DNA from: Paragordius varius
Lineage: Eukaryota; Animalia; Nematomorpha
Direction: 5' to 3'
Length of the DNA: 64,000 bases
Assembly (NCBI GenBank): GCA_964247055.1
Contig: OZ176050.1
Span: 12,338,001 to 12,402,000 of the forward strand
How positions within the stretch are numbered: position 1 is the first letter of the stretch; every line of letters begins with the position of its first letter. Below are positions 1-64,000 of the stretch, piece after piece. The notes beneath the pieces are model-generated. The model was not told the origin of the DNA. It worked only from the letters and a program-made list of their open reading frames with translations, and made no database searches. Made by a program: the position numbers and the translations under genes.

Positions 1-1883
1 AATATTAATATAATGCAAAATAAATCACTTTTTTCCGTTATTAATGTTAATGTGATTTTAGTAAAAAAAATTGAATATAGCGTTTGACTAAAAACCCGAT
101 ATATATCAAAGATGTAGTAAATAAAAATGACCTCGTAGTTGTTTGAATTGGAACTATTTTTCAACACTATTTTGGGTATATTGGAAATAAAATTTTCATT
201 AGGATAAAGGTGTAATCCAATTCTTTCAGTAGTTTTAATAATATCAATTTAAACATTTGGTCTCGGGTGTAGTCATCCTAATTTGAATTGATTGTTTAGC
301 TCTTAAAATTGATGGCGATGGAAGTGAAAAAAAAGTAAAAAAATTCTAAAATAAGATAACTAGATTTTAACCAAAACAACTTTAAAAACGATGATTTTAA
401 TACTTTAAGCTCTAGGATATAAAACTACCCCAAGATGTCATCGCCTACAAAAAAAGGTATTTAAGTGAAAAGAAAGTTATTTGCGCTTTTTTGGTAATTG
501 CTTGGTATCGGAGAAATGGCAAAATCAGCCCACATTTTATCAAATTAATTTTTGAAAGCTATTTATAATAGATTATTAAATTATATCCTAATTATATTTA
601 TAAAGCAAAAAAATATATTAAAATTAAAATTATAGATGTAGGCTTTATAACTAGTTTTTGGACCTTTATTTTTCTATAATAAACCCAAAAATGCCGATAA
701 TAAAATTTTTAATATATCCTGAATTATGACATCAAAAGGGAAAATTATTAAAAATGCAAACTGTTCTTCAAAATTTTAATTTTGGCTAAATTTTGTTGAT
801 GCATACTACAAGGTATTCTTAAGATGGTATAAATATAAGGTATAAACGGAAAAAATTGTTTTACTATAACTTATCTATAAAATACGATGCTGTACTTGCC
901 TTTCATCTCGGAATTTCGAAAGGTTTGCTTTGATAAAATTTAAATTTATGAGCTCCTTTTACATTAAAATTACCAAAAGAATTATGAGAATCCTGGTATA
1001 ATTTACTATCAGGAAATAAATAATTTAAGATATTTTTATCTCTCCCGATTTTGTTCACTGTCTAATGACTGTCATTACTGTATTTGTCTAAATGTGATCA
1101 AACACCCATAAAATCAAATACCAAGTTATCGAAAAAAAAAATGTATTTTAGTGCATGCATCAATGTTGCGTAAAAGCTATCTTAAAGTCCTTACAAAGTT
1201 TAAATATTTGATAAACAGTCCGGGTGATATTAGTGATCTTAATTTTTATCGAACGCCACAAATGGGCCATATAAAGAAGTGTAATAAATTTTTGTAAATT
1301 GTTCAATTTCAACAACACTATATTGTAAATATATAAAAGTCCATCAGAATTTTCGGAGCTATTACATTGGGATAATTATACTCTAGAATTTATTGCTATG
1401 TCACTACTGTTTATATAGTTGTTTTAATTAAAATATAATTATCAAACACTGTATTAGATAAAATTATTTTTACAGTTACTTCTACAACAAGGGTGTCTAA
1501 CAGCGGCTCTCTGAGATAATGTTTTAGCCCGCGAAATATTGGGAAAAGCTCCAATATATACAAAATACCATAAATTGCAAAAATATTTACAAAATTCAAA
1601 TAAAATTATTATTTCAACGATTTTCTATATATTTTTTGTAAATTTTTTTAATGAACTTACGAACATTGGTTAATTTAATAGTAATTATTATTGCTCGTAT
1701 ATTAATTTGCAATTTTATGTTAAAATCTAACATAATATTTTTCCCAAATATTTTTTTAATGCCGCCCGTTGACTTTTTTAAGGTAAATGGCGGCCCGCAA
1801 AGCCATTTGTATTGGAGATTCCTGTACTAGAGCTTAAAAATCAAAACTTTAAAACCCGATTGAAATAAACAGCTGATTTCAAC

Positions 1884-1919
<36 letters not shown>

Positions 1920-2742
1920 CAAATATTTACTGCTATCATGTAATATAGAAGCTTTCACTTAGATTTTTAAGCCTAATATACATTAATTTTTCTGATGGAC
2001 CGTGATTAAAAGTCTATAGAAAAAAATGGCGGCGAAAAAGTTTCAGACGGGGAACATTTTTACAATTATACAAAACTTTATACATCATGCGCCTAAAAGT
2101 CTAAAAAATGATAAATTTTGCACAGTATCTTATACACATTTTAAGATTATCATAAACTTTCTAAAATAGTTTATGGTTAAAATGCATCCAAAATTGTAAG
2201 TTGAAAAGAAAATATATTAAAAATACCATAATACCTTTTTCAGCCCTTACGGGTTATTCAAGTTATTTAGACTTTCATGGTAACTGCTCCCATAGGCAAA
2301 TAACAAAATTTGCACATTTTTTAAAAAATTTTAATATCACTAAACTATATCATAGACCACATCCAAAAAACAAATAATATTTTAATTTTTAGATGTTGAT
2401 CAGGAAATGCTTTCAAACGGGTCAGTTTTTTTGAAAAAAACTGGATTTTTTGCGAAATAATTTATAACAATTTGAATCCCACTTCGATGGAAACGGTATA
2501 AAAATAACATATATTATATAGTAACATTTTTCATATAAAAATAGTTTTAATTAAAAGGTTAGTTTTAATATTGGGTAAATTAGTGTAAAAGAACTTTGTA
2601 TTTAACAAAAATTGACGAAAAACGATTATAATAAAATTTTGAAGTGATAGAAATGTTCATCAACATTGAATTTAGGAAAAATTCGATTCATTTTATTATT
2701 AAGTGTACATTAAAAGAAAATATTGATTTAATATTTTTTTAT

Positions 2743-3058
2743 CTCATTTTGTATGTGGTTTCAATAACTAGTTAATAAAACGAATTGAGTATATTTAATT
2801 TCGAATAAATAAAAAGACAAATTTTTGTGTCACTCGAGTTTTTCATTTTCTGATATTAACTATCATTTTAACAGTAAACCTGAAATAAAAATTGTAATTG
2901 CTCATTTTGTATGTGGTTTCAATAACTAGTTAATAAAACGAATTGAGTATATTTAATTTCGAATAAATAAAAAGACAAATTTTTGTGTCACTCGAGTTTT
3001 TCATTTTCTGATATTAACTATCATTTTAACAGTAAACCTGAAATAAAAATTGTAATTG
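2743..3058. repeat. Perfect tandem duplication, 2 x 158 bp
   Basis: 2743-2900 (ctcattttgtatgtgg...attgtaattg) is repeated at 2901-3058 with no differences seen. Confidence 0.95.
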
Positions 3059-4151
3059 CCTAATAATTTTGTAAAATTTGATTTTTTTAATTCTGCGCCC
3101 TCTTTATCAAAATTTTACAAAAAAATATTTTCCTTTGCAAATGCCGATTTGTAAAATATCATTCGAAAAAGTAAAAATCATATATCTTTTACATGAATAG
3201 TTTATAGTGGACATGGGAAGCGATAAAGGCGGGAAGCGCGAGCGTTTTCCTTATTAATATATTTTTAAAACTAATTGATGAAAATAACTCAAACTTTGTC
3301 TAGATGGCAAATGTCCAAAAAAAATAACACAAGAAAGTTTTTGATTAAAACGCTTATTTATTGCTTTTTTGCCATACAAAACAGCCCTTCTAAATTTTTT
3401 CTTTTCATCATATCATTATTAATTTTTTTTAGAAGGCTTATAATTTCAAAATTTCAAAGTGAATATAGTTTAAAGTGTATTTGATCTTTTATAGCCATTA
3501 TATAATAAATTTCCAGTTATAACTAAGCATTTTAATATCCACTAGGTAAAATGGTTTTGATAATAATTTTTATTAAAAAATAAACAGCTTTTTCAAAAAA
3601 TTTTATTAAATTAAATACTAATGTAATCCTAATAATTATATTAAAATAATTTATATGAATTTCAAATTAGGATGTCTGTCAACATTTTTGACTTATTAGA
3701 GATTTAAAAATTTTTACCATATAAAGCCAAATAATTTTAACTCAGATTGAATTAAATGACTAACTAACTTTCAAAAGCTTGCGCTCTCAATAATACAAAA
3801 TTGCCATATCAAACTTTTAATTTTGAATATTCGAATTTAATGTTAAATCAGGGCCAAAAATTTTCGATAAACCCTAATAAAAAAATATTCTTAGGTGTTG
3901 TACCAATTTTTTCAGATATACTATTTATATACTTTGAAATTTTTAAATTTATAATAATGGCACTTATAAATTTCAAAATTTGTAGTTAATATACATAAAA
4001 TTATAATTGTCCTTTGGAAAAAAACACATTTTTGTCCCTCTCTATGTTTTAAGTTTTATCTTTGTGTCTAAAATATTAATTTACTGTAAAATGCATAGAT
4101 ATTTATTAATAACTAAACATGTGTTGGACATATTCTATAAATCAAAATAAT

Positions 4152-5135
4152 TTATCGTTTCTTGCCCCAGCTGAAAATAGGCCGAACTGCGTAAAAGTTA
4201 AGACGTGCGTCAGAAGGTGGCGGTGTTGATGCAACATATGGGACACTCTTTTTGGGTGTGGTTTTAGTATCTGCCGATCTTCGGGCCATTGGAATAGCTG
4301 CTGGTTTCACTCCAGTTTTTTTAGGCGTAGTTTTCTTGAAATCAGCTGTTTTCTTTGAAATTGGCGGGCCTCTAGTTTCAGTTTTGTTAGCTCCTTCTGG
4401 CAAAAACACAACTATTTCATAGCGCATTTTATTTTGTTCATGAACGGACATTTGCCCTTTGTTGTTGAGAGTTGCAATTTTATTCTTGTTGTCATTGATA
4501 TCAGCTTTACTATTATGAGGAGTGTTACCAGGATTAATTAATGGAAAATGTTGCGTTACATTTGAGGAGGCAGTTTTGGTTGTTTTTTGTGGTGACAAAG
4601 TCAAATTATTCTTCGATGTATTCTTTATCTCCTTCAATGATGGTAAGACAGGTAAAAAATTGCTTAGGGTTGTTTCATTGTGCCGAAGTGTATTAGTAGC
4701 ATTAGTTAATGATGGCATAATACCAATTTTATTGGGAGGTGTTGTTGTATTCATGGACATCATTACATTTGTTGTTGTTTTGTTAACCTTATTAATCATC
4801 TCAGGAGGGACAGCAGTTGTGTTTAAACTTGAAGCATTAAGGATGCTGATAGGTGGCACTACAATTCCAGCTGAAAAATTATTAGCTTTTGCTGTTTGCG
4901 TGAATGAGTTCTGGTTTATGCTGTTTTCCATTGAATCAATCGTTAATTTTGTTGTTTTCTCATGGCTAAGCGTTTCTGTTAATTGATTACTTAATTTTTC
5001 ACAGGCTAAAAGAGCAGTCTTGTTCAAACCAATATTCACTTGTGCTAAAACGTCTTCTAAGTCTTTGAACGTAAATTCTACAGAAAAATTGGAGGCTACT
5101 ATTTTTATTACAATCTCATCGGCCATATTGGTCAT
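4152..5135 (-). CDS. Orphan intronless ORF, 327 aa, Thr/Asn/Lys/Pro-rich low complexity
   Basis: 984-bp open frame in DNA where chance ORFs are short; more GC-rich than its flanks; no recognisable domain; TPKK occurs twice near the C-terminus. Confidence 0.6.
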   Translation of the reverse strand: MTNMADEIVIKIVASNFSVEFTFKDLEDVLAQVNIGLNKTALLACEKLSNQLTETLSHEKTTKLTIDSMENSINQNSFTQTAKANNFSAGIVVPPISILNASSLNTTAVPPEMINKVNKTTTNVMMSMNTTTPPNKIGIMPSLTNATNTLRHNETTLSNFLPVLPSLKEIKNTSKNNLTLSPQKTTKTASSNVTQHFPLINPGNTPHNSKADINDNKNKIATLNNKGQMSVHEQNKMRYEIVVFLPEGANKTETRGPPISKKTADFKKTTPKKTGVKPAAIPMARRSADTKTTPKKSVPYVASTPPPSDARLNFYAVRPIFSWGKKR

Positions 5136-5253
5136 TTCATCAGCTGATTTGTTTTGGGAAACGACGAAATTTGTAAATATTATATATTTATATATATATA
5201 CATATATATATATAAGAAAATAAAATTTTTTACTTATTAATATTAATTAATTA

Positions 5254-5520
5254 CAGTAAAAATTGGAGAATTATGCGGACTCACAAAACGAAATATCAAA
5301 TATATTTATCTAAAAAACAACCAAACTCTTAATTTTTTAAATATATAGATCATTGTTTAAAACTTTTAAGTATATATTAGAGATTTATAAAGGTAACACA
5401 AGTAATTATATATTTTACAATAAATGATATTTATATGATAAATTAGGGTTTAAAATGTCTTTTGAAAAAAATATTGTCTTAATAATTTTACGTTTTGTCC
5501 GTATATTTCAATTTTTACTG
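5254..5520. mobile_element. MITE family A (Tc1/mariner-type, ~270 bp)
   Basis: TA|CAGTAAAAATTGGAGAATTATGCGGAC ... TTTTGTCCGTATATTTCAATTTTTACTG|TA; imperfect TIRs and TA on both sides. Confidence 0.85.
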
Positions 5521-5606
5521 TAAAATTTTAGGCATTTTGTTTTAATGGTATTATTAATTTTTGTAAAAAATTATATTTAAAAAAAATAATTACCTTATTC
5601 TATTTA

Positions 5607-5917
5607 TACCATTTTTAACACTTCGATTCAAATTGGGGTACCTATATACAGACTAAATTTAAATTAGGATTTTTAATAAAACTACTGATGGAAACGGTCC
5701 CAATTTAAATTTATGTTTCTATCCTAATAAAAATCATATAAATATGCCAAAATATCTAAATAAAATTTTGTTTTGAAAAAAAAGTTTCATGTCAAACTAC
5801 TTCGACGCCATTTTTATTTTAAAATATTTTGCAAAATATCGTCTTCATTTAATTCGAAGGGTAAAATTAAAGCTAATTTTTTATTTTAATTACATCTAAC
5901 ATAAAGTGACCAGATAG
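5607..5917. repeat. Dispersed repeat family C (probable non-autonomous DNA transposon)
   Basis: Reverse-complement copy at about 9066-9359; a diverged copy at about 50240-50425; related pieces near 8230-8295 and 49930-49985. Confidence 0.75.
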
Positions 5918-7193
5918 GCTGTTTTTCGCAGTACAGTACTGGGTTTTCTAAAAAAAACCGCGCCTGTACTGCCCTGACTTTTGTACTGTATTTTTGAAAT
6001 TTTTTTTATAAATATGTTTTAATTACCATTTATATATACAAGTTTTGTTTGTAGAATTCGATAGAGTACCCTTAGTTAAAATAAATAAATGGTTTTTTAA
6101 CTGTAAAAAACTATGGCCTTTAATTTTAATATTTTATTTTCTGCTCTAATTATACATAAGTCGGGTTTTGGACCGGTCAAATCGCTTATGAATGCAGCCA
6201 TCGCGAAGTGGCGGAACTACCAATATCAGACTCCAGATTTAGGCCAACCTTTCACTCAGGGCTTCCGCAAAAGGGACCTCAAAAATAAACAAAAAATAAA
6301 TTAATATTTCAGTAATTTTATCTTTTGAAATTCATCTTGTTTCATATAAGTTTCGGCTAAATTAAATTTATTTGAGTTTACTTTAATTATAATATATCAA
6401 ACGGAAAATTTTTATATTTCCGCTTTTTAAAATTCATTATATTTGGTTTCGATATAACCTTTTTTTTCTAGGAATAAAACAATTCTTTAATGTTTTGGGA
6501 TTCCTTAATATTTTGCCTCCCTAAACTTTAATTTTTAGCCAGTTTTTTTTATTCTTTTGTGTATAAACAAATTTACAGACCTATTTTAATTTTGGCATAA
6601 ACACACACATAATAATTTTTTTTATTAATTCTTTTCATTTTAATTTTCTTTTCCGTGCTTTTTCTATAAACAAAATATGGACTACGGAAAAAACACAACT
6701 CACAATAGATACCTTGAAAGCAATAGTAATAGTCAAAAATACAGAAGAAAATTGTGAAGCTTTTTTAGATAAAATTTCGCAAAACCATAAATTATTGAGA
6801 CAAATACATAAATCTGAAAAATATATATATAATTTATTATTTTTAGATATTATTACTATTATAAAAAAATAATTATTCATTAATAATTATGTAACGTCAT
6901 ATACCATTGATTGGGTAGACTCAGAACTATTCAAAGTCGGCATTTGGATAATTTTCTATCCATTCACCTATCTTTTTTTCATCAACGCATAGTTTTACCT
7001 GCTGTCAAATAGTAATTTTTTCTAAAAAGCTATGGAACAGAACTTTCATAAGATGGTGTGTGAATGATTTTATCTGCACGGCAACATCTTATAAAAACCA
7101 GATATATTGTTTCCCTCTATTTTTATTATCATATATTGGTAATTATATTGTTTTTGACAATTATCTTTTTTTAAAACAAATATACCATTATAA

Positions 7194-7769
7194 TCTATAT
7201 ATTTATGAAAATGGAAAGTAGTGGCTTGGTGATCTATTTCCGGGAAACCGGTAGATCCAATCAAATCCAAATGTCGAAAAAATATAATCATTAATGAATG
7301 CCCCGACAATAGCTTCGCCCTTTTTTGAATTAGGCCCCCAGTTCGGGCCTACCCCGTGTAAAAAACGGTTTTTTTGAAAACACAAGTCCACAAAAATCGT
7401 GTCTTAGAGAGAATTTTCTGGAAAACGTGTTGGACCATTCAATTTCAAATATGATTTTTGTTTACTTATTTTCGATTGCGCTGAACATAATCGGCTCGCT
7501 TTTTTAATTAAGGCCCTCTTTTTAGCCGCTCCTCCCGTAAAATGCCATTTTTCCAAAAAAATTCAAAATTAATTGAATCTATTTTTCGCCCAAGTAAACA
7601 ATATATTAGTATGAAAGCACCGTTTTCAATTCCTATGAGATCATAGCTAATAAATCGTGTTTCGAAATAATCCACATATGTGGATCATTATATTGTCCCT
7701 TTTTTCAAATAGCTCCCCCCAGTCCGAAGGACTTCCTCGGGCTGCGTAGCAGCACGAGATTTACGCTAG
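7194..7769 (+). mobile_element. Non-autonomous Helitron, copy 1
   Basis: Inserted between A and T; 5' TCTATATAT; 3' hairpin CTCGGGCTGCGTAGCAGCACGAG followed by ATTTACGCTAG|T; first ~390 bp are shared with 10714-11100. Confidence 0.85.
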
Positions 7770-7993
7770 TATTATTATATATCCATATATATAACATATG
7801 ATATAATTATATGTACATACATTTATATTAAATTTTTAATAAATTTATTGGATAATTTAATTGTTTCTAATGAGCTTATAAATAGTAGCGAACAATATCA
7901 TTTAATATAAAACACCGAAAATCCGGTTAAAAAATAGGCAAAGTATGTTTTAATTTTGTACTGCGCCAGGGTTCTAAATATCTGGTCACATTA

Positions 7994-9075
7994 ATCTAAC
8001 ATTGATAGAAATAGAAAAAGCGGTTTATTTTTATAATTTTTAATTGTAACATTTCACATATGTCACGTTGACGAAATTTTTACCTTTCGGTTTCTTAAAA
8101 TAAGTAATATCAAGTATTTTTGAATAAAATTTTTTATATATTACGGTTTATTAATAATGTTATATAAGTGAAAAATTTTGCCATGGTTTCGATTCCGTCC
8201 ATATTTTTTAAAGAATTTAATATTAAACATGGGTATCCAACTAACCCAATTTGAATCGAAGGACTAAAATGAATGTGTTCTATCCAAGTGTTAAATATGC
8301 TAAAAATAAAATGTCTATTTTTAGAATTTCGACCAGCAATAATAATTTTAGAAACCAATTTTTGAGTTCATTAATTATTCATTTATTAGCAATAAAATCT
8401 AAATATATCAATCTATATGAACTTTAATCAATAGTAAAAGTTAAAAATTTGTTAAACAACCATTCAAGGTAAATACCCTCTCTATATTAAACAAAAAATA
8501 TATTTTTTTAACAACAAAGTATATATAAAATTTTATATTATATCTAATTATAATATAATATATTATAAACAAATATAATTTGAAATATATATATATATTA
8601 TCAAAAAAAAATTTCCGAATTTTAAAAATTGGGGCTATATTATATATTTATCAATTTTTTTGAGAAAGTTAATATAAAACAACATAAATAAACAGGAATG
8701 AGGAATTGTAAATAAATGAAAGTATTTTTGTCATTAAAAATATATATATTTTGTCATTGCACACATATACAGTAAGTATACTGTATACATGTTAATGATG
8801 GCTTATTTCACACTATAGTTGGGCAATTTGCAACCAGGAGTGTATGGAAAAATCAACAAAATGTTGAATAAACAAATATTTCCTTTCTTTTTTCCATCAT
8901 ACCCTCCTGTGTGCTGCAAATTCCCCTACTAAAGTTTTATTCAAAAATACTTGATATTACTTATTTTGAGCTAAAACTGAAAGGTAAAAATTTAGTCAAC
9001 GTGACATGTGTCAAATTGTAAAATTAAAAAATAATACAAAATAAACCGCTTTTTCTATTTCTATCAATGTTAGAT
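7994..9075. repeat. Inverted repeat pair (~140-bp arms at 7994-8132 and 8934-9075) around an ~800-bp spacer
   Basis: atctaacattgatagaaatagaaaaagcggtttatt... on the left is the reverse complement of ...aataaaccgctttttctatttctatcaatgttagat on the right. Confidence 0.8.
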
Positions 9076-9458
9076 GTAATTTATATAAAAAATAAGCTTT
9101 AGTTTTACCCTAAATATTAAATTAAGACGATATTTTGCAAAATTTTTGTAAAATAAAAATGGCGTCGAAGTAGTTTGAGATGGAACTTTTTTTTCAAAAC
9201 AAAATTTTATCAAGATATTTTGGCATTTTTATATAATATATATCAGGATAGAAGCATAAATTTAAATTGGGACCGTTTCCTTCAGTAGTTTTTTAAAAAT
9301 TTTAATTTAAATTTAGTCTGGGGTATTTAGATACCCCAATTTGAATCGAAGTGTTAAAACTGTTTTTATTCATATTATATAAACTTATTGTTATAAAAAA
9401 CAGACATCTGTCTTCATTAGCTATTGCGTAATCGTTTTAATCAAATTTAGAACATAAA

Positions 9459-9738
9459 CAGTCAAAATTAAAATTATACGGACAAAACTTAAAAATATAA
9501 AGACAAGACCAATATTTTTTCTAACAGACGACGTGCGATACTTTTTAAATCATGACTATTTTTTTGTTTTAAACAGAAAAATATATAATAGAGATGTTAA
9601 TTGGTAACACCATCAATATATATAATTGTTATTAACTTTAGATAAAGGAAAAATAGTTTAAAAAATAGGTTGTCCTTTGAGAAATTGAGAAAAAAAGTTT
9701 TGTCTTTATATTTTAAGTTTTGTTTCAATTTTTACCCT
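9459..9738. mobile_element. MITE family A, degenerate copy
   Basis: CAGTCAAAATTAAAATTATACGGACAAAAC left end; right end and internal ggttgtc motif are eroded. Confidence 0.6.
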
Positions 9739-10200
9739 TTATAATTTGTTTTGCCATTCCCTTTTCAATCTCAAAACGGTGAGTTATTTAAAAAATCAAG
9801 ATTTCAAAAGTATGGTTTGTCTTTTATAAAAAAAAGATTGTCGCAAAATTTAATTTTTTACTATAAATTTCATACTTTGATATGATGGAATTTTTAAAGC
9901 TCCCAAAAATACAACTATAATATTGAGATAATTAAACATTTTGATAATAATTTAATAAATAAAAAATTTATTCGAAGAAATAAATAAAATGCAAAAAAAT
10001 AACACGTGGCACACTTATTAAAATTACAGTACAATTAATATACTAATAAATAAACAATTGATTGATATTTATTTCTAAAATTGGCAATTGATTATTTTTT
10101 TATAAAAACAATTTAAATGAACTATATTTTTTGACTATCCAGTGTTTTTTGTTTAAAGCTAAAATTAGATAAATGCATAGTTTAAAATTTTCAATAAGAT

Positions 10201-10428
10201 ATACTTCAATTCACTCATGATTCAAATTCACCCTAAAATAAAATATATGTTTTTTAAGATTAAACATTACCTATATTTTTTATATTATTAAAAAATGGAA
10301 TTTTGTTTGTAATTAAATTGAAAAAATAACAAACTAAAAGCTATAAAAATATATTTCGTATTAATAAGGAGTTAAATTAGCCCGAAAACACATAATTTAT
10401 TTTTATGGTGAATTTGAATTGTAAATGG
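10201..10428. mobile_element. MITE family B, partial copy
   Basis: ttcaaattcaccctaaaata subterminal motif and ...gtgaatttgaattgtaaatgg|TA end, as in copies at 35582, 52286 and 53320. Confidence 0.7.
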
Positions 10429-10713
10429 TATATTTAATGGAATTCAAAATACAATGCCAATTTCATTATTTACTGCTTTGCTTAGAAAAGCTTATTATCA
10501 AGGTTCTGAGAATTAAAGTCCTGATTGTGTCTTTAAGAAAATTTTTTTGACATTTTAATTTTTAGTGGTAACTTTCAATTAATTAAATATGTCATTTTAA
10601 ATCAGGGGTGACTAACCTTTTTTTCCCGCGGGCTACTTTTTTGCAATAAAATTTCGCGGGCACGTATGAATATTAAGTATTAAAATATATCACTTCAACG
10701 CAAATGATGCTAA

Positions 10714-11706
10714 TCTACATATTTATAAAAATGGAAAATGCTGGCTTTGTGATCTGTTTCCGGAAAACCGGTAGACCCATTCAAATCTAAATGTCGAAAA
10801 AATATAATCATTTATGAATGCCCCGACAATAGCTTCGCCCTTTTTTGAATAGGCCCCCAGTTCGGGCCCATCCCGTGTAAAAAACGCGTTTTTTTTGAAA
10901 AAACAAGTCCACAAAAATCGTGTCCTTGAGACAATTTTCCGGAGAACGTGTTGGATCATTTATTTTCAAATATTATATTTGTTTACTTATTTTCGATTGC
11001 GCCGAACATAGTCGTCTCGCTTTTTTAATTTAGGCCCTCTTTTTAACCGCTCCCCCCGTAAAATGCCATTTTTTTTAAAAAAAGTCCATAAAAATAATTT
11101 TTTGATTCTATTTTTCGACTAAAGTATGAGACCGTAAAAATTCAATAAGATTCCACGTATTCCCTGTTAAAAGGCAAAAGTTTTCAAGCGTTTCTTTGAT
11201 GATAGCTACTGAGTAAGGCCCTACCCGCGAAAAACTGAACCTCATATCGAAATAGCGTGCTTTTGTGGCTGAATTTCAGACCTCTCAGACCTGAGTTCAA
11301 TAGCTGCTCAAAATAATACCCGTAAAAAGTCAAATATTTTAGTCGAGCGGATTTTTTGAATTAGCCGTAAATAAGCCCTTTACTCCCTAAAAAATGCGCT
11401 ATCATTGAACTATTATTCAGTTTTGAAGCCATTCTTTCAAAAACTATTAGGAATGAACGCTGATTCTAGGTATAAAGGAAATTTTTTTTATCTAACTACA
11501 TTTTTATAATGGCCTCTGGGTAGGGGGCTACTTGCCTACAACTGCGCCATCATATCGATGCAGCATGCCTTTGGAGCCAAATTTCAGAATACGAGACTAC
11601 GTGAATCATTTTAAAACTTCGTGCCGAATAACAAAATTGCTTATAAAATCAAAAATGCCCCCCCCCCCCCCAGAAATCCGAAGGACTTCCTCGAGATTTA
11701 CGCTAG
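10714..11706 (+). mobile_element. Non-autonomous Helitron, copy 2
   Basis: A|TCTACATAT ... CCGAAGGACTTCCTCGAGATTTACGCTAG|T; same termini as copy 1, different and longer interior, 17 bp of the terminal hairpin missing. Confidence 0.8.
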
Positions 11707-12249
11707 TATATATATATATATCCCAGTAAAAATTTAATTTGTGTTAAAACAGCCTGGTTACAGAGATTTGTAAGAACTGTTGGTTGAAATTCCACTAATT
11801 TTCTATTTTGCATAAATTATATATTTAAAAATTCCACTCATGTAAGATTCCAAGATAAAACAGTCTAATTTTTTTTAAGACTAACCAGATAACAAAAAAA
11901 TGAAAAAATAAAAAACAATATTTTTTGGTTTTATTTTGATAAAGTTTTTTTTACTAAATAAAATATAAATTATAGTGAATTTGGCTAGTATATATAGTTT
12001 CATAAAAAAAATTTGTCTTTTAAGTGTGTTAGAAGAAAAACGCCATCTTTAGCTGATATATATTTTTAGAAACCCTAAATATATAATTTTGGGTATTTAT
12101 ATATTGAAAATAACTCCTAAAATGACAATCAACCATAATATTTCAACTTTTATCATTATTTTTTAAATCCTTAATTTTCACTTTTTGCCCGATTTTGATT
12201 TTCTCTTAATGTTTCCAAAACTAGGTCGTAAACAAATAAAAATTTTACG

Positions 12250-13240
12250 GCAAATGAATACGCTGATCATAAGCCATCTCGTAAAAAAAAAATTTTTTTG
12301 TTATAAAAATTAACCCTCTTTTTGCATTGACGAGAATAAAAACGCATAATTGCGCAATGCCAACGTAATCGGTGGATTTGTCAATTTGAAGCGAAACAAC
12401 TGTAGATGATTTAATATTTTCATGAAAATTTCGGTATGATTCTGATTATGATCATCACCTCTCCGCATAATTGTGTTTGTAGACTGGGCTAAGCTTTATA
12501 TTGATTCCATAGTATTTTTTTTATCTTCATAATTTTCAAACAGCACTTTCTCCGTAAAAGATTTGTTGTTTTTATTAGGATTAATATTTGTAGTTGCAAT
12601 TAATATTTTTTTGATTTCGAATTTCGAATATCCGAATTAGTGTTTGATAGTTCATGTGAAGCGTAATAAAATTTCTTTGAACATTTTGGCAAAGCCACGG
12701 TGGAGTTGCATATAAGTACATTTATCATTATTTATCATAAAAAAATAATCATAATCCCATTAATTTCTATAATTATATATTTTAGCATTTTTCTGGCTTT
12801 AATTGAAGCTTAAGGACACCCGTTTTTGAATGTAACTGTTTTTTATGGAAATCACAATTGTTTAAAGTTCGAATAAAATTATTATTATAGCAAAGATCGT
12901 TGCCGATTTATTGCTTTTTCGAAGGTATATTTTCTCCAGTTTATTTGATTGTAAGCGAGTGTTGTTAGCTGTTGTAAAGAAAGATTGGTTTCTTTGGTTA
13001 GGTTTTCGATCCAGCGCATCTTGCAGCGTCCACGTTTCTTGGATCCTTCGACCTTGCCCGTCATTCGTTGGAATTCCAATATAAATATAAAATAAAATTT
13101 TAAACACAATATAAAAATTAAATTATAATTTTGTAGAAAAAATTTTATGTAAAATATTTTTTACATTTTTTTTTACAAATTTTCAGATGGTCACGTTTTG
13201 AAATTACGCGGTCACGAAGTCGATCGTTTGGCCACCCCTG
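12250..13240 (-). mobile_element. Degenerate hAT (Charlie/GTF2IRD2-SCAND3-type) element remnant
   Basis: Minus-strand end CAGGGGTGGCCAAACGATCGAC at 13240; frameshifted peptide remnants VVSLQIDKSTDYVGIAQLCVFI and SLAQSTNTIMRR resemble the hAT motifs FSLQLDESTD..AQL..F and SLSRNTVARR. A possible partner TIR (CAGGGGTGACTAACC) is at 10603, but no TSD matches. Confidence 0.65.
12885..13075 (-). mobile_element. 3' fragment of an RTE/BovB-type LINE ORF
   Basis: GKVEGSKKRGRCKMRWIENL...LAYNQINWRK resembles the conserved RTE C-terminus (GK.EG.R.RGR...RW.D.......A..R..WR). Confidence 0.7.
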
Positions 13241-13918
13241 GTGTTGTTCGAAAATTAGGTTTAAATTTAAAAACAAACTAAATAATTATTTCAATCTTTA
13301 ATGCCTTCACAAAACTAATTTTTTTAAAAATTTGAACTTACATGTTTTTGTAAAGAGTCCATTGATTTTGGTGATTAATTAACAAGACATAATTACTATA
13401 TTATAAATCTGACTAAATAAACCAAATTTTATTGCTAAACAACCAAAACAATCGTATACAATATATATATATAAAAATGTCACCTATTAATAGAGAAATT
13501 GAAACATGAAAAAATAGCCCTTATTTGCATACAACATAAATGTCTTTCGTATTCTAGCATTAAGAGTAAAAATGTAATATAGCTCCAAGTTATTTACGCG
13601 AAAAGAAATGCAAATTCGTAAAAAAATCTTGTTGTAAGCAGGCAGCACACGTAAATTTATAGTTTTTTAGTGTTCCATCATTGCAATAACAAAAAAAAGT
13701 AAAAAATGATGCAGAACGAAATATGTAGTATGCATTTTTTACATTTTTTTGCTTGTTTGTAAATATGGGAAAAAAGAAATTTTGGGACTTTTTTTTATTA
13801 ATGTTAATTACATAATCGATCACTAATTCTTAATTTCATTTTTATAATTCGAAAAAGTTTAAAATATAAAAAAATTACTTAATAAATATTATGTAAATTT
13901 TATTTGTTAATATCTCAA

Positions 13919-16900
13919 ATGTTTTCTAAGAATTCTTTTGGATCCTTAATCCACTATATATGTTACATAGCATCAATATGTACTATTGGATATTTAATCA
14001 TTCCAGTTTCTTTTGCCCATTCAGGTAAGGCAAAATATAAATTATTTTATATTATTTATCGATTTTTCCAATAGTATTTAAAAAGCATATATAATTATTA
14101 CCTTTTAAAGTAGTTTATTAGCTCAGAGCGATGATTAAAAAATTAACTTATGCATACATGTGAGTTTTATGGCCTTAGCGTTTTATTGACAAAATATTCA
14201 CAAACTTTTTCCCACAAAATATTTTTTTCGAAACCGCTAATATAAATTAATAAACTTAATTAAAATTAAATTTTTTTAAAAACAATTAACTAAAAATCAA
14301 CCTTTCATTTTAATGTAATAAAGTCTTAAATTTTCGAGAAATGACATAAAGGGGATGATCGTTAATGATATGGCCTTTTACGGTGTCTTCGTTTATGTGG
14401 TTCACACTGTCTAAATGTTATTAATTTTTGCTACTGGCAACACGGTAAAAGAAGAGGATCGCGTGTCTTACGGTTAAATAAGGGATTTTTTGCTTTTTTC
14501 ATATCCTTATTTTTTTAATGTGCCTTTAAATATTTGACATTTTAGTTCACCCTTTAGGGCCTTTACCATTCGGAAGATTTAAAACATATTAAGAAATTAA
14601 TGGTAGATAAGACAAAAATGCCGGTAAAACACTATTTAGAAATGTCAACCAAAATGCGCGGAAAGCTATATTTATTCGTTTCGCTATTAACATTTGGAAT
14701 TAATATTTAATTTTATCATACCCTTTTATAAATTAAACTTAATGAATTTGGACCTAAAAGATTTTGCGATTACTTTTTACAAAACTCTATTATCAAAGAA
14801 GCTTTGAAAATAAATAAAACAGTTAAATTATGCTAAAACATTTGCATACAATCGAAATTTGTTATAGCTTATGTTTATATAAATTTCGTTTAAGGGTATG
14901 TATAATCCCAAAAAGCGTGGTGTCAGTTCCACAAGCTTTAAATGTATTCAATTTTAAGCAGGTAATGGATGTAACCGTTTCAGTTTCCAGGAGTTTTTGT
15001 AAACATTTTTAAAGGAACCGTGGTTTTGGTGTCAAACATAGCTTATAGTTTTAATTTCAACCCCCTATATTAATATCTTAATTCTTTTTTTTATGTTGAA
15101 GCCCTTATGATGTTCACGGAATCCGAGACAAACAAAATTTTTATGATAAATACCGCCAGAAGATTGAATTTACCAACGATAATAGTGCTTAACCCATATA
15201 AATCAATCGAAGCATTCGATACGGCTTACGTGTATGATACATCTATATTTCCACAAAAGACAACAAATTCCTATGCTAATGATTATTTATCAAAGTATGA
15301 ACAAGGAGAGACCTCCAGCAAAAAATCCCAACTCCCTAACCCAAGACTTTTTGTTGCCGCTTCAGATAATGATGGCTCATTCATTATAACAACTGATTTA
15401 ACAGGCGGTGATGCCATAGTACTCAGACGAATAAGTGATACTCGAGGTTACTATTCTCTCAACTTATATAAATGTAAACATGAATATTTAATGAAGAATG
15501 TTTGCAATATACCTCTATGTTACTATTTATAGATGGGGGTCTCGTTTATTTTTAGCCTCACCTTTTTTTCAATGTTAAGTCGCATTTTATGATTAGAAAG
15601 GTATAAAATTATTTTATTTAAAATATATCATAAAAGTTTACATTTATATTTTTATAACGCAATATTAAATATTGTTTAAAAATATTTTGTAAGACTAAAA
15701 TGACAGGGTATAAAACATAATATCTTAATTTTATAAAATTCATTCAATCCGATTTCCCAAACTACACTAGGTTGGGGTTTTACCTGTTATAATTATGTCA
15801 ACGTGACCACTCTTAAAGATATGTTCACATATACTTTAAAATAGTTTGAGGTAATTGTATTTTCGATTCTTGCAGCTACTTATATCTTCTAATATTCAAT
15901 ACTGAAAACTACCAACTTTATTTGACAGTATTATGACTACAGGTGGAAAAAATAACTTTGTGTCATATGGTTTTGGTTATAATTATAATTATTTGTTAAA
16001 ATGGAATTTGTATACGTTTGATTGGTGGTTAAAACGGTGATGGACCTTGCTTTTATGAAATATTAGACCGGAAATGTATATGTAAATTAATAATAGATAA
16101 AATAGTAAGATTCTTTAAAAAATGCAACCCGAATTATCTTACGACACATCAGGACCAATCTCTATTTAATGAGGCGATTTTGAATTCTTACGGCCATATT
16201 ATATACCTTAGAATGAATAACTGTTTTTTTATTTTTAAATTACTTTATGATCTATTTTAAATATGGTTTTAAATGTTTTTTACAGAACTTGTTGAAATGT
16301 TTTTTCATCCAAATTCAACTTGAACAAATCATATGAATCTCCACAATGATAGTTATATGAAAATTGATTAAAAGTGTTGATGTTGGTGTGTAACACGCAA
16401 TAAATTTTATAAGCAGCTTTTCTGGATAAAAATTGATAAATAAGATAACTTTTAACATTTTTTGAGGTAACCGATAAAATATATTCAATAAACAATATAT
16501 AGTTCGAATATCATCCTTGACTGTTGATCCATATTCCAAACTGATTTATTACGCCTCAAATTCCAAAGAAAATGCCACAATTAACGTTCTTGATTACCAG
16601 GGTATTTATCACAAACAATTACTCATGCTCCCGAACACAAGAATACATACGCTAAAAGTTTCACCAATACATGGGTATATGAATAAATTTGTTACATGAA
16701 AATAGACAGAAAATTATTGGTTGTACAATTCTTTTGTAAAATGCTATATACAGGTTTTTTTATTTTTCTTAAATTTAAGTCTATAAATTTAAGCAAAAAC
16801 GCGAAAAGATTTCTTCTATATAATCTATTTTAATTATATCTCTATTGACAAATTAAATCTCTACTGTTAATATTTTCATTCAAATTAAATTAAAATTTGT

Positions 16901-19900
16901 AATAATATAAAAAATCGAACGACTAAATTGTACATCCATATGCTACAGTTAATCAGTGGTGGAACTATAGATTATGAGTCCACCCACAAGATTTAGATAT
17001 AAAAATATAAATTCAAATTTACTTATTTTTTAATTAACATAAAAGTTTCTTTCCCGCTCATTTGTCTTCACGCTCGTTATTTTTATATTAGTGAATTATA
17101 ATATTATTAACGTTTTTTATTAATAAAAGGGATAAATACCTTCCAGCCCAACGGGTGGGATTTTATTTTCTAATAACTTCCTTTAAAATCCTGGTAGAAC
17201 TTCTTAAAAGTATTCAATCTTTTTCCGTAGACAAAAAAATATATATTTTGCCTCCAGAGTTGCAAAAATATCCGATGCTTCTCTACAAGATGGAAAATAA
17301 TCATTTATAACTAAATTTAGATTATGAGCGGGCGCAATGAACGTAAACAGCCTGGGCTAATCCTTTCTTAAAGGAGATATAACTCCATTAAAAGTTCCGC
17401 TTATAACACTGTCTTCATCATAACCTTGGCCTCTACACTTATCTAATGATAAATTATAGTTTTTTAAAGATTTAATTTATTATACTACATAACTCATACG
17501 TTGAATATTTATCGAATTCTTTATATCCTGAACTTACATTTCATTTTTGCCATACCATTTCCCTTATAATTTTAACAATTCGAAATATTTGACTTAATTG
17601 ACCTTTTATTGCTACGTCCTGAGAAGTGGCTAAAATAAGAGTGTAAAATTTTCAATATTATTACTTCTCTCAAACGCGTAGCAATGCATTCTATAAATTC
17701 TCTTGTATTAAAGGACTCAAATATTTAATGTAACCCTTAGGCTTATCCAAAACTTGCTTCATTATGGCTATTATACAATTTGATAAGAACCATACTTAAA
17801 ATATTACCATTAATTTTCAAAAGTCTCACGATGATCACGGAACGACAAGGAATTTTTTGACAAAGCTAATGTTATGTTAACTAATCTCTCTCTAATACCT
17901 CAACCCAAATGTGAGAGCAACAATAGTGTAGATTATGGAGATAGTTTGAATCATACTGATTTGGAACGACGTAGTTTAAGCCGTTTTATTTCAGAAAATT
18001 CCGATATGGGTAAATGGTATAAATGGAAGGAGGTAAAACGATTCAACGGGATTTTAAAAATAACTAACTTAAGTAACGAAACAAATATTTTGGATTAAGG
18101 TATTAGAGAGATTAGTCAACATAACATTAGCTTTGTCGAAAATTTCCTGTTCTGTGTCATCGTAATAATTATTATTTCAGATTCAGCTTTTAGCAAAATA
18201 TGATAGCATGGTAAAGCAAGTACTGGACAAGTTTAAGGGCGAAATTAAAAATTTGAGTCCATTAATATATACAAGAGCAAATTATAGACTGCATTACTTC
18301 GCTTTTACACTACTCAGAAGGACATACCAAACAAAGATTATAATTAAGTCATCAAATATTTCGATTTGTTAAAATTATTTGAGAAAAAGGTATGGCAAAA
18401 AAAATTTATATTAAGGATTAGGCTTTATAGAAATTGAGAAACAATAAGCACATGAGTTATATAGTCTGATAAAAAAATCTTTAAAAAACCATAATTTATC
18501 ATGAGATAAGTGTAGAGGCCAAGGTTATGATGGAGCCAGTGTTATGAACGGAACTTACAATGCCATTTTTGAACGCTTATTTTCTTATCATTCTCTCTTT
18601 TCCTTTTGAGCTTCAATCTATTTTGACACACTGAAATCAAAAACATCCAGAATTAAATATTTTGTAATAAATTTTTTTAGAATTAAGCGATTTTTCTGTG
18701 AAAACCGAGAGGTTGGCAACCGCTCTTTTGTGCGGTCCTCTAAAATAATGGCCATAAAATTTTAAAAATGACCAAATCCATGAGGTGCGGTGACTAACAT
18801 GGGCATTAAATTAATTATTTTACTATGCAAACTTAATTCCCACTTCATGAATGGGATAGCTTGTTTAATAAAGCCTTCTCTGTTTCGCTCGTCTGCTACT
18901 ATATATTCCAATACTAATTTTTCACATAAACACATTGTCACATTTGCCCGGCAGTATGGGCCTACCTAGGGATAGCCGCAGGAAGACTTAATAAATAAGT
19001 TATATTTCGGAATTCGGATACAAAAATCATTTGTCAGCTGTTTAGTCAGAATAATAAGATATTTTTATGGTATTTTCGGCTTTTTGAATTATAATCAGGC
19101 TCTAAAAATTTAAAAGGGAACCGGAATGGTTCTTTAAATTTTCCTTATAATTTATAATAACAAAAAAAATTAGCTTCACCCATCTATATAATTTTTTTTA
19201 TTTTTTAATTATTTTCTTACATTTTTTTCAAAGTCTTAATTGGAGAGAATCTAAAGATGGAATGGATTAAATTTCTAATAATATTTTATTCTTTGCCAGT
19301 TTAGTTTCAATCAAGCAATTTTTACTAACATATACTGTAAATAAATAAAAAATGAATTTGCGCCCCCCCCCCCCCGCAAAATAAAAAGGGGCCCAAAATC
19401 TAAAATTTAATAAAAAAAATAAAAAAAGCCCCTTTATTTTAGGCTTCCCTGCAATGCTTCCCTCCCTCCCAGTAGTTTGGCCATTGCAATTATGTCATTA
19501 ATGGTTCAAATTCAAATTAGAGTTTTAACAGTATCTTTGTAAAAGGTTTTATATACCAAATTTGGGCCAATTTTGATTGCGATCAAAACTTTATATATAA
19601 CGTTTGGCCTTGTCTCAGTAAGAATCATAAATTAATATTTTATAATTAATTTTATGCAGTTATATGTTTTGGAGCAATGTTGGAATTCAACCATCAATTG
19701 ATCGCGCAAATATGGATGGATCTAATCATATACCCTTTGTAACTCAAAATGTGTTATCGCCTTGGGGACTTGCAGTTTCGGACAAAAGTAGAATATAACC
19801 ATATTTTATAATTACTTTTCCGTCGCAAAAGCCAATTAAAAGATAGATTTTTACTAAAATATTTTTTATAATTAAACATTAAACATAAATATGGTATTTA

Positions 19901-22900
19901 ACAAAGTAAGAATTAAACTATAAAAAAATAGATTTGAAACAATTTATAGACATCAATCCAATAACTTTAACCAAGGGTGCTCAACACAAATGACATTTCG
20001 GGCCGCATTCAAAAAATATATGGGCAATAATAAATATTTAATTAATATCCAAAAAGCTATAATTATTACGAGAACAAAATATAAAACTCATTATTTTACC
20101 ATTTGCCAGTTTGGTGCCTAAGTTTGAAATGACTCATTCAGAAATAGGGCAAGCAATATTAATTTGAATTAGATTTAATTTATAAATAGTAATATTTTTG
20201 CGAATTATGGAATTTCTTTGGCAATTTTCCAAATTGTTTATGGGCCTCACAAAATATCTAGGCACCCCTGTCTTAAACTATTTATCTTTATTATATGTTA
20301 CCCACTCTTTATTTCAGAACCAATTCTGTATTGGGGTGATCGTAAAACGTATCGCATTGAAAGCATCAATTTCGATGGTTCTGGTCGACAAGTGCTCATT
20401 GATACTAAACCCCAGGACAATCTATCATTTGATAGCGAGGATGATGGATTAAGTCCACCAGCCACTAATATGGATTCATTTAATGATAATAGCTATGATA
20501 ACTCTGCTCAAAGCAGCCGAATTAGTAAACAACGTCAAACTAAGGGCAGCACTCGAATGATTCAACCCTATTCGATGGCCCTTTATCAAAGTCGCGTTTT
20601 TTGGGCAGATTGGGGCACAGGGGCCATCCTCAAATCTTTATCTTTTTATCACACTGGAAAGTATCAAAGGAATGATGTTATAAGCAAATATTTGCAGGAT
20701 TATGATAAACCTAAATCGTTAGTTATGCTCTCAACTTCACCTACAAGTAAATTTATAAGTTTTGTTTTTTAGGTCTAACATATATGGTGGAAAATTAGTT
20801 TTTTTATAAATGTGTGTAAATTTATTAAATTATAATTTACATTGTAAATTTTTGTGTTACTACCAGCATTTTTTGGATTAAAATTCTGATCTTTTTTCGG
20901 GAAACTCTTCATATAATATTTAATTTGTACATCATTCCAACGTATTTATATTTTTCTTTCCATACCAGGTAAGAAACAATTGCCCTATTATCCCTGTTTC
21001 GACAGTAACAAATGGTGGACTAATACATTAAATTACAATAAAAATAATGATAAGAAGAATAAAGGTAATTTATGTAGCCAACTATGTTTACCAATACCCA
21101 AAGATAGTATAACACAAAGTTATGTGTCATCATCATCTCAAACGGCCTTTAGAGACGAAACTCAAATATCAGATTGGTGGAAAGATTTTCATACTGGTCA
21201 CGTATGCATGTGTCGCGATAATATTGGTTTATAATTTGCGGATATATATATATATATATATCAAATCTTAAAAGTGATAGTGCTATTTGGAAACTAATTT
21301 CTGGTTTTTAGGATGTAAGCAACAAAATGCGATTTTGATAGTTTTACAACCAACCTGGTTTTGACTAAAAAAAACAAAACACTGTTTTTTAGCATCTGGA
21401 ATTTTGGGTAGTTTTCACAAGAGCTTCTAAATTTTTGAAAATATCATTTTAGCATAAAACTTTACTCATTAATTTTGTGTATGCGGTATCATTAAGTTTA
21501 CTTCCGGCTCTTATTTCAATAGCAATTCCAGTTTTAATTTTAAAAAATTAAGAACCAATTCGGTTTCGATTTCTCTTTTTTTGACTTGATCCCTGATTTA
21601 AATCTATAGATTAATGCTTTGTTTAATTAATAATTTTAGATAAAACATCTTCAGATTCTGGATTATGTATACGAACTAGCCAATCCGGGAAACAGTTGAC
21701 ATCCAAATCAAACATTCAACATTCATCATCGCTCATAGTTTATGATAGAGCATTAGGTCAATTAGTTTATGTACGTGAGGGGCAATTCAATCAACCCTTA
21801 GTCAGCGTTGGTTCACAATCTATCGTAATGTCTTTCGATTGGGATCCGGTACAACAAATTTTATATTGGCTAGAATATGTGGGCCATACATTAGGGAAAC
21901 GAAAGTCACCTTCGGCAGCGTTATTGGAAAATTCTCATTCCATCGATTTCTCATCTTTCACCTCATTTTTAGGGGGGACATCGAATGGAATAAATTCAAA
22001 CATACAGTAATAATTTAAAGTAACCAGACAAAACGTAAAATATAAAAGACATTTTTTATGAAAGACAACCATACTATTTTAAAGCTTGATTTTTCATCCT
22101 AAAGTATTTAATTAGAATAATCAATTATAAAATTAAGCGTAATAACAATTTGAATTTACATATTTTGTTCCAAAGTGATGAGTTATATCTATGAAAAATA
22201 GGATTGTAAAATATAGTTTAGTTGTCTTTGAAATGCCATTTAGTTTTTACTTTTTTGTTATATTTCGTTTTTACTGTACCTTTCTATAGCATTAACGGGA
22301 GTAATGTCTTAATGAATGATGAACACGCCATAACAAGTTATATTGCATTGAATTTTGTAACGCTTGAAACCATCAATGAGAATAATGCAAACAATAAAAA
22401 TAGCAATGATGTTGGGACTCTTCCTCAGTCAACCGTGGTTATAAAGGCTTCGTACGTTAAAACTATACGGACTTTTAATCCAATAAGTAAGGAATTACTA
22501 GGCAAATTTTAAAAATTTAATAAAATGTCTTATTTGTTTAGGTGTATTTTTTAAGGATAAGCTTGGTATCAAGAATGTTTTTTTAAAATACAAGCTTCTC
22601 CTTCAAAAATTAAAATATTTTAAAAAATATTCAAAATACGTCATTTTAAACATGAAAAAAAAAACGTTTTGCAATCAAATCTGTGGTGTAATAGGGTATT
22701 AATATTATAAGCCAAAATCCTGAACGTTTAAAATTTAGATTATTGTTTTGTTATCATCAGCATTTTTTCCCACTAAAATAACATATATTTTTTTTCAGTA
22801 ACCAAACCGGAAAGTATGGCATTTAATCCATTATCACGTTTGCTATATTATACGGATTCAGTTCGGCGTACTATTTCAGTCCTAAGCCTTAATGGCCACT

Positions 22901-25900
22901 CCGAAAGAATCTTGATTAAACGACCGACGGCTTACAAACCCAAGCACATTCAGATAGATTACATGGCTGGGTATGTATTAAATATTTATAATTCCTATAT
23001 TTATAGTTTTAATCGATTAAATTAGAAGTAAGATTAATAATTAGTAAATTCTTAAGCATAATAAAAAGTATATAGTAATGTTTCCTGTTATTTAAACATA
23101 GTATTTTAACATGAGATATATCATATATTCATTACGCTGTAAAGTTTGATGTTTTGGGTTGAAGTGTCCGAATTCGATAAACAATTTTTTTCTGCCTGGA
23201 CAGATGGGAGTAACATTAAAACGTTGGCTCAATCAACAACTACCACAATAAGTTCCTTGCATATCTATCCACCTGGTAAAACTTGATTTCGGATAATATT
23301 AAACAATATGTTTAGGCAATATATATATATATTTTTACGTACAAAATTTTTTTTAAAAAGTCTTAGTTTTAACCTATAAATTAATCAATTTTGCGTAATG
23401 TATATATAGATAGATAGTGCAATTTTCAATTAATTCATCTCATTATACACATACAAATACACACACCAATAAACTAAAATTTTCTTTTTATTATATCGAT
23501 TTTTTGTACATTTATCCAGAAAAATTGGTGATTTGGACTGATGCAGATTATTCCATTGTAGAAGCTATAAATTATGATGGGGGTGAACGCAGACCTCTGC
23601 ACATTTATCAACCGTCTCAAACGAAATCTTTGGCTGAACAAAACACAGCTAATGACCCGACATTGGCTAATTCAATCTTTAACATTGCATTTATGGGGGG
23701 AAATCGATTTGCTGTTTTATCTAAGGGTAGTTCACATATTTTCACCTATTCAGATATGTTACATACCATAGTGCCGTCTGGTAAGTTACCACCATCCCCC
23801 GATTATTTTGAACCACACGCCTTAATTATACCAGAAACTTTAAAGTTGCCCACACTTATGTTAACAATCAATGATCAAGACACAAAAACTGTAAAAGATG
23901 AGTTGGAAAGCAAAAATCCCTGTCTTAAACCCGATAAGAATGATAATGATGTAAAAATCACTAAATATGTCCCAACTTGTAGTCATTTTTGTTTAGTTAT
24001 ACCCTTAATATTTCCATCTTCTTCCTCTGATGGGCTTGCTAAAATAACCCGCGTTTGTGAATGTCCGAATGGACTTACTAAAGTAACCCTACCTCCCCAA
24101 AATGGTAAAAATAGCCAAAGTAATATTGGTTTGACTCAAATATTTCGTGAAGTGTGCGTTTTTGATCGTATTTCACCCAACCAAGTTAATAAGCAACAAA
24201 AAACACTCATAGATTATTACAATTTGCATGGACACACAAATGATGATGCAAAAACATCGCTGATTGCGACAGAACAAAATAATAATAATATTAACAATAT
24301 TATGAATAATAATAATGGATTGGTCAAAAATGTGGAGTATCTTTTAAGGGATGAAATGTTGTATGAATCCAGTAAATACTCTTTATATATTTGTATTTAT
24401 AATATTTGATTAAAATTAAGCATTTCAAATATATAATTTAATTTTTGAATAAAAATGTTATTTTTCTTTGCATACAAATTATTTTGATAGCTCTAATTTC
24501 TTTTAAGCCATCTATAGTTCATTACATTTCCTGATAATTGTAAGATATAACAGTAAATATATCCTAACTAACAAACCTGCTTAGAATAGATCATTTTATT
24601 ATTAATTGTTTTTTTAAAATCGTAATTCAATGTTTATCTGGATAAAATTAACTTATTTTATTTTTTTTATTAGAAGTTATTATAAATGGTGTTACATTAT
24701 ATAATTATTCTATTAAGTTAAGAAAGAATCCCAATTGTTAATTGATTATTTAAAAGTTTTTATTATTTTTAACTCTTTGAATGAAGCAACTGTGGGATTT
24801 TTAATAAATATTTACAGTAAAATATGTAATTATACCGACGAATTTTTAAACTAACAGACATAATTTTTTTTATAATAGACAGAGTGTTAAAATCAAAAGA
24901 TTAAAATTTTTAATTTGCGGACAAATTTTTTTTATACGGACATATCCGAAATATAATAGAGTAAGAGGAGCTTTCATCTATAATATTGATAAATAATAAC
25001 CCTCTGAATTCTAGTCGGCTAAATGTTTACTATGCATTTTATAAGAAGCTTTACAACTATAACATAGCTATTGATATTCACCAACTTAAGAATAAACCAT
25101 TTTTGATTTAATATTAACTAATATATTTAATGAATAGGATTTAATAAATCTCGCATTTTATTAAAATTGAGGAAAATATTATTTCTTTTGCATTATTAAC
25201 ACCAATCATAATTGTAAAATTTAAAATAACCTTATTATAATTGTATTCATTTTAAAGAAACTTCTTTACTATTGAAAAATAATAATAATCCAATTTTTAA
25301 TCTTATTAATCTTATTTTTACAATGTTTCCAATCTTATAATAAATTTTAATCGAAAATATCAATAGTCTAATGGGCTTCTACACTGAGTGTATTTTTAGA
25401 TTATATAACATATCAACTCTCTTTATTATATTGTTAGGTGGGACAACTTTCAATTAACGACAAGATGGGACTCTTCTTAATTTTAAACATCTACCGTATA
25501 AGCTCAATAAGCAGACGATTAAATACTAATCGTCTGCTTTTAATACTAATTATAACTGCAATATAATGTAATAGAGACAATAATTTATTAATGTAATATT
25601 TATATTAAAATAACATCAATATAAATCAATTGTAAAAAAATAAATAATCGTGGAAAAAAATAAAAACACTGGTAAATGCCTTAAAAAATATCTATGTCCG
25701 AAAACAATTACTGATTAACCCTATCATCGCAATAAAATAGAACGGGAACAAGTTTTAAAGTTTTTTTACATGATTGTAATGAAGAGATTTCCAACTATTA
25801 AATATATGCATGCGGTTGAAATATAAAATATTTGATGATGATTTATAAATTAATATTTTATTCATCCCAAACATTATAAATAATGTCTATCCACCGTATT

Positions 25901-28900
25901 ATCTAAATAAGAAAATGATATTAGCTATGAAAAAATAGATCCAATTTAAATGACTCACAACAAAAATCATAGGAATTTTCAGGTAATAAATTTAAATTTA
26001 TCTATATGTTCATAATATTTACTTAAATCCTTTTACAAAATATTTTAGAGACTTCTTTTATATTTTTATCCATATTTAAATCTTTCTTATTTAGGGCTCG
26101 TAATTTGTGTTTTTCATGGAAAATACACTCAATAGGGTTTAATTGAGGTGAATATGGTGGCAAAAAAATCAAATTTTCGAATTCCTTATTTCGAGAATAA
26201 CGATGAATAGGGGCATTATCTAAAATTTTATAGGATGATGAAAGTATTATTTTAAACATTCCTGTAAAAAATGATATATATCATCCCCATTGTATGGGTC
26301 AGATTTATATTCATATCATTCCGTTTATTCCAACCATAGCCAAATAGTTTATATTTTTACCTCTTGGCTTACATTTAATTGTAGGAAATTCTCCCTTTTT
26401 ACACCAATAATATAGATAAAGACTGTAATCATTGTTTCCAGTCTCATCCATATAATATATGTCGCTGTGCAAAAACTGTAAAACTTCCCATGCATAAGTA
26501 TACCTTTGCTCTATTATTTCTATTTTATTGCCATTTATAGGCTCAATCTGAGCCTGTTTACGGATAAAAGAATATTTTTTTAAGGCATTTATACAATGTA
26601 GATTTTGAGATTTTTAATGAATAAGGAATATTATCTAAAATATCATCAATTGTTATATTATTATTTTCTTTTAAAATATTTTCGATGGCTTCCTTTAATT
26701 CACAATCATCAAATTTTGGCTTGCGGCCACGGATGTGAAGGCCGACGTTCAATCGCCTGCGATATTTATAAATTGTTGATCTGGACATTTTTAAAATGTT
26801 TATATTGTCTGTCATGGTATTATTCGAAGTGGGCGGATTACTGAAAAGGCTCTTAGCAATTTCATTTTTTTCATTTGTCCAACATCCTCTGCCTTAACCA
26901 AATATTCACAAATAATTTATTATTTTAGATAGTTGAATAAACAATTCACATATTTAACAGATAATTAATTATATTATTTTATTAAATTTTTTAAAAGTTA
27001 TTGCTATAATCGGAAAAATGCAACTAGAATACCTTTATTAAAATAAAGAGGAAGGCATATCAATTTACTTATGTAAATATATTACATGAATTTGTGAAAT
27101 AAAATATCTAGACTATCCCCACTTGAAATAATTGTTTTAAATAACGTCGATCTCAAACCATGATATAAGTTTTAAAAATATATGTAAGGAAACTTAAATC
27201 ATAACATTTATGTCGCTTAAAAACACAAAAAGATACTAGAGCTAGCACAATGGTATTATTGAATATAATATAATTTGAAATGTATAAACGTTTTCTTTGA
27301 CGAATCGTATCTTCTTGGTTGTTGTCTGAACATACAGGCGAAGATGGCGATGACGGTGAGAATGATGGTGAGCGTATAATTGAACGATTTTCTGCACAAT
27401 CATCATAGAATTCTAAAGGTGAAATAAAATTTTACCATAGGTGTGATCCATCAATAATTACTATAGGCTGAATAAAGAGTATTAAATATAGATATTATTT
27501 TAAAAGAAAATAATAATATAACAATTGATGATATTTTAGATAATATTCCTTATTCATAAAAATCTCAAAATCTACATTTTATAAATGCCTTAAAAATATT
27601 CTTTTGTCCGTAAACAGACTCAGATTGAGCCTATAAATTGCAATAAAATAGAAATAATAGAGCATAGGTATACTTATGCATGGGAAGTTTTACAGTTTTT
27701 GCACAGCGACATATATTATATGGATGAGACTGGAATCAATGATTACAGTCTTTATCTATATTGTTGTTGTAAAAAGGGAGAGATTCCTACGATTAAACGT
27801 AAGTCAAGAGGTAAAAATATAAACTATTTGGCTATGATCGGAATAAACTGAATCATAAAATATGAATATAAATCCGACCCATACAATGGGGATGATATAT
27901 ATCATTTTTTACAGGAATGTTTTAAAATAATACCTTCACCATCCTATAAAATTTTAGATAATGCCCCTATTCATCGTTATTCTCGAAATAAGGAATTCGA
28001 AAATTTAATTTTTTTGCCACCATATTCACCTCAACCCTATTGAGTGTATTTTCCATGATTTTAAACACAAATTACGAGCCCTAAATGAGAAAGATTTAAA
28101 TATGGATAAAAATATAAAAGAAGTCTCGAAAATATTTTGTAATAAGGATTTAAGTAAATATTATGAACATATAGATGGAATATTAAATTATGTTTGTTTA
28201 AAAAAAATAAATTTATTACCTGAAAATTCCTATGATTTTTGTTGTGAGTAATTTAAGTTGGATCTATTTTTTCATAGCTTATATCATTTTCTTATTTAGA
28301 TAATACGGTGTATAGACATAATTTATAATGTTTGGGATGATTAAAATATTATTTTATAAATCATCATCAAATATTTTATATTTCAACCGCAGGAATATAT
28401 TTAATAGTTGGAAATCTCTTCATTACAATCATATAAAAAAACTGTAAAACTCGTTTCCGTTCTAAAATTTATTGCGATCGATAGGGTTAATCAGTAATTG
28501 TTTTCGGACATAGATATTTTTTAAGGCAATTACCAGTGTTCTTATTTTTTTTACGATTATTTATTTACAATTGATTTATATTGATGTTATTTTAATATAA
28601 ATATTATATTAATAAATTATTGTCTCTACTACATTATATTGCAGTTATAATTAGTATTAAAAGCAGATGATTAGTATTTAATCGTCTGCTTATTGAGCTT
28701 ATACGGTAGATGTTTAAAATTAAGAAGAGTCCCATCTTGTCGTTAATTGAAAGTTGTCCCACCAAACAATATAGAGTTGATATGTTATATAATCTAAAAA
28801 TATAGTCAGTGTTGAAGCCCATTAGACTATTGATATTTTCGATATAAGATTGGAAACATTGTAAAAATAAGATTAATAAGATGAAAAATTGGATTATTAT

Positions 28901-31900
28901 TACTTTTCAATAGTAAAGAAGTTTCTTTAAAATGAATACAGTTATAATAAGGTTTTTTTAAATTTTATATTTTACAATTAGATGACAGTATGATTGGTGT
29001 TAATAATGCAAAAGAAATAATATTTTGCCTTATTTTTAGTAAAATGCGTTAAATCCTATTCATTTAATATATTAGTTAATATTAAATCAAAAATGGTTTA
29101 TTTTTAAGTCGGTGAATATCAAATGCTATGTTATAGTTTTAAAGCTTCTTATAAAATGCATAGTAAACATTTAGCCGACTAGATTCATAGGGTTATTATT
29201 TATCAATATTATAGATGAAAGCTCCTCTTACCCTATTATATTTCGGATATGTCCGTATAAAAAAAAATTTGTCCGTATAAAAAAAATTTGTCCGTATAAA
29301 AAAAATTTGTTCGCAAATTAAAAATTTTAATCTTTTGATTTTAACACTCTGTCTGTTATAAAAAAATTATGTCTGTTCGTTTAAAAATTCGTCCGAATAA
29401 TTACATATTTTACTGTAAGTTTCCAATATATCAAACTATAATTAGTATATATTTCACGCTTTTCGATTCCAACTAATTTAGCTGACGAAAAATCAATAAG
29501 ATGACATTAGGGACGTGAATTTTGGCGCATTAAACTTATTTTCTCAATAAAATCTGGATAAAACTAAAATATACACTTTACTAATTTTTTAAAAATAAAA
29601 AAAATTAAAAACCCTACTTAACTAATTTTTTTAGTTTCTTCTATTTCATCGCAATATAGTTAAAAACGATGCAATATTCTTCTTCACTGATCCCTTCATC
29701 AATGGTCTTTACTTTGTGAATGCTGCAAATCCTGCCATGTTTACGAATTTGTTTGAAAGTTTACCCTTGAATCCTGGTTCTCCCAGTCAGTTTTTTACTG
29801 TTTCACCCATAACTAATACATTTAACCCCAATGATAAAAATGAAAATGAGAGCAGTAATTATGCAAACACAGTCTTTCAACAAAAATTACATGAGCTATA
29901 TTTTGGAAGGTATGTCGATTTATTTCCTACCGCGACTTCAGAATCATCAAATCCATCAGTTAATGTTAATAATAATAATAATTTCCGAGGATTCGATACG
30001 AACGATATAAGTCCAATCGATGCCGATTTTGATGTGAAAGAGAACAAAATGTACTTCATAGATAGCAAGGATAATTCAATTAAATTTATCACTTTTTTCA
30101 ATAAATCCAACATAATAACCAAGAATGTGGATGATATTAATAATAAGAATAAAACTGATTCTGCGCAAAATATGTTGTGGGATCTTTTTATAAGTCATTA
30201 TGGAGCAAGTAATGGGTTAGATATGGGGACCGTGGCTAAATTTGATATATCAAGTAAAAATATTTTGTTTAACAAAGTTTTGTGAAACAAAATTTAGTTA
30301 ACGGTAAATAATAATCAGGTTGTTTTTACTTCTGTTGAAACTATTGCATTATACTTTAAGAAAATATGAATTTTTATGAACATAAATTATTTTTTATGAA
30401 TTAATTAAGTGCGAATTCAAAAACAAAAAATATATCATATATTTTAAAATATAGCACCCATTTTAGAGGAAGTTAGTATATTTCATAAAATCTAAAAAGT
30501 TTAATTCAAATCCCTTGTATTTGTAAATTTTACAGGTAGTATCGTGAAATTATGCGTCGTTCCACAACTGAACCTTATTTATTTGTACGATTTTACGAAT
30601 CAAGTCATAAAAGTTATGACGAAAGATGGACGGTTAATTAAAGATATCTATCAGGACAAAAAAACTTTTGTTACTTCCATCACAGTCGATATTTTTCAGG
30701 GGTATTATATTATTCATATTTAAAAGGGTTTGATTTGCAATTTTTAACATACGAGATATTTAAAATATTATATATGAATTTAACTTTTGTGGGATAAAAT
30801 TTTTTTTTTAATTTTTCACATAAATAAAACATATATTATTTAATCGCTTGACTTTTTAAAATAATTAAACATATATATAAATTGAGTTTACATTTTTATA
30901 TCCCTGCTGTCTCTAATGAATTTAAAGTCAGACTAAAATATTAACCCTATATAAAATTTTTATTAATTTCACATAATCTAATGATAAAATAATTGACATT
31001 TATGAAATAAGATATCTGTATTGGTCTGAATGGTCCAAGGAGGGAAAAGGACGTATAATGCGATCCGAATTAGATGGAACTAAAGCAAAAATTATAATTG
31101 ATGATCCAATAATCCAATTACCGACAAATTTGGTTCTAGATGCAGATGGTATGATTTGTAAATTTATTCATTATCAAAAAAATATAACTCAGTTATTTTT
31201 TTGGAACTTTCTAGAAATATAAAAAAGATTCTAGGATCGGTATAAGTAACGCAGTTTCAAGCGGTTATAAAAAATTGATTTTTTTGGTGGAAATTTTTAC
31301 AGGAATATTAGCTCTTTTATATGTTGTTTTCTTAAAATAATTATATTTTTTTGATATACACCAAAATTGGCACACAATATATTTATATCTATATTTTTTG
31401 GCTATCAAATTGTATCAAAATAGCTAGCTGTATATTAAAAATATATAACCGAAATCGGAACATTTGACCAAAAAATATGAAATCGAAACCAAAGATGTTT
31501 TCGTAAAAAATTTAGAGCCGGAATCAAAAACAGTTCCATGTCAACGAATCATAATAAACAATCAATTATAAACAAAATTCTTTTTTGGAAAAAATATTGG
31601 GGCAACGCCATATAAGAAAAATAAAAGCATAAAAATACGCTCAACAGAGCATCATTTTTGTCCTATAAACTTTGTTATTCACTGACTAAAATTTAATATA
31701 ATTGTAATTAATGATAAAGGACTAATTTTAAAGCCAACAATACGAAATTACCCGATATTTTTCGAAGTTTTTTGCTAAATTTTGTGTCAATAATAAAAAT
31801 GTTAGATTTAATTTTATTTTTAATGTCTAACAATTATTTCCAGCTTGCCAAACATTTTTAAGTATATTCACATCTAAAGAATATTTTATGAGCGACAGTG

Positions 31901-34900
31901 TTAATAAAATATTCAAACTTATTATATTAAAATTATTGGATAAGCTTTTCAAAAATTAAAAATTGGGACAAAATAACATTTTTAAAGCCAATATTTAAAT
32001 AATATTCGGATTTTTTCGGAGATTTTAACATGTAAATTTTTTTTAAACCATAATAACGCTTTTACTAAATATCACATTTCAAGTATTTAATTTTGACTAT
32101 GAATACGTGTATATTGTGTAAAATTTACTATTTTGCCTTATAGAAAAAGGACAGCTGTTTGTATCGATTAAGTTTTATGGAAATCACAAATATGTAATAT
32201 TATTATCTAGGGTTTTTAAATTTAATATATTATCGATCGAATTATACCATAACCATAAATTTGTACCATATACCCACAAACTTAAACCATTTTTTAAATT
32301 TGAAATTATATTTATAGAACTCTTTTGAAAAATACTATGAACCGGAACCGAAGACATACTTAGTGTAAAACGTTTGAATTAATCTTTTATGGATATAATG
32401 CATCAAATCAATCAATTACATTTTAAAAATTTGAGATATCAATCAATTGATTTAATATGTGTGTCATTCGATACGTTCTTTTTATATTATGGCCATATCG
32501 ATGACATATAAATCCATTGTCATTTAATTTCAATATTTTATTAGATAATCTATTGTATTGGATTGATGAATTAACCATTTATGTGAGTAATAATGTGGAT
32601 GGTAAAAATGTTCAGGCCCTACTTAAAACAGTTGAATATGCAAATCAGCCAACCTCTTTAGTTGTTACACCTAAAACTCTGTATTGGTCAGATGGGCAAA
32701 GCCTTATTTATGCGCTCGATAAATCATATTTGGGTTATTTTTATGTAGATTAAAAAAAATTTTCCATTGGCAAATTAGTATATAATTTTTATTTGTTATA
32801 TGCTTTAAAAATAATAATTTCACATATTATGCCAATGTTTTATTTTTTTGATACCCTCTTTTTATAATGTTCACTCTGAATTTTCTTTCATGCTCTATTC
32901 TCTTTAAACTATGAAAATATTTTGAAACTATGAACAAAAGAAATTTAGAAGCTTAAATTCTCTTTATATAGGGTATAATGCCCAAAACGATAACCCATAT
33001 GAGACCTTAAAAAGCCCCGTATATATAAAATATACCCAACCAACCGATGTAAATGACGAAACTATAAGTGGACAGGACACAACAGTCGATGAGCAATTGG
33101 ATGAAAATGAATCTAGTAAATAAATTTTAAAAGATAATATTTCTATAGGTTTTTCCATTTCAAAAAAATAATTTTAATTTATAAAAAAAGAAAATATGCA
33201 TTAAATTAATACTCTTTATTGCATTAGAAATACCTGCAGGAAGCCGAACGATCCAAATTGGTAAAGAGATAAAAATACACAAGATAAATGCCGCAATCAT
33301 AAAATTAACTAATCTCAAATATTTCAATGTAACGCATTGGAGCACTCAAATCTCGAAATCCGATAACTCGGATAAGAAGCATGGTTTTAAACAGGTTGCA
33401 TTTTTTCTAGAAAATTGAAACAATAAGAGATCAGTTTTGTTTGAGAATGAATATATTATGTATATTTTATAATACCATCAATTTAAATTCAGATTTATAA
33501 AGCTTTTTTTTACGAAAATTGCTAATATTCTAAAAAATTTTTTACAAAAAAATTTGCATTTGATATGTTATTTATAGCTATTTGCCTATGAAAGTTGTGA
33601 AGCCAATACCGGAGATCATAACCAACAACATTCTTCAGTTAAAACCTATGGAGGGTGTAGTGATTTTTGTTTCCCGAAATCGTATGCCCTTCAAAACAAG
33701 CTTTATTCTTATAGAAACCATAATAAAGAAGCTATTAAAAGTGAATCTAGGAATACAAAGAAAACCCGATTACTTCGGTATTTGCTTAAAAGTATGGGGC
33801 GAAGCTGTCAATGTGCCCAACGTATAGGCCATTTATCCATAGATCTGAAAAGACAAAATATTCTAAGTTCTGGTTTTTCTGGCTTAACAGGAAACAACTT
33901 CTTGGATACTTATTTACAGAAGTACATAAATAAGACTGAGAACAATAACACTAATATAAATTATGGTAAAATTAACAATCAAATGGTTCAAATGATCCGT
34001 GAAACTCTAACATATTATACTTTTGGTAATTTTGCGCCTTATTAAATTTAATTTTAACGAAACTAACTAAAATTTGGATTTTTATAAAATAAATTTTGTC
34101 AAATGCTCATAGTAAGTAATTTACATTTTACAGCAAAAATGTAATTTTTTAGTAACCCAGTGTTTTTACATCATTTATTATAATTATAAATTTTAGATCA
34201 AATTGAAATCCCAGCACATCTTTCCAGTCTTTATCACAAATTAATTGGTAAAAATGATGGCGACCAAGACAAAGATAATCAAATTGGATCAACTAATGTG
34301 CTCTTAGACGATGGGCTAACTTGTAGTGCTTCTACACTTTGTCCATTGTCCGGATTTAATGAGGAGGAATTACAGTGATACTTTAAATTACAAAAAATAA
34401 AAGACAAAGCAGTCATACTTTTTCTACGCCTAAATTTTTTTATTGATTTGGGTTGCAAAATGAGGTGGAGAGATGTAAATTGGTAAAATACCAAACTATA
34501 TTATATTTTACAAATGTAATCCATAAACTTTATAAAAAAATCAAAGTTTAAAAATGATGGTTGTCTTTATACATAACAAATGTATTTGTTTGTTTTTTAA
34601 ATTTTAACTTTATTTAAATTTTTATAATTTTAATTTTGATTGTTAGATTGAACCCTAAACTCGTTGAAAGCATAAAAATTTTAAACCATGGAAACGGAGT
34701 CGAATTCGGAAAAGCTACATATGAATGCAAGACCGGTTATCGAGATACAAATCAAGAGACAATTGAAAGAGAATGTATTATAAACGAAAATGAACAAGGC
34801 CATTGGATGGGAAAATTATTGGATTGTAGGCGTAAGAATTCTTCCAATACAACATATTTTAATAAAATTAACCAATTTTTTTCATTATGGATGTTAATGA

Positions 34901-35103
34901 TTTTTGATTAATAGAGCTATTACAGAATATTAAAATAAATTGATTAAACTTTTTTAGATTTGTTATTATTTTATATAAAATACACTGGTTTTTGGCTTAT
35001 TTTTAATCGTTATGTCAAATTAGCAAAAGTTGTAGTTAAATATTAATAAAATCTCATTAGATTGGCATTAATTTTTGCCAATAGATATAAACAAACAATT
35101 TTG

Positions 35104-35142
<39 letters not shown>

Positions 35143-35866
35143 CAATAAATCTGGCCAAATAAAAATTTTATGTTTTAAACTTAGCATTATCTAGAATATA
35201 TTTTATTAGCAATAACTTGTAAAAACCTACTAACTCATCACTCAAACGCCATAAAAATGGTTTATTGTGAAGGGAATACCGTTAATTCAACCTGTGAACT
35301 TGATTGTATGAATAAGAGCTCCATTTACATCAGTGGTGATCGAAAGCGAAAATGTCTGCCAAACGGAGAATGGTCAGGTGAAGCCCTGAAATGTCAAAAT
35401 TTATTGGGCGCTAACGAAAATACAGATACTGGTAAGTTTCACAATCAAGAAATTTATTTCGAATTTAAACGACTAATGATTGGCTTTTATGATATATCTA
35501 ACGATAAGCAAGTGTAATTAATATTATTTAAATCACATAAGATTTGAAATTTAAATGGTTTATATTTTGTTAATAAATATACCATTTACAGTTCAAATTC
35601 ATCCTTGAACAATTCAAATTCACCCTAAAATAAATTGTGTGTTTTTAAGATTAAAAATTACTTTTATTTTATAATATTTTTAAAATATGAAATTCTGGTT
35701 AAATATAATACATTGCCGAAAACTATCTATGTCGTATAATGATGAGTTATATTATCCCGAAAACACATAATTTATTTTTAGGATGAATTTGAATTGTTTA
35801 ATGGTGTTTTTAAATTGTTTGAGGGTGAATTTGAATTGTTCGAAAATGAATCATAATTATAAATGG

Positions 35867-35916
<50 letters not shown>

Positions 35917-38900
35917 TATATTTTAAATATTAGTTTTATCAATCTAGGCTCATAATTAATACCTTGCATTTATAACGCATTCTGAATTATGTGAAGTTTC
36001 ATTTTTTTTACTATGCAAAATATCTCCCTTTTTATGCATCTAATATTTTGATATGTTAAACAAACTAAATTTATTTTGCTTTGTAAATTCATTCCTATTT
36101 TTTTATTCCATCATCATAATAGATTCAATGAGTGGTCCACTACACTGTGTTTACCCAATTCCAGATTACAGCGATAATGTTGATATGATTCGTTGCCCTT
36201 ATATGCCACGGTCAGGGGACGCTTGTGAATTCCGATGTCAATCCGGTCTTGTCCCTTTATCCGGTTCTTCAACGATCATTTGTGGGCCAGATGGCCAATG
36301 GTCTCAACCACCTTTAAAATGTCGGGGTATGTGTGTCTCACCAATGCTTTTTTGACATTAAATCATTTGCATTTTGAGCAATTAAGTATACCATTTGCAC
36401 TTCAAGAGTGTCGAACACCTTAACTTGGTCCTTGACACTTGTTGGTCCATAAATTTTTTTAAGTTTGGATTTAACCATAAATTTTGCGTGGATTTATTAA
36501 TTATATTAATTTTTAACCTAATTTTCTAGATATATTATATATTTGTTCATTTAAAATTAATATTTTTGATTATGAACTAATTTGTTTTAATCTCTACCGA
36601 TTCAACAATATTCGTAAATCATAAATGTTTTAATAACAAAAAATTGTATAGAAATTTATATTTTCGATTATCTTATTATAATTAAAATAATTTTTAAGAC
36701 CTGATAAAGATGGGTTTCCGAATGATTTTAATTTGATATTGATTTATAAGTTTGGAATCAAGAGAATAGGTTAAAAATGATAAAATATATTAATGATACA
36801 CGGTTTGATTGATAAAAGGTAAAAACAAATTAAAAAATTGAAGTTGAAGAACCAACTAGACAAACTTGGAGTGTTGAAGGACCAACTTGAAGTTTTCAAG
36901 GACACTCAAAACAAAATAACTTATGTTCATATTTACATCTTGTAAATGGTTAATATAAAACAGTTTGTAATTATTAACCTATTCGCTATATAACTATAAT
37001 AGCGCATTCATGTATCGTCCCACCCGTACCCTATAATGGTGAAATAATTTCTTGCAGTGATGCCATAAACCATGAGGTGGGGAGTCGATGTTTTTATCGC
37101 TGTGAACCAGGTTACTTCCATTTGGGCGGAGATGAGATTGTCGAATGTATGGCTGATGGAACTTGGTCTGGTCAACCGCTAGTTTGCGCAGGTAAAGGGA
37201 ATCAGATTTTAAATTGTTTCGATCAACACTCAATAATTGTTTTTAACGATTTTTATTATACCTTATTGACCTTTTTAAGAACATAATTATGTGAAAATTA
37301 TTAAAAAGTTTTTGTGAAACTTAAAACTGTACAATATTTGCTTATGACTGTCAGCCTTGAGCGCACAATCATAAAATATGTCATCGGTTCAGTAATATAG
37401 ATAAATCTATTAAAAATTTATTTAAATAATATAGCGATGTTTAGAAAGATTTTAAGCTATCTATGAACCTTCCCCTAAAAAATGAAAATAAATCCATAAA
37501 AATTTGGTTTTTGCCACCGCTTTAAATAATTATACTAATCGCCCTAACAAAGACTTTGTTAAAACCTATCGTTTTGGGTTGTGATATAAGTATTAGATAT
37601 GTGGTGGACGCATTCAATTTTATATTTCATTTTTGTAATCATATACATTTAGAAAATAACTAATGATAAAATATATGGTTTTCTTTATGAAAAAATATAA
37701 GTCTTTCGCTTTTTACCATTTTTATAATCTAATATTTGTTGTAACTTAGAATGTTTACCCTTAACTAAACCAAGTATGGGTTATTTGGATTGTAAACTTC
37801 AAGGCTTGTCCGTTGTGTGTGAAGTTAAATGCGATGCGGACACTATACTGTTAAATCAAACGCTTGTGTCATCAGAATCGAGTTCGGTATTTTTCTGTGA
37901 TCCAAAGACCCGCTCCTGGTATCCACCCAACACTGAACCCTTGAGTTGTACAGGTTTTTTGTACAGCTTTTTATAATTTCCTTTGTTGTTTTTATATAAA
38001 TGCTGGTTCTCAATTATAAAATACGAGAGGCGCCTTTTTTAAGTACATGTAGGTTGTTTCTAACAAATTTAAATTTTTTTTCCATCCTATATAACCTATG
38101 AATTTTTTCAAAAATGTACCCCTGAGCAAATATACTTATATTTTAATCATATTTAGTGCTAGTACCACCATTTCTAACCTACACTCAAATCGGATTAGAT
38201 GTTGACATTGATATTTCTTTACCTCTTGTCCTTAATCATCCCATGCCTATGAGTATGATCGATTCAAACAGCGATGATTCTCAAAATGTCGAAACGACGC
38301 AATCACCAATGGTTATAACTGAGGTGGAACAATTCCAAAAATTGTGTAGCAATGAAACAGGAATCTCTATGTTACGTGATAATTACAATTTAATCTTCTA
38401 CTTGGATTGGGCCGTTTATTTCCATACATGCTTTGAGAAGGGACAGTTCAATTGTCTTTTAACGCAATACGATATGCACAGGGCTGAATGCGAAATAGCT
38501 CCACCCAAAAATCGTATGGTACCTGTTGGTGGTGTTGGTACTCAACAAGAATCGACAAAAAAGGTAGTTTCAACTGAATCATCTTTAAATGATGACGACG
38601 AGAGCAACTATTTAACAGACTCAGACCCCGACACGGATGTAGAAAATGTATGGGAAGAGGTACATCATACACAAAAAAGTAGCCCTGAAAATTCTAAAAA
38701 CTCTAATATAAAAACGGCAATCGGAATATTTAAAATGAATTATACGGCTGAACTTATTAACCAACATTTGATTGAAGATAATAATTATAACAGTGATGTG
38801 TATTCCCATATTAAAGCCCTGAAACATGCTAAAAATGTATTCTCCCTATCGGACATTAGTAAAATGTTTCGAAATAAGATTGGAACACTTGATCCCATAA

Positions 38901-41900
38901 CGCGATTCAATTTAACCAAACGAATCCGTAATTATACGTGTGAAACTGGACACGTAAAGGTCCATGGTGCTTGTGGTATCATTTTTATCTATTTAATTAT
39001 TTATAAATGTTATAAAAACATGGAAAAAAATTATGTTTTAGCAAAATTATAAGCTTTAACCTATAAATTTGTTGTTTTTTTTTCAATTTTCTTGGTCTTG
39101 AATATCATGGGCCTGCTGAATAAAAACAAGCACCTACTGGGTAGTAGGTGTTTGATAGTATGTACCAGTTTTTGAAAAAACATTGAATAAAAATAGGTAC
39201 TTACTATCATGTACGTACTTAAGTCTTTGGTATGTGTAAAATGTTTATTTTCATTTTGTTTTTTGTTAGTTTTCGATTTCATTCATAAAATGCGTTTAAA
39301 AATCTATAAAGAAAATTAGAAAGTGATTATCTCCCCATATTTTTATATAATGCATTTATTAATACACATTTATTCATAAATACACAAATAATAAATCAAA
39401 ATAATGTTTGAACAATTGAATCTCGTGTCATTTTGCCAGCCTTAAGTATTTGGGTTAGATCAATATTTGCTTCACAATCCTCCACATATTCAATATCAAA
39501 ATATGAATTACTATCAAAATCTGTTAAGGGTTCGTTAATATATTTGGATACATTATGTAATATGGAACATGTTAATATAAGTTTTGGGATTCGTTCTAGA
39601 CTTAAACGAATTTCGTTACTAGGTATGGGAAATCGGGTCTTCATCTGACCGAAAACCCGCGCTCGATAATTCTTTTTTCAAAACAATGTAATTTATTGAA
39701 TTTTTTCTCGTTATCGATCATCGTATTTTTGAAGGGGGTTAGGAGCCAGGATGATAGAATAATGGATATCCATTATGACCTAACAAACAAATTTCATTTT
39801 TTTGCACATATATGACTGCACAATCGTGTTTCGCCATATCCTTGTATCATGTACAGATCCTAGCCATTGTGCATCCACGGATGTAATTTCTTCATTGGCA
39901 TTACATGCAAATTGTACATTGAGGGTGCATCGACCCTTTCTATTTAATATAGGCCTCAACATTTTGTTTAGGTCTTAATATTTCAAAGTATGAACAATCA
40001 ATGCAACCAATAGCAGTTGGCATTCTATATTTGGATAGCCATAATTTATTCGCCATATTAAGCTCTTCAAATGACTTGGGAATTTTTACCAAATGAGATT
40101 TTGATACTATTTCGTCCAACTTTAGGTATTTTTTTTGCCTATTGTAAAACTATGAACATTAAAATATCCCGGATCTCCAAGAAATCTTAACACAAAATCT
40201 AAATTTCTGATATTATAAATACCTCCATTTGCATCCTGGGAGTTAGTTTCCTTAAAGATATATTTAATTTTTAACCAAAATATGAAAAGGTCATTTTATC
40301 TTAGTCATAACTCGAATTTGAATAAATCTCTGGTTTTTTATATAGAAAATAGCTTCATTCAAAAATATTCACACAAATATATAAAATTTAAATGTTTAAA
40401 AAATAAAATTAAGGTCATTATAAAGTATATAAACTCAAATATTTTACACACTAATGAAATAATTGAGGAAAATGATATGATTGTGGATATTCTTGAAAAA
40501 AAACCAATATTTTTTAACAAAAGTAATAATCTCTGCAAATTGAACTCACAAAGCTTAAAATAAAGAAGGAAAAAAATTATTATTAATAATAAAACAAATA
40601 ATATTTAATTAATATATTAATAAGTTATATATATATATGAATGATGTAATAAAAAAACATTTATCTTAGAAATTTTATAAAAATATAACCGATATTATTT
40701 TAAGTGAAAAAATAATTGTTTAAAATGTTGCCATTTACCAGCTTAAAAAAAACCAGTAAGTACTAGGTAAAATTTGTAAAAAGACAATTTTTATTCAATG
40801 ATATTTGTCAGTAAATACTGGTAAACATAGTACGTACTGGATAGTAAAAGCAATATATTTTTTTATTCAATACATAGCTAGTATATACTGGAAAAAACCT
40901 AGTTTTTAGTATATACTAGCTTTTATTCAGCAGGCCCCATATATTATAAATATATTCCGGTTATAATTTACGAAGTATTTGAAGCCTTTTACCTATGAAT
41001 TTGTTGTTTTTTTCAATTTTCTCGGTCTTAAATATCATACATTATAAATATATTTAGGTTATGTTTTACGAAATATTTGTGGTTTTTATAGCATGAAATA
41101 ATTTTTATCATTTCCCCGTAATATATGGGATGTGGTTAGTTTGAATTAAATAAATATATACGTAATATTTTATTTTGTTTGTTAAAACAAACTATAGCTA
41201 GTTGTCCGGATGGAACGTATAAATCTGCCCGTGAAAACAAATGCATAATTTGTCCCTCGGGTTATTACCAAGATAGCTATGGACAAACGCACTGTAAAAA
41301 GTGTCATTTTCACATTAATCGACATGGAAAGGCATCACCTATCGGATCAAAACATTGTAATGGTTTATTATGGGCTGGGTATCAGGGTAGGTTATTTTGT
41401 TAAATACTAAAAAAAACCCTAACTAGATATTCAATTTTTGGAGCTTTTTTGTGTTGAAATTTATACATTTTTTGCAACTTATTAGGTATAGTTACATGGA
41501 AAGATGAAGTATTGATCTTCTTAGCTGTAATCATTTGTATAGCTTTCGGAGTCGTAATGTACAATAAATGGAGAAGCTACAATAAAGGGTATTTTACGCA
41601 ATTATTTCCCTTGGTTTTTAGCTTATTCATTTATGTTTAAATGTTCATTTGAATTTTTTTGGAATTCGTCAATTGTATATAATCACCAAAACCGAAAACA
41701 TATTATCGTAATAAAGGTGCAAATAATATAATGCCATATGCCCTAACAAATTTTATATACACCTCTGAGCTAAGATATTAATTATATTTTGTTTATCCAA
41801 AATTATGCTCAAAATTCTGCGAATGGTATTTCTGCTTAGGCTTCAATTATCCGATTTTTTCTTATTTTTCACCAAAAACTATATAAATATGAAAATAGTC

Positions 41901-42672
41901 GGTTAAATGTTTTAAACCACTTTTCAATCTTATATTTCAATTTAAATCAAACTATAAATATTTCATAGCCACTTGTATAAAATTTGCCATATAGACCCTT
42001 ACATTTTTTAAACGAATGAATTTTATTAGAAAATAATATATTTAGGTAAGGACCTCTCTCTCATTAATCAAAAGTATAAATATTTTAAGTATTATCGGCT
42101 TTCCTTAACAAAAATTTTCCATTCACCGTTTTGCTTTCATAATTTTTAGCTTACCGTTGATTGCTAAAATCCCATTACCCACACGGTTTTTGCAAAGATC
42201 TTTCCTCCATACTGCTAATGGTAATAATCAACCACATAAAACTCAAAATCATTCCATGGCATTTAATAATAATCCGCCCAATAATGATATGGAAAATATT
42301 GATAAAACAAATTTTAACACAGTTGATTTAACACAACCAACCTATCCCGACGTAGGTCAATACAATGGTATCCTAGGAGATAATTTACCTATTATGGTAT
42401 CAAGCAGTACGTCGAATTCAAATGGAGAAAATAAATCCGTAATCAAATCATATGCCAAAAAGTTGAATATTGGCGGTAAAAAGGGAGGTAAGACACATCA
42501 AAAGCCTTATTTACACACCGAATTCAGCAATGACAATTTTGAACAACAACAGAATGAACAAAATAACTCCAAAACAGCTGCTGGTATATTAGAAATTCCA
42601 GAACATTTGGCCACTGATCATAATTTAAGTACAAAAGCATCTTTTAATTACCAAAAATTTGGAAATTTATAA
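13919..42672 (+). CDS. LRP-like YWTD/EGF + sushi + ephrin-receptor-like single-pass membrane receptor, ~2605 aa, 28 exons
   Basis: Inferred exons: 13919-14024, 15102-15446, 16503-16674, 19660-19787, 20318-20746, 20969-21226, 21640-22006, 22290-22486, 22799-22970, 23145-23275, 23520-24371, 29660-30253, 30536-30701, 31012-31148, 32545-32733, 32972-33115, 33228-33394, 33578-34025, 34197-34374, 34647-34831, 35210-35431, 36123-36326, 37003-37191, 37750-37953, 38157-38975, 41198-41386, 41486-41588, 42150-42672. All GT-AG with matching phases, 7818 nt total. Signal peptide MFSKNSF...VSFAHS; YWTD-type motifs (YMFWSN, LYWGD, LYYTD, VIWTD, LYWSE, LYWID, LYWSD); EGF-type Cys clusters; CCP modules (e.g. 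C..DGTWSGQPLVC); CPDGTY..CPSGYYQDSYGQTHCKKC; TM VLIFLAVIICIAFGVVMY. Confidence 0.85.
16954..19486. mobile_element. Decayed hAT (ZMYM1/DUF4371-type) material as two head-to-head copies in receptor intron 3
   Basis: TIR-like ends CAGTGGTGGAACTA and TAGTTTGGCCATTG; motifs WIKVLERLVNITLALSK and DKCRGQGYDG on + (18097-18550), mirrored on - (17340-17900). Confidence 0.7.
19972..20270. mobile_element. hAT-type MITE
   Basis: CAAGGGTGCTC ... CTAGGCACCCCTG ends; 8-bp flanks actttaac and tcttaaac match at 6/8. Confidence 0.6.
22005..22276. mobile_element. MITE family A inserted in a coding exon, apparently spliced as an intron (22007-22289)
   Basis: TA|CAGTAATAATTTAAAGTAACCAGACAAAACG ... TATTTCGTTTTTACTG|TA; removing the element plus one TA restores a continuous reading frame. 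Confidence 0.85.
25951..26893 (-). pseudogene. Tc1/IS630 DDE transposase pseudogene (left arm, near full length)
   Basis: HTH region MSRSTIYKYRRR...RGRKPK; catalytic motifs YMDETG, LDNAPIH and LPPYSPQLNPIE; at least three frameshifts. Confidence 0.9.
27496..28251 (+). pseudogene. Tc1/IS630 DDE transposase pseudogene (right arm, 5'-truncated)
   Basis: YMDETG, LDNAPIH and LPPYSPQ motifs; one in-frame TGA, a 5-bp deletion in PQLNP, and an A-run frameshift. Confidence 0.88.
34373..34642. mobile_element. Older MITE family A copy making up almost all of receptor intron 19 (34375-34646)
   Basis: TA|CAGTGATACTTTAAATTA (14/18 to the family end); internal aaaagacaaa, catacttttt and ggttgtcttt motifs; right end TATAATTTTAATTTTGATTG (about 16/20 to family); length 270 bp. 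Confidence 0.65.
35582..35866. mobile_element. MITE family B
   Basis: TA|CCATTTACAGTTCAAATTC ... AAATGG|TA with ~20-bp subterminal repeats (ttcaaattcaccct); followed by an (AT)n run. Confidence 0.8.
39051..41075. repeat. ~98-bp tandem duplication; the first unit is split by the Harbinger element
   Basis: Unit 1 = 39051-39108 + 40938-40980; unit 2 = 40982-41075 (cctatRaatttgttgtttttttcaattttctYggtcttRaatatcat...). Confidence 0.8.
39109..40937 (-). mobile_element. PIF/Harbinger transposon (decayed) in receptor intron 25
   Basis: TIRs GGGCCTGCTGAATAAAA and TTTTATTCAGCAGGCCC; 3-bp CAT duplication; HARBI1-like fragments on - (IGCIDC, NRKG..TLNVQFAC, WLGSVHDTRIW, VFGQMKTRF, CSILHN); possible Myb/SANT-like remnant on + near 40440-40563. 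Confidence 0.9.
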
Positions 42673-43376
42673 TTTATATATGTAAAATATGAAGGTCAGT
42701 GCATCTTCTAATATATGAAAATTTAGAAAATATATTAATTTTTTATGATTATATAAATTGCTCAATGAATCTCATCAGCCATATTCCATAATTCATAATT
42801 TTTATATACTTTTATATTTTTTTGTCATACATAATAAATTTTTTGTATATATATATATATATTGTTTTCTTTTAATATGGGCTAATTAAATATCAATAAT
42901 GTTTTTACAGCTGCATCTTTTTAACCATCCTGATTATGCATTTTAGATTAATTTATTCTGCCTAGGGACATGTCCTGTTGGTAAAAATTCATAAACTCTA
43001 ATCAACTAACGACAAATATCGTATTGGCGTCTTTGGGTTTAAGTTAGCCAAAATGTTTCTCTTGCCTGAAGCTGTTCGGTTCTAAAAATAAATTTATTTA
43101 ACATATTTTTAGGATTAGCAATAAATTTTGAAGTAAAAATAACCTTTATACGGAAGCAATAAACTGCAAGCCGCCGCTGAATTATTGTACATATATTATA
43201 AAACCCAAACTGTCACTCAATTTTTTTGTATTTAAATAGCTCTTAAACATGTAAATGTTACTTAGATGTGACAAATCATTCAAAAATTACATATGAATTA
43301 TCTTACCCACTTTAGTATATGTATATTTTATAACGGGCACTCCTGTTATTTTTTCATATCTAATAAGATGTCTAGA

Positions 43377-45332
43377 CAGTGGCGTACCGAGGGGGGCAAG
43401 GGGGTGTATCATGCCCCGGGCGCCGTTATTTAGGGGCGTTTAAATGATTTTTTTTAAATTATGCAAAAATAATAACAACTTTCAAGTAAGATTTTTCAGC
43501 AACTAAGGTAATCCCTAAAATAATATAAAAATTATCTAAATGAAATCAAGATCAAACATTATGCAAAAAACAACTTTCATTATTCCCTTCAACATGTGTA
43601 AACTTATTTTTTCGCTTAAAAAACATTTCTTTGATTATTTTATTGCCTTTAATTAAATGTTCAAAACCTTATCTCTTATTTAGTTTATAATTGCATTTTT
43701 ATTTTATACATATTCAATTTCAAAACCTAATTTATTTATTTAACAAATCATTCTATCTCTAACAGGGTAAGTTTATATAATTAATATAGCCTTGTATTTT
43801 TTATAATTACTTTTCATCAGATATCAACGCCTAAACTCAGCGGTTATGCTAATAGGAAACGAAAAATCCATGAAGAGAATGAACAAATAAAATGCGAATG
43901 AGGATGGAATCTTATTCAACGAAAATATCTGACCCTAACATTGAAAAAGGGTATGCGACACAAACATAACGGCACCCCTTAATAATAACTTTGATACACC
44001 TGAAACCCTAGTTGTTGATCCAATATATAGAGATGAGAAAACTATAAATATACCATTTGTAATTCCAAGCGCTATATCTATAGAGTTAAAGGATGTCGCC
44101 TTTTTCTAATAATAATGTTCCTCCCGTAATATCTGATCAGCTTCGCACAGAAATGATTATTCGTGGACCTCAAGTATATCAAAATAAATGCCATCTTTTT
44201 GAAACAAAAAATCATCGTTCAATGCCCCAATCTTGGTTTTCTCGACGTGTCGGTAAAAAAAAGATTTAAAGTTGATCGGTCTTGGTGAAAGAACAGACTG
44301 CGTATTGTTATTGTTGCCTACCTTTTGATCAAACGTATTACATTCAATATTGGCCAGCATAAAATTTCTAATCAACCAAAATCTCTCCCCCCCTCCCCTT
44401 CGAGGACATGTTGCAAGTTTAATTATATAGATGACTCTGCACCGAATCCTGGAATCTTTCTTTACTAAAACTTGTAGCTCGGTTTGACCCAATAATGGGA
44501 GTACACATGATAAACATTAAATCTCCTAACACTTTGTCCTATGTTTCATCCTAAATCCAAAACAAGTTAATTGCTTCAAGAGTTAAAGTGAAATTGATTG
44601 ATGACATAAAAAACTAACTATTATGGACAGCGCACCGAGAACAAATTTCTCAAGTTGCCAGGTAGGTGTTATTGATCATGAGAAAAGGAAAGTTGTCATG
44701 AAGGAATCCTTTTTGGGTTTTTTTAAGTTATTCAACAAAGATTCAATGCAAATTGAAAATGTAATTTTAGAAAATTTAAATATGGATAATATTCAGTTAC
44801 ATTGTAGATCTCAATGCTAGGATAATGCAGCTGTGAGAATTCTGGAAAAAATAAAAGAGCAATATTTGTCAATTGTGACAATCATTCCTTGAATTTAGTA
44901 GGAGTCACGGTAGCAAAACAAGATATTATTGTTGTGACCTGTTTCGGAATTGAAAATATACATTTTTTATTCAACTATTAGATGGGACCTATCAAAAATA
45001 AACTAAAAAAACTGTTAAGGGTGAGTCTAAAACCCGATGGAGTGCTAGGATTCAAGCAGTTAATGCATACTTCATATTCTAGTGAAACAAGAAGTGAGGC
45101 ATCCATTTTACTGAGTGTTTTAAATTTCAATTTTTTAACATTAATTTTTTTCTGGCATCAAATACCTATAAGATTGATAGGGTTCTACATGCAAGATTCT
45201 AAAATTAATTTTAATATAGCATTTAAGGACGTTTGTATTTTTTTACAAAAATGTTTTATTGGTTTTTAAAAAGAGGAGGGGTGTCGTAAGAATTTTATGC
45301 CAGGGTCGCCGCAAATGCTCGGTACGCCACAG
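43377..45332 (+). mobile_element. Internally deleted, decayed hAT (ZMYM1/DUF4371-type) transposon
   Basis: TIRs CAGTGGCGTACCGAG and CTCGGTACGCCACAG; 8-bp flanks TGTCTAGA and CGTCAAGA (6/8); remnants PPVISDQLRTEMIIRGPQ, CRSQC*DNAAV, HSLNLVG and TRWSARIQAV. Confidence 0.85.
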
Positions 45333-46179
45333 CGTCAAGATGTGTTTCTAATCGCTTATCATGCATTGAGCTTATATTTATTAAAACTAGAAACATGTTT
45401 GAATTTTTAGAATATTTAGAGAATTTTATGTCGTATTTAGTTTTTATTTTTGACACTATAGCATATATGAATTCTATCGTAAATTAGAGTGCAATTATTA
45501 AGTTGATATCTTTCTTGAGGATAACCCATATGTGGTTTATAATATTATCTAATATAAAAACATAAAATTATTTATTAACCCAATATTTGCACAAAATTTT
45601 GAAATAAATATGGATGGATGAATGAATGATATATCATGAGTGATTTTATATCATATCAATTTCGAAATAAAAATATAATTAATTATTTAAAAAAATTGGT
45701 TTTTATTTAGTGTTATTTAAAAAAATATATTTTTTGCATAACTAGCCGTTTTTTCTGAGATTCCTAACAATGGTTATTAAAATTATATAAATATGTGAAG
45801 TCAAATATTCAAAGATAAAAGATTATTGGTTAAGGTAACAAGAATGAAAAGTGTCGAAAATTTGAATAATTCTTATGCGTTATGAACAAAGATCATTGCA
45901 CTATTAAAAAAATATATAATATACAGTGTGCACATTTGTGTTGGCCAATTCACCTTATTTTTGGCTAATTGGCAAAACAGTATTGTATGGATAAAAACAA
46001 CTAAATGTTAAAATTTAACAATTTATTCTATCTTACAAGATATATCATTGGTTTATATAATTATGAATGCAATTTGTTTTACAGCACACGCTACTGTATT
46101 ACCAATGGGTCAACAATAAAGTGAACAGACCAGCATAAATGAGCACACTATATGTATATAATGAATCGGTTTTCACAAA

Positions 46180-47918
46180 TTAATTAGTCATTTTGCCAAA
46201 ATATGCTAAAACAAAATTAAACACAGTAAAAAGGAAAACATGAGTTGGAGATATTTGTGGTATAAAAGCAGAACTAGAAGAACCAGAACCGTTAACGGCT
46301 GAAGTCACCATTGAATTGCTAGAGTTTGCACTGTTATCATTGGAAGACATTGATCCATCTTTACTGTTTTCCATATCCATATTGGAATTGTTAACCATTG
46401 TTTTGGACATATCAATCCCTCCCATAGTATCATTCGATGTTCCAATATATCTGCACACATGAAAACAGACATTATACAGTAAAAATTAAAATTGTACAAA
46501 CAAAAACGTAAAAACTAAAAGAATATTTTTCACACCATGATGGTTTTAAATACAACCTATAGTTTTGAATTGGAAACTAGGAAATAGAAATGATTGGCAA
46601 AATACTCTACTATACATTTCACAATTTGATTATATATGGTTTATGATGAATATATTATGATTTAGAAATTGTCTTTTTTTTCAAAAACATATGTCTTTTT
46701 ATTTTTACGTTTTGTCTGTATATTTTCAACTTTTACAGTAAGTATTTGTTTAAAAAGAGGATACGAAAGTTACATATGGGTTTACTAATCTAAAAAAGAC
46801 TCTAGTTTTTATTTTAATCCTACCTGACAGAAACATTAGCATTGCAGGCATCTGAGGTGCAAAGACAAATCTCAGAAATGTAATTTGGAACAATCTGTTT
46901 CCTTATGCAAGCAAACGTTATGTTATGCATTGACATATCGCCATCCTGATCCATCATACTGTTATCCGATGTGTTGTGGGCTTTTGTCATATTCATTTCA
47001 CTCATGAGGTGAGCCATATACCCAGGAACTATAACTAAAATGCATTAAAAATATGAATTTTACCCATGAAATTAGCGACACATATAAAATCCTACCTTCC
47101 TTGCTAGATAATTTAAAAGGGCATTAAATTTAGTGGTTAAATAAGAGACAAAACTATGGACCTAAAATTTAAGGTATAAATAAGATATTTAGATAGTTTA
47201 AGACATACCAATTCCGTTCAATTAATATTCGTTTAAATTATATATTTGATGAAAAAATTCTGTTTATAAACCCGTTAAATATAATCAATATCTTCCAAAC
47301 TTTATAAATTTTAAAGGTGAAAAATACCGGGTTGCATGGGTCCAGTACCATTCTGTTGTAGCGTGTACCAATTCATAGCGGTATTATTAACTTGCATCGT
47401 CTGAATATCATTAAGGTTTGCGCAATCACGCATATACCTATTAATAAAAAATAATTTTTAAGCATTTTAAAAGTTTTAATTTTAAACATCATGTTTACAA
47501 CCACTTTTAAATGTTGAATGGCTTGGATAATAAAAATTATTATCATACTATGTATTATATGATATTCCGTTTCCTTGTACCACTTATTCAATTAAAATGT
47601 ATTAAATTTCTGTGAAATGAATTACACCATTTTTATTTAAATAACCCCAATTTTAGTAAAATGAAACACGACATACCGTATCTCCTTGAGTATGCCTTGT
47701 TGAGAGTAGATTCGCTGTATTGTTTTCTTGCACATTTGCGCACCTGAACAAGCCTTCATAAACTTTTGATCCATGGCCGAAGTTCGATTCGGCATATATC
47801 GATCATCACATTCGGGATCATTCACGCTTGAACAAACGTAACAGTTTAAACTGTTGGCTTGTTTTATCATAGTGAGATGCATTGCCAAAAACATGAATAG
47901 TAACAGTGTCATTTTCAT
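46180..47918 (-). CDS. Ly6/uPAR three-finger protein (quiver/sleepless-like), predicted GPI-anchored, 275 aa, 4 exons
   Basis: Exons 47918-47677, 47437-47328, 47028-46824, 46450-46180 (828 nt). Signal peptide MKMTLLLFMFLAMHLTMIKQANS; LNCYVC..C..C..C..RDC..C..CLCTSDACN (10 Cys); Ser-rich omega region and hydrophobic C-terminus. Confidence 0.88.
46477..46738. mobile_element. MITE family A in Ly6 intron 3
   Basis: TA|CAGTAAAAATTAAAATTGTAC...CAAAAACG and TTTTGTCTGTATATTTTCAACTTTTACAG|TA. Confidence 0.8.
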
Positions 47919-49403
47919 ATTAAAACGCAATAAAATTGGACTTGATTTTGCGTTTACCACCGTCCTTTTAGATGATATGGTACCCATATACTGCAGTATA
48001 CTAAATAATTGTGATACTTTAAACTTTACAGGATATAATTAGTAAAATGATGAGACAGCAAAGTAGGTGCGTAAAGTATATATTGAATATTTATGATTTA
48101 GAAATTACGTAAGTATATAGCACACACAAATAATTATATAATTTTAGGCCAAACAAACGCCTTAAAAATCATAACAATAACAAAAACCACTGCCTAAGGT
48201 TTTTCAAAATTTATACTAAAGTTTTTAACAAGGACTTTTTTATAACGATTAACTAAGTTAACAACATGTTTCTCAATAGCTACACAGGTTTTGATTGAGA
48301 GTATTACTGCCAAAAACTAACTTTGTTTTTTTGTTTTTCAATTATTATTAAAAGTTATCCTAATTTTTTTCCACAAGCAAGTTTGAAAGGTTTGACATTG
48401 AAAGGCTTTTAACCACAATTTTTACCTGTGACTATTATTTGAATTTTTTTCAGATTCTGTACACTCCGTTGACCATGTTTATCATTGATTTAGGAAATAT
48501 AGGTAAAAATTATCCTCCCGAAAACTGTAATAAGCATCTTTCGTTGTTAGCCATTTTAAATAAACAAACATTCGAGATTCTTATTATTCTAGGATTAAAT
48601 TTTTACAATACATTTTGTTTGAATATTTACGAAATTTTTATAAAATATTTTTATTTTTTTAGGTGACACCTATTTTTATTATGATAATGTATTAGGCGCG
48701 CGTAACAACACCTCTGTTAATCCGTCCTTCTTAGTTTGGCACAAAATATATAGGACAGGTAAGATATTTCAAGGTCATATCGATTTATTATAAACAAAAT
48801 AAATATTAATTTTGTGTTGAATAGACTGAAAATTTAAAATAAAATATAATGCTCGAAAAATCCTATATTTGATAAATATAATTAGTTTTGGGAATTGTTA
48901 CGATTTTTTTATATATATTAGAGTAAAATATTAAAAGTTCAGGTCATATCTAAATCTGCATAATTTTAGATGAAAGTTTTTATGTTAAACATTATACTAA
49001 GGCATTTAAGAATAAATTGTTTTAGGACAATATAGTTTGAATAACGACCAAATCTCTTGTTACAAAAGGGAAAGATTGTTTTCTAATTTGGATACTGTAA
49101 TAAACTACTATAAAAATAAGCCTATAAAATGTATACAAATAATTGGGTTTTTGAACATCATAAGGCCAGATTTCAATAATTTAGACTTTAATAACTCTTG
49201 CTTTGTGATTCCATAAGAAAGAGGTTAAACCACAATTAAAAAATAGAATCGTTAAAACTTAATTTAGATTTAATTTAGGTATATATATTATATTTATGCA
49301 TGCTGATTTTAGTCATTTTTTTGAATTAGCCCCGTGTCAGAGTCAATCTGTTTATGGTTTCAAATTACTGTGTCCCAAAATTTTAATGTTTCAATTGTTG
49401 GTG

Positions 49404-49443
<40 letters not shown>

Positions 49444-51334
49444 TAAATGAGATAATAAAGTGTTGAAAACCCTAAGTCCCAATTAAAGTAATTAGTAACA
49501 CTGGGAAGGACAATACTCGATAAAATACTACTAAATTAACCCAATTTAAATTAATAACATATGAAAACAATGATTATTTTTAATGATAATTTTTGAATAT
49601 GTGCATATCGAGTACTCATAGTAAAGTTGATTCTAAAGGATTTTATTTGCTTTGCAGGCAAGAACGAAGATTTAAAAAATATATTTCCATTCTCCTAATG
49701 ATTTGAATAAGAAAACGGATTAGACAGAAGAATGTTAAAAAAATTGGTAAATAAAACATCCAGGTATAAAAAAGCCTAATTTATAAGCAATTGTTCAAAA
49801 ATATTTTACACAATGAAAATAGCATATTTTTAATAAAGCTTAATATGGTACAAAAAACATCTTTCATGATTACCTCTCGCTAAATATATAACACCTCAAA
49901 CTTTATTACTTTGAATTTTATGTTTTTTCAACACTTGGATACAACATATTTATTTCAATCATTCGATTCGAATTGGGGTGTTTGGGACGGCATTGTTGTT
50001 CAAAATCAAATATTTCATAAAATATTGAATAAAACTATTGAAAAATTTTGTATATATATATAACATCAATGCACTACAAAATAAACTTGATATTACTTAT
50101 TTTATAATATCTGAAAATTTAGGCCAATATGACACGTGTACATTAGATAAATATGAAAATGATGCAAAATCACTTTTTTGTTTATATTAATTATAAAGAT
50201 ATTTTATAATGTTGTTGTTGTTACTAAGGTCGCTTCCGACTAATGATATTTGCAAAATTAAAAATGGCGCCAAAGTACTTTGATGTGGTGCTTTATTTTA
50301 AAACAAATTCTCTTTAGATATTATGCATATTTCTAAATTGGAGTCGTCCCTTTCGGTGATTATTTAAAAATATCCATTTAAATATGGTCTGGAGTCTCTA
50401 GCTACCCAATTTCAATTGAAGTAATAAATAAACATGGTATTTAAGTTAAACTTAAGACTAACGAGTTTAATTTAGGATGATAGATATCCTTCTGCAGCAT
50501 CGAGATATATAAATAGTTTTATAGTGTATAATAAAGTGTTCACCGTTTGCGCCATATTTTAAAGTATCATAAAATACGCTATATAAATATTTGGCTGAAT
50601 TTAAATTTTTTAGCGAATCATGCAATATTTTTATAATCTTATTTTATGTCATTATCTAGCATATTTTACAAGATACCTTTGCGCATCGTTTGGCTTTTTT
50701 ACAAAAACTAATCCATTTAGTAGGGTGCAAAATTTGATACTCTCGCCCACACCTAAAATTAAAATAAATTATATATATCCTTTCTATATATGATTATATT
50801 AATGTACAATTTAAATTAGATTTTACCAAAAATAATATTTGATTATATGGGTTAATTTAGGGATTTAAGAAATATCCCACAAAAGTAGAAACATATTTTC
50901 TAGATGCGTATGGCTTAAAACTAAAAGCAGCATAAATACTATAAGTACTTTATATCTACACATATCTCTATCCATGTAAATCATCAGTATATTTTTGTGT
51001 CTTCCAATATTAAAAAGTGTTAGGTTTTTGAAAAATGAAATAATTTTTCGTAATATTATGAGTTATTTAGAAAATAATTTAACTTATATGAATTATGATT
51101 TGGTAATTCACAGTCAGCGATTTTTTATTATAAATTTGGAAAATGATAACAAACAACCCATAAATATAATAATTATTTTTATTAGAGAGGAAAGTTTTTT
51201 AGGATAGTTATAAAACGGAATTCAACGTTTTAATTCCATCCAAATATATTTAAATTATAACAGCTGTACCGAACCCTTGGTGCCCAAACTTTCTAGAGAG
51301 TTGTGATTTTTGGCTATCTTGCACAATTTTTTAA

Positions 51335-53575
51335 ATGGCCCAAGTAATTAATCCCAGAAACAGATATTATTGCCATCAATGTATGCGAGAAGTTATACCT
51401 ATAACAGTTAAATCTTTATACATTTTTAGGATTTTACATGTCCGCATTGTCATAGCGGATTCATCGAGGAGTTACCTGAAAATCAGGCGCCAGTAACCTC
51501 TACGATGCAGCAAAATACTGGGAATCATGCAGCACCTCCAATTCTTTTTAATTTGTTTCAAAACTTTTTTCCTCACGCCTCTCATAATGCTCCGTTGCCG
51601 AATGTAACCTCGGTTCCTCACACTTCTACAAATCCTTCCCAAGGTCCCGTACAGATTCGCCATCATTATCCGCCTTTAAGGTTTTAATAAACTATATAAA
51701 ACTGTTTTATACAAATGTCCTAGCTTTTATTTTGGTTAAATTTTTTTTAATCAGTGTGAAATAAATACTTAAAAAATAAAACTATATTATTACACCATTG
51801 GGTATCAAGTTCTACGCCTTTTTTTATTAAACAATGATTATACGCTTACTAAAAATTAAATTTAAACCAAAATAAACCCCACTGTATTATAATATAAGTT
51901 CTAAGGTTTATCCTTGCCTCTGGTTAGGAGTTGTATTGTTTTCAACGATCATAAATGATGTTGTTTTATCATTTTATAATTATTTTTATATATTATTTAA
52001 CCAAATTTTTTAGAACCTCTAATGCACCACCCCCTACGGCAGTTTTTGATTTGGAAGGGTAAATACTTGATTTTATTTTTTAAAAATAATTTTTTGGAAC
52101 TTTTATTAAAAATGTAACTAGTTATTAATTTCAAATTTGTTAATTTTTGGTATTTTTTTCTCATGGTAATTTATTTATATTTTAGTTTATTGCAACAAAT
52201 CTTGAGCTGGGTTGATTCCGATAACACTGTGTTTCGCATGGAACCGGGAGGCGTTGTGTAAGGATTTTTACATAATCTATATACACCATTTACAGTTTAA
52301 ATTCACCCTTAAACAATTCAAATTCACCCTAAAATAATTATGTGTTTTTTTAAAATTAAAAATTACCTATATTTTTTTTATATTTGTATAAAATGAAATT
52401 TCGTTTGAAATTAATATATTACTGGACAAATAATAAACTCTGCCATAAGTATATATTTCTCATTAATGATGAGTTTTAGCCAGAAAACACAAAATTTATT
52501 TTTAGGGTGAATCTGAATTGTTCAAGGGTGGATTTGAATTGTAAATGGTATACATAACAATTTTAAAAAATTACGGTTTTCGGTTAGAAACATTAAGTTG
52601 CGCCTAAGATTGGGTTTTGATCAAAAAATATATACCTACTTGTTTAACCTCTATATTTGCAGTTATTAATGATGATAACCAGTTAATTATTATTACGATC
52701 AGATATATTGTAAAAGTATTAAACAAAATTAACAGTATTATTAGTTTTTAGTGTTAGTTTATAATTATATTTAACAATTTTTAAAATATCCATATACATT
52801 TTTTTATTTATTTTCTTAAGATAGATGAAAAAATGGTTAAATTAAAATGCTGGTAAGATACAACCCTTTTTTTAAAGTTCTATGATATATATTATTCGTC
52901 TTAAAAATTATAAATGGTCCATCAATTATAAAGTGTTTATTTTAAGTTTTAATAATATTTACCGCATAAAATTATCATTTTTTAACAATATATACTTGAA
53001 TCGTAAGTAAAAATATAAAGTTAATTTTACTAAAATAATCCATATATATATGAGTAACATTTATAACTTTTTTTAGCCAAATGTAATATATAAAGTGAAT
53101 TGTTTGAATTTGCCAAAATTTATTTTAATGGCATTAACACATTTTTTAAAAAATTACTATAGTTTTATATATCTATATCTTAATATTTCCACAAAAATAG
53201 CGGATTTATATACAAGAAACCAAAAAATATATTTGCTCCTTTACCCCTCCTACTTTATAATTAAAAACTTTAGATAACTACATAATAACTTAGTACACTG
53301 GTTTCAATCAAGATATATACCATTTACACTTCAAATTCACCCTTAAACGATTCAAATTCACCCTCAAATATTTAAAATTCACTCTAAAATAAATTTTGTT
53401 TTTTTTAAGATTATACCTATTTTTTCATATTTCTAAAAATGAAATTTTGTTTGTAATTAAATAATACTGAAAAAATAATAAACTAAACCATGAGTTATAT
53501 TAGCCCGAAAACACTATTTTTAGGGTTAATTCGAATTGTTTAAGGGTGAATTCGAATTTGTTAAAGTGTGAAAAT

Positions 53576-53621
<46 letters not shown>

Positions 53622-53770
53622 GTGATTAAGTACAAAAAATTATTTGTTTAGGCATTATTTTTCCCACAGTTTATAGCATTATATACTTCATGTGAGAGTT
53701 TACTTTATCGTTTAAATATTTGCATTTTTGGGTGAGCTATATTATACAAGCTTATTTTAATCTTTCTATA

Positions 53771-53817
<47 letters not shown>

Positions 53818-56800
53818 TTTATTGAATACGATTACCCTGGTTCTGGTGGGGCTGGCCGACATTTTCACTCTAATACGACTTCAGGGGGATTCCCTAATAT
53901 CTTTGGTAATGGTTATAACTTATAAAATTAAATTTTTGCAGGAAATTGAGGCAAGCCTTGTTGGTTTGCGAAAATTTGGCTTTAAGACTTGAATTATTAA
54001 ATTGGTGTTTACTATAAAATAATCTACTAACAGGTTTGGGGGTGTTCCCATAAATTATTGATTTAACTTTTTATATGATATACGTTATAAAGTATTCAAT
54101 CCAATAGTTATTTAATTTAAAGCAATCTTTACCAATCAATTTGTCTGAAACAAAAAGGGCGTTTAGGAATTATTTTTAAAATGAGAGCTATATTATAAAG
54201 TGTGAGATGAAAAACACATACTTTTGTCTCTTTGCATTATAAATTTTGATTTGAGTTACTTTAGTATAAGATAAAAAAATTTTGTTTAAAATATATATTA
54301 AAATAAATGATATATAAATTATAATAGGCAGGCACGTCCAATTTAGTCCCATATTTTTTATTATAACCTTATACATAATTATAAAACATAATTATTGCTA
54401 CTACAAATTATAAATTTTTTAATTCCATTTTAACTTTTATTCTTGACAAATAATTTTTTTTCGTGTTGAATATTTAGGTAACCTTAGAGACTATGCCTGG
54501 GGTCCCGGGGCCCTTGAAGCCATTATGGAACAGCTGTTCAATCAAATTGAGGGTCAGGGAGTGCCCCCTTCCTCTCCTCAGACGATTGATAAACTGCCAA
54601 CAGCTGTTATCGATGAATATGATATAAGTTTGATTATTGATTAATTTCTTTATTTTTTTGTAAGAAAAGAAATGCGGATAAAATATTAAAGGTAAAATTA
54701 TAAAGACAATCAAAACATAAAAAATGAAAAATTGTTAATTTATTAACCATCTATGTTTTTACAACCCTATTTTTTTATATAAATTATATATTAAAGTTTG
54801 TGAAAAATAGTATTAAGGTGTGTATTTGCTTTAAGTTCAAGTCATCGTAATATCGATTAAATAAAAGTATTACGGTTTTAAAATAATATTTTTGCAAAAA
54901 ATGTTAGTCTTTGACTTAATGTTTTCTGTGTTTATTATAAGTTTTCATTGTGTTTTTCTCAGGAGGGTTTCCGTTCAATAGCTTTTTTTAAATTATTATT
55001 AAACATAATAATTATTACTTTTACATTAATTTATTTAAATGTCTTAGAACAAGAATTACAATGTTCCGTTTGCATGGAATATTTTAAGATAAAGGAAAAA
55101 GTTAAGGCTCTCCCCTGCGAACATTTATTCCATAAGGATTGCATTATACCATGGCTAAATTTGGTAATTTTTTTATTTATATTATACGGTTGTTGTATGT
55201 TAATATTAATTTATTCGTGGCAAACAATACTAAAATTGATTTAAAATATGATATGTAATGTATAATATTTTACAGGTTTAATAATTAATTTTCAAAATCA
55301 ATAACTTTTTGTTTTAATTTTAAGAATGACCGATTGACTGTCGATATTTGCGACATTTTAATTAATTTTTTTTTGTTGTTTTAAAAAAGACATATTTACC
55401 CTTAATTAATGACCCTTAACATCAACATCATATAAAACGTTCATTTTGAGGCTTTCTAATACAAAAACTATTTTACGCTATATATACGCAACTTTTTGTT
55501 TTGGTTTTACACATTGATAATAACTTTTTAAGCATGGAACATGTCCTATTTGCCGTAAACCTGTCGGTCCTGAATCTAAAACGTCTGATGAACAAACTCA
55601 ACCCTTAAACATACCTTCAACACTTTCGAATTCAAATGCTTCAAATGTTTCATCTAACAATGCAATGGGTGGGCGATCTAACAGTGCAACTCCTAGAGTA
55701 CAAATCCCATTGTACCCTAGAATAAATACTAATAGGTTATTTTATCATTTTTTTTATATTTTTTTTTCAATTCGATGAGTTTTAATTAAGTAAATTTGGT
55801 AAAGTCATGTTTCAACAGTGTTAATTATAAGTAACTCGCTTGATTTTGGAAAAAAATGCTTTAAGTTAGTTGAAATATAAATAATAATTATTGTCCTTGA
55901 CACAGCCATAAAGCTTTTGGTTAAGTTTACATTTTTAAAAAAGGAAAAATGAGACTTTTAACTATATACGGTAAAAATTGAAATTATAAGGACAAAACGT
56001 AAAAATATTGAGACAAATATTAAAAGACAACCACCATACTTTTTGAATCTTAATTTTTATAATGAGAACTCATTGTTTCAAACTATAAAGTAGGAAATTA
56101 TGTAAATTCACAAGCAATTTATATAGTATACGATTGTAATTAAATTATTTTTATAGGATAAATTAAGGTTTAAAAAGTACCATTGCCTTTTAGAAAAAAA
56201 TCTGTTTTTATATTTTTGCTTAATGTCCATATAATTTGAATTTTTACTGTAATTACTTTCAGGCATCCCACGCCATATCATAGATCATTTAGCATGCAAA
56301 CTGGTCCGTCCAACACCACTTATAATAATAATATTCAACCATCAAGGTTTACATCAGATGCTCCCTTTACTCGATATCGGTTTTTTCTTTTCTCATTTTT
56401 TTGTAAATAATTAGAAAAAATTATATTTTTTGGAATGAAGAATGGCAGTTTTTTTCATTTAAGATAAAATGTGAAGAACTTACATTTTAAAACAAGTTAT
56501 TATACCAATTCAAAAAAATCAAATATTATTTTGACACAAATATCATTAGATGCTAAATATTTAGATTTTTATATGATGAACTTAATGTATAAAACCTTTG
56601 ATAATGGAAATTTTGAAAATGTATATTAATTTTTTTGCCAAAATGAAAAAAGTTTTTTATATTTTAATTGTTATTAAGCGAAAAAAAATCCATTTTATGC
56701 CTATTAACAAGTATTATTACCCATTAACTTGATAACAAACAAAATTAATTTTCACAAAAAGCAGTAAAAGATAACATTTTGCACAAAAATATCCGCACAC

Positions 56801-59120
56801 AAATGCTTAAACATATAGATATATATTTTTTTATTTAAAATTTTTATTTCTTATACACTCTCGTTTAATATCAAGATATTATTACAATGTCAATCCACCA
56901 CCACCACCCCAACAAGGTAATGCATTGCAAAATGCAAATCAATCATCTCCGCATCAAAACAACACTACGCGTGAAAATAATTCCTCCGTTAGACCAGGTT
57001 TACATCATCATATACTTCCCTCGTATGTCAGGCGTTTTTCTGATGGTATCAATACTAATCAACATGGACGCGCCCCTAATGGTAATAACTGCAGTTTAAA
57101 GTTAATTATATCATTAGAGTGCTACAAAAAAAATTTTTTCTTCTAAAAATTAATTTTTAAGATTATTAATATAACCATAGTTTTCATTTTAAAAATTACA
57201 TAATGGCATATATTTTATCGATACCAATCAACATAGACTCGTCCCTAATGGTAATAACTGCAGTTTAAAGTTAATTTATATCATTAGAGTGCTACAAAAT
57301 CCTTTTTTTGCTAAAAATTAATTTATAAACCTACTAATATAACTATAGTTTTCATTTTAACAATTTAATAATGGCATATATTTCTTGGCTCCTTTTCATA
57401 ACGCTCAAAACTATAAATTAGGCCATTCTCATACTTTCGGTTTATAGATTCATATTATTGTTGACTCCTACATATAAAATCTTATTATTTTAATTTTTAC
57501 CATAATAAAATTATGTATAGATTTAAATAAATATAAGTTTTAAATTAAATGGTATGGTATGATTTTGGATTTTTACCTTTAAATCCTTCTTTCTCAATGA
57601 AGACATCTTGTGATTTCTAATTCATGGTTTCTTTTATACTGCTAAAAATTAACCGCAAAAGTTCTTTTCTTTGCATATTTTGTTCTTTCAAATACCAACA
57701 ACTTTATTGTAATTTGAGAAAAATTGAGATTTTTATTTTTTTTTTCCCCCGTCATTTTATAAATCATTTTGTCGCGCGATAAAATAGAAGAAGAATTTTC
57801 TCCTGATTCAAATTATAACCATCATCAGCATCATACATCTCAATCTATTCCGGTTCCCATTATTCGAACTAATGAGTTTGAACGATCAAATCATAATGAT
57901 ATTAGTAGACCTGTTAGACCACCTCCACCCTCCTTTTTAAGTAACGCGAATCAAGGTAATACACGTAATGAACCAACTTCTTTTGTTGTTCCTCCTTTAA
58001 GAAATCTGGAGAGCAGCAGCATTCACAATAATAATCCACAACACCAACATCATCGTAGACCAGTTCAATCAGGTACGTTGTCGACTTACTTTTGAATCTG
58101 GTCATAAACAAATAAGGGAATTAAAATGAAATTAGTTAAATTGAGAAATTAAACCTTAAAAAAGTTGAGCAGTATTGTGTATGTGTTGGTGGTGTGGTGA
58201 TATCTAGCAGCGAATATATATAGATATATAGATTGCATGATGATATTTATGAGGTAAATTGAGTGGATAGAAATATTGTTGCAAAACTTAAATTATTCCA
58301 TAAATATAACTATAATACCTCTTGCATATAAAATTGTAAATTTTATGTAAATACTTTATAATTCAGAACCAGTTCAATCGACCAATCAAGACTCTAAAAA
58401 TAATCCTAATAACGTTACACAAAATGTAACTAAAAGTAATGAAAATCCTGTTTCAAAAAGTGTCAGGCCTCGAAACGAAAGCACTGGCTCTGAATCGCAT
58501 AAAGCCACTTCCTCATTAAACTTTTCAACAGAAAATGTGACCACAAATCCCAACAAACCCGATGACAATAAAAATTCCGGTAAGCGATTTAAACTCATGG
58601 ACTTGGATATTGATTAAGAGATGCCTCTGCATTTGAACACTGCCTTTTATTTCATTGTGGGCGTGGCTGTAATCTAATGCAAGGAAATTGAGCACAATTT
58701 TATATGGACTGATCTTTCTTTTGATTTGTAACAGATTGATACTTTGTGTGATACTATTATATACCCCAAACCTTTTTTAAATTAAAATAAGATTTAACAC
58801 TTTTTTTAAATTAAGATAGCAAAGTCTTAGCTATACCCGCTACATTCTATGTATCATCATGCAATCTATTATTATATACATACCATCATTGCACACTATA
58901 ACCATACATGCTTGCTTATTAATATTTGGACTTTTTAATTTGCTGTTTTTAAACCGTTTTTTTCTTCAAATTATAGTTTTTTATGATATACTTATGAATT
59001 TAATAGTACCAAATGATTTGAAAAATAATGCATTATTTTTACATTTGAGAATGTTTGCTAAATTTTCATTTTTTTTGTTTTTTCTTTATAGATTGGTTTC
59101 ACTGGCGATGGCCCTGGTAA
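51335..59120 (+). CDS. RNF115/RNF126: RING-H2 E3 ubiquitin ligase of the RNF115/RNF126 family, ~615 aa, 13 exons
   Basis: Exons 51335-51406, 51430-51680, 52014-52058, 52186-52257, 53817-53905, 54478-54627, 55048-55163, 55533-55735, 56263-56379, 56876-57081, 57788-58072, 58367-58579, 59092-59120 (1848 nt). N-terminal zinc finger RYYCHQC...[15 protein letters not shown]; GNLRDYAWG motif; [12 protein letters not shown]...[26 protein letters not shown]. The last exon is less certain (alternative stop at 58617). Confidence 0.88.
52286..52548. mobile_element. MITE family B
   Basis: CCATTTACAGTTTAAATTCACCC ... GGATTTGAATTGTAAATGG|TA. Confidence 0.8.
53320..53577. mobile_element. MITE family B
   Basis: TA|CCATTTACACTTCAAATTCACCC ... 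AAAATGG|TA followed by (TA)n. Confidence 0.8.
53777..53815. repeat. (AT)n microsatellite; similar runs near 1888-1915, 35110-35138, 35869-35912, 49427-49441 and 53578-53617
   Basis: Direct inspection. Confidence 0.95.
55969..56249. mobile_element. MITE family A in an RNF intron
   Basis: TA|CGGTAAAAATTGAAATTATAAGGACAAAACG ... TATAATTTGAATTTTTACTG|TA. Confidence 0.85.
57051..57380. repeat. Diverged ~169-bp tandem duplication spanning an exon end and splice donor
   Basis: aatactaatcaacatggacgcgcccctaatggtaataactgcag... repeated as gataccaatcaacatagactcgtccctaatggtaataactgcag.... Confidence 0.85.
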
Positions 59121-60360
59121 AATAATATAATATCAATACCTCATATATAAATACAATTTTCACATTCAAACACCCCGATCTAATTGATATTTCATTATTT
59201 TATATAAACAATTTTATTTTTCTGTAATTCAACAATTTGGCAATTGGTGAAGTTTTTACGACATATTTAACACAATAAAATTAATATTTAATTTTAATTT
59301 TTGGCGACCGTTATTCTGTAAATACTAAATATTTATATACATATCGAATATTGGCATCATCGGTTAATATTTATATAAATATTGTAAGAAAAATGCAATA
59401 AATTATTTTATTGAATACATCAAGTGATCTAAATCCTAGGATTTTATCTGCACAACAACCGACTTTAGTAATTCCAGTGGCGAGTGTTAGTTTATGTTTT
59501 AATTTTTTATCTTTTATATAGAAAAATGTGGTAGATTTTCACGGTGAAATGTATTTAAAATGACAGAAAAATTCGAATATTAATTAAACTTTGGATATTT
59601 TAAGAATTATGTTTTTGCGTATAGTTGTTTTATAATTCATTTTAGGTTTATTCCACTCCTAAATTATATATTTTTTCTTTCAATTCTAGTTTAATTTTTT
59701 TAAGAAAGCCGTTACGGGGGTAAAAAATATGTTCCCCTTTCATTTTATTTGATAAGTGGTTTAATAATGAGATACAATAGTTAAAAAACAACATTTATTT
59801 CATTATGAGAATAAAGGTAATTTTAGCGGGTTCGCGACATTGATAATTTGAAACTCTAGGTTAGCCATTCCTAATGTAGATGATATAGGCTTAACAGTTT
59901 AATTGTAAAAATTTCTTTGGATTTCTAAAAACTAGCCAGTTAATATCGTTTTGTAATCGTTTATTTTTAAATAGCTATTAACAATAAGCAGTTTTCCACC
60001 AAGTAGTATACGTTATTTTTCAAACTCTTAAATTGGAATATTTGTAAATTAATTAGACTTTTTTAAAAAATTTTAAGAGTGCCCTCACCGCAATCATTTT
60101 TTTTTTGATTTTAATCCCAAGATCGAATTTCTCATCTGTCATCTAATATACTAATTTATATTTCTCAATTTTTAATAATAACACTCCAAACAATTAATAA
60201 AATAAACTTACATACAACTTAACTACTGAAAAAGGATTATATTTAATAGATAAATACAAAGAGTAGCATCTTCCTCTTACCTCGGCCCTAAAATTTATTT
60301 TTATTTAATTTAAAACATAACTACCAAGTTTTCGATTCTGGTTAGGGCCGTAGATCATTC

Positions 60361-60783
60361 CAGGCCTGTCAAAATCAAATTTTCATGAAATAGCAAAAAT
60401 TGATAGAATACACCCAAATATGAAAATATTCATCCAAAACGATTTAATTTTCTTTTTTATGGTTTAAACCAGGAGAATCGCCCGCTGGCTACATGCGGCC
60501 CCGAGATCTTATGTGCGGTTCGAGCAAAATTCTGAAATCCATAATTTGCAAAAATATGCTCACAAAATCTTAGTAAAATTAATATTTTTTAAACAATTTA
60601 TTTAAATAAGTCTACCCAATTGGCAAGAACTAGAAAAAATGTTATATTGTGTTTGCATTTAACAGTCTTATATTTGGAATCTAATAAATTATTTATGAAT
60701 GCCCAAGTAAAATTCAAATGCGACCCGCCAGTTTTTATAGGAAAAAATGGGGCCCACGAAGCTATTTAAGTTGGACACACCTG
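60361..60783. mobile_element. hAT-type MITE
   Basis: CAGGCCTGTCAAA ... TTGGACACACCTG ends with typical gcggccc-like subterminal motifs; no TSD seen. Confidence 0.55.
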
Positions 60784-62229
60784 GTGTAAGCTGAAGCAAA
60801 ATTTAGACTGTAATGAGTGCATAAAATTAAATTATTACTAATTTAACCATTTTTACTGTCCTAACTATTATTTTTACTCGATATAACTTTAACATTAATT
60901 AAAATATAAAAAACACTATTTTTTAAAAAAATAAAATTAGAAATAAAATGGCCGCGCAATTGTTTGATATGCTTTCACTGGAATTCATTAAAAATATTTT
61001 ATCTCAGTTAAAATTTATTAGATTGGAATAATGAAATTAAATTAAACTGTCCCTATTAGTTGTTTTTAATATTATCAAATAAAATAGGTATGGGTTATCC
61101 ACGCTCCCCATTTTTTTATTAAAATTTTAAGATTTTAATTTTATCAAAGAAGGTATTTTAAGTCTCATAAAAAGAACGCTAAAAATTTTTTTTATCATAC
61201 ATTATTAAAAAATAGTTTTTTTAGCATACTACGCCAAAAAATATCTGATAGCCAATTTTTTTCAGGTTTGCTTTGGGAAACGGTTATTTTCTTTATATAC
61301 TCTAATCTCCATCTATAAAAGTCAAAATTAAAATATTTTTAATCAAATTTAATCAATAAATATTGGAAAAATTATGTCAGCACAAGAAAACTAATCACGA
61401 TTAAACTTTATGAATGACTTCAAAGAAATTTTGATGGTGAATCTTGTTTAAAAATTATTTTTTCAGAGACTTAGAGAGTTCCATTTATATTGATTTATCT
61501 AGGTGAGTTTTATTTTATAAATTTCTAATGTTTTGAGTCAAACTTAACATGCAAAAAATAATTTTGTGTCATAGTCTATTTATAAAAAAACCTACCGTTT
61601 AAATAACTCTAGGTTTGTGAAAATAATAATCCTCCCATTTTCATATTTTTAAGATTTGAAAACGATAGCGGGAAATTTAATCTCCGTACAAAATAGCCAA
61701 ACAAATGCACTGTTCTTTTATTAAGCAACTTTTTTGTTTTAATTCTAAATTTTAATCCCTTGCCAAGGCTGTATAAAAGTGTCCGCTTATAATTAAAATG
61801 AAAATAATGGGACAACTAGTTTTTGTTAAACAAAGTTACTTAAGTTTTTTATTAAACTATTGTGGACGATGTTTTTTGATTATATATTGCAGAGAAGCCT
61901 TATATTATCTAACATCCTCATATTAGATGTTTTTGATATAATAAAAAATATCAAGATTTTAACATTACAGCTTTCCATTATTTCTTCTTGAAGGGTATGG
62001 CGTACCGAGAGAAGAGGGGGAACATAATTTACGGTCGCTTCATTGAGGCCACGAGTAATTTTGAATAAAAGTTTTGGTAACATACGCCTTTATCATGTGT
62101 ATTCATAAGTTCTAACCGGTTTAATTAATTAGACCTCTGCGAAAAGTAAGCAGAAGATTAATTTGATACAGGACCCATTTTGTTGATCTTACAATACACC
62201 CAAAATTTGATTTACCAAAAACTAGGTCT

Positions 62230-62535
62230 TACTTTTATCATTAAGCGGAAAGACAACATTTTAAGCATTTATTGCAATCAAGAAAGTGATGCTGTTGTAA
62301 GTTATGTATGTTAGTAGAACGTATGGTGAACATGCTTTATCAATTAACACCTGTCAAACATGGTTTTGAATATTAATGAAATCATATGAAAGAGTGTGAT
62401 TGCTGTGGTAGACCGCGCCACTGCAAAACAATTAAATGCAAGAGCTTTTGGATAATGACACAACTGAAACTCAACAACAATTGGCAGAAACACAAAGGTA
62501 TCCGGAATGAATCATAAAACATGGCAAAGTGATTT
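62230..62535 (+). pseudogene. Mariner (Mos1-like) transposase N-terminal fragment
   Basis: Frameshifted TYGEHALSINTCQTWF*, GRPR and QELLDNDTTETQQQLAE resemble the mariner HTH region. Confidence 0.7.
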
Positions 62536-63385
62536 TGAAAATGATTATGCTTTGTCTCAAACAGTAAAATTAGATACACCTTAAAATCAATAGCTAATTT
62601 TTCCTCATCCGATGAACTCTCCTGACCTGATGCCACCTGACTTATTTCATGAATCAAGACCTTTGCAAAGTAGCTACTAATATCGAAGGCATTGTAATAA
62701 TGGTTTTCTACATGAGAAAATCAATTTTTCTGGCACGGCGCTGAGGGATAGGCAAAATGTTTAGAAGCTGATAGACAATGTTTGAATAATATAAATTGAT
62801 TTCCTTTCAAAATTAAATTTTTTTTCACAAAAAATCGCTTATGAATACACCTGGTAGGCAAATAAATATTTTTTAATCTATCGTTTAAAACTGTATCAAA
62901 TGACTTTTCGAATTTGGCTGTTTTTGGCCAATTTATAAATTTTAACTAATTTGGCGCTTAATTTTTAAAAATATAAAATGTTTCAAAAAATCTACAAAAA
63001 ATAAACTTCAATAACTAATTCTAATTTTTTTAAAGCTATAAGATCAAAAGTCTTTTTAATCCCTCTAAGCTAGAAAGAATCATAAATTGCCAAATTTTAG
63101 TTTTGTTTCAAATAAACATCATATCAAATTAATTTAAACTTTGATATAAGCCTACTTTATCATGAGATCAACTTTCCAGCCAAAAAAAACTATAAGACAA
63201 ATAATTTTTTATAAGCCAACCATATTTTTTAAACTTGACTAACCCTTTTTAGATTGCAATACCTTGAGAGAAATTTTGGGATATGTTTTTTATTAAGTAC
63301 CAGACTTTCAAATATGAAACAAAATATTAAGCCATAATGTTTTTAGGTTACATTGTTTGTTGCAAATATTGTATTATTTAAACTT

Positions 63386-63649
63386 ACAGGGGTGAATTTA
63401 CCTGAAATGTATTTATACGGACAAAATCTAAAAATATAAAGACAAATATTTATCTAAAAGACAACCATACTTTTTAAAACTTTAATCTTTAAAATTTAAT
63501 ATTTATGTTATTGATATTATATCTATTTCAGACTTTACCACTTTAAACAATGAGTTATATTGAAATAAATCAAGAATTTGGTTGTCTTTTAGAAAAAAAT
63601 ATTTGTCTTTCTTATTTGCGTTTTGTCCGTATAATTTCAGTTTTTATTG
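63386..63649. mobile_element. MITE family A
   Basis: TTATACGGACAAAATC near the left end, ggttgtctttt internally, TTTTGTCCGTATAATTTCAGTTTTTATTG|TA at the right end. Confidence 0.75.
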
Positions 63650-64000
63650 TAACATTCTTTAATGAAGCCTAAAATTTCAGATGGCTATCAAGTTTATTAT
63701 GAAGACCATTAAAATTATAAAAAATATAAGAAAAACGGATGTATATTAAATTTTCAATATTATTGCCGTGTATGTAATCAAGTTTTGAAATGTTTTATAA
63801 AAATTAATGCTGAGAAATAGAGATACTTAAACAAATCTAATCTCTCATCCATTCCTTACTGAATTTAATTAAAAATTTTATGAATCTGGGAAAATAGAAA
63901 AAATTAAGGATAAGCACCAACATTTTTGCCAAAAAATTACGAAATTCAATTATTATTATATATTATATATAATTTATTTATGTTCGTTCGATAAATTATA

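Follow-up and report, generated by a model that had tools for sequence, protein, structure and literature searches.

Two probable MITE-made introns in one gene of Paragordius varius and specific end sharing between the MITE and a palindromic Tc1/IS630 element

In the 64,000-nucleotide stretch of Paragordius varius DNA analyzed here (the window), two old copies of a miniature inverted-repeat transposable element (MITE), family A, interrupt one large extracellular-protein gene and, as their flanking frames and splice motifs indicate, are very probably removed from it as spliceosomal introns. The account that we favor and consider rather probable as a whole is that an old MITE with donor-bearing ends was spread by a related Tc1/IS630 lineage and gave rise to two introns in this gene.

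Results

An old, abundant MITE family with a predicted splice donor in both ends

Judged from its sequence, family A is an old, high-copy, noncoding, Stowaway-like MITE of the Tc1/IS630 kind with terminal inverted repeats (TIRs) of ~60 nt. The element is ~280 bp long with TA duplications (copies of ~260−295 bp, consensus 294 nt), and the first ~59 nt of the consensus pair with the last ~59 nt. The genome DNA search listed 2,895 family A candidates at first look, and the 27-base end (the 25-mer plus TA) matched 4,893 times in 110.6 Mb of genome with up to 3 mismatches, compared to 0 matches for the reversed control. At the same tolerance, the 25-mer end matched 4 times in the 64-kb window and 0 times in shuffled sequence. 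Copies were 66−89% identical to the consensus, and no young copies were seen, the best pairwise identity being 87%.

All seven copies listed by an earlier sequence-only reading of the window are present, the last one starting at 63387, a single base later than the position 63386 given there. Two of them (22005−22276 and 34373−34642) are exonic and are described below. The copy at 5254−5520 is TA-flanked and noncoding, ~120 bp from the start of a minus-strand ORF (4152−5135), and the copy at 9459−9736 has decayed flanks, with AA in place of the left TA and a worn right end. The copy at 46477−46738, which precedes a probable minus-strand exon by ~27 nt (46183−46476 open), was nonexonic by the empty-site test. 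The copy at 55969−56249 is also nonexonic; it is the best preserved in the window, and its RNA is predicted to form a long hairpin. The copy at 63387−63649 is noncoding with an altered left end, and family A fragments occur at 9755−9850, 37559−37721 and 63186−63253. Folded as RNA, an intact copy gave a long hairpin of −70.4 kcal/mol (z −7.8).

Family A ends read TA followed by CA/GTAAAA, and the consensus of both ends has GT at element position +3, in keeping with the earlier proposal that either TIR would supply a splice donor. TA target duplications had been claimed for both family A and a large element in the same window; TA preceded 60 of 68 family A ends in 260 kb of sampled sequence, and the large element is flanked by TA on both sides.

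A palindromic Tc1/IS630 element with an intact transposase

This large element (24815−29415, 4.6 kb) belongs to a palindromic Tc1/IS630 family of low copy number; it has decayed and is internally deleted. It is situated between two long plus-strand ORFs and is therefore probably intronic. Its arms (~24815−26686 and 27488−29415) are 89% alike and contain a broken minus-strand transposase remnant on the left (25924−26815, with HTH and DDE_3) and a broken, N-terminally truncated plus-strand remnant on the right (27488−28278). The ends and the inner motif of the element agreed with their earlier description: plus-strand inner copies of a GGAC-containing motif occupy 24918−24941 at the left end, including the reported motif at 24932−24941, and three tandem minus-strand copies with a 19−20-bp period occupy 29247−29324 at the right end (given before as 29250−29310).

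The search for an intact transposase of the element family, which the sequence-only reading had proposed, led to a full palindromic copy elsewhere in the genome (L001; 8,386 bp, TA flanks) carrying two intact 313-aa transposase genes. The two genes face outward and encode DD29E transposases with a DDE_3 match (E 1.9e-22), the triad D127/D205/E235 and an N-terminal HTH, as expected of an autonomous element. Paired DDE_3 matches were detected by the genome search at seven loci, L001 and six further ones, and TA flanks were seen at L001, L005, L006 and the window copy. These transposase elements are 98−100% alike. A word search found no close relative of the transposase, the best match having 33% identity. 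The genome also contains a third group of DDE_3 matches.

The MITE and the element share specific termini

Of 25 end bases, 21 are identical between family A and the palindromic element. When the six generic bases at the start (CAGTAA) were left out, 15 of 19 positions still agreed (P 1.7e-5), compared to 6 of 19, the level expected by chance, for the second Tc1-like family of the genome, which shares only the first six bases with the MITE. The earlier proposal of shared termini, which was to be abandoned if the similarity did not exceed that among unrelated Tc1 families, thus withstood the comparison. The end similarity extends colinearly for 68 nt and includes three GAC-containing sites, and the inner tandem repeat of the element corresponds to MITE positions 15−28, exactly over 14 bases. 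Intermediate end variants are present in the genome. At the level of the letters compared, the sharing of termini between family A and the palindromic element is specific.

The MITE core showed no similarity to the interior of the element, and an origin of family A by deletion from the palindromic element was rejected, the match being confined to the ends. The unrelated core also fits the alternative that the end similarity is generic to Tc1-type families and that the true mobilizer of family A was unrelated or is extinct, as do the 4 of 25 differing end positions, the strongly unlike ages of the two families and the further DDE_3 groups of the genome. The score of only 6 of 19 for the other Tc1-like family, the 14-nt inner repeat match with its colinear GAC sites and the intermediate variants all argue for specificity, and we regard generic similarity as unlikely. 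Because family A copies are at most 87% alike compared to 98−100% for the transposase elements, a present-day partnership between the MITE and this transposase is not supported.

Two exonic copies restore open frames when removed

The claim of two exonic copies among the seven was borne out by the open-frame test, for which flanks were joined; in homology searches, the exons of the host gene were used one by one. At the first site, a plus-strand open frame (21627−22006) reads into the MITE at its left end (22005−22276, plus strand; TA at 22003−4 and 22277−8), and the proposed exon stops at 22006, behind the CA of the element. The proposed intron (22007−22289) would begin with the GT at element position +3 and end with the first AG, which lies 13 nt beyond the element, for a net change of −9 nt. 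The downstream exon (22290−22485) is in frame with the upstream one after either the predicted splicing or precise removal of the MITE. Deleting the MITE together with one TA restored a 203-codon open frame.

At the second site, the upstream open frame (34190−34374, plus strand) runs into an older plus-strand copy (34373−34642) with the left TA at 34371−2 and a right TA that is now TT (34643−4), followed by AG. Removal of the proposed intron (34375−34646) would leave the spliced length unchanged and alter one codon, from Arg to Gln. The downstream exon (34647−34836) weakly matches the distal portion of a Sushi repeat, and deletion of the MITE with one TA restored a 149-codon open frame. Thus, both exonic copies have GT at +3, and in both the first downstream AG would splice in frame.

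The exonic copies differ from the consensus at ~17−19% of positions and by many indels. Neutral change at MITE-level divergence would have left the flanking frame open with P 0.002 at 22005 and P 0.006 at 34373, indicating that the gene was under selection after the insertions. The gene itself is weakly conserved: when its exons were searched singly against Pfam, PDB and a 1.8-billion-protein library, the only matches were weak ones to Sushi and LRP6 and one to a repetitive FN3-type protein (P0121), those from PDB and the library being weak and repeat-type. P0121 is colinear with the two exons that flank 22005, the downstream match being nonsignificant (E 1.6). Neither a paralog nor an empty-site allele of the insertion sites was found in the same assembly.

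Intron formation by family A appears rare

A reading of family A as a dedicated introner that the palindromic element still mobilizes and that has made introns on a genomic scale draws on the two exonic, in-frame copies among seven in the window, on the predicted donor in either orientation and on the presence of an intact transposase. A wider census covered ~40 family A copies at 20 other loci of 10 kb. None of these ~40 copies was exonic, whereas ~19% of TA sites fall within open runs of at least 80 codons; family A is therefore depleted in exons rather than specialized for them. Further exonic candidates (46477, 55969, L011:4990, L019:3739, L020:1294, L018:4990, L010, L008 and L013) were all rejected, on the grounds of an empty site lacking read-through, a single coding-like flank or AT-rich chance frames. 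A preference for TAAG targets, which would build an acceptor, was not seen (2 of 60 compared to a 3.5% background), and the MITE carries a donor only. Together with the lack of young copies, these results make the dedicated-introner reading quite improbable.

Compared with what is expected of introners, family A places a predicted splice site at a fixed element position (GT at +3 in both exonic copies and the consensus) and, at both coding insertions, predicted splicing would keep the frame (−9 and 0 nt). Introners produce many introns in many genes; here there are two in one gene and none at the other loci of the census. The proposal of an introner and mobilizer pair therefore stands in part: the specific shared ends, the intact transposase and the two in-frame exonic copies support it, whereas the mismatch in age, the missing acceptor and the depletion in exons do not. 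Intron making by family A appears to be a rare side effect, most copies being outside coding sequence. A working animal introner system, in which an intact palindromic transposase able to move the donor-ended MITE has produced introns on the order of a hundred, appears doubtful.

Probable spliceosomal removal of the exonic copies

SOS splicing, a spliceosome-independent process that acts on paired inverted ends and involves AKAP17A, CAAP1 and RTCB, could instead remove the exonic copies and leave the GT...AG boundaries unused. It has a precedent in Tc1-type elements: it was shown to excise Tc1, Tc3 and Tc4 from exons of C. elegans and, in human cells, a mariner element (Zhao et al. 2025, PMC12779559). 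The strong hairpin of the intact family A copy and a CAAP1 match above the Pfam cut-off in the genome are compatible with such a process, which may have helped the insertions through their first generations. Pairing is reduced in the exonic copies themselves: the RNA of the 22005 copy showed only weak end pairing (z −2.3), and that of the 34373 copy has lost end-to-end pairing, with the ends unpaired (z −1.8). The loss of end pairing at 34373 argues for GT-AG splicing over hairpin-triggered removal, and in both copies the GT at +3 is retained and the first AG remains in frame. In addition, SOS splicing yields mixed products, most of them out of frame (PMC12779559), making this process a poor long-term solution. 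We consider it distinctly unlikely that SOS splicing accounts for the present removal of the two copies.

That the host gene is dead, or that the MITEs entered pre-existing introns so that no intron was gained, is in line with its few recognizable domains and is nonetheless highly improbable, since the 203- and 149-codon frames would not survive MITE-level divergence in a dead gene, and a pre-existing intron would not read through, whereas precise removal leaves uninterrupted frames at both sites.

Discussion

For the spread of family A and the origin of the two introns, we propose the following as the most likely course. A transposase of the palindromic lineage, or of an extinct close relative, would long ago have recognized the GGAC-containing motif and dispersed family A; the inner tandem repeats of the element are repeats of the end motif of the MITE. 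Whichever way round it landed, a copy inserted in an exon would carry a splice donor at its third base, and the host sequence would have to supply the acceptor in the form of its next usable AG. The frame would be kept only if this AG ends 4, 7, 10, 13 and so on bases past the element. Both old exonic copies have this spacing and would on that basis very probably be removed as introns. Against this account stand the 4 of 25 differing end positions, the unrelated MITE core and the far greater age of family A compared to the surviving transposase copies.

Rice Stowaway MITEs and their Osmar (Tc1/mariner) partners present a similar picture, the MITEs being short, noncoding and high-copy with TA duplications, and resembling the partner at the ends only. 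Family A shares the TA duplications, the high copy number and the resemblance confined to the ends; unlike Osmar, the candidate partner here is palindromic and carries two transposase genes, and its triad is DD29E. In the IR/DR ends of Sleeping Beauty, Tc3 and relatives, the transposase-site motif stands at the tip and again inside in the same direction. The tip motif of the palindromic element likewise recurs inside, with the difference that the inner candidate site is amplified to 5−6 tandem copies. Foldback and Galileo elements of Drosophila, which belong to a different superfamily, also have very long inverted arms around a short center, whereas each 4-kb arm of the palindromic element contains a whole Tc1/IS630 transposase gene.

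Most documented cases of intron gain from DNA transposons come from algae, fungi and protists. Introners are mainly found as introns, often with both splice sites secured by the geometry of insertion, and sometimes add or remove codons; in the survey of Gozashti et al. (2022, 10.1101/2022.06.06.494994), they turned up in only two animal groups, the mobilizing element being rarely identified. Like introners, including those of the algal MITE type, family A combines TIRs and target duplications with one predicted splice site of its own, the other coming from the target or flank. Unlike them, it is mostly non-genic, carries a donor only and is not enriched in exons. As summarized in PMC12779559, Rushforth & Anderson (1996) described Tc1 being cut from C. 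elegans pre-mRNAs at or near its inverted ends, sometimes restoring the frame. In contrast to the C. elegans Tc1 and SOS cases, which concern fresh mutant insertions with mixed junctions, the two copies here are old and decayed, with predicted GT...AG boundaries and a kept frame.

Taken together, this animal genome offers two well-defined candidate MITE-made introns, a frame-survival rule and a named candidate transposase of which an intact copy exists, making the path from insertion to intron testable. It also provides a natural case in which to ask whether hairpin-triggered RNA excision may bridge the interval before a spliceosomal intron becomes fixed.

Copy number and age of family A

All seven ~280-bp MITE copies of family A proposed by the sequence-only reading proved to be real, the sole coordinate change being the start of the last copy at 63387, and a profile of 23 full-length copies recovered them together with three further fragments in the window (G+C ~26%; assembly of 110.6 Mb in 44 contigs). 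The 27-mer consisting of TA and the proposed consensus end matched the genome 4,893 times at ≤3 mismatches, with more than 100 exact matches and 0 matches for the reversed control; therefore family A amounts to some thousands of copies genome-wide. In a 260-kb sample comprising the window and 20 loci, each with an exact end match at its centre, TA preceded 60 of 68 ends, as anticipated for a TA target duplication. The 294-nt consensus ends in ~59 nt that are the inverted complement of its first ~59 nt. Identity of the copies to this consensus was 66–89% (median 81%), the most similar pair in the sample shared 87% identity, and the copies are old. Exact ends were concentrated near the ends of contigs, past 12.4 Mb on C1, in the first 0.8 Mb of C3 and in the first 1.0 Mb of C4, which suggests enrichment of family A in chromosome arms. 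At one locus outside the window (L024:4730–6084; G000:C1:13583595–13584949), ~10 short end fragments of 40–120 bp each within 1.4 kb look like local tandem copying of the MITE terminus.

The palindromic Tc1/IS630 element and its ends

The 4.6-kb element noted earlier was located at 24815–29415, flanked by TA on both sides. It is nearly all palindrome, with ~1.9-kb arms that are 89% alike and a ~0.8-kb centre, and each arm carries a broken, outward-facing Tc1/IS630-type transposase gene with DDE_3 and HTH matches; this copy is an old, internally deleted family member. Its site (29413–29419) reads TA then AG, the same target type as for the family A copy at 34373, in non-coding flanks. A genome search with a piece of the transposase revealed the paired arrangement at six further loci, three of which (L001, L005 and L006) were examined in sequence. 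The full copy in L001 (L001:792–9177; G000:C11:1381092–1389477) spans 8,386 bp between TA flanks and is a perfect palindrome, in which a 260-bp centre separates two 4,063-bp arms of 100% identity. It contains two 313-aa ORFs, a whole transposase gene in each arm, with the triad D127, D205 and E235 (DD29E spacing), and thus provides the intact transposase that the sequence-only reading had proposed to look for, whereas L005 and L006 are frameshifted but 98–99% identical to L001. Together with a total of roughly a dozen elements, this identity and the intact ORFs point to a low-copy, young family with at least one intact member. The closest proteins in a word search, ~33% identical to the transposase, came from Hydra, a myxozoan, microsporidia and Mucorales. 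The palindromic architecture recurs at seven loci with arms 89–100% alike, suggesting transposition of the palindrome as such, or some process that keeps it uniform. The DDE_3 hits in the genome include a third group in addition.

The canonical end of the palindromic element is identical to the MITE consensus end at 21 of 25 positions. Beyond the generic first six bases, 15 of 19 positions agree, compared to a composition expectation of 30% (P = 1.7e-5). As a control we used a second Tc1-like family of this genome, 2.2 kb long (L002:3084–5319, that is G000:C1:12493084–12495319, ~91 kb beyond the window, and loci L003 and L004), with 220-bp inverted ends, TA flanks and an intact 305-aa DDE_3 ORF; its three copies are 98–99% identical, which makes recent activity probable. 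This family shares only those six bases with the MITE end, followed by 6/19 identities, the chance level, so the similarity between MITE and palindromic element is specific and better than that expected among unrelated Tc1 families. The similarity is colinear over 68 nt and includes three GAC-containing sites with corresponding spacing, and the element's inner repeat exactly matches MITE positions 15–28, in agreement with the proposal of a common inner repeat. It occurs in 5–6 tandem copies in L001, and once on the left and three times on the right in the window element. The genome also contains end variants intermediate between MITE and element, while comparison of the MITE with the element interior found no counterpart of the MITE core. 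In Stowaway-type MITEs and their partners, the ends are related and the interior is unrelated, and family A and the palindromic element resemble them in both respects.

Two exonic copies and their probable removal from RNA

The copies at 22005 and 34373, two of the seven in the window, had been called exonic, and an open frame was restored at both sites when the element was taken out. The frame leading into the 22005 copy has 127 open codons before a stop supplied by the element's own CAG-TAA; without 22005–22278 (the element and one TA), the upstream and downstream frames join in frame over 203 open codons. Excising the 34373 element along with the second TA, which has become TT, leaves 149 open codons. 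Both copies show ~17–19% divergence from the consensus and ~20 gap events each, and the chance of the flanking frames staying open at that divergence, counting substitutions alone, was 0.002 and 0.006. These values indicate that the host gene stayed under selection after both insertions, which requires removal of the elements from the mRNA. The host gene is too divergent for an ortholog test of the junctions.

Both copies keep a GT at +3, and the in-frame first AG lies behind a T-rich stretch. The predicted intron at 22005 starts with the GT at 22007 and ends with the first AG past the element (22288–9, 13 nt beyond its end); this splice is in frame and would leave one codon in place of four. 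The original target at 34373 was TA then AG, and use of the GT at 34375 with this AG as acceptor is predicted to keep the length and alter one codon, Arg to Gln. The spliced message would gain CA and lose all sequence through to the acceptor; preserving the frame would hence need an AG that ends 4, 7, 10, 13 and so on bases past the element, a rule obeyed by both copies (chance probability one in nine).

The chief alternative is SOS splicing, a recently described process in which paired inverted ends trigger the excision of DNA transposons independently of the spliceosome (PMC12779559). A match to the domain of CAAP1, a factor of this system (PMC12779559), is present in the genome (G000:C3:9724963–9725082; 38 bits, exceeding Pfam's cut-off), and this route may well have softened the initial effect of the insertions. 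However, a frame preserved for so long is explained less well by the heterogeneous SOS products, most of which are out of frame, and RNA folding gave a −70 kcal/mol hairpin (z −7.8) for an intact family A copy but weak pairing for the 22005 copy (z −2.3) and ends that no longer pair in the older 34373 copy (z −1.8). Removal by the spliceosome through the end-borne GT is favoured, because the GT at +3 and the in-frame first AG were kept while end pairing became weak or was lost. Tc1 ends have been suggested to have possibly evolved splice sites (PMC12779559), so the idea of a donor in such an end is not in itself novel. The ends of the second Tc1-like family likewise start with CAGTAA, so a donor-like GT is common to Tc1-type ends in this genome.

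Frequency of probable intron formation by family A

Intron formation is not much of a speciality of family A. The element does not end in AG, and a preference for TAAG was not seen, with a TAAG-making dinucleotide before TA in 2 of 60 ends against a background of 3.5%. None of the ~40 additional copies sampled at the other 20 loci passed the empty-site test, in which the frame must read through once the MITE and one TA are taken out; every candidate exonic copy with an open run on each side was rejected on inspection. Since open runs of ≥80 codons cover ~19% of the TA sites in this sequence, family A is underrepresented in coding regions, as an ordinary MITE would be; exonic copies that survive make up perhaps a few percent, a rough figure from a small sample picked by exact ends. 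Non-exonic copies ending 13–35 nt upstream of an acceptor-like site and exon start were observed at 56250–56262, 46450–46476 (minus strand) and L011:4950–4989 (a locus outside the window), too few cases for a pattern. The copy at 46477 lies in or beside an intron of a minus-strand gene that includes an ORF with a Quiver/Ly-6-type domain (47637–47987, minus strand; E = 6.9e-6); animal-type domains in window genes also include an LDL-receptor class B repeat and a weak Sushi repeat.

The proposal of an introner and mobiliser pair was thus borne out in part. Family A behaves like an introner at the sequence level in two cases, but it is not mainly an intron family, and the end similarity, though specific, does not demonstrate a current partnership, the MITE burst being far older than the surviving transposase copies. 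Family A is a MITE with a related transposase element, one more case of a known type. Because introners were found in only two animal groups by Gozashti et al. (10.1101/2022.06.06.494994), a further animal introner case with a candidate mobiliser would be of moderate interest.

Follow-up and report, generated by a model that had tools for sequence, protein, structure and literature searches.

A Tc1/IS630-type MITE within a coding exon of a Paragordius varius receptor-like gene as a candidate GT-AG intron

A TA-flanked MITE lies within a coding exon of a large, apparently receptor-like gene of Paragordius varius, in the 64,000-nucleotide stretch of DNA that we analyzed as a whole (positions 12,338,001 to 12,402,000 of contig OZ176050.1, forward strand; referred to below as the window). 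An earlier note, made from the letters of this DNA, had proposed that such an element entered the exon and became an intron. Our reading is that a Tc1/IS630-type MITE landed long ago at a TA within this exon and would now be removed by the ordinary spliceosome as a newly gained intron of 283 nt (22007-22289). Bases 3 and 4 of the MITE's terminal repeat, a GT, would be the donor, the far T-rich end of the element would serve as the branch site and as part of the pyrimidine tract, and the first host AG, 11 nt past the target-site duplication, would be the acceptor. The outcome would be a histidine in place of PFYS in a propeller blade. We give this whole account, the old exon insertion together with ordinary spliceosomal removal as 22007-22289, a probability of about one-half. 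The splicing itself, the use of these two sites, and the spliceosome as the agent are all things that we infer from the DNA sequence. The coordinates of the features are collected in Table 1.

Table 1. Features of the interrupted exon, the MITE family, and the host gene, in positions of the window
Feature	Position	Strand	Details
MITE, Tc1/IS630-type	22005..22276	+	Non-coding; 272 bp; CAGT...ACTG termini; GC 0.217
TA target-site duplication	Left copy 22003..22004; right copy 22277..22278	.	
Left terminal inverted repeat region	22005..22070	+	Bases 3-4 (22007-22008), proposed GT donor
Right terminal inverted repeat region	22211..22276	+	T-rich end TTTTTAC at 22268-22274; A at 22273
Proposed new GT-AG intron	22007..22289	+	283 nt; predicted from sequence
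Interrupted exon, upstream part	21640..22006	+	Putative YWTD-type blade, ...ILYWLEYVGH...GINSNI plus CA
Interrupted exon, downstream part	22290..22486	+	INGSNVLMNDEH...TFNPI
Next ordinary intron	22487..22798	+	GTAAGG...TTTTCAG
Next exon	22799..22974	+	Ldl_recept_b, E 0.0016
Tc1/IS630-like foldback element in next large intron	24813..29417	.	4.6 kb; DDE_3 and HTH_Tnp_IS630 ORF pieces
Second predicted intron in host gene, on decayed copy of same MITE family	34375..34646	+	TA/CA/GT geometry; in frame
Sibling MITE copies	~5252-5524, 46475-46738, 55969-56251	.	BLAST, MAFFT
Further family copies	~9457-9737, ~34371-34646, 63405-63651		BLAST, MAFFT

The sequence at 22003-22290 reads TA-CAGTAATAA...TTTTTACTG-TA, which confirmed that the MITE at 22005-22276 has a TA on each side. 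Its ends are CAGTAA... and ...TTACTG, and the two arms could be aligned, with indels, across about 60 nt. Folded as RNA, the MITE forms a hairpin that pairs both ends, UACAGUAA with UUACUGUA (MFE of -50.1 kcal/mol; z of -2.65).

Using BLAST and MAFFT, we identified at least 7 copies of this MITE family in the window. Each is about 270 bp long, the copies are mutually 60 to 70% alike, and they have in common the TACAGTAAAA... ends and a AAAGACAA subterminal motif. The TA duplication was also present at the siblings 5252-5524, 46475-46738, and 55969-56251. Over the left half of the MITE, the depth of DNA contigs was 15 to 70 times in excess, the surplus coming from other copies. The intron at 30254-30535 was considered as another member of the family and rejected, as it had no convincing similarity. 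The foldback element in the next large intron contains ORF pieces that match DDE_3 (E of 8e-8) and HTH_Tnp_IS630, and its ends can be aligned to those of the MITE (TACAGTAAAA..TTATAC.GAC..AGACA..TTTTTTT..AGACA). Because its termini match those of the MITE family, this element is likely the source or the mobilizer of the family. The label “Tc1-type MITE” from the earlier note thus finds support in the TA duplication, in the CAGT termini, and in the ends held in common with a transposase element. The copies are also short, non-coding, and numerous, and their CAGT ends are inverted repeats, as is expected of Tc1/mariner (IS630) MITEs.

The host gene lies on the plus strand and extends from about 15 kb to 42.7 kb of the window. 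Its exons encode Ldl_recept_b repeats (E of 1e-4, 1.6e-3, and 1.5e-5), Sushi domains (E of 6e-9 and 2e-7), and an Ephrin_rec_like domain (E of 4e-8), together with EGF-like cysteine patterns and a hydrophobic segment. These features suggest a large receptor-like gene with YWTD propellers, EGF, Sushi, and Ephrin_rec_like domains, and a transmembrane segment. A Pfam search of the interrupted exon gave no match; in our reading, this exon would encode a YWTD-type blade (ILYWLE...INGS). We looked for an orthologue in two ways. A phmmer search of 1.84 billion representatives with the 121-aa exon half upstream of the MITE returned only two spurious repeat-protein matches, and a word-index search with the 331-aa downstream block, which is blind to proteins more than 1.75 times the length of the query, returned nothing. 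A long orthologue beyond the size range of the word-index search may exist.

Upstream of the MITE, the reading frame is open for 126 codons, a run with a chance probability of about 6e-5 (stop trinucleotides make up 7.4% of the window). This frame ends in ...GINSNI and then passes into the element, where translation of the unspliced terminal repeat confirmed a CAG TAA stop, the TAA being at 22008-22010. Downstream of the MITE, the frame is PFYSINGSNVLMNDEH.... Deletion of 22005-22276 together with one TA left a single continuous frame, ...GINSNI-PFYS-INGS..., as the earlier note had stated. The proposed splice sites were found as well. A GT preceded by CA is present two bases into the terminal repeat (22007), and the earliest AG after the MITE (22288-22289) belongs to the host exon, 11 nt past the duplication. 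An in silico splice of 22007-22289 preserved the frame as ...NSNI-H-INGS..., with H for PFYS. At the far end of the MITE, TTTTTAC has an A that lies 16 nt ahead of this AG and is followed by pyrimidines, and this part of the right repeat could act as a branch site and as part of a pyrimidine tract.

Near the MITE, the only GT-AG pairs that keep the frame are 22007 with 22289 and 22007 with 22301. The more distant host donors 21905 and 21920 are likewise frame-compatible with the AG at 22289; the pair 22007/22289 is the sole frame-keeping option to 22289 close to the MITE, not across the whole exon. We scored these sites with a small splice-site matrix built from 15 putative, unverified introns of the same gene. 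Donor 22007 reached 1.5 bits, compared to 2.1 to 10.9 for the leave-one-out donors, and 36% of GTs were equal or better. Acceptor 22289 scored -0.6, with 47% of AGs equal or better, while acceptor 22301 scored -12.5. The matrix gives support in neither direction for the candidate sites. By eye, the donors of the host gene are AT-rich and varied (GTAAAT, GTAAAA, GTAATT, and GTTTAT).

Single DNA contigs from two samples, X1 (955 nt, 21634-22584) and X3 (777 nt, 21812-22584), span the MITE and both flanks, and their depth across the MITE was equal to that of the flanks. X1 may be the source sample of the assembly. The sole difference between these contigs and the window here was a 4-nt TGAT indel within the MITE. 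In three DNA runs, we found no contig joining 22004 to 22279, that is, no empty site. The insertion is fixed in the sampled animals. With respect to age, this copy is 28% off the leave-one-out majority of its six siblings, and all copies fall between 20 and 28%; an age based on so few copies is overestimated. From this divergence, the MITE family is clearly not young, and the copy is judged to be old because it is about 28% diverged from its siblings.

We then compared the window with the MITE-bearing X1 and X3 haplotypes. The list of differences is partial and includes at least 25 in exons, of which 21 of 25 are at codon position 3 and 17 of 25 are synonymous. For the two exons that follow the MITE, 13 differences are listed; 12 of them are at position 3 (the binomial chance of at least 12 of 13 at one codon position is about 2e-5) and 11 of the 13 are synonymous, the two replacements being M>I and I>V. 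In the exon at 22799-22974, position 3 accounts for 10 of the 11 listed differences. Because both haplotypes bear the MITE, this selection acted after the insertion, and purifying selection on the gene with the MITE in place is well supported. In a neutral simulation, the fraction of cases with both exon halves open was 4% at d = 0.1 and 1% or less at d >= 0.15. The exon halves on both sides of the MITE are probably still translated. Since the insertion is fixed and the gene is under purifying selection, the mRNA almost certainly loses the MITE without any shift of the frame. Spliceosomal splicing at 22006^22290 would be the most likely route.

A different spliceosomal route is unlikely. Donor 21905 or 21920 could be joined to the AG at 22289, acceptor 22301 could be used, or the exon at 21640-22486 could be skipped. 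All of these routes keep the frame; skipping does so because the exon without the intron is 564 nt, a multiple of 3. The comparison of propeller blades does not separate the variants that these routes predict. In BLOSUM scoring against six other blades, the restored blade scored -3.8, the 22007 splice -2.7, and the 21905 splice -4.0, compared to a blade-versus-blade mean of -3.2. All three values lie in the range found between the blades themselves, and no variant scored significantly above shuffled versions of itself (P of 0.07 to 0.14). An argument that the restored NIPFYSING best fits the blade strand before the [DN]G of the six other blades was withdrawn. What speaks against these routes is the sequence that they would discard, as 21905-22004 is still open and exon-like in GC (0.39) even though the MITE is old, and both exon halves are open where a neutral sequence would give P <= 0.01 at d >= 0.15. 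At +3, the host donors GTCACC and GTTATT carry a C or a T, and acceptor 22301 has the poor score given above. A 53-nt intron at 21920-21972 was also tried and rejected; in our reading, it shifts the frame, and no acceptor downstream restores it.

The preferred reading, in which the donor lies within the terminal repeat, also applies in silico elsewhere in the host gene, where a second predicted intron sits on a more decayed member of this MITE family (element at 34373-34642). At this copy, the exon ends in ...TTA CA, with GT at bases 3 and 4 of the repeat, and taking the earliest AG after the element as the acceptor gives an in-frame EEEL-Q-LNPK. The intron site splits a Sushi domain between the first and second cysteines. 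If the second TA has mutated to TT, exact excision of this copy would give EEEL-R-LNPK. Were a canonical intron not required, the chance of the first AG giving an in-frame outcome at two independent copies would be about 1/9. The hairpin of the second copy has decayed (z of -0.93) and its flanking exons are intact. Because hairpin stability has been lost and the exons are intact nonetheless, the sequence favors the spliceosome at the second copy at least.

These observations bear on SOS splicing, a process known from Tc1, Tc3, and Tc4 of C. elegans and, in human cells, from HSMAR2 (Zhao et al. 2025, PMC12779559). SOS splicing is triggered by paired inverted repeats, and its junctions are variable, mostly non-GU-AG, and near the repeats (PMC12779559). 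Applied to this gene, a spliceosome-independent system of AKAP17A, CAAP1, and RTCB would excise the MITE at varying sites in or near its repeats, and enough of the products would be in frame for gene function. The MITE qualifies as a substrate because its RNA hairpin pairs its two ends: it is an exonic DNA transposon with base-pairing ends (z of -2.65), which is what SOS splicing acts on. Pairing of the ITRs is all that is needed, so that non-autonomous relics are excised too (PMC12779559), and the canonical splice sites at the MITE are not strong. However, SOS splicing is imprecise and frequently out of frame, and according to its authors, exonic insertions tend to be purged (PMC12779559), whereas this insertion is old and fixed. 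Both candidate MITE introns of the gene also have a canonical in-frame GT-AG pair, the 1/9 chance above applying if none was needed, and the second copy has intact exons without significant hairpin stability. We therefore consider SOS splicing a rather improbable account of how the gene has kept its function.

The two remaining alternatives are far less probable. The claim of the earlier note that the target was a coding exon and not an older intron is supported by three sequence features: a lack of host donors over the nearest 85 nt, a flank that is in frame and free of stops, and the exon-like GC of that flank. Neither a GT nor a GC donor of the host occurs within 85 nt upstream of the MITE, and the nearest GT is at 21920. 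The 100 nt ahead of the MITE have a GC of 0.39, compared to means of 0.362 for exon windows and 0.226 for intron windows, and no 100-nt intron window of the host gene reached 0.39. It is very improbable that the MITE was merely received by an older in-frame intron, one running from 21905 or 21920 to 22289 and measuring about 96 to 111 nt before the insertion. Such pairs are in frame, and the 21905 version would give, in our reading, the canonical 11-residue YWxE-NG spacing of three other blades. However, the would-be older intron has a length divisible by 3 and contains no stop (joint chance of about 0.03), its GC is unmatched by intron windows, and its donors are poor. Just as improbable is that the insertion broke the gene, so that the protein stops at the repeat TAA, where the read-through frame does end (22008-22010), and the exons farther down are either dead or part of another transcript; those exons are open for thousands of bases in 73% A+T DNA, keep their domain matches, and differ between haplotypes almost entirely by synonymous third-position changes.

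Removal of Tc1 from C. elegans mRNAs has long been known, from an earlier study cited in PMC12779559. The insertion described here is like those of Tc1, Tc3, and Tc4 in C. elegans in its TA target, CAGT termini, inverted repeats, and exonic position. In C. elegans, excision sites in or adjoining the repeats leave a small indel in the coding sequence, and the same is predicted here. The C. elegans cases are recent mutant or engineered alleles with heterogeneous, mostly non-GU-AG junctions. In contrast, the P. varius MITE is non-autonomous, old, and fixed, it occurs in a wild genome, and it has a clean, in-frame GT-AG solution in silico. The earlier Tc1 work was reportedly that of Rushforth and Anderson in 1996. 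In maize, Ds and dSpm are spliced from exons using donors in the transposon ends and acceptors nearby, with partial gene function; these are plant cases and recent mutant alleles.

The earlier note had likened the insertion to Introners, which are known from Micromonas and Aureococcus and were surveyed in 3,325 genomes (Gozashti et al. 2022, bioRxiv 10.1101/2022.06.06.494994; reviewed in PMC11282704). In algae, fungi, and other organisms, Introners resemble MITEs and carry one of the two splice sites with them, the second being co-opted (PMC11282704). Among the 3,325 genomes surveyed, animals with Introners came from only two groups (bioRxiv 10.1101/2022.06.06.494994). The likeness predicted here is that of a MITE-like element in an exon, with one splice site of its own and the other from host or duplicated sequence. 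This geometry, with the element giving one splice site and the host the other, is present in silico at two copies. The acceptor would come from the host exon 11 nt past the duplication, however, and not from the duplication itself. Because it lies in the host exon beyond the duplication, coding sequence would be lost. Introners are also many similar introns in unrelated genes, whereas here there are two in silico cases in one gene, and most MITE copies in the window are not whole introns. The scale of an Introner family was not borne out in the window, where 2 of the 13 intact TACAGTRA termini adjoin a long frame, both in this one gene.

The tunicate Fritillaria borealis has introns that are thought to be MITE-derived (Henriet et al. 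2019, as summarized in PMC11282704). Like P. varius, Fritillaria is an animal, and many of its introns are believed to have been seeded by MITEs. The Fritillaria introns are mostly AG-AC or AG-AT and need an adapted spliceosome, whereas the candidate here is GT-AG. The phenomenon is less novel than the earlier note had implied, as Tc1 removal from mRNA, animal Introners, and MITE-derived introns have already been reported. We regard the case as a natural, fixed example of an already known kind of event and not as a new kind.

A wider reading, which we hold only tentatively, is that the MITE family repeatedly made GT-AG introns from exon insertions, the CA/GT of the terminal repeat being a donor at hand, with SOS-type excision perhaps buffering the new ones until their repeats decay and the spliceosome assumes the task. 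Under such a scheme, the young copy (hairpin z of -2.65) and the old one (z of -0.93) in one gene would represent two stages. If true, an animal phylum not yet known for such elements would have a system akin to Introners, with Tc1/IS630-type DNA transposons as its basis. Tc1/IS630 is the most widespread superfamily of animal DNA transposons.

For annotation, gene finders will truncate or split the host gene unless the MITE is modeled as an intron. The birth of spliceosomal introns in animals is still poorly documented. If our reading is correct, this old, fixed insertion would show a DNA transposon that became an intron naturally in an animal, within an exon that is still under selection, and the MITE belongs to a superfamily with experimentally known RNA-level excision in C. 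elegans.

A decayed copy of the Tc1/IS630-type MITE family underlies a second candidate intron of the receptor-like gene, at 34371-34647. This candidate has the same donor geometry, TA|CA|GT (target, first repeat bases, proposed donor), as the MITE at 22005-22276. Its predicted junction is in frame and nearly seamless, and it would interrupt a Sushi domain between cysteines 1 and 2. At two sibling copies, the T-rich terminus ...TTTTTACTG|TA is followed 13 to 16 nt on by an AG that starts a long frame. MITE ends may often provide the pyrimidine tracts of acceptors.

One large intron of the gene contains a foldback whose ends match the termini of the MITE family. This foldback consists of two mutually inverted Tc1/IS630-like transposase copies, with DDE_3 and HTH_Tnp_IS630 pieces, and its arms are 94 to 98% complementary. 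The ORF pieces matching DDE_Tnp_4 in another intron are a PIF/Harbinger-type transposase relic. Introns in the gene region also hold two copies of a second MITE-like family (~250 bp, with inverted arms and internal AATTCAAATTCACCCT repeats), which is unrelated to the first. Elsewhere in the window are direct repeats of ~370 nt (7191-7561 and 10711-11082; 3.5 kb apart, 83 to 89% alike) and a tandem duplication of 158 nt at 2710-3025.

Features of the receptor-like gene and the repeat families
Feature	Position	Strand	Remark
N/S/D-rich low-complexity insertions	20329-20746, 21905-22004, 22330-22430		propeller blades
Second MITE-like family	10182-10443, 35574-35839, 52265-52569, 53312-53560
Sibling MITE, T-rich end near frame-opening AG	55969-56262		AG 56262 (frame on +)
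Sibling MITE, T-rich end near frame-opening AG	46458-46477		AG ~46458 (frame on -)
Tc1/IS630-like foldback	24813-29417		4.6 kb; large intron of MITE-bearing gene
DDE_Tnp_4-matching ORF pieces	39399-40149	-	E 3e-10, 1e-4; another intron

The blades of this gene have long N/S/D-rich insertions in those loops that typical YWTD repeats keep short. Across 20300-24406, the X1 and X3 haplotypes (from two DNA runs whose contigs cross the MITE and both flanks) diverge from the window by at most ~2.4%, with 32 differences in 1,307 nt at 22586-23900. Inside the MITE, both haplotypes carry a TGAT at 22050 that is absent from the window, through polymorphism or through a minor discrepancy of the assembly. 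Nearly all of the listed exonic differences across 20300-24406 fall at codon third positions. This bias gives a clean signal of purifying selection, readable from contigs alone.

Follow-up and report, generated by a model that had tools for sequence, protein, structure and literature searches.

A candidate intron formed by insertion of a Tc1/mariner-type MITE into a sushi exon of Paragordius varius

The gene considered here lies on the (+) strand of the window, by which we mean the whole 64-kb stretch of Paragordius varius DNA that was analyzed, in an AT-rich genome (GC ~27%) of 110.5 Mb and 44 contigs. Its exons encode LDL-receptor YWTD-type and EGF-like sequence, then a run of sushi modules, and then an ephrin-receptor-like cysteine-rich exon. 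A search for relatives of the exon at 33578–34042, a weakly conserved EGF-like/linker exon, found no match among 1.84 billion representative proteins, and the 331-codon YWTD exon at 23414–24406 had no match in a word-based protein library search, the length filter of which leaves out full-length relatives. A metagenome scan with the downstream exon gave no confirmed matches. A close relative of the host species is not in the searchable protein libraries, as judged from an HSP70 exon that reached at most 87% identity, and this to mixed animals. Outside of its sushi and YWTD cores, the receptor-like gene appears from these searches to be lineage-specific or fast-evolving. Other features of the window include long (AT)n microsatellites in two neighboring introns (35104–35140 and 35867–35914), which dominate the inverted-repeat output, and an inverted-repeat element of ~290 nt (35580–35868; arms of 57 nt, 81% complementary) that lies well inside a 691-nt intron (35432–36122), an ordinary case of a transposon within an intron and unlike the flush copy described below. 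In an RNF126/RNF115-like RING gene, the N-terminal zinc ribbon is split at 51407–51429 by a 23-nt GT...AG micro-intron in phase 0, which leaves the two halves of the Pfam Zn_ribbon_19 match in two frames.

Neighboring sushi modules of the receptor-like gene are single exons between phase-1 introns, and none of them has an intron at the position of predicted intron 19, which alone is in phase 2. Intron 19 parts cysteine 1 from cysteines 2 to 4 of a sushi module. The alignment of the downstream half with the gene's other sushi modules starts immediately after cysteine 1, and the split module is complete only when both halves are joined. Pfam Sushi matches were obtained for exons within 36044–36352 and 36978–37283, while the split halves taken singly fell below Pfam thresholds; in a search of the organism's own genome for paralogs, each half-exon found only itself, i.e. 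both are single copy. This context supports the reading that intron 19 interrupts what would otherwise be a single phase 1–1 sushi exon, and that the exon was presumably uninterrupted before a transposon inserted. The features of the locus, and of the transposon family to which we assign the intron, are collected in Table 1.

Table 1. Coordinates of the candidate intron, its flanking exons and the family A MITE copies of the window
Feature	Position	Strand	Observations
Predicted phase-2 spliceosomal intron (intron 19), GTGATA...TTGTTAG, 272 nt, GC 20.6%	34375–34646	+	retains more coding sequence than other in-frame, stop-free GT-AG pairs; T-rich acceptor
Upstream half-exon, phase-1 start, ends after the second base of a codon; linker and first sushi cysteine	34197–34374	+	open frame 34190–34375; GC 36.5%
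Downstream half-exon, phase-1 end; sushi cysteines 2 to 4 and Trp	34647–34831	+	open frame 34618–34908; aligns with the gene's sushi exons
Diverged full-length family A MITE, 270 nt	34373–34642		full-length alignment z 8.9; nhmmer 45.7 bits; 80% identity, 19 gap events
Left TA duplication copy	34371–34372		last two bases of codon TTA
Left terminal inverted repeat, outermost 26 nt	34373–34398		contains donor GT; 19/26 complementary to 34617–34642; 15/20 to family terminus
Right terminal inverted repeat, outermost 26 nt	34617–34642		terminal 20-mer 15.4 bits; anchored gapped test 0/2000 shuffles
Right target-site duplication copy	34643–34644		now TT, one change from TA
First family A copy in the gene, TA/TA flanked, inside exon	22005–22276		same CA/GT donor; acceptor 11 nt past duplicated TA
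Five further family A copies	5254–5520, 9459–9737, 46477–46738, 55969–56249, 63402–63649		mostly TA-flanked, none in open frame

From the first copy in the gene and its genomic relatives, family A can be described as a MITE of ~270–300 nt with inverted arms of ~90 nt, CAGT...ACTG termini and a TA duplication. TA flanks were present in 18 of the 20 paired copies first examined, and TA/TA flanks were kept in 50 of 86 sampled copies. A 33-mer made up of TA and the left terminus had 1599 + 1605 genomic occurrences at three mismatches or fewer, while the reversed control had none. An HMM was built from 18 full-length TA-flanked copies. A separate search recovered 40 other genomic matches at E 1.5e-8 or better. 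On this sequence evidence, family A is a truly mobile, TA-duplicating, Tc1/mariner-like and non-autonomous family. It resembles Stowaway-like or Tc1/mariner-derived MITEs in its length of ~270–300 nt, the absence of coding capacity, the long inverted arms, the TA duplication and the thousands of copies; unlike such MITEs generally, the copy at 34373–34642 would have taken on a function in its host, as an intron. The window contains at least eight substantial copies. Two of the eight are exonic, both in this gene, and the other six sit among no more than 24 open codons.

Intron 19 itself aligns with family A from end to end. The exon reads GAA TTA CA up to 34374, the intron opens with GTGATAC at 34375 and closes with GATTG TT AG at 34646, as the original prediction had described, and the exon following it resumes with A TTG AAC. 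The three family A motifs that the prediction had quoted are also present, at approximately 34399–34408, 34414–34423 and 34559–34568. We found that positions 1–294 of the consensus map to 34373–34642, i.e. from 2 bases before the intron's GT to 4 bases before its AG, in an alignment where the whole consensus was forced and the flanks of the target were left free. A MITE origin had been proposed to stand or fall against a shuffled background, and it stood: the alignment scored 51.8 against −4.3 ± 6.3 (maximum 18.9) for 300 dinucleotide shuffles, which corresponds to a z of 8.9, and the tile with intron 19 ranked alongside other true copies among the tiles of the window. The local nhmmer match to the 18-copy HMM reached 45.7 bits (E ~1e-15 on a small target set), and identity to the consensus at aligned positions was 80.4%, in the lower quartile of the family.

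The termini of the element were considered separately. At the right end, the terminal 20-mer scored 15.4 bits, a level expected at 0.6 sites over the two strands of a shuffled window. Agreement is weaker at the left end, where 15 of 20 positions match the consensus (p 0.019 if CAGT is kept fixed), and the left arm on its own gave no significant result under gapped shuffling, 374 of 2000 shuffles reaching its score, owing to its A-rich composition. Even with the consensus set aside, the ends of the intron are inverted repeats of one another in exact terminal register, 19/26 positions being complementary (p 0.0036 when CAGT is fixed), and the same 26-nt terminal pairing was reached by only 1 of 1703 arbitrary 270-nt intervals. 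The element begins CAGT and ends ATTG, one change from ACTG, and it is flanked by TA on the left and TT on the right, one substitution short of a perfect duplication; it is plausible that TT is the decayed TA duplication of an old copy. Judged by these alignments and terminal repeats, the element occupies 34373–34642 and the donor GT is transposon sequence. Full-length alignment and terminal inverted repeats together provide support at the DNA level for the earlier claim that intron 19 is co-extensive with a diverged family A MITE.

The donor GT falls within the element's terminal CAGT, the last two bases (CA) of the upstream half-exon derive from the transposon terminus, and the acceptor AG consists of host bases two past the element. 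When the element and one TA are removed, the empty site reads GAA TTA AGA TTG, as had been proposed, and restores an open frame of 61 + 88 codons. The proposed consequence of splicing at the predicted junction also holds as arithmetic: one codon changes from AGA (R) to CAA (Q) and length is unchanged, and it is correct that any TA-AG target would give a length-neutral intron. We compared candidate junctions near the element by counting frames and stops locally. Of the GT-AG pairs that are in frame and free of stops, 34375–34646 preserves the largest amount of coding sequence (120 codons), and no other has an acceptor preceded by a T-rich tract. GC content is 35–36% in the exons versus 21% in the intron. 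The GT and the T-rich TAG of intron 19 resemble the gene's other splice sites, and as a donor GTGATA is weaker than GTAAxx or GTATGT, which the neighboring introns use. From these features we infer that the spliceosome uses the junction 34374^34647.

We therefore favor, with a probability of about 0.7, the reading that a MITE inserted at a TA within a coding exon was turned into a spliced intron. By this scheme, a family A element would have inserted at a TA inside an exon coding for one whole sushi module, and the pre-mRNA would have been spliced from the GT in the terminal CAGT to a host AG that happened to follow the TA. Splicing would take out all of the element but its first two bases, along with the second copy of TA and the host AG, with the net result that a single codon is replaced, AGA (Arg) by CAA (Gln), at constant length.

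The foremost alternative, that the MITE stays in the exon unremoved, would make the gene a pseudogene or yield a product cut short by the TGA that lies just within the element. Unspliced read-through does give CAG TGA at once, the exons of this gene hold two transposon copies, and the gene is without detectable relatives in large protein libraries. Yet the insertion is old, and neither the flanking exon sequence (363 nt) nor the sushi and ephrin-receptor-like exons further downstream show a frameshift or stop; cysteine patterns and Pfam matches are kept, and more than 600 downstream codons stay open. An old copy between intact exons implies that the insertion did not kill the gene; this argument is semi-quantitative, as the family is heterogeneous and divergence from its consensus overstates age. 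The GC content of the exons has been maintained at 35–36% versus 21% in the element, and both exonic copies in the gene have in-frame GT-AG solutions. Retention of the element in the mature transcript is on this evidence unlikely.

Removal of Tc1 from C. elegans mRNAs by cryptic splicing has been described in older reports. In SOS splicing, which operates in C. elegans and human cells, exonic DNA transposons are excised at sites in or near their inverted repeats, in some cases in frame; the process starts when the inverted terminal repeats pair, ends with RTCB ligation, involves the factors AKAP17A, CAAP1 and RTCB, and uses sites that are rarely GU-AG and leaves indels (PMC12779559). Such spliceosome-independent removal could act on the intron 19 copy now, or could have done so only early after insertion. 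Besides the published in-frame excision of exonic DNA transposons near their inverted repeats (PMC12779559), this reading can draw on an exon with a CAAP1 domain in the genome (G000:C3:9724963-9725082, (−) strand; Pfam 38.1 bits, over the cut-off), CAAP1 being the sole factor sought, and on the ~90-nt complementary arms of intact family A copies. The C. elegans cases further resemble the reading favored for intron 19 in that an exon bears a Tc1/mariner-type element, CAGT-ended and TA-targeted, which is tolerated owing to its removal from the RNA (PMC12779559). They differ in being recent insertions, the junctions of which are heterogeneous and mostly non-GU-AG, leave indels and require the inverted repeats to pair (PMC12779559), whereas intron 19 is an old copy with decayed arms and one precise GT-AG solution. 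Its arms fold with a z of only −1.19, the termini are unpaired in the minimum-energy structure, and the sole length-neutral in-frame junction is a canonical GT-AG flush with the element, of a kind that SOS splicing rarely uses (PMC12779559). We consider SOS splicing quite unlikely to be what removes this element.

A pre-existing intron, perhaps a 23-nt micro-intron, into which the MITE landed is very unlikely, because the donor lies within the element. Micro-introns do occur in the genome (e.g. the 23-nt intron at 51407–51429), a different inverted-repeat element is nested in a neighboring intron (35580–35868), and the left terminus is the weaker of the two. However, the inverted-repeat register reaches the outermost bases, 34373 and 34642, with only TT and AG outside; the sole other left end of the form TA + CA (34390–34393) would leave an intron of ~19 nt and need the loss of ~30 nt of arm; and, as described above, the neighboring sushi modules have no intron at the same position. 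A MITE nested in a micro-intron was rejected on account of this ~19-nt intron and large arm deletion. Chance similarity between AT-rich sequences, for which the GC of 21%, the many low-scoring AT-rich matches across the window and the non-significant left-arm gapped test might be cited, is effectively refuted by the HMM match (nhmmer E ~1e-15), the 40 other genomic matches at E ≤1.5e-8, the full-length alignment (z 8.9) and the terminus tests (right terminus 0/2000 shuffles; end-to-end inverted repeat p 0.0036), and its likelihood is negligible.

The first family A copy of the gene offers a second candidate for intronization of a MITE. Its empty site gives an open frame of 126 + 77 codons, and the predicted splice, to an AG 11 nt further on, would bring a net loss of three codons. 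The intron 19 copy had been thought the older of the two, but the substitutions do not bear this out: terminal-repeat identity is 85.8% versus 85.6%, and overall K2P is 0.227 versus 0.222, for the intron 19 copy and the first copy, respectively. They differ in indels alone, with 49 gap nt in the terminal repeats of the intron 19 copy and 23 in those of the first copy. Across the family, median terminal-repeat identity to the consensus is 91.1%, the maximum is 35 gap nt in 64 copies sampled by similarity search, and one of the other 22 sampled copies has 53. The intron 19 copy shows ~14% substitution in its arms and 19 gap events over the whole element. By these measures of divergence, both exonic copies are among the oldest in family A. 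Despite equal substitution divergence, the first copy folds into a hairpin above background (z −2.22) and the intron 19 copy does not (z −1.19).

That two such events in one gene reflect an ongoing process, as the original prediction had suggested, was not borne out by the wider family. We surveyed 86 full-length copies from 68 other loci, with random TA controls from the same loci; in this sample, which is small and without gene annotation, none of the 86 copies had at least 40 open codons on both sides versus 6.4% of 1020 random TA sites. At a threshold of at least 30 open codons on both sides, the counts were 4/86 copies versus 12.5% of the 1020 sites. From these counts, the chance of observing 0/86 at the control rate is ~0.003. 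The idea of an ongoing process is also undercut by the age of the two exonic copies. As far as the surveyed loci go, family A is underrepresented in long open frames, the pattern that selection is expected to leave on an ordinary MITE. There was no sign of a TA-AG preference, with AG following the duplicated TA in only 2 of 100 flanks.

Intron 19 shares several features with introners. As in those systems, a DNA element with terminal inverted repeats and a target-site duplication is co-extensive with a (here predicted) intron (PMC9860276; PMC12130899), and mRNA length would be unchanged, as in most reported families. In the introners of Chrysochromulina the element likewise carries the 5′ splice site and the 3′ site is co-opted from the flank (PMC9860276). 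In contrast to introners, family A is an ordinary MITE, the copies of which are mostly non-exonic and in our sample depleted from open frames, and its exonic copies are isolated. The host is here an animal, while introners have been found in only two animal groups (PMC9860276), and the 3′ AG is supplied by host bases lying past the 2-bp duplication and not by the duplication itself. Introner families are recognized by many similar introns at unrelated gene positions, and in our sample none of 86 copies lay in a long open frame. What the comparison makes credible is sporadic intronization of a Tc1/mariner-type MITE in an animal, outside of the family-level definition of introners.

Introns made by transposons have been amply documented in algae, fungi and protists, and were found in very few animal groups (PMC9860276). 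At the DNA level, intron 19 would be a clean animal example, in which the donor comes from a transposon end and the acceptor from the host and a single residue is changed. As such it extends a known mechanism, introner-like intron gain, and reveals no new one. Two candidate events of this kind in one gene make the genome worth an annotation-based introner survey. We may further speculate that bursts of Tc1/mariner-type MITEs are a recurrent source of introns in this lineage, CAGT providing a ready donor, and that fresh exonic copies are first tolerated through hairpin-triggered SOS splicing and later fixed as precise GT-AG introns as their arms decay; on the sequence evidence at hand this broader scenario is doubtful. 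If true, it would tie intron gain to an RNA repair system that was described only recently.
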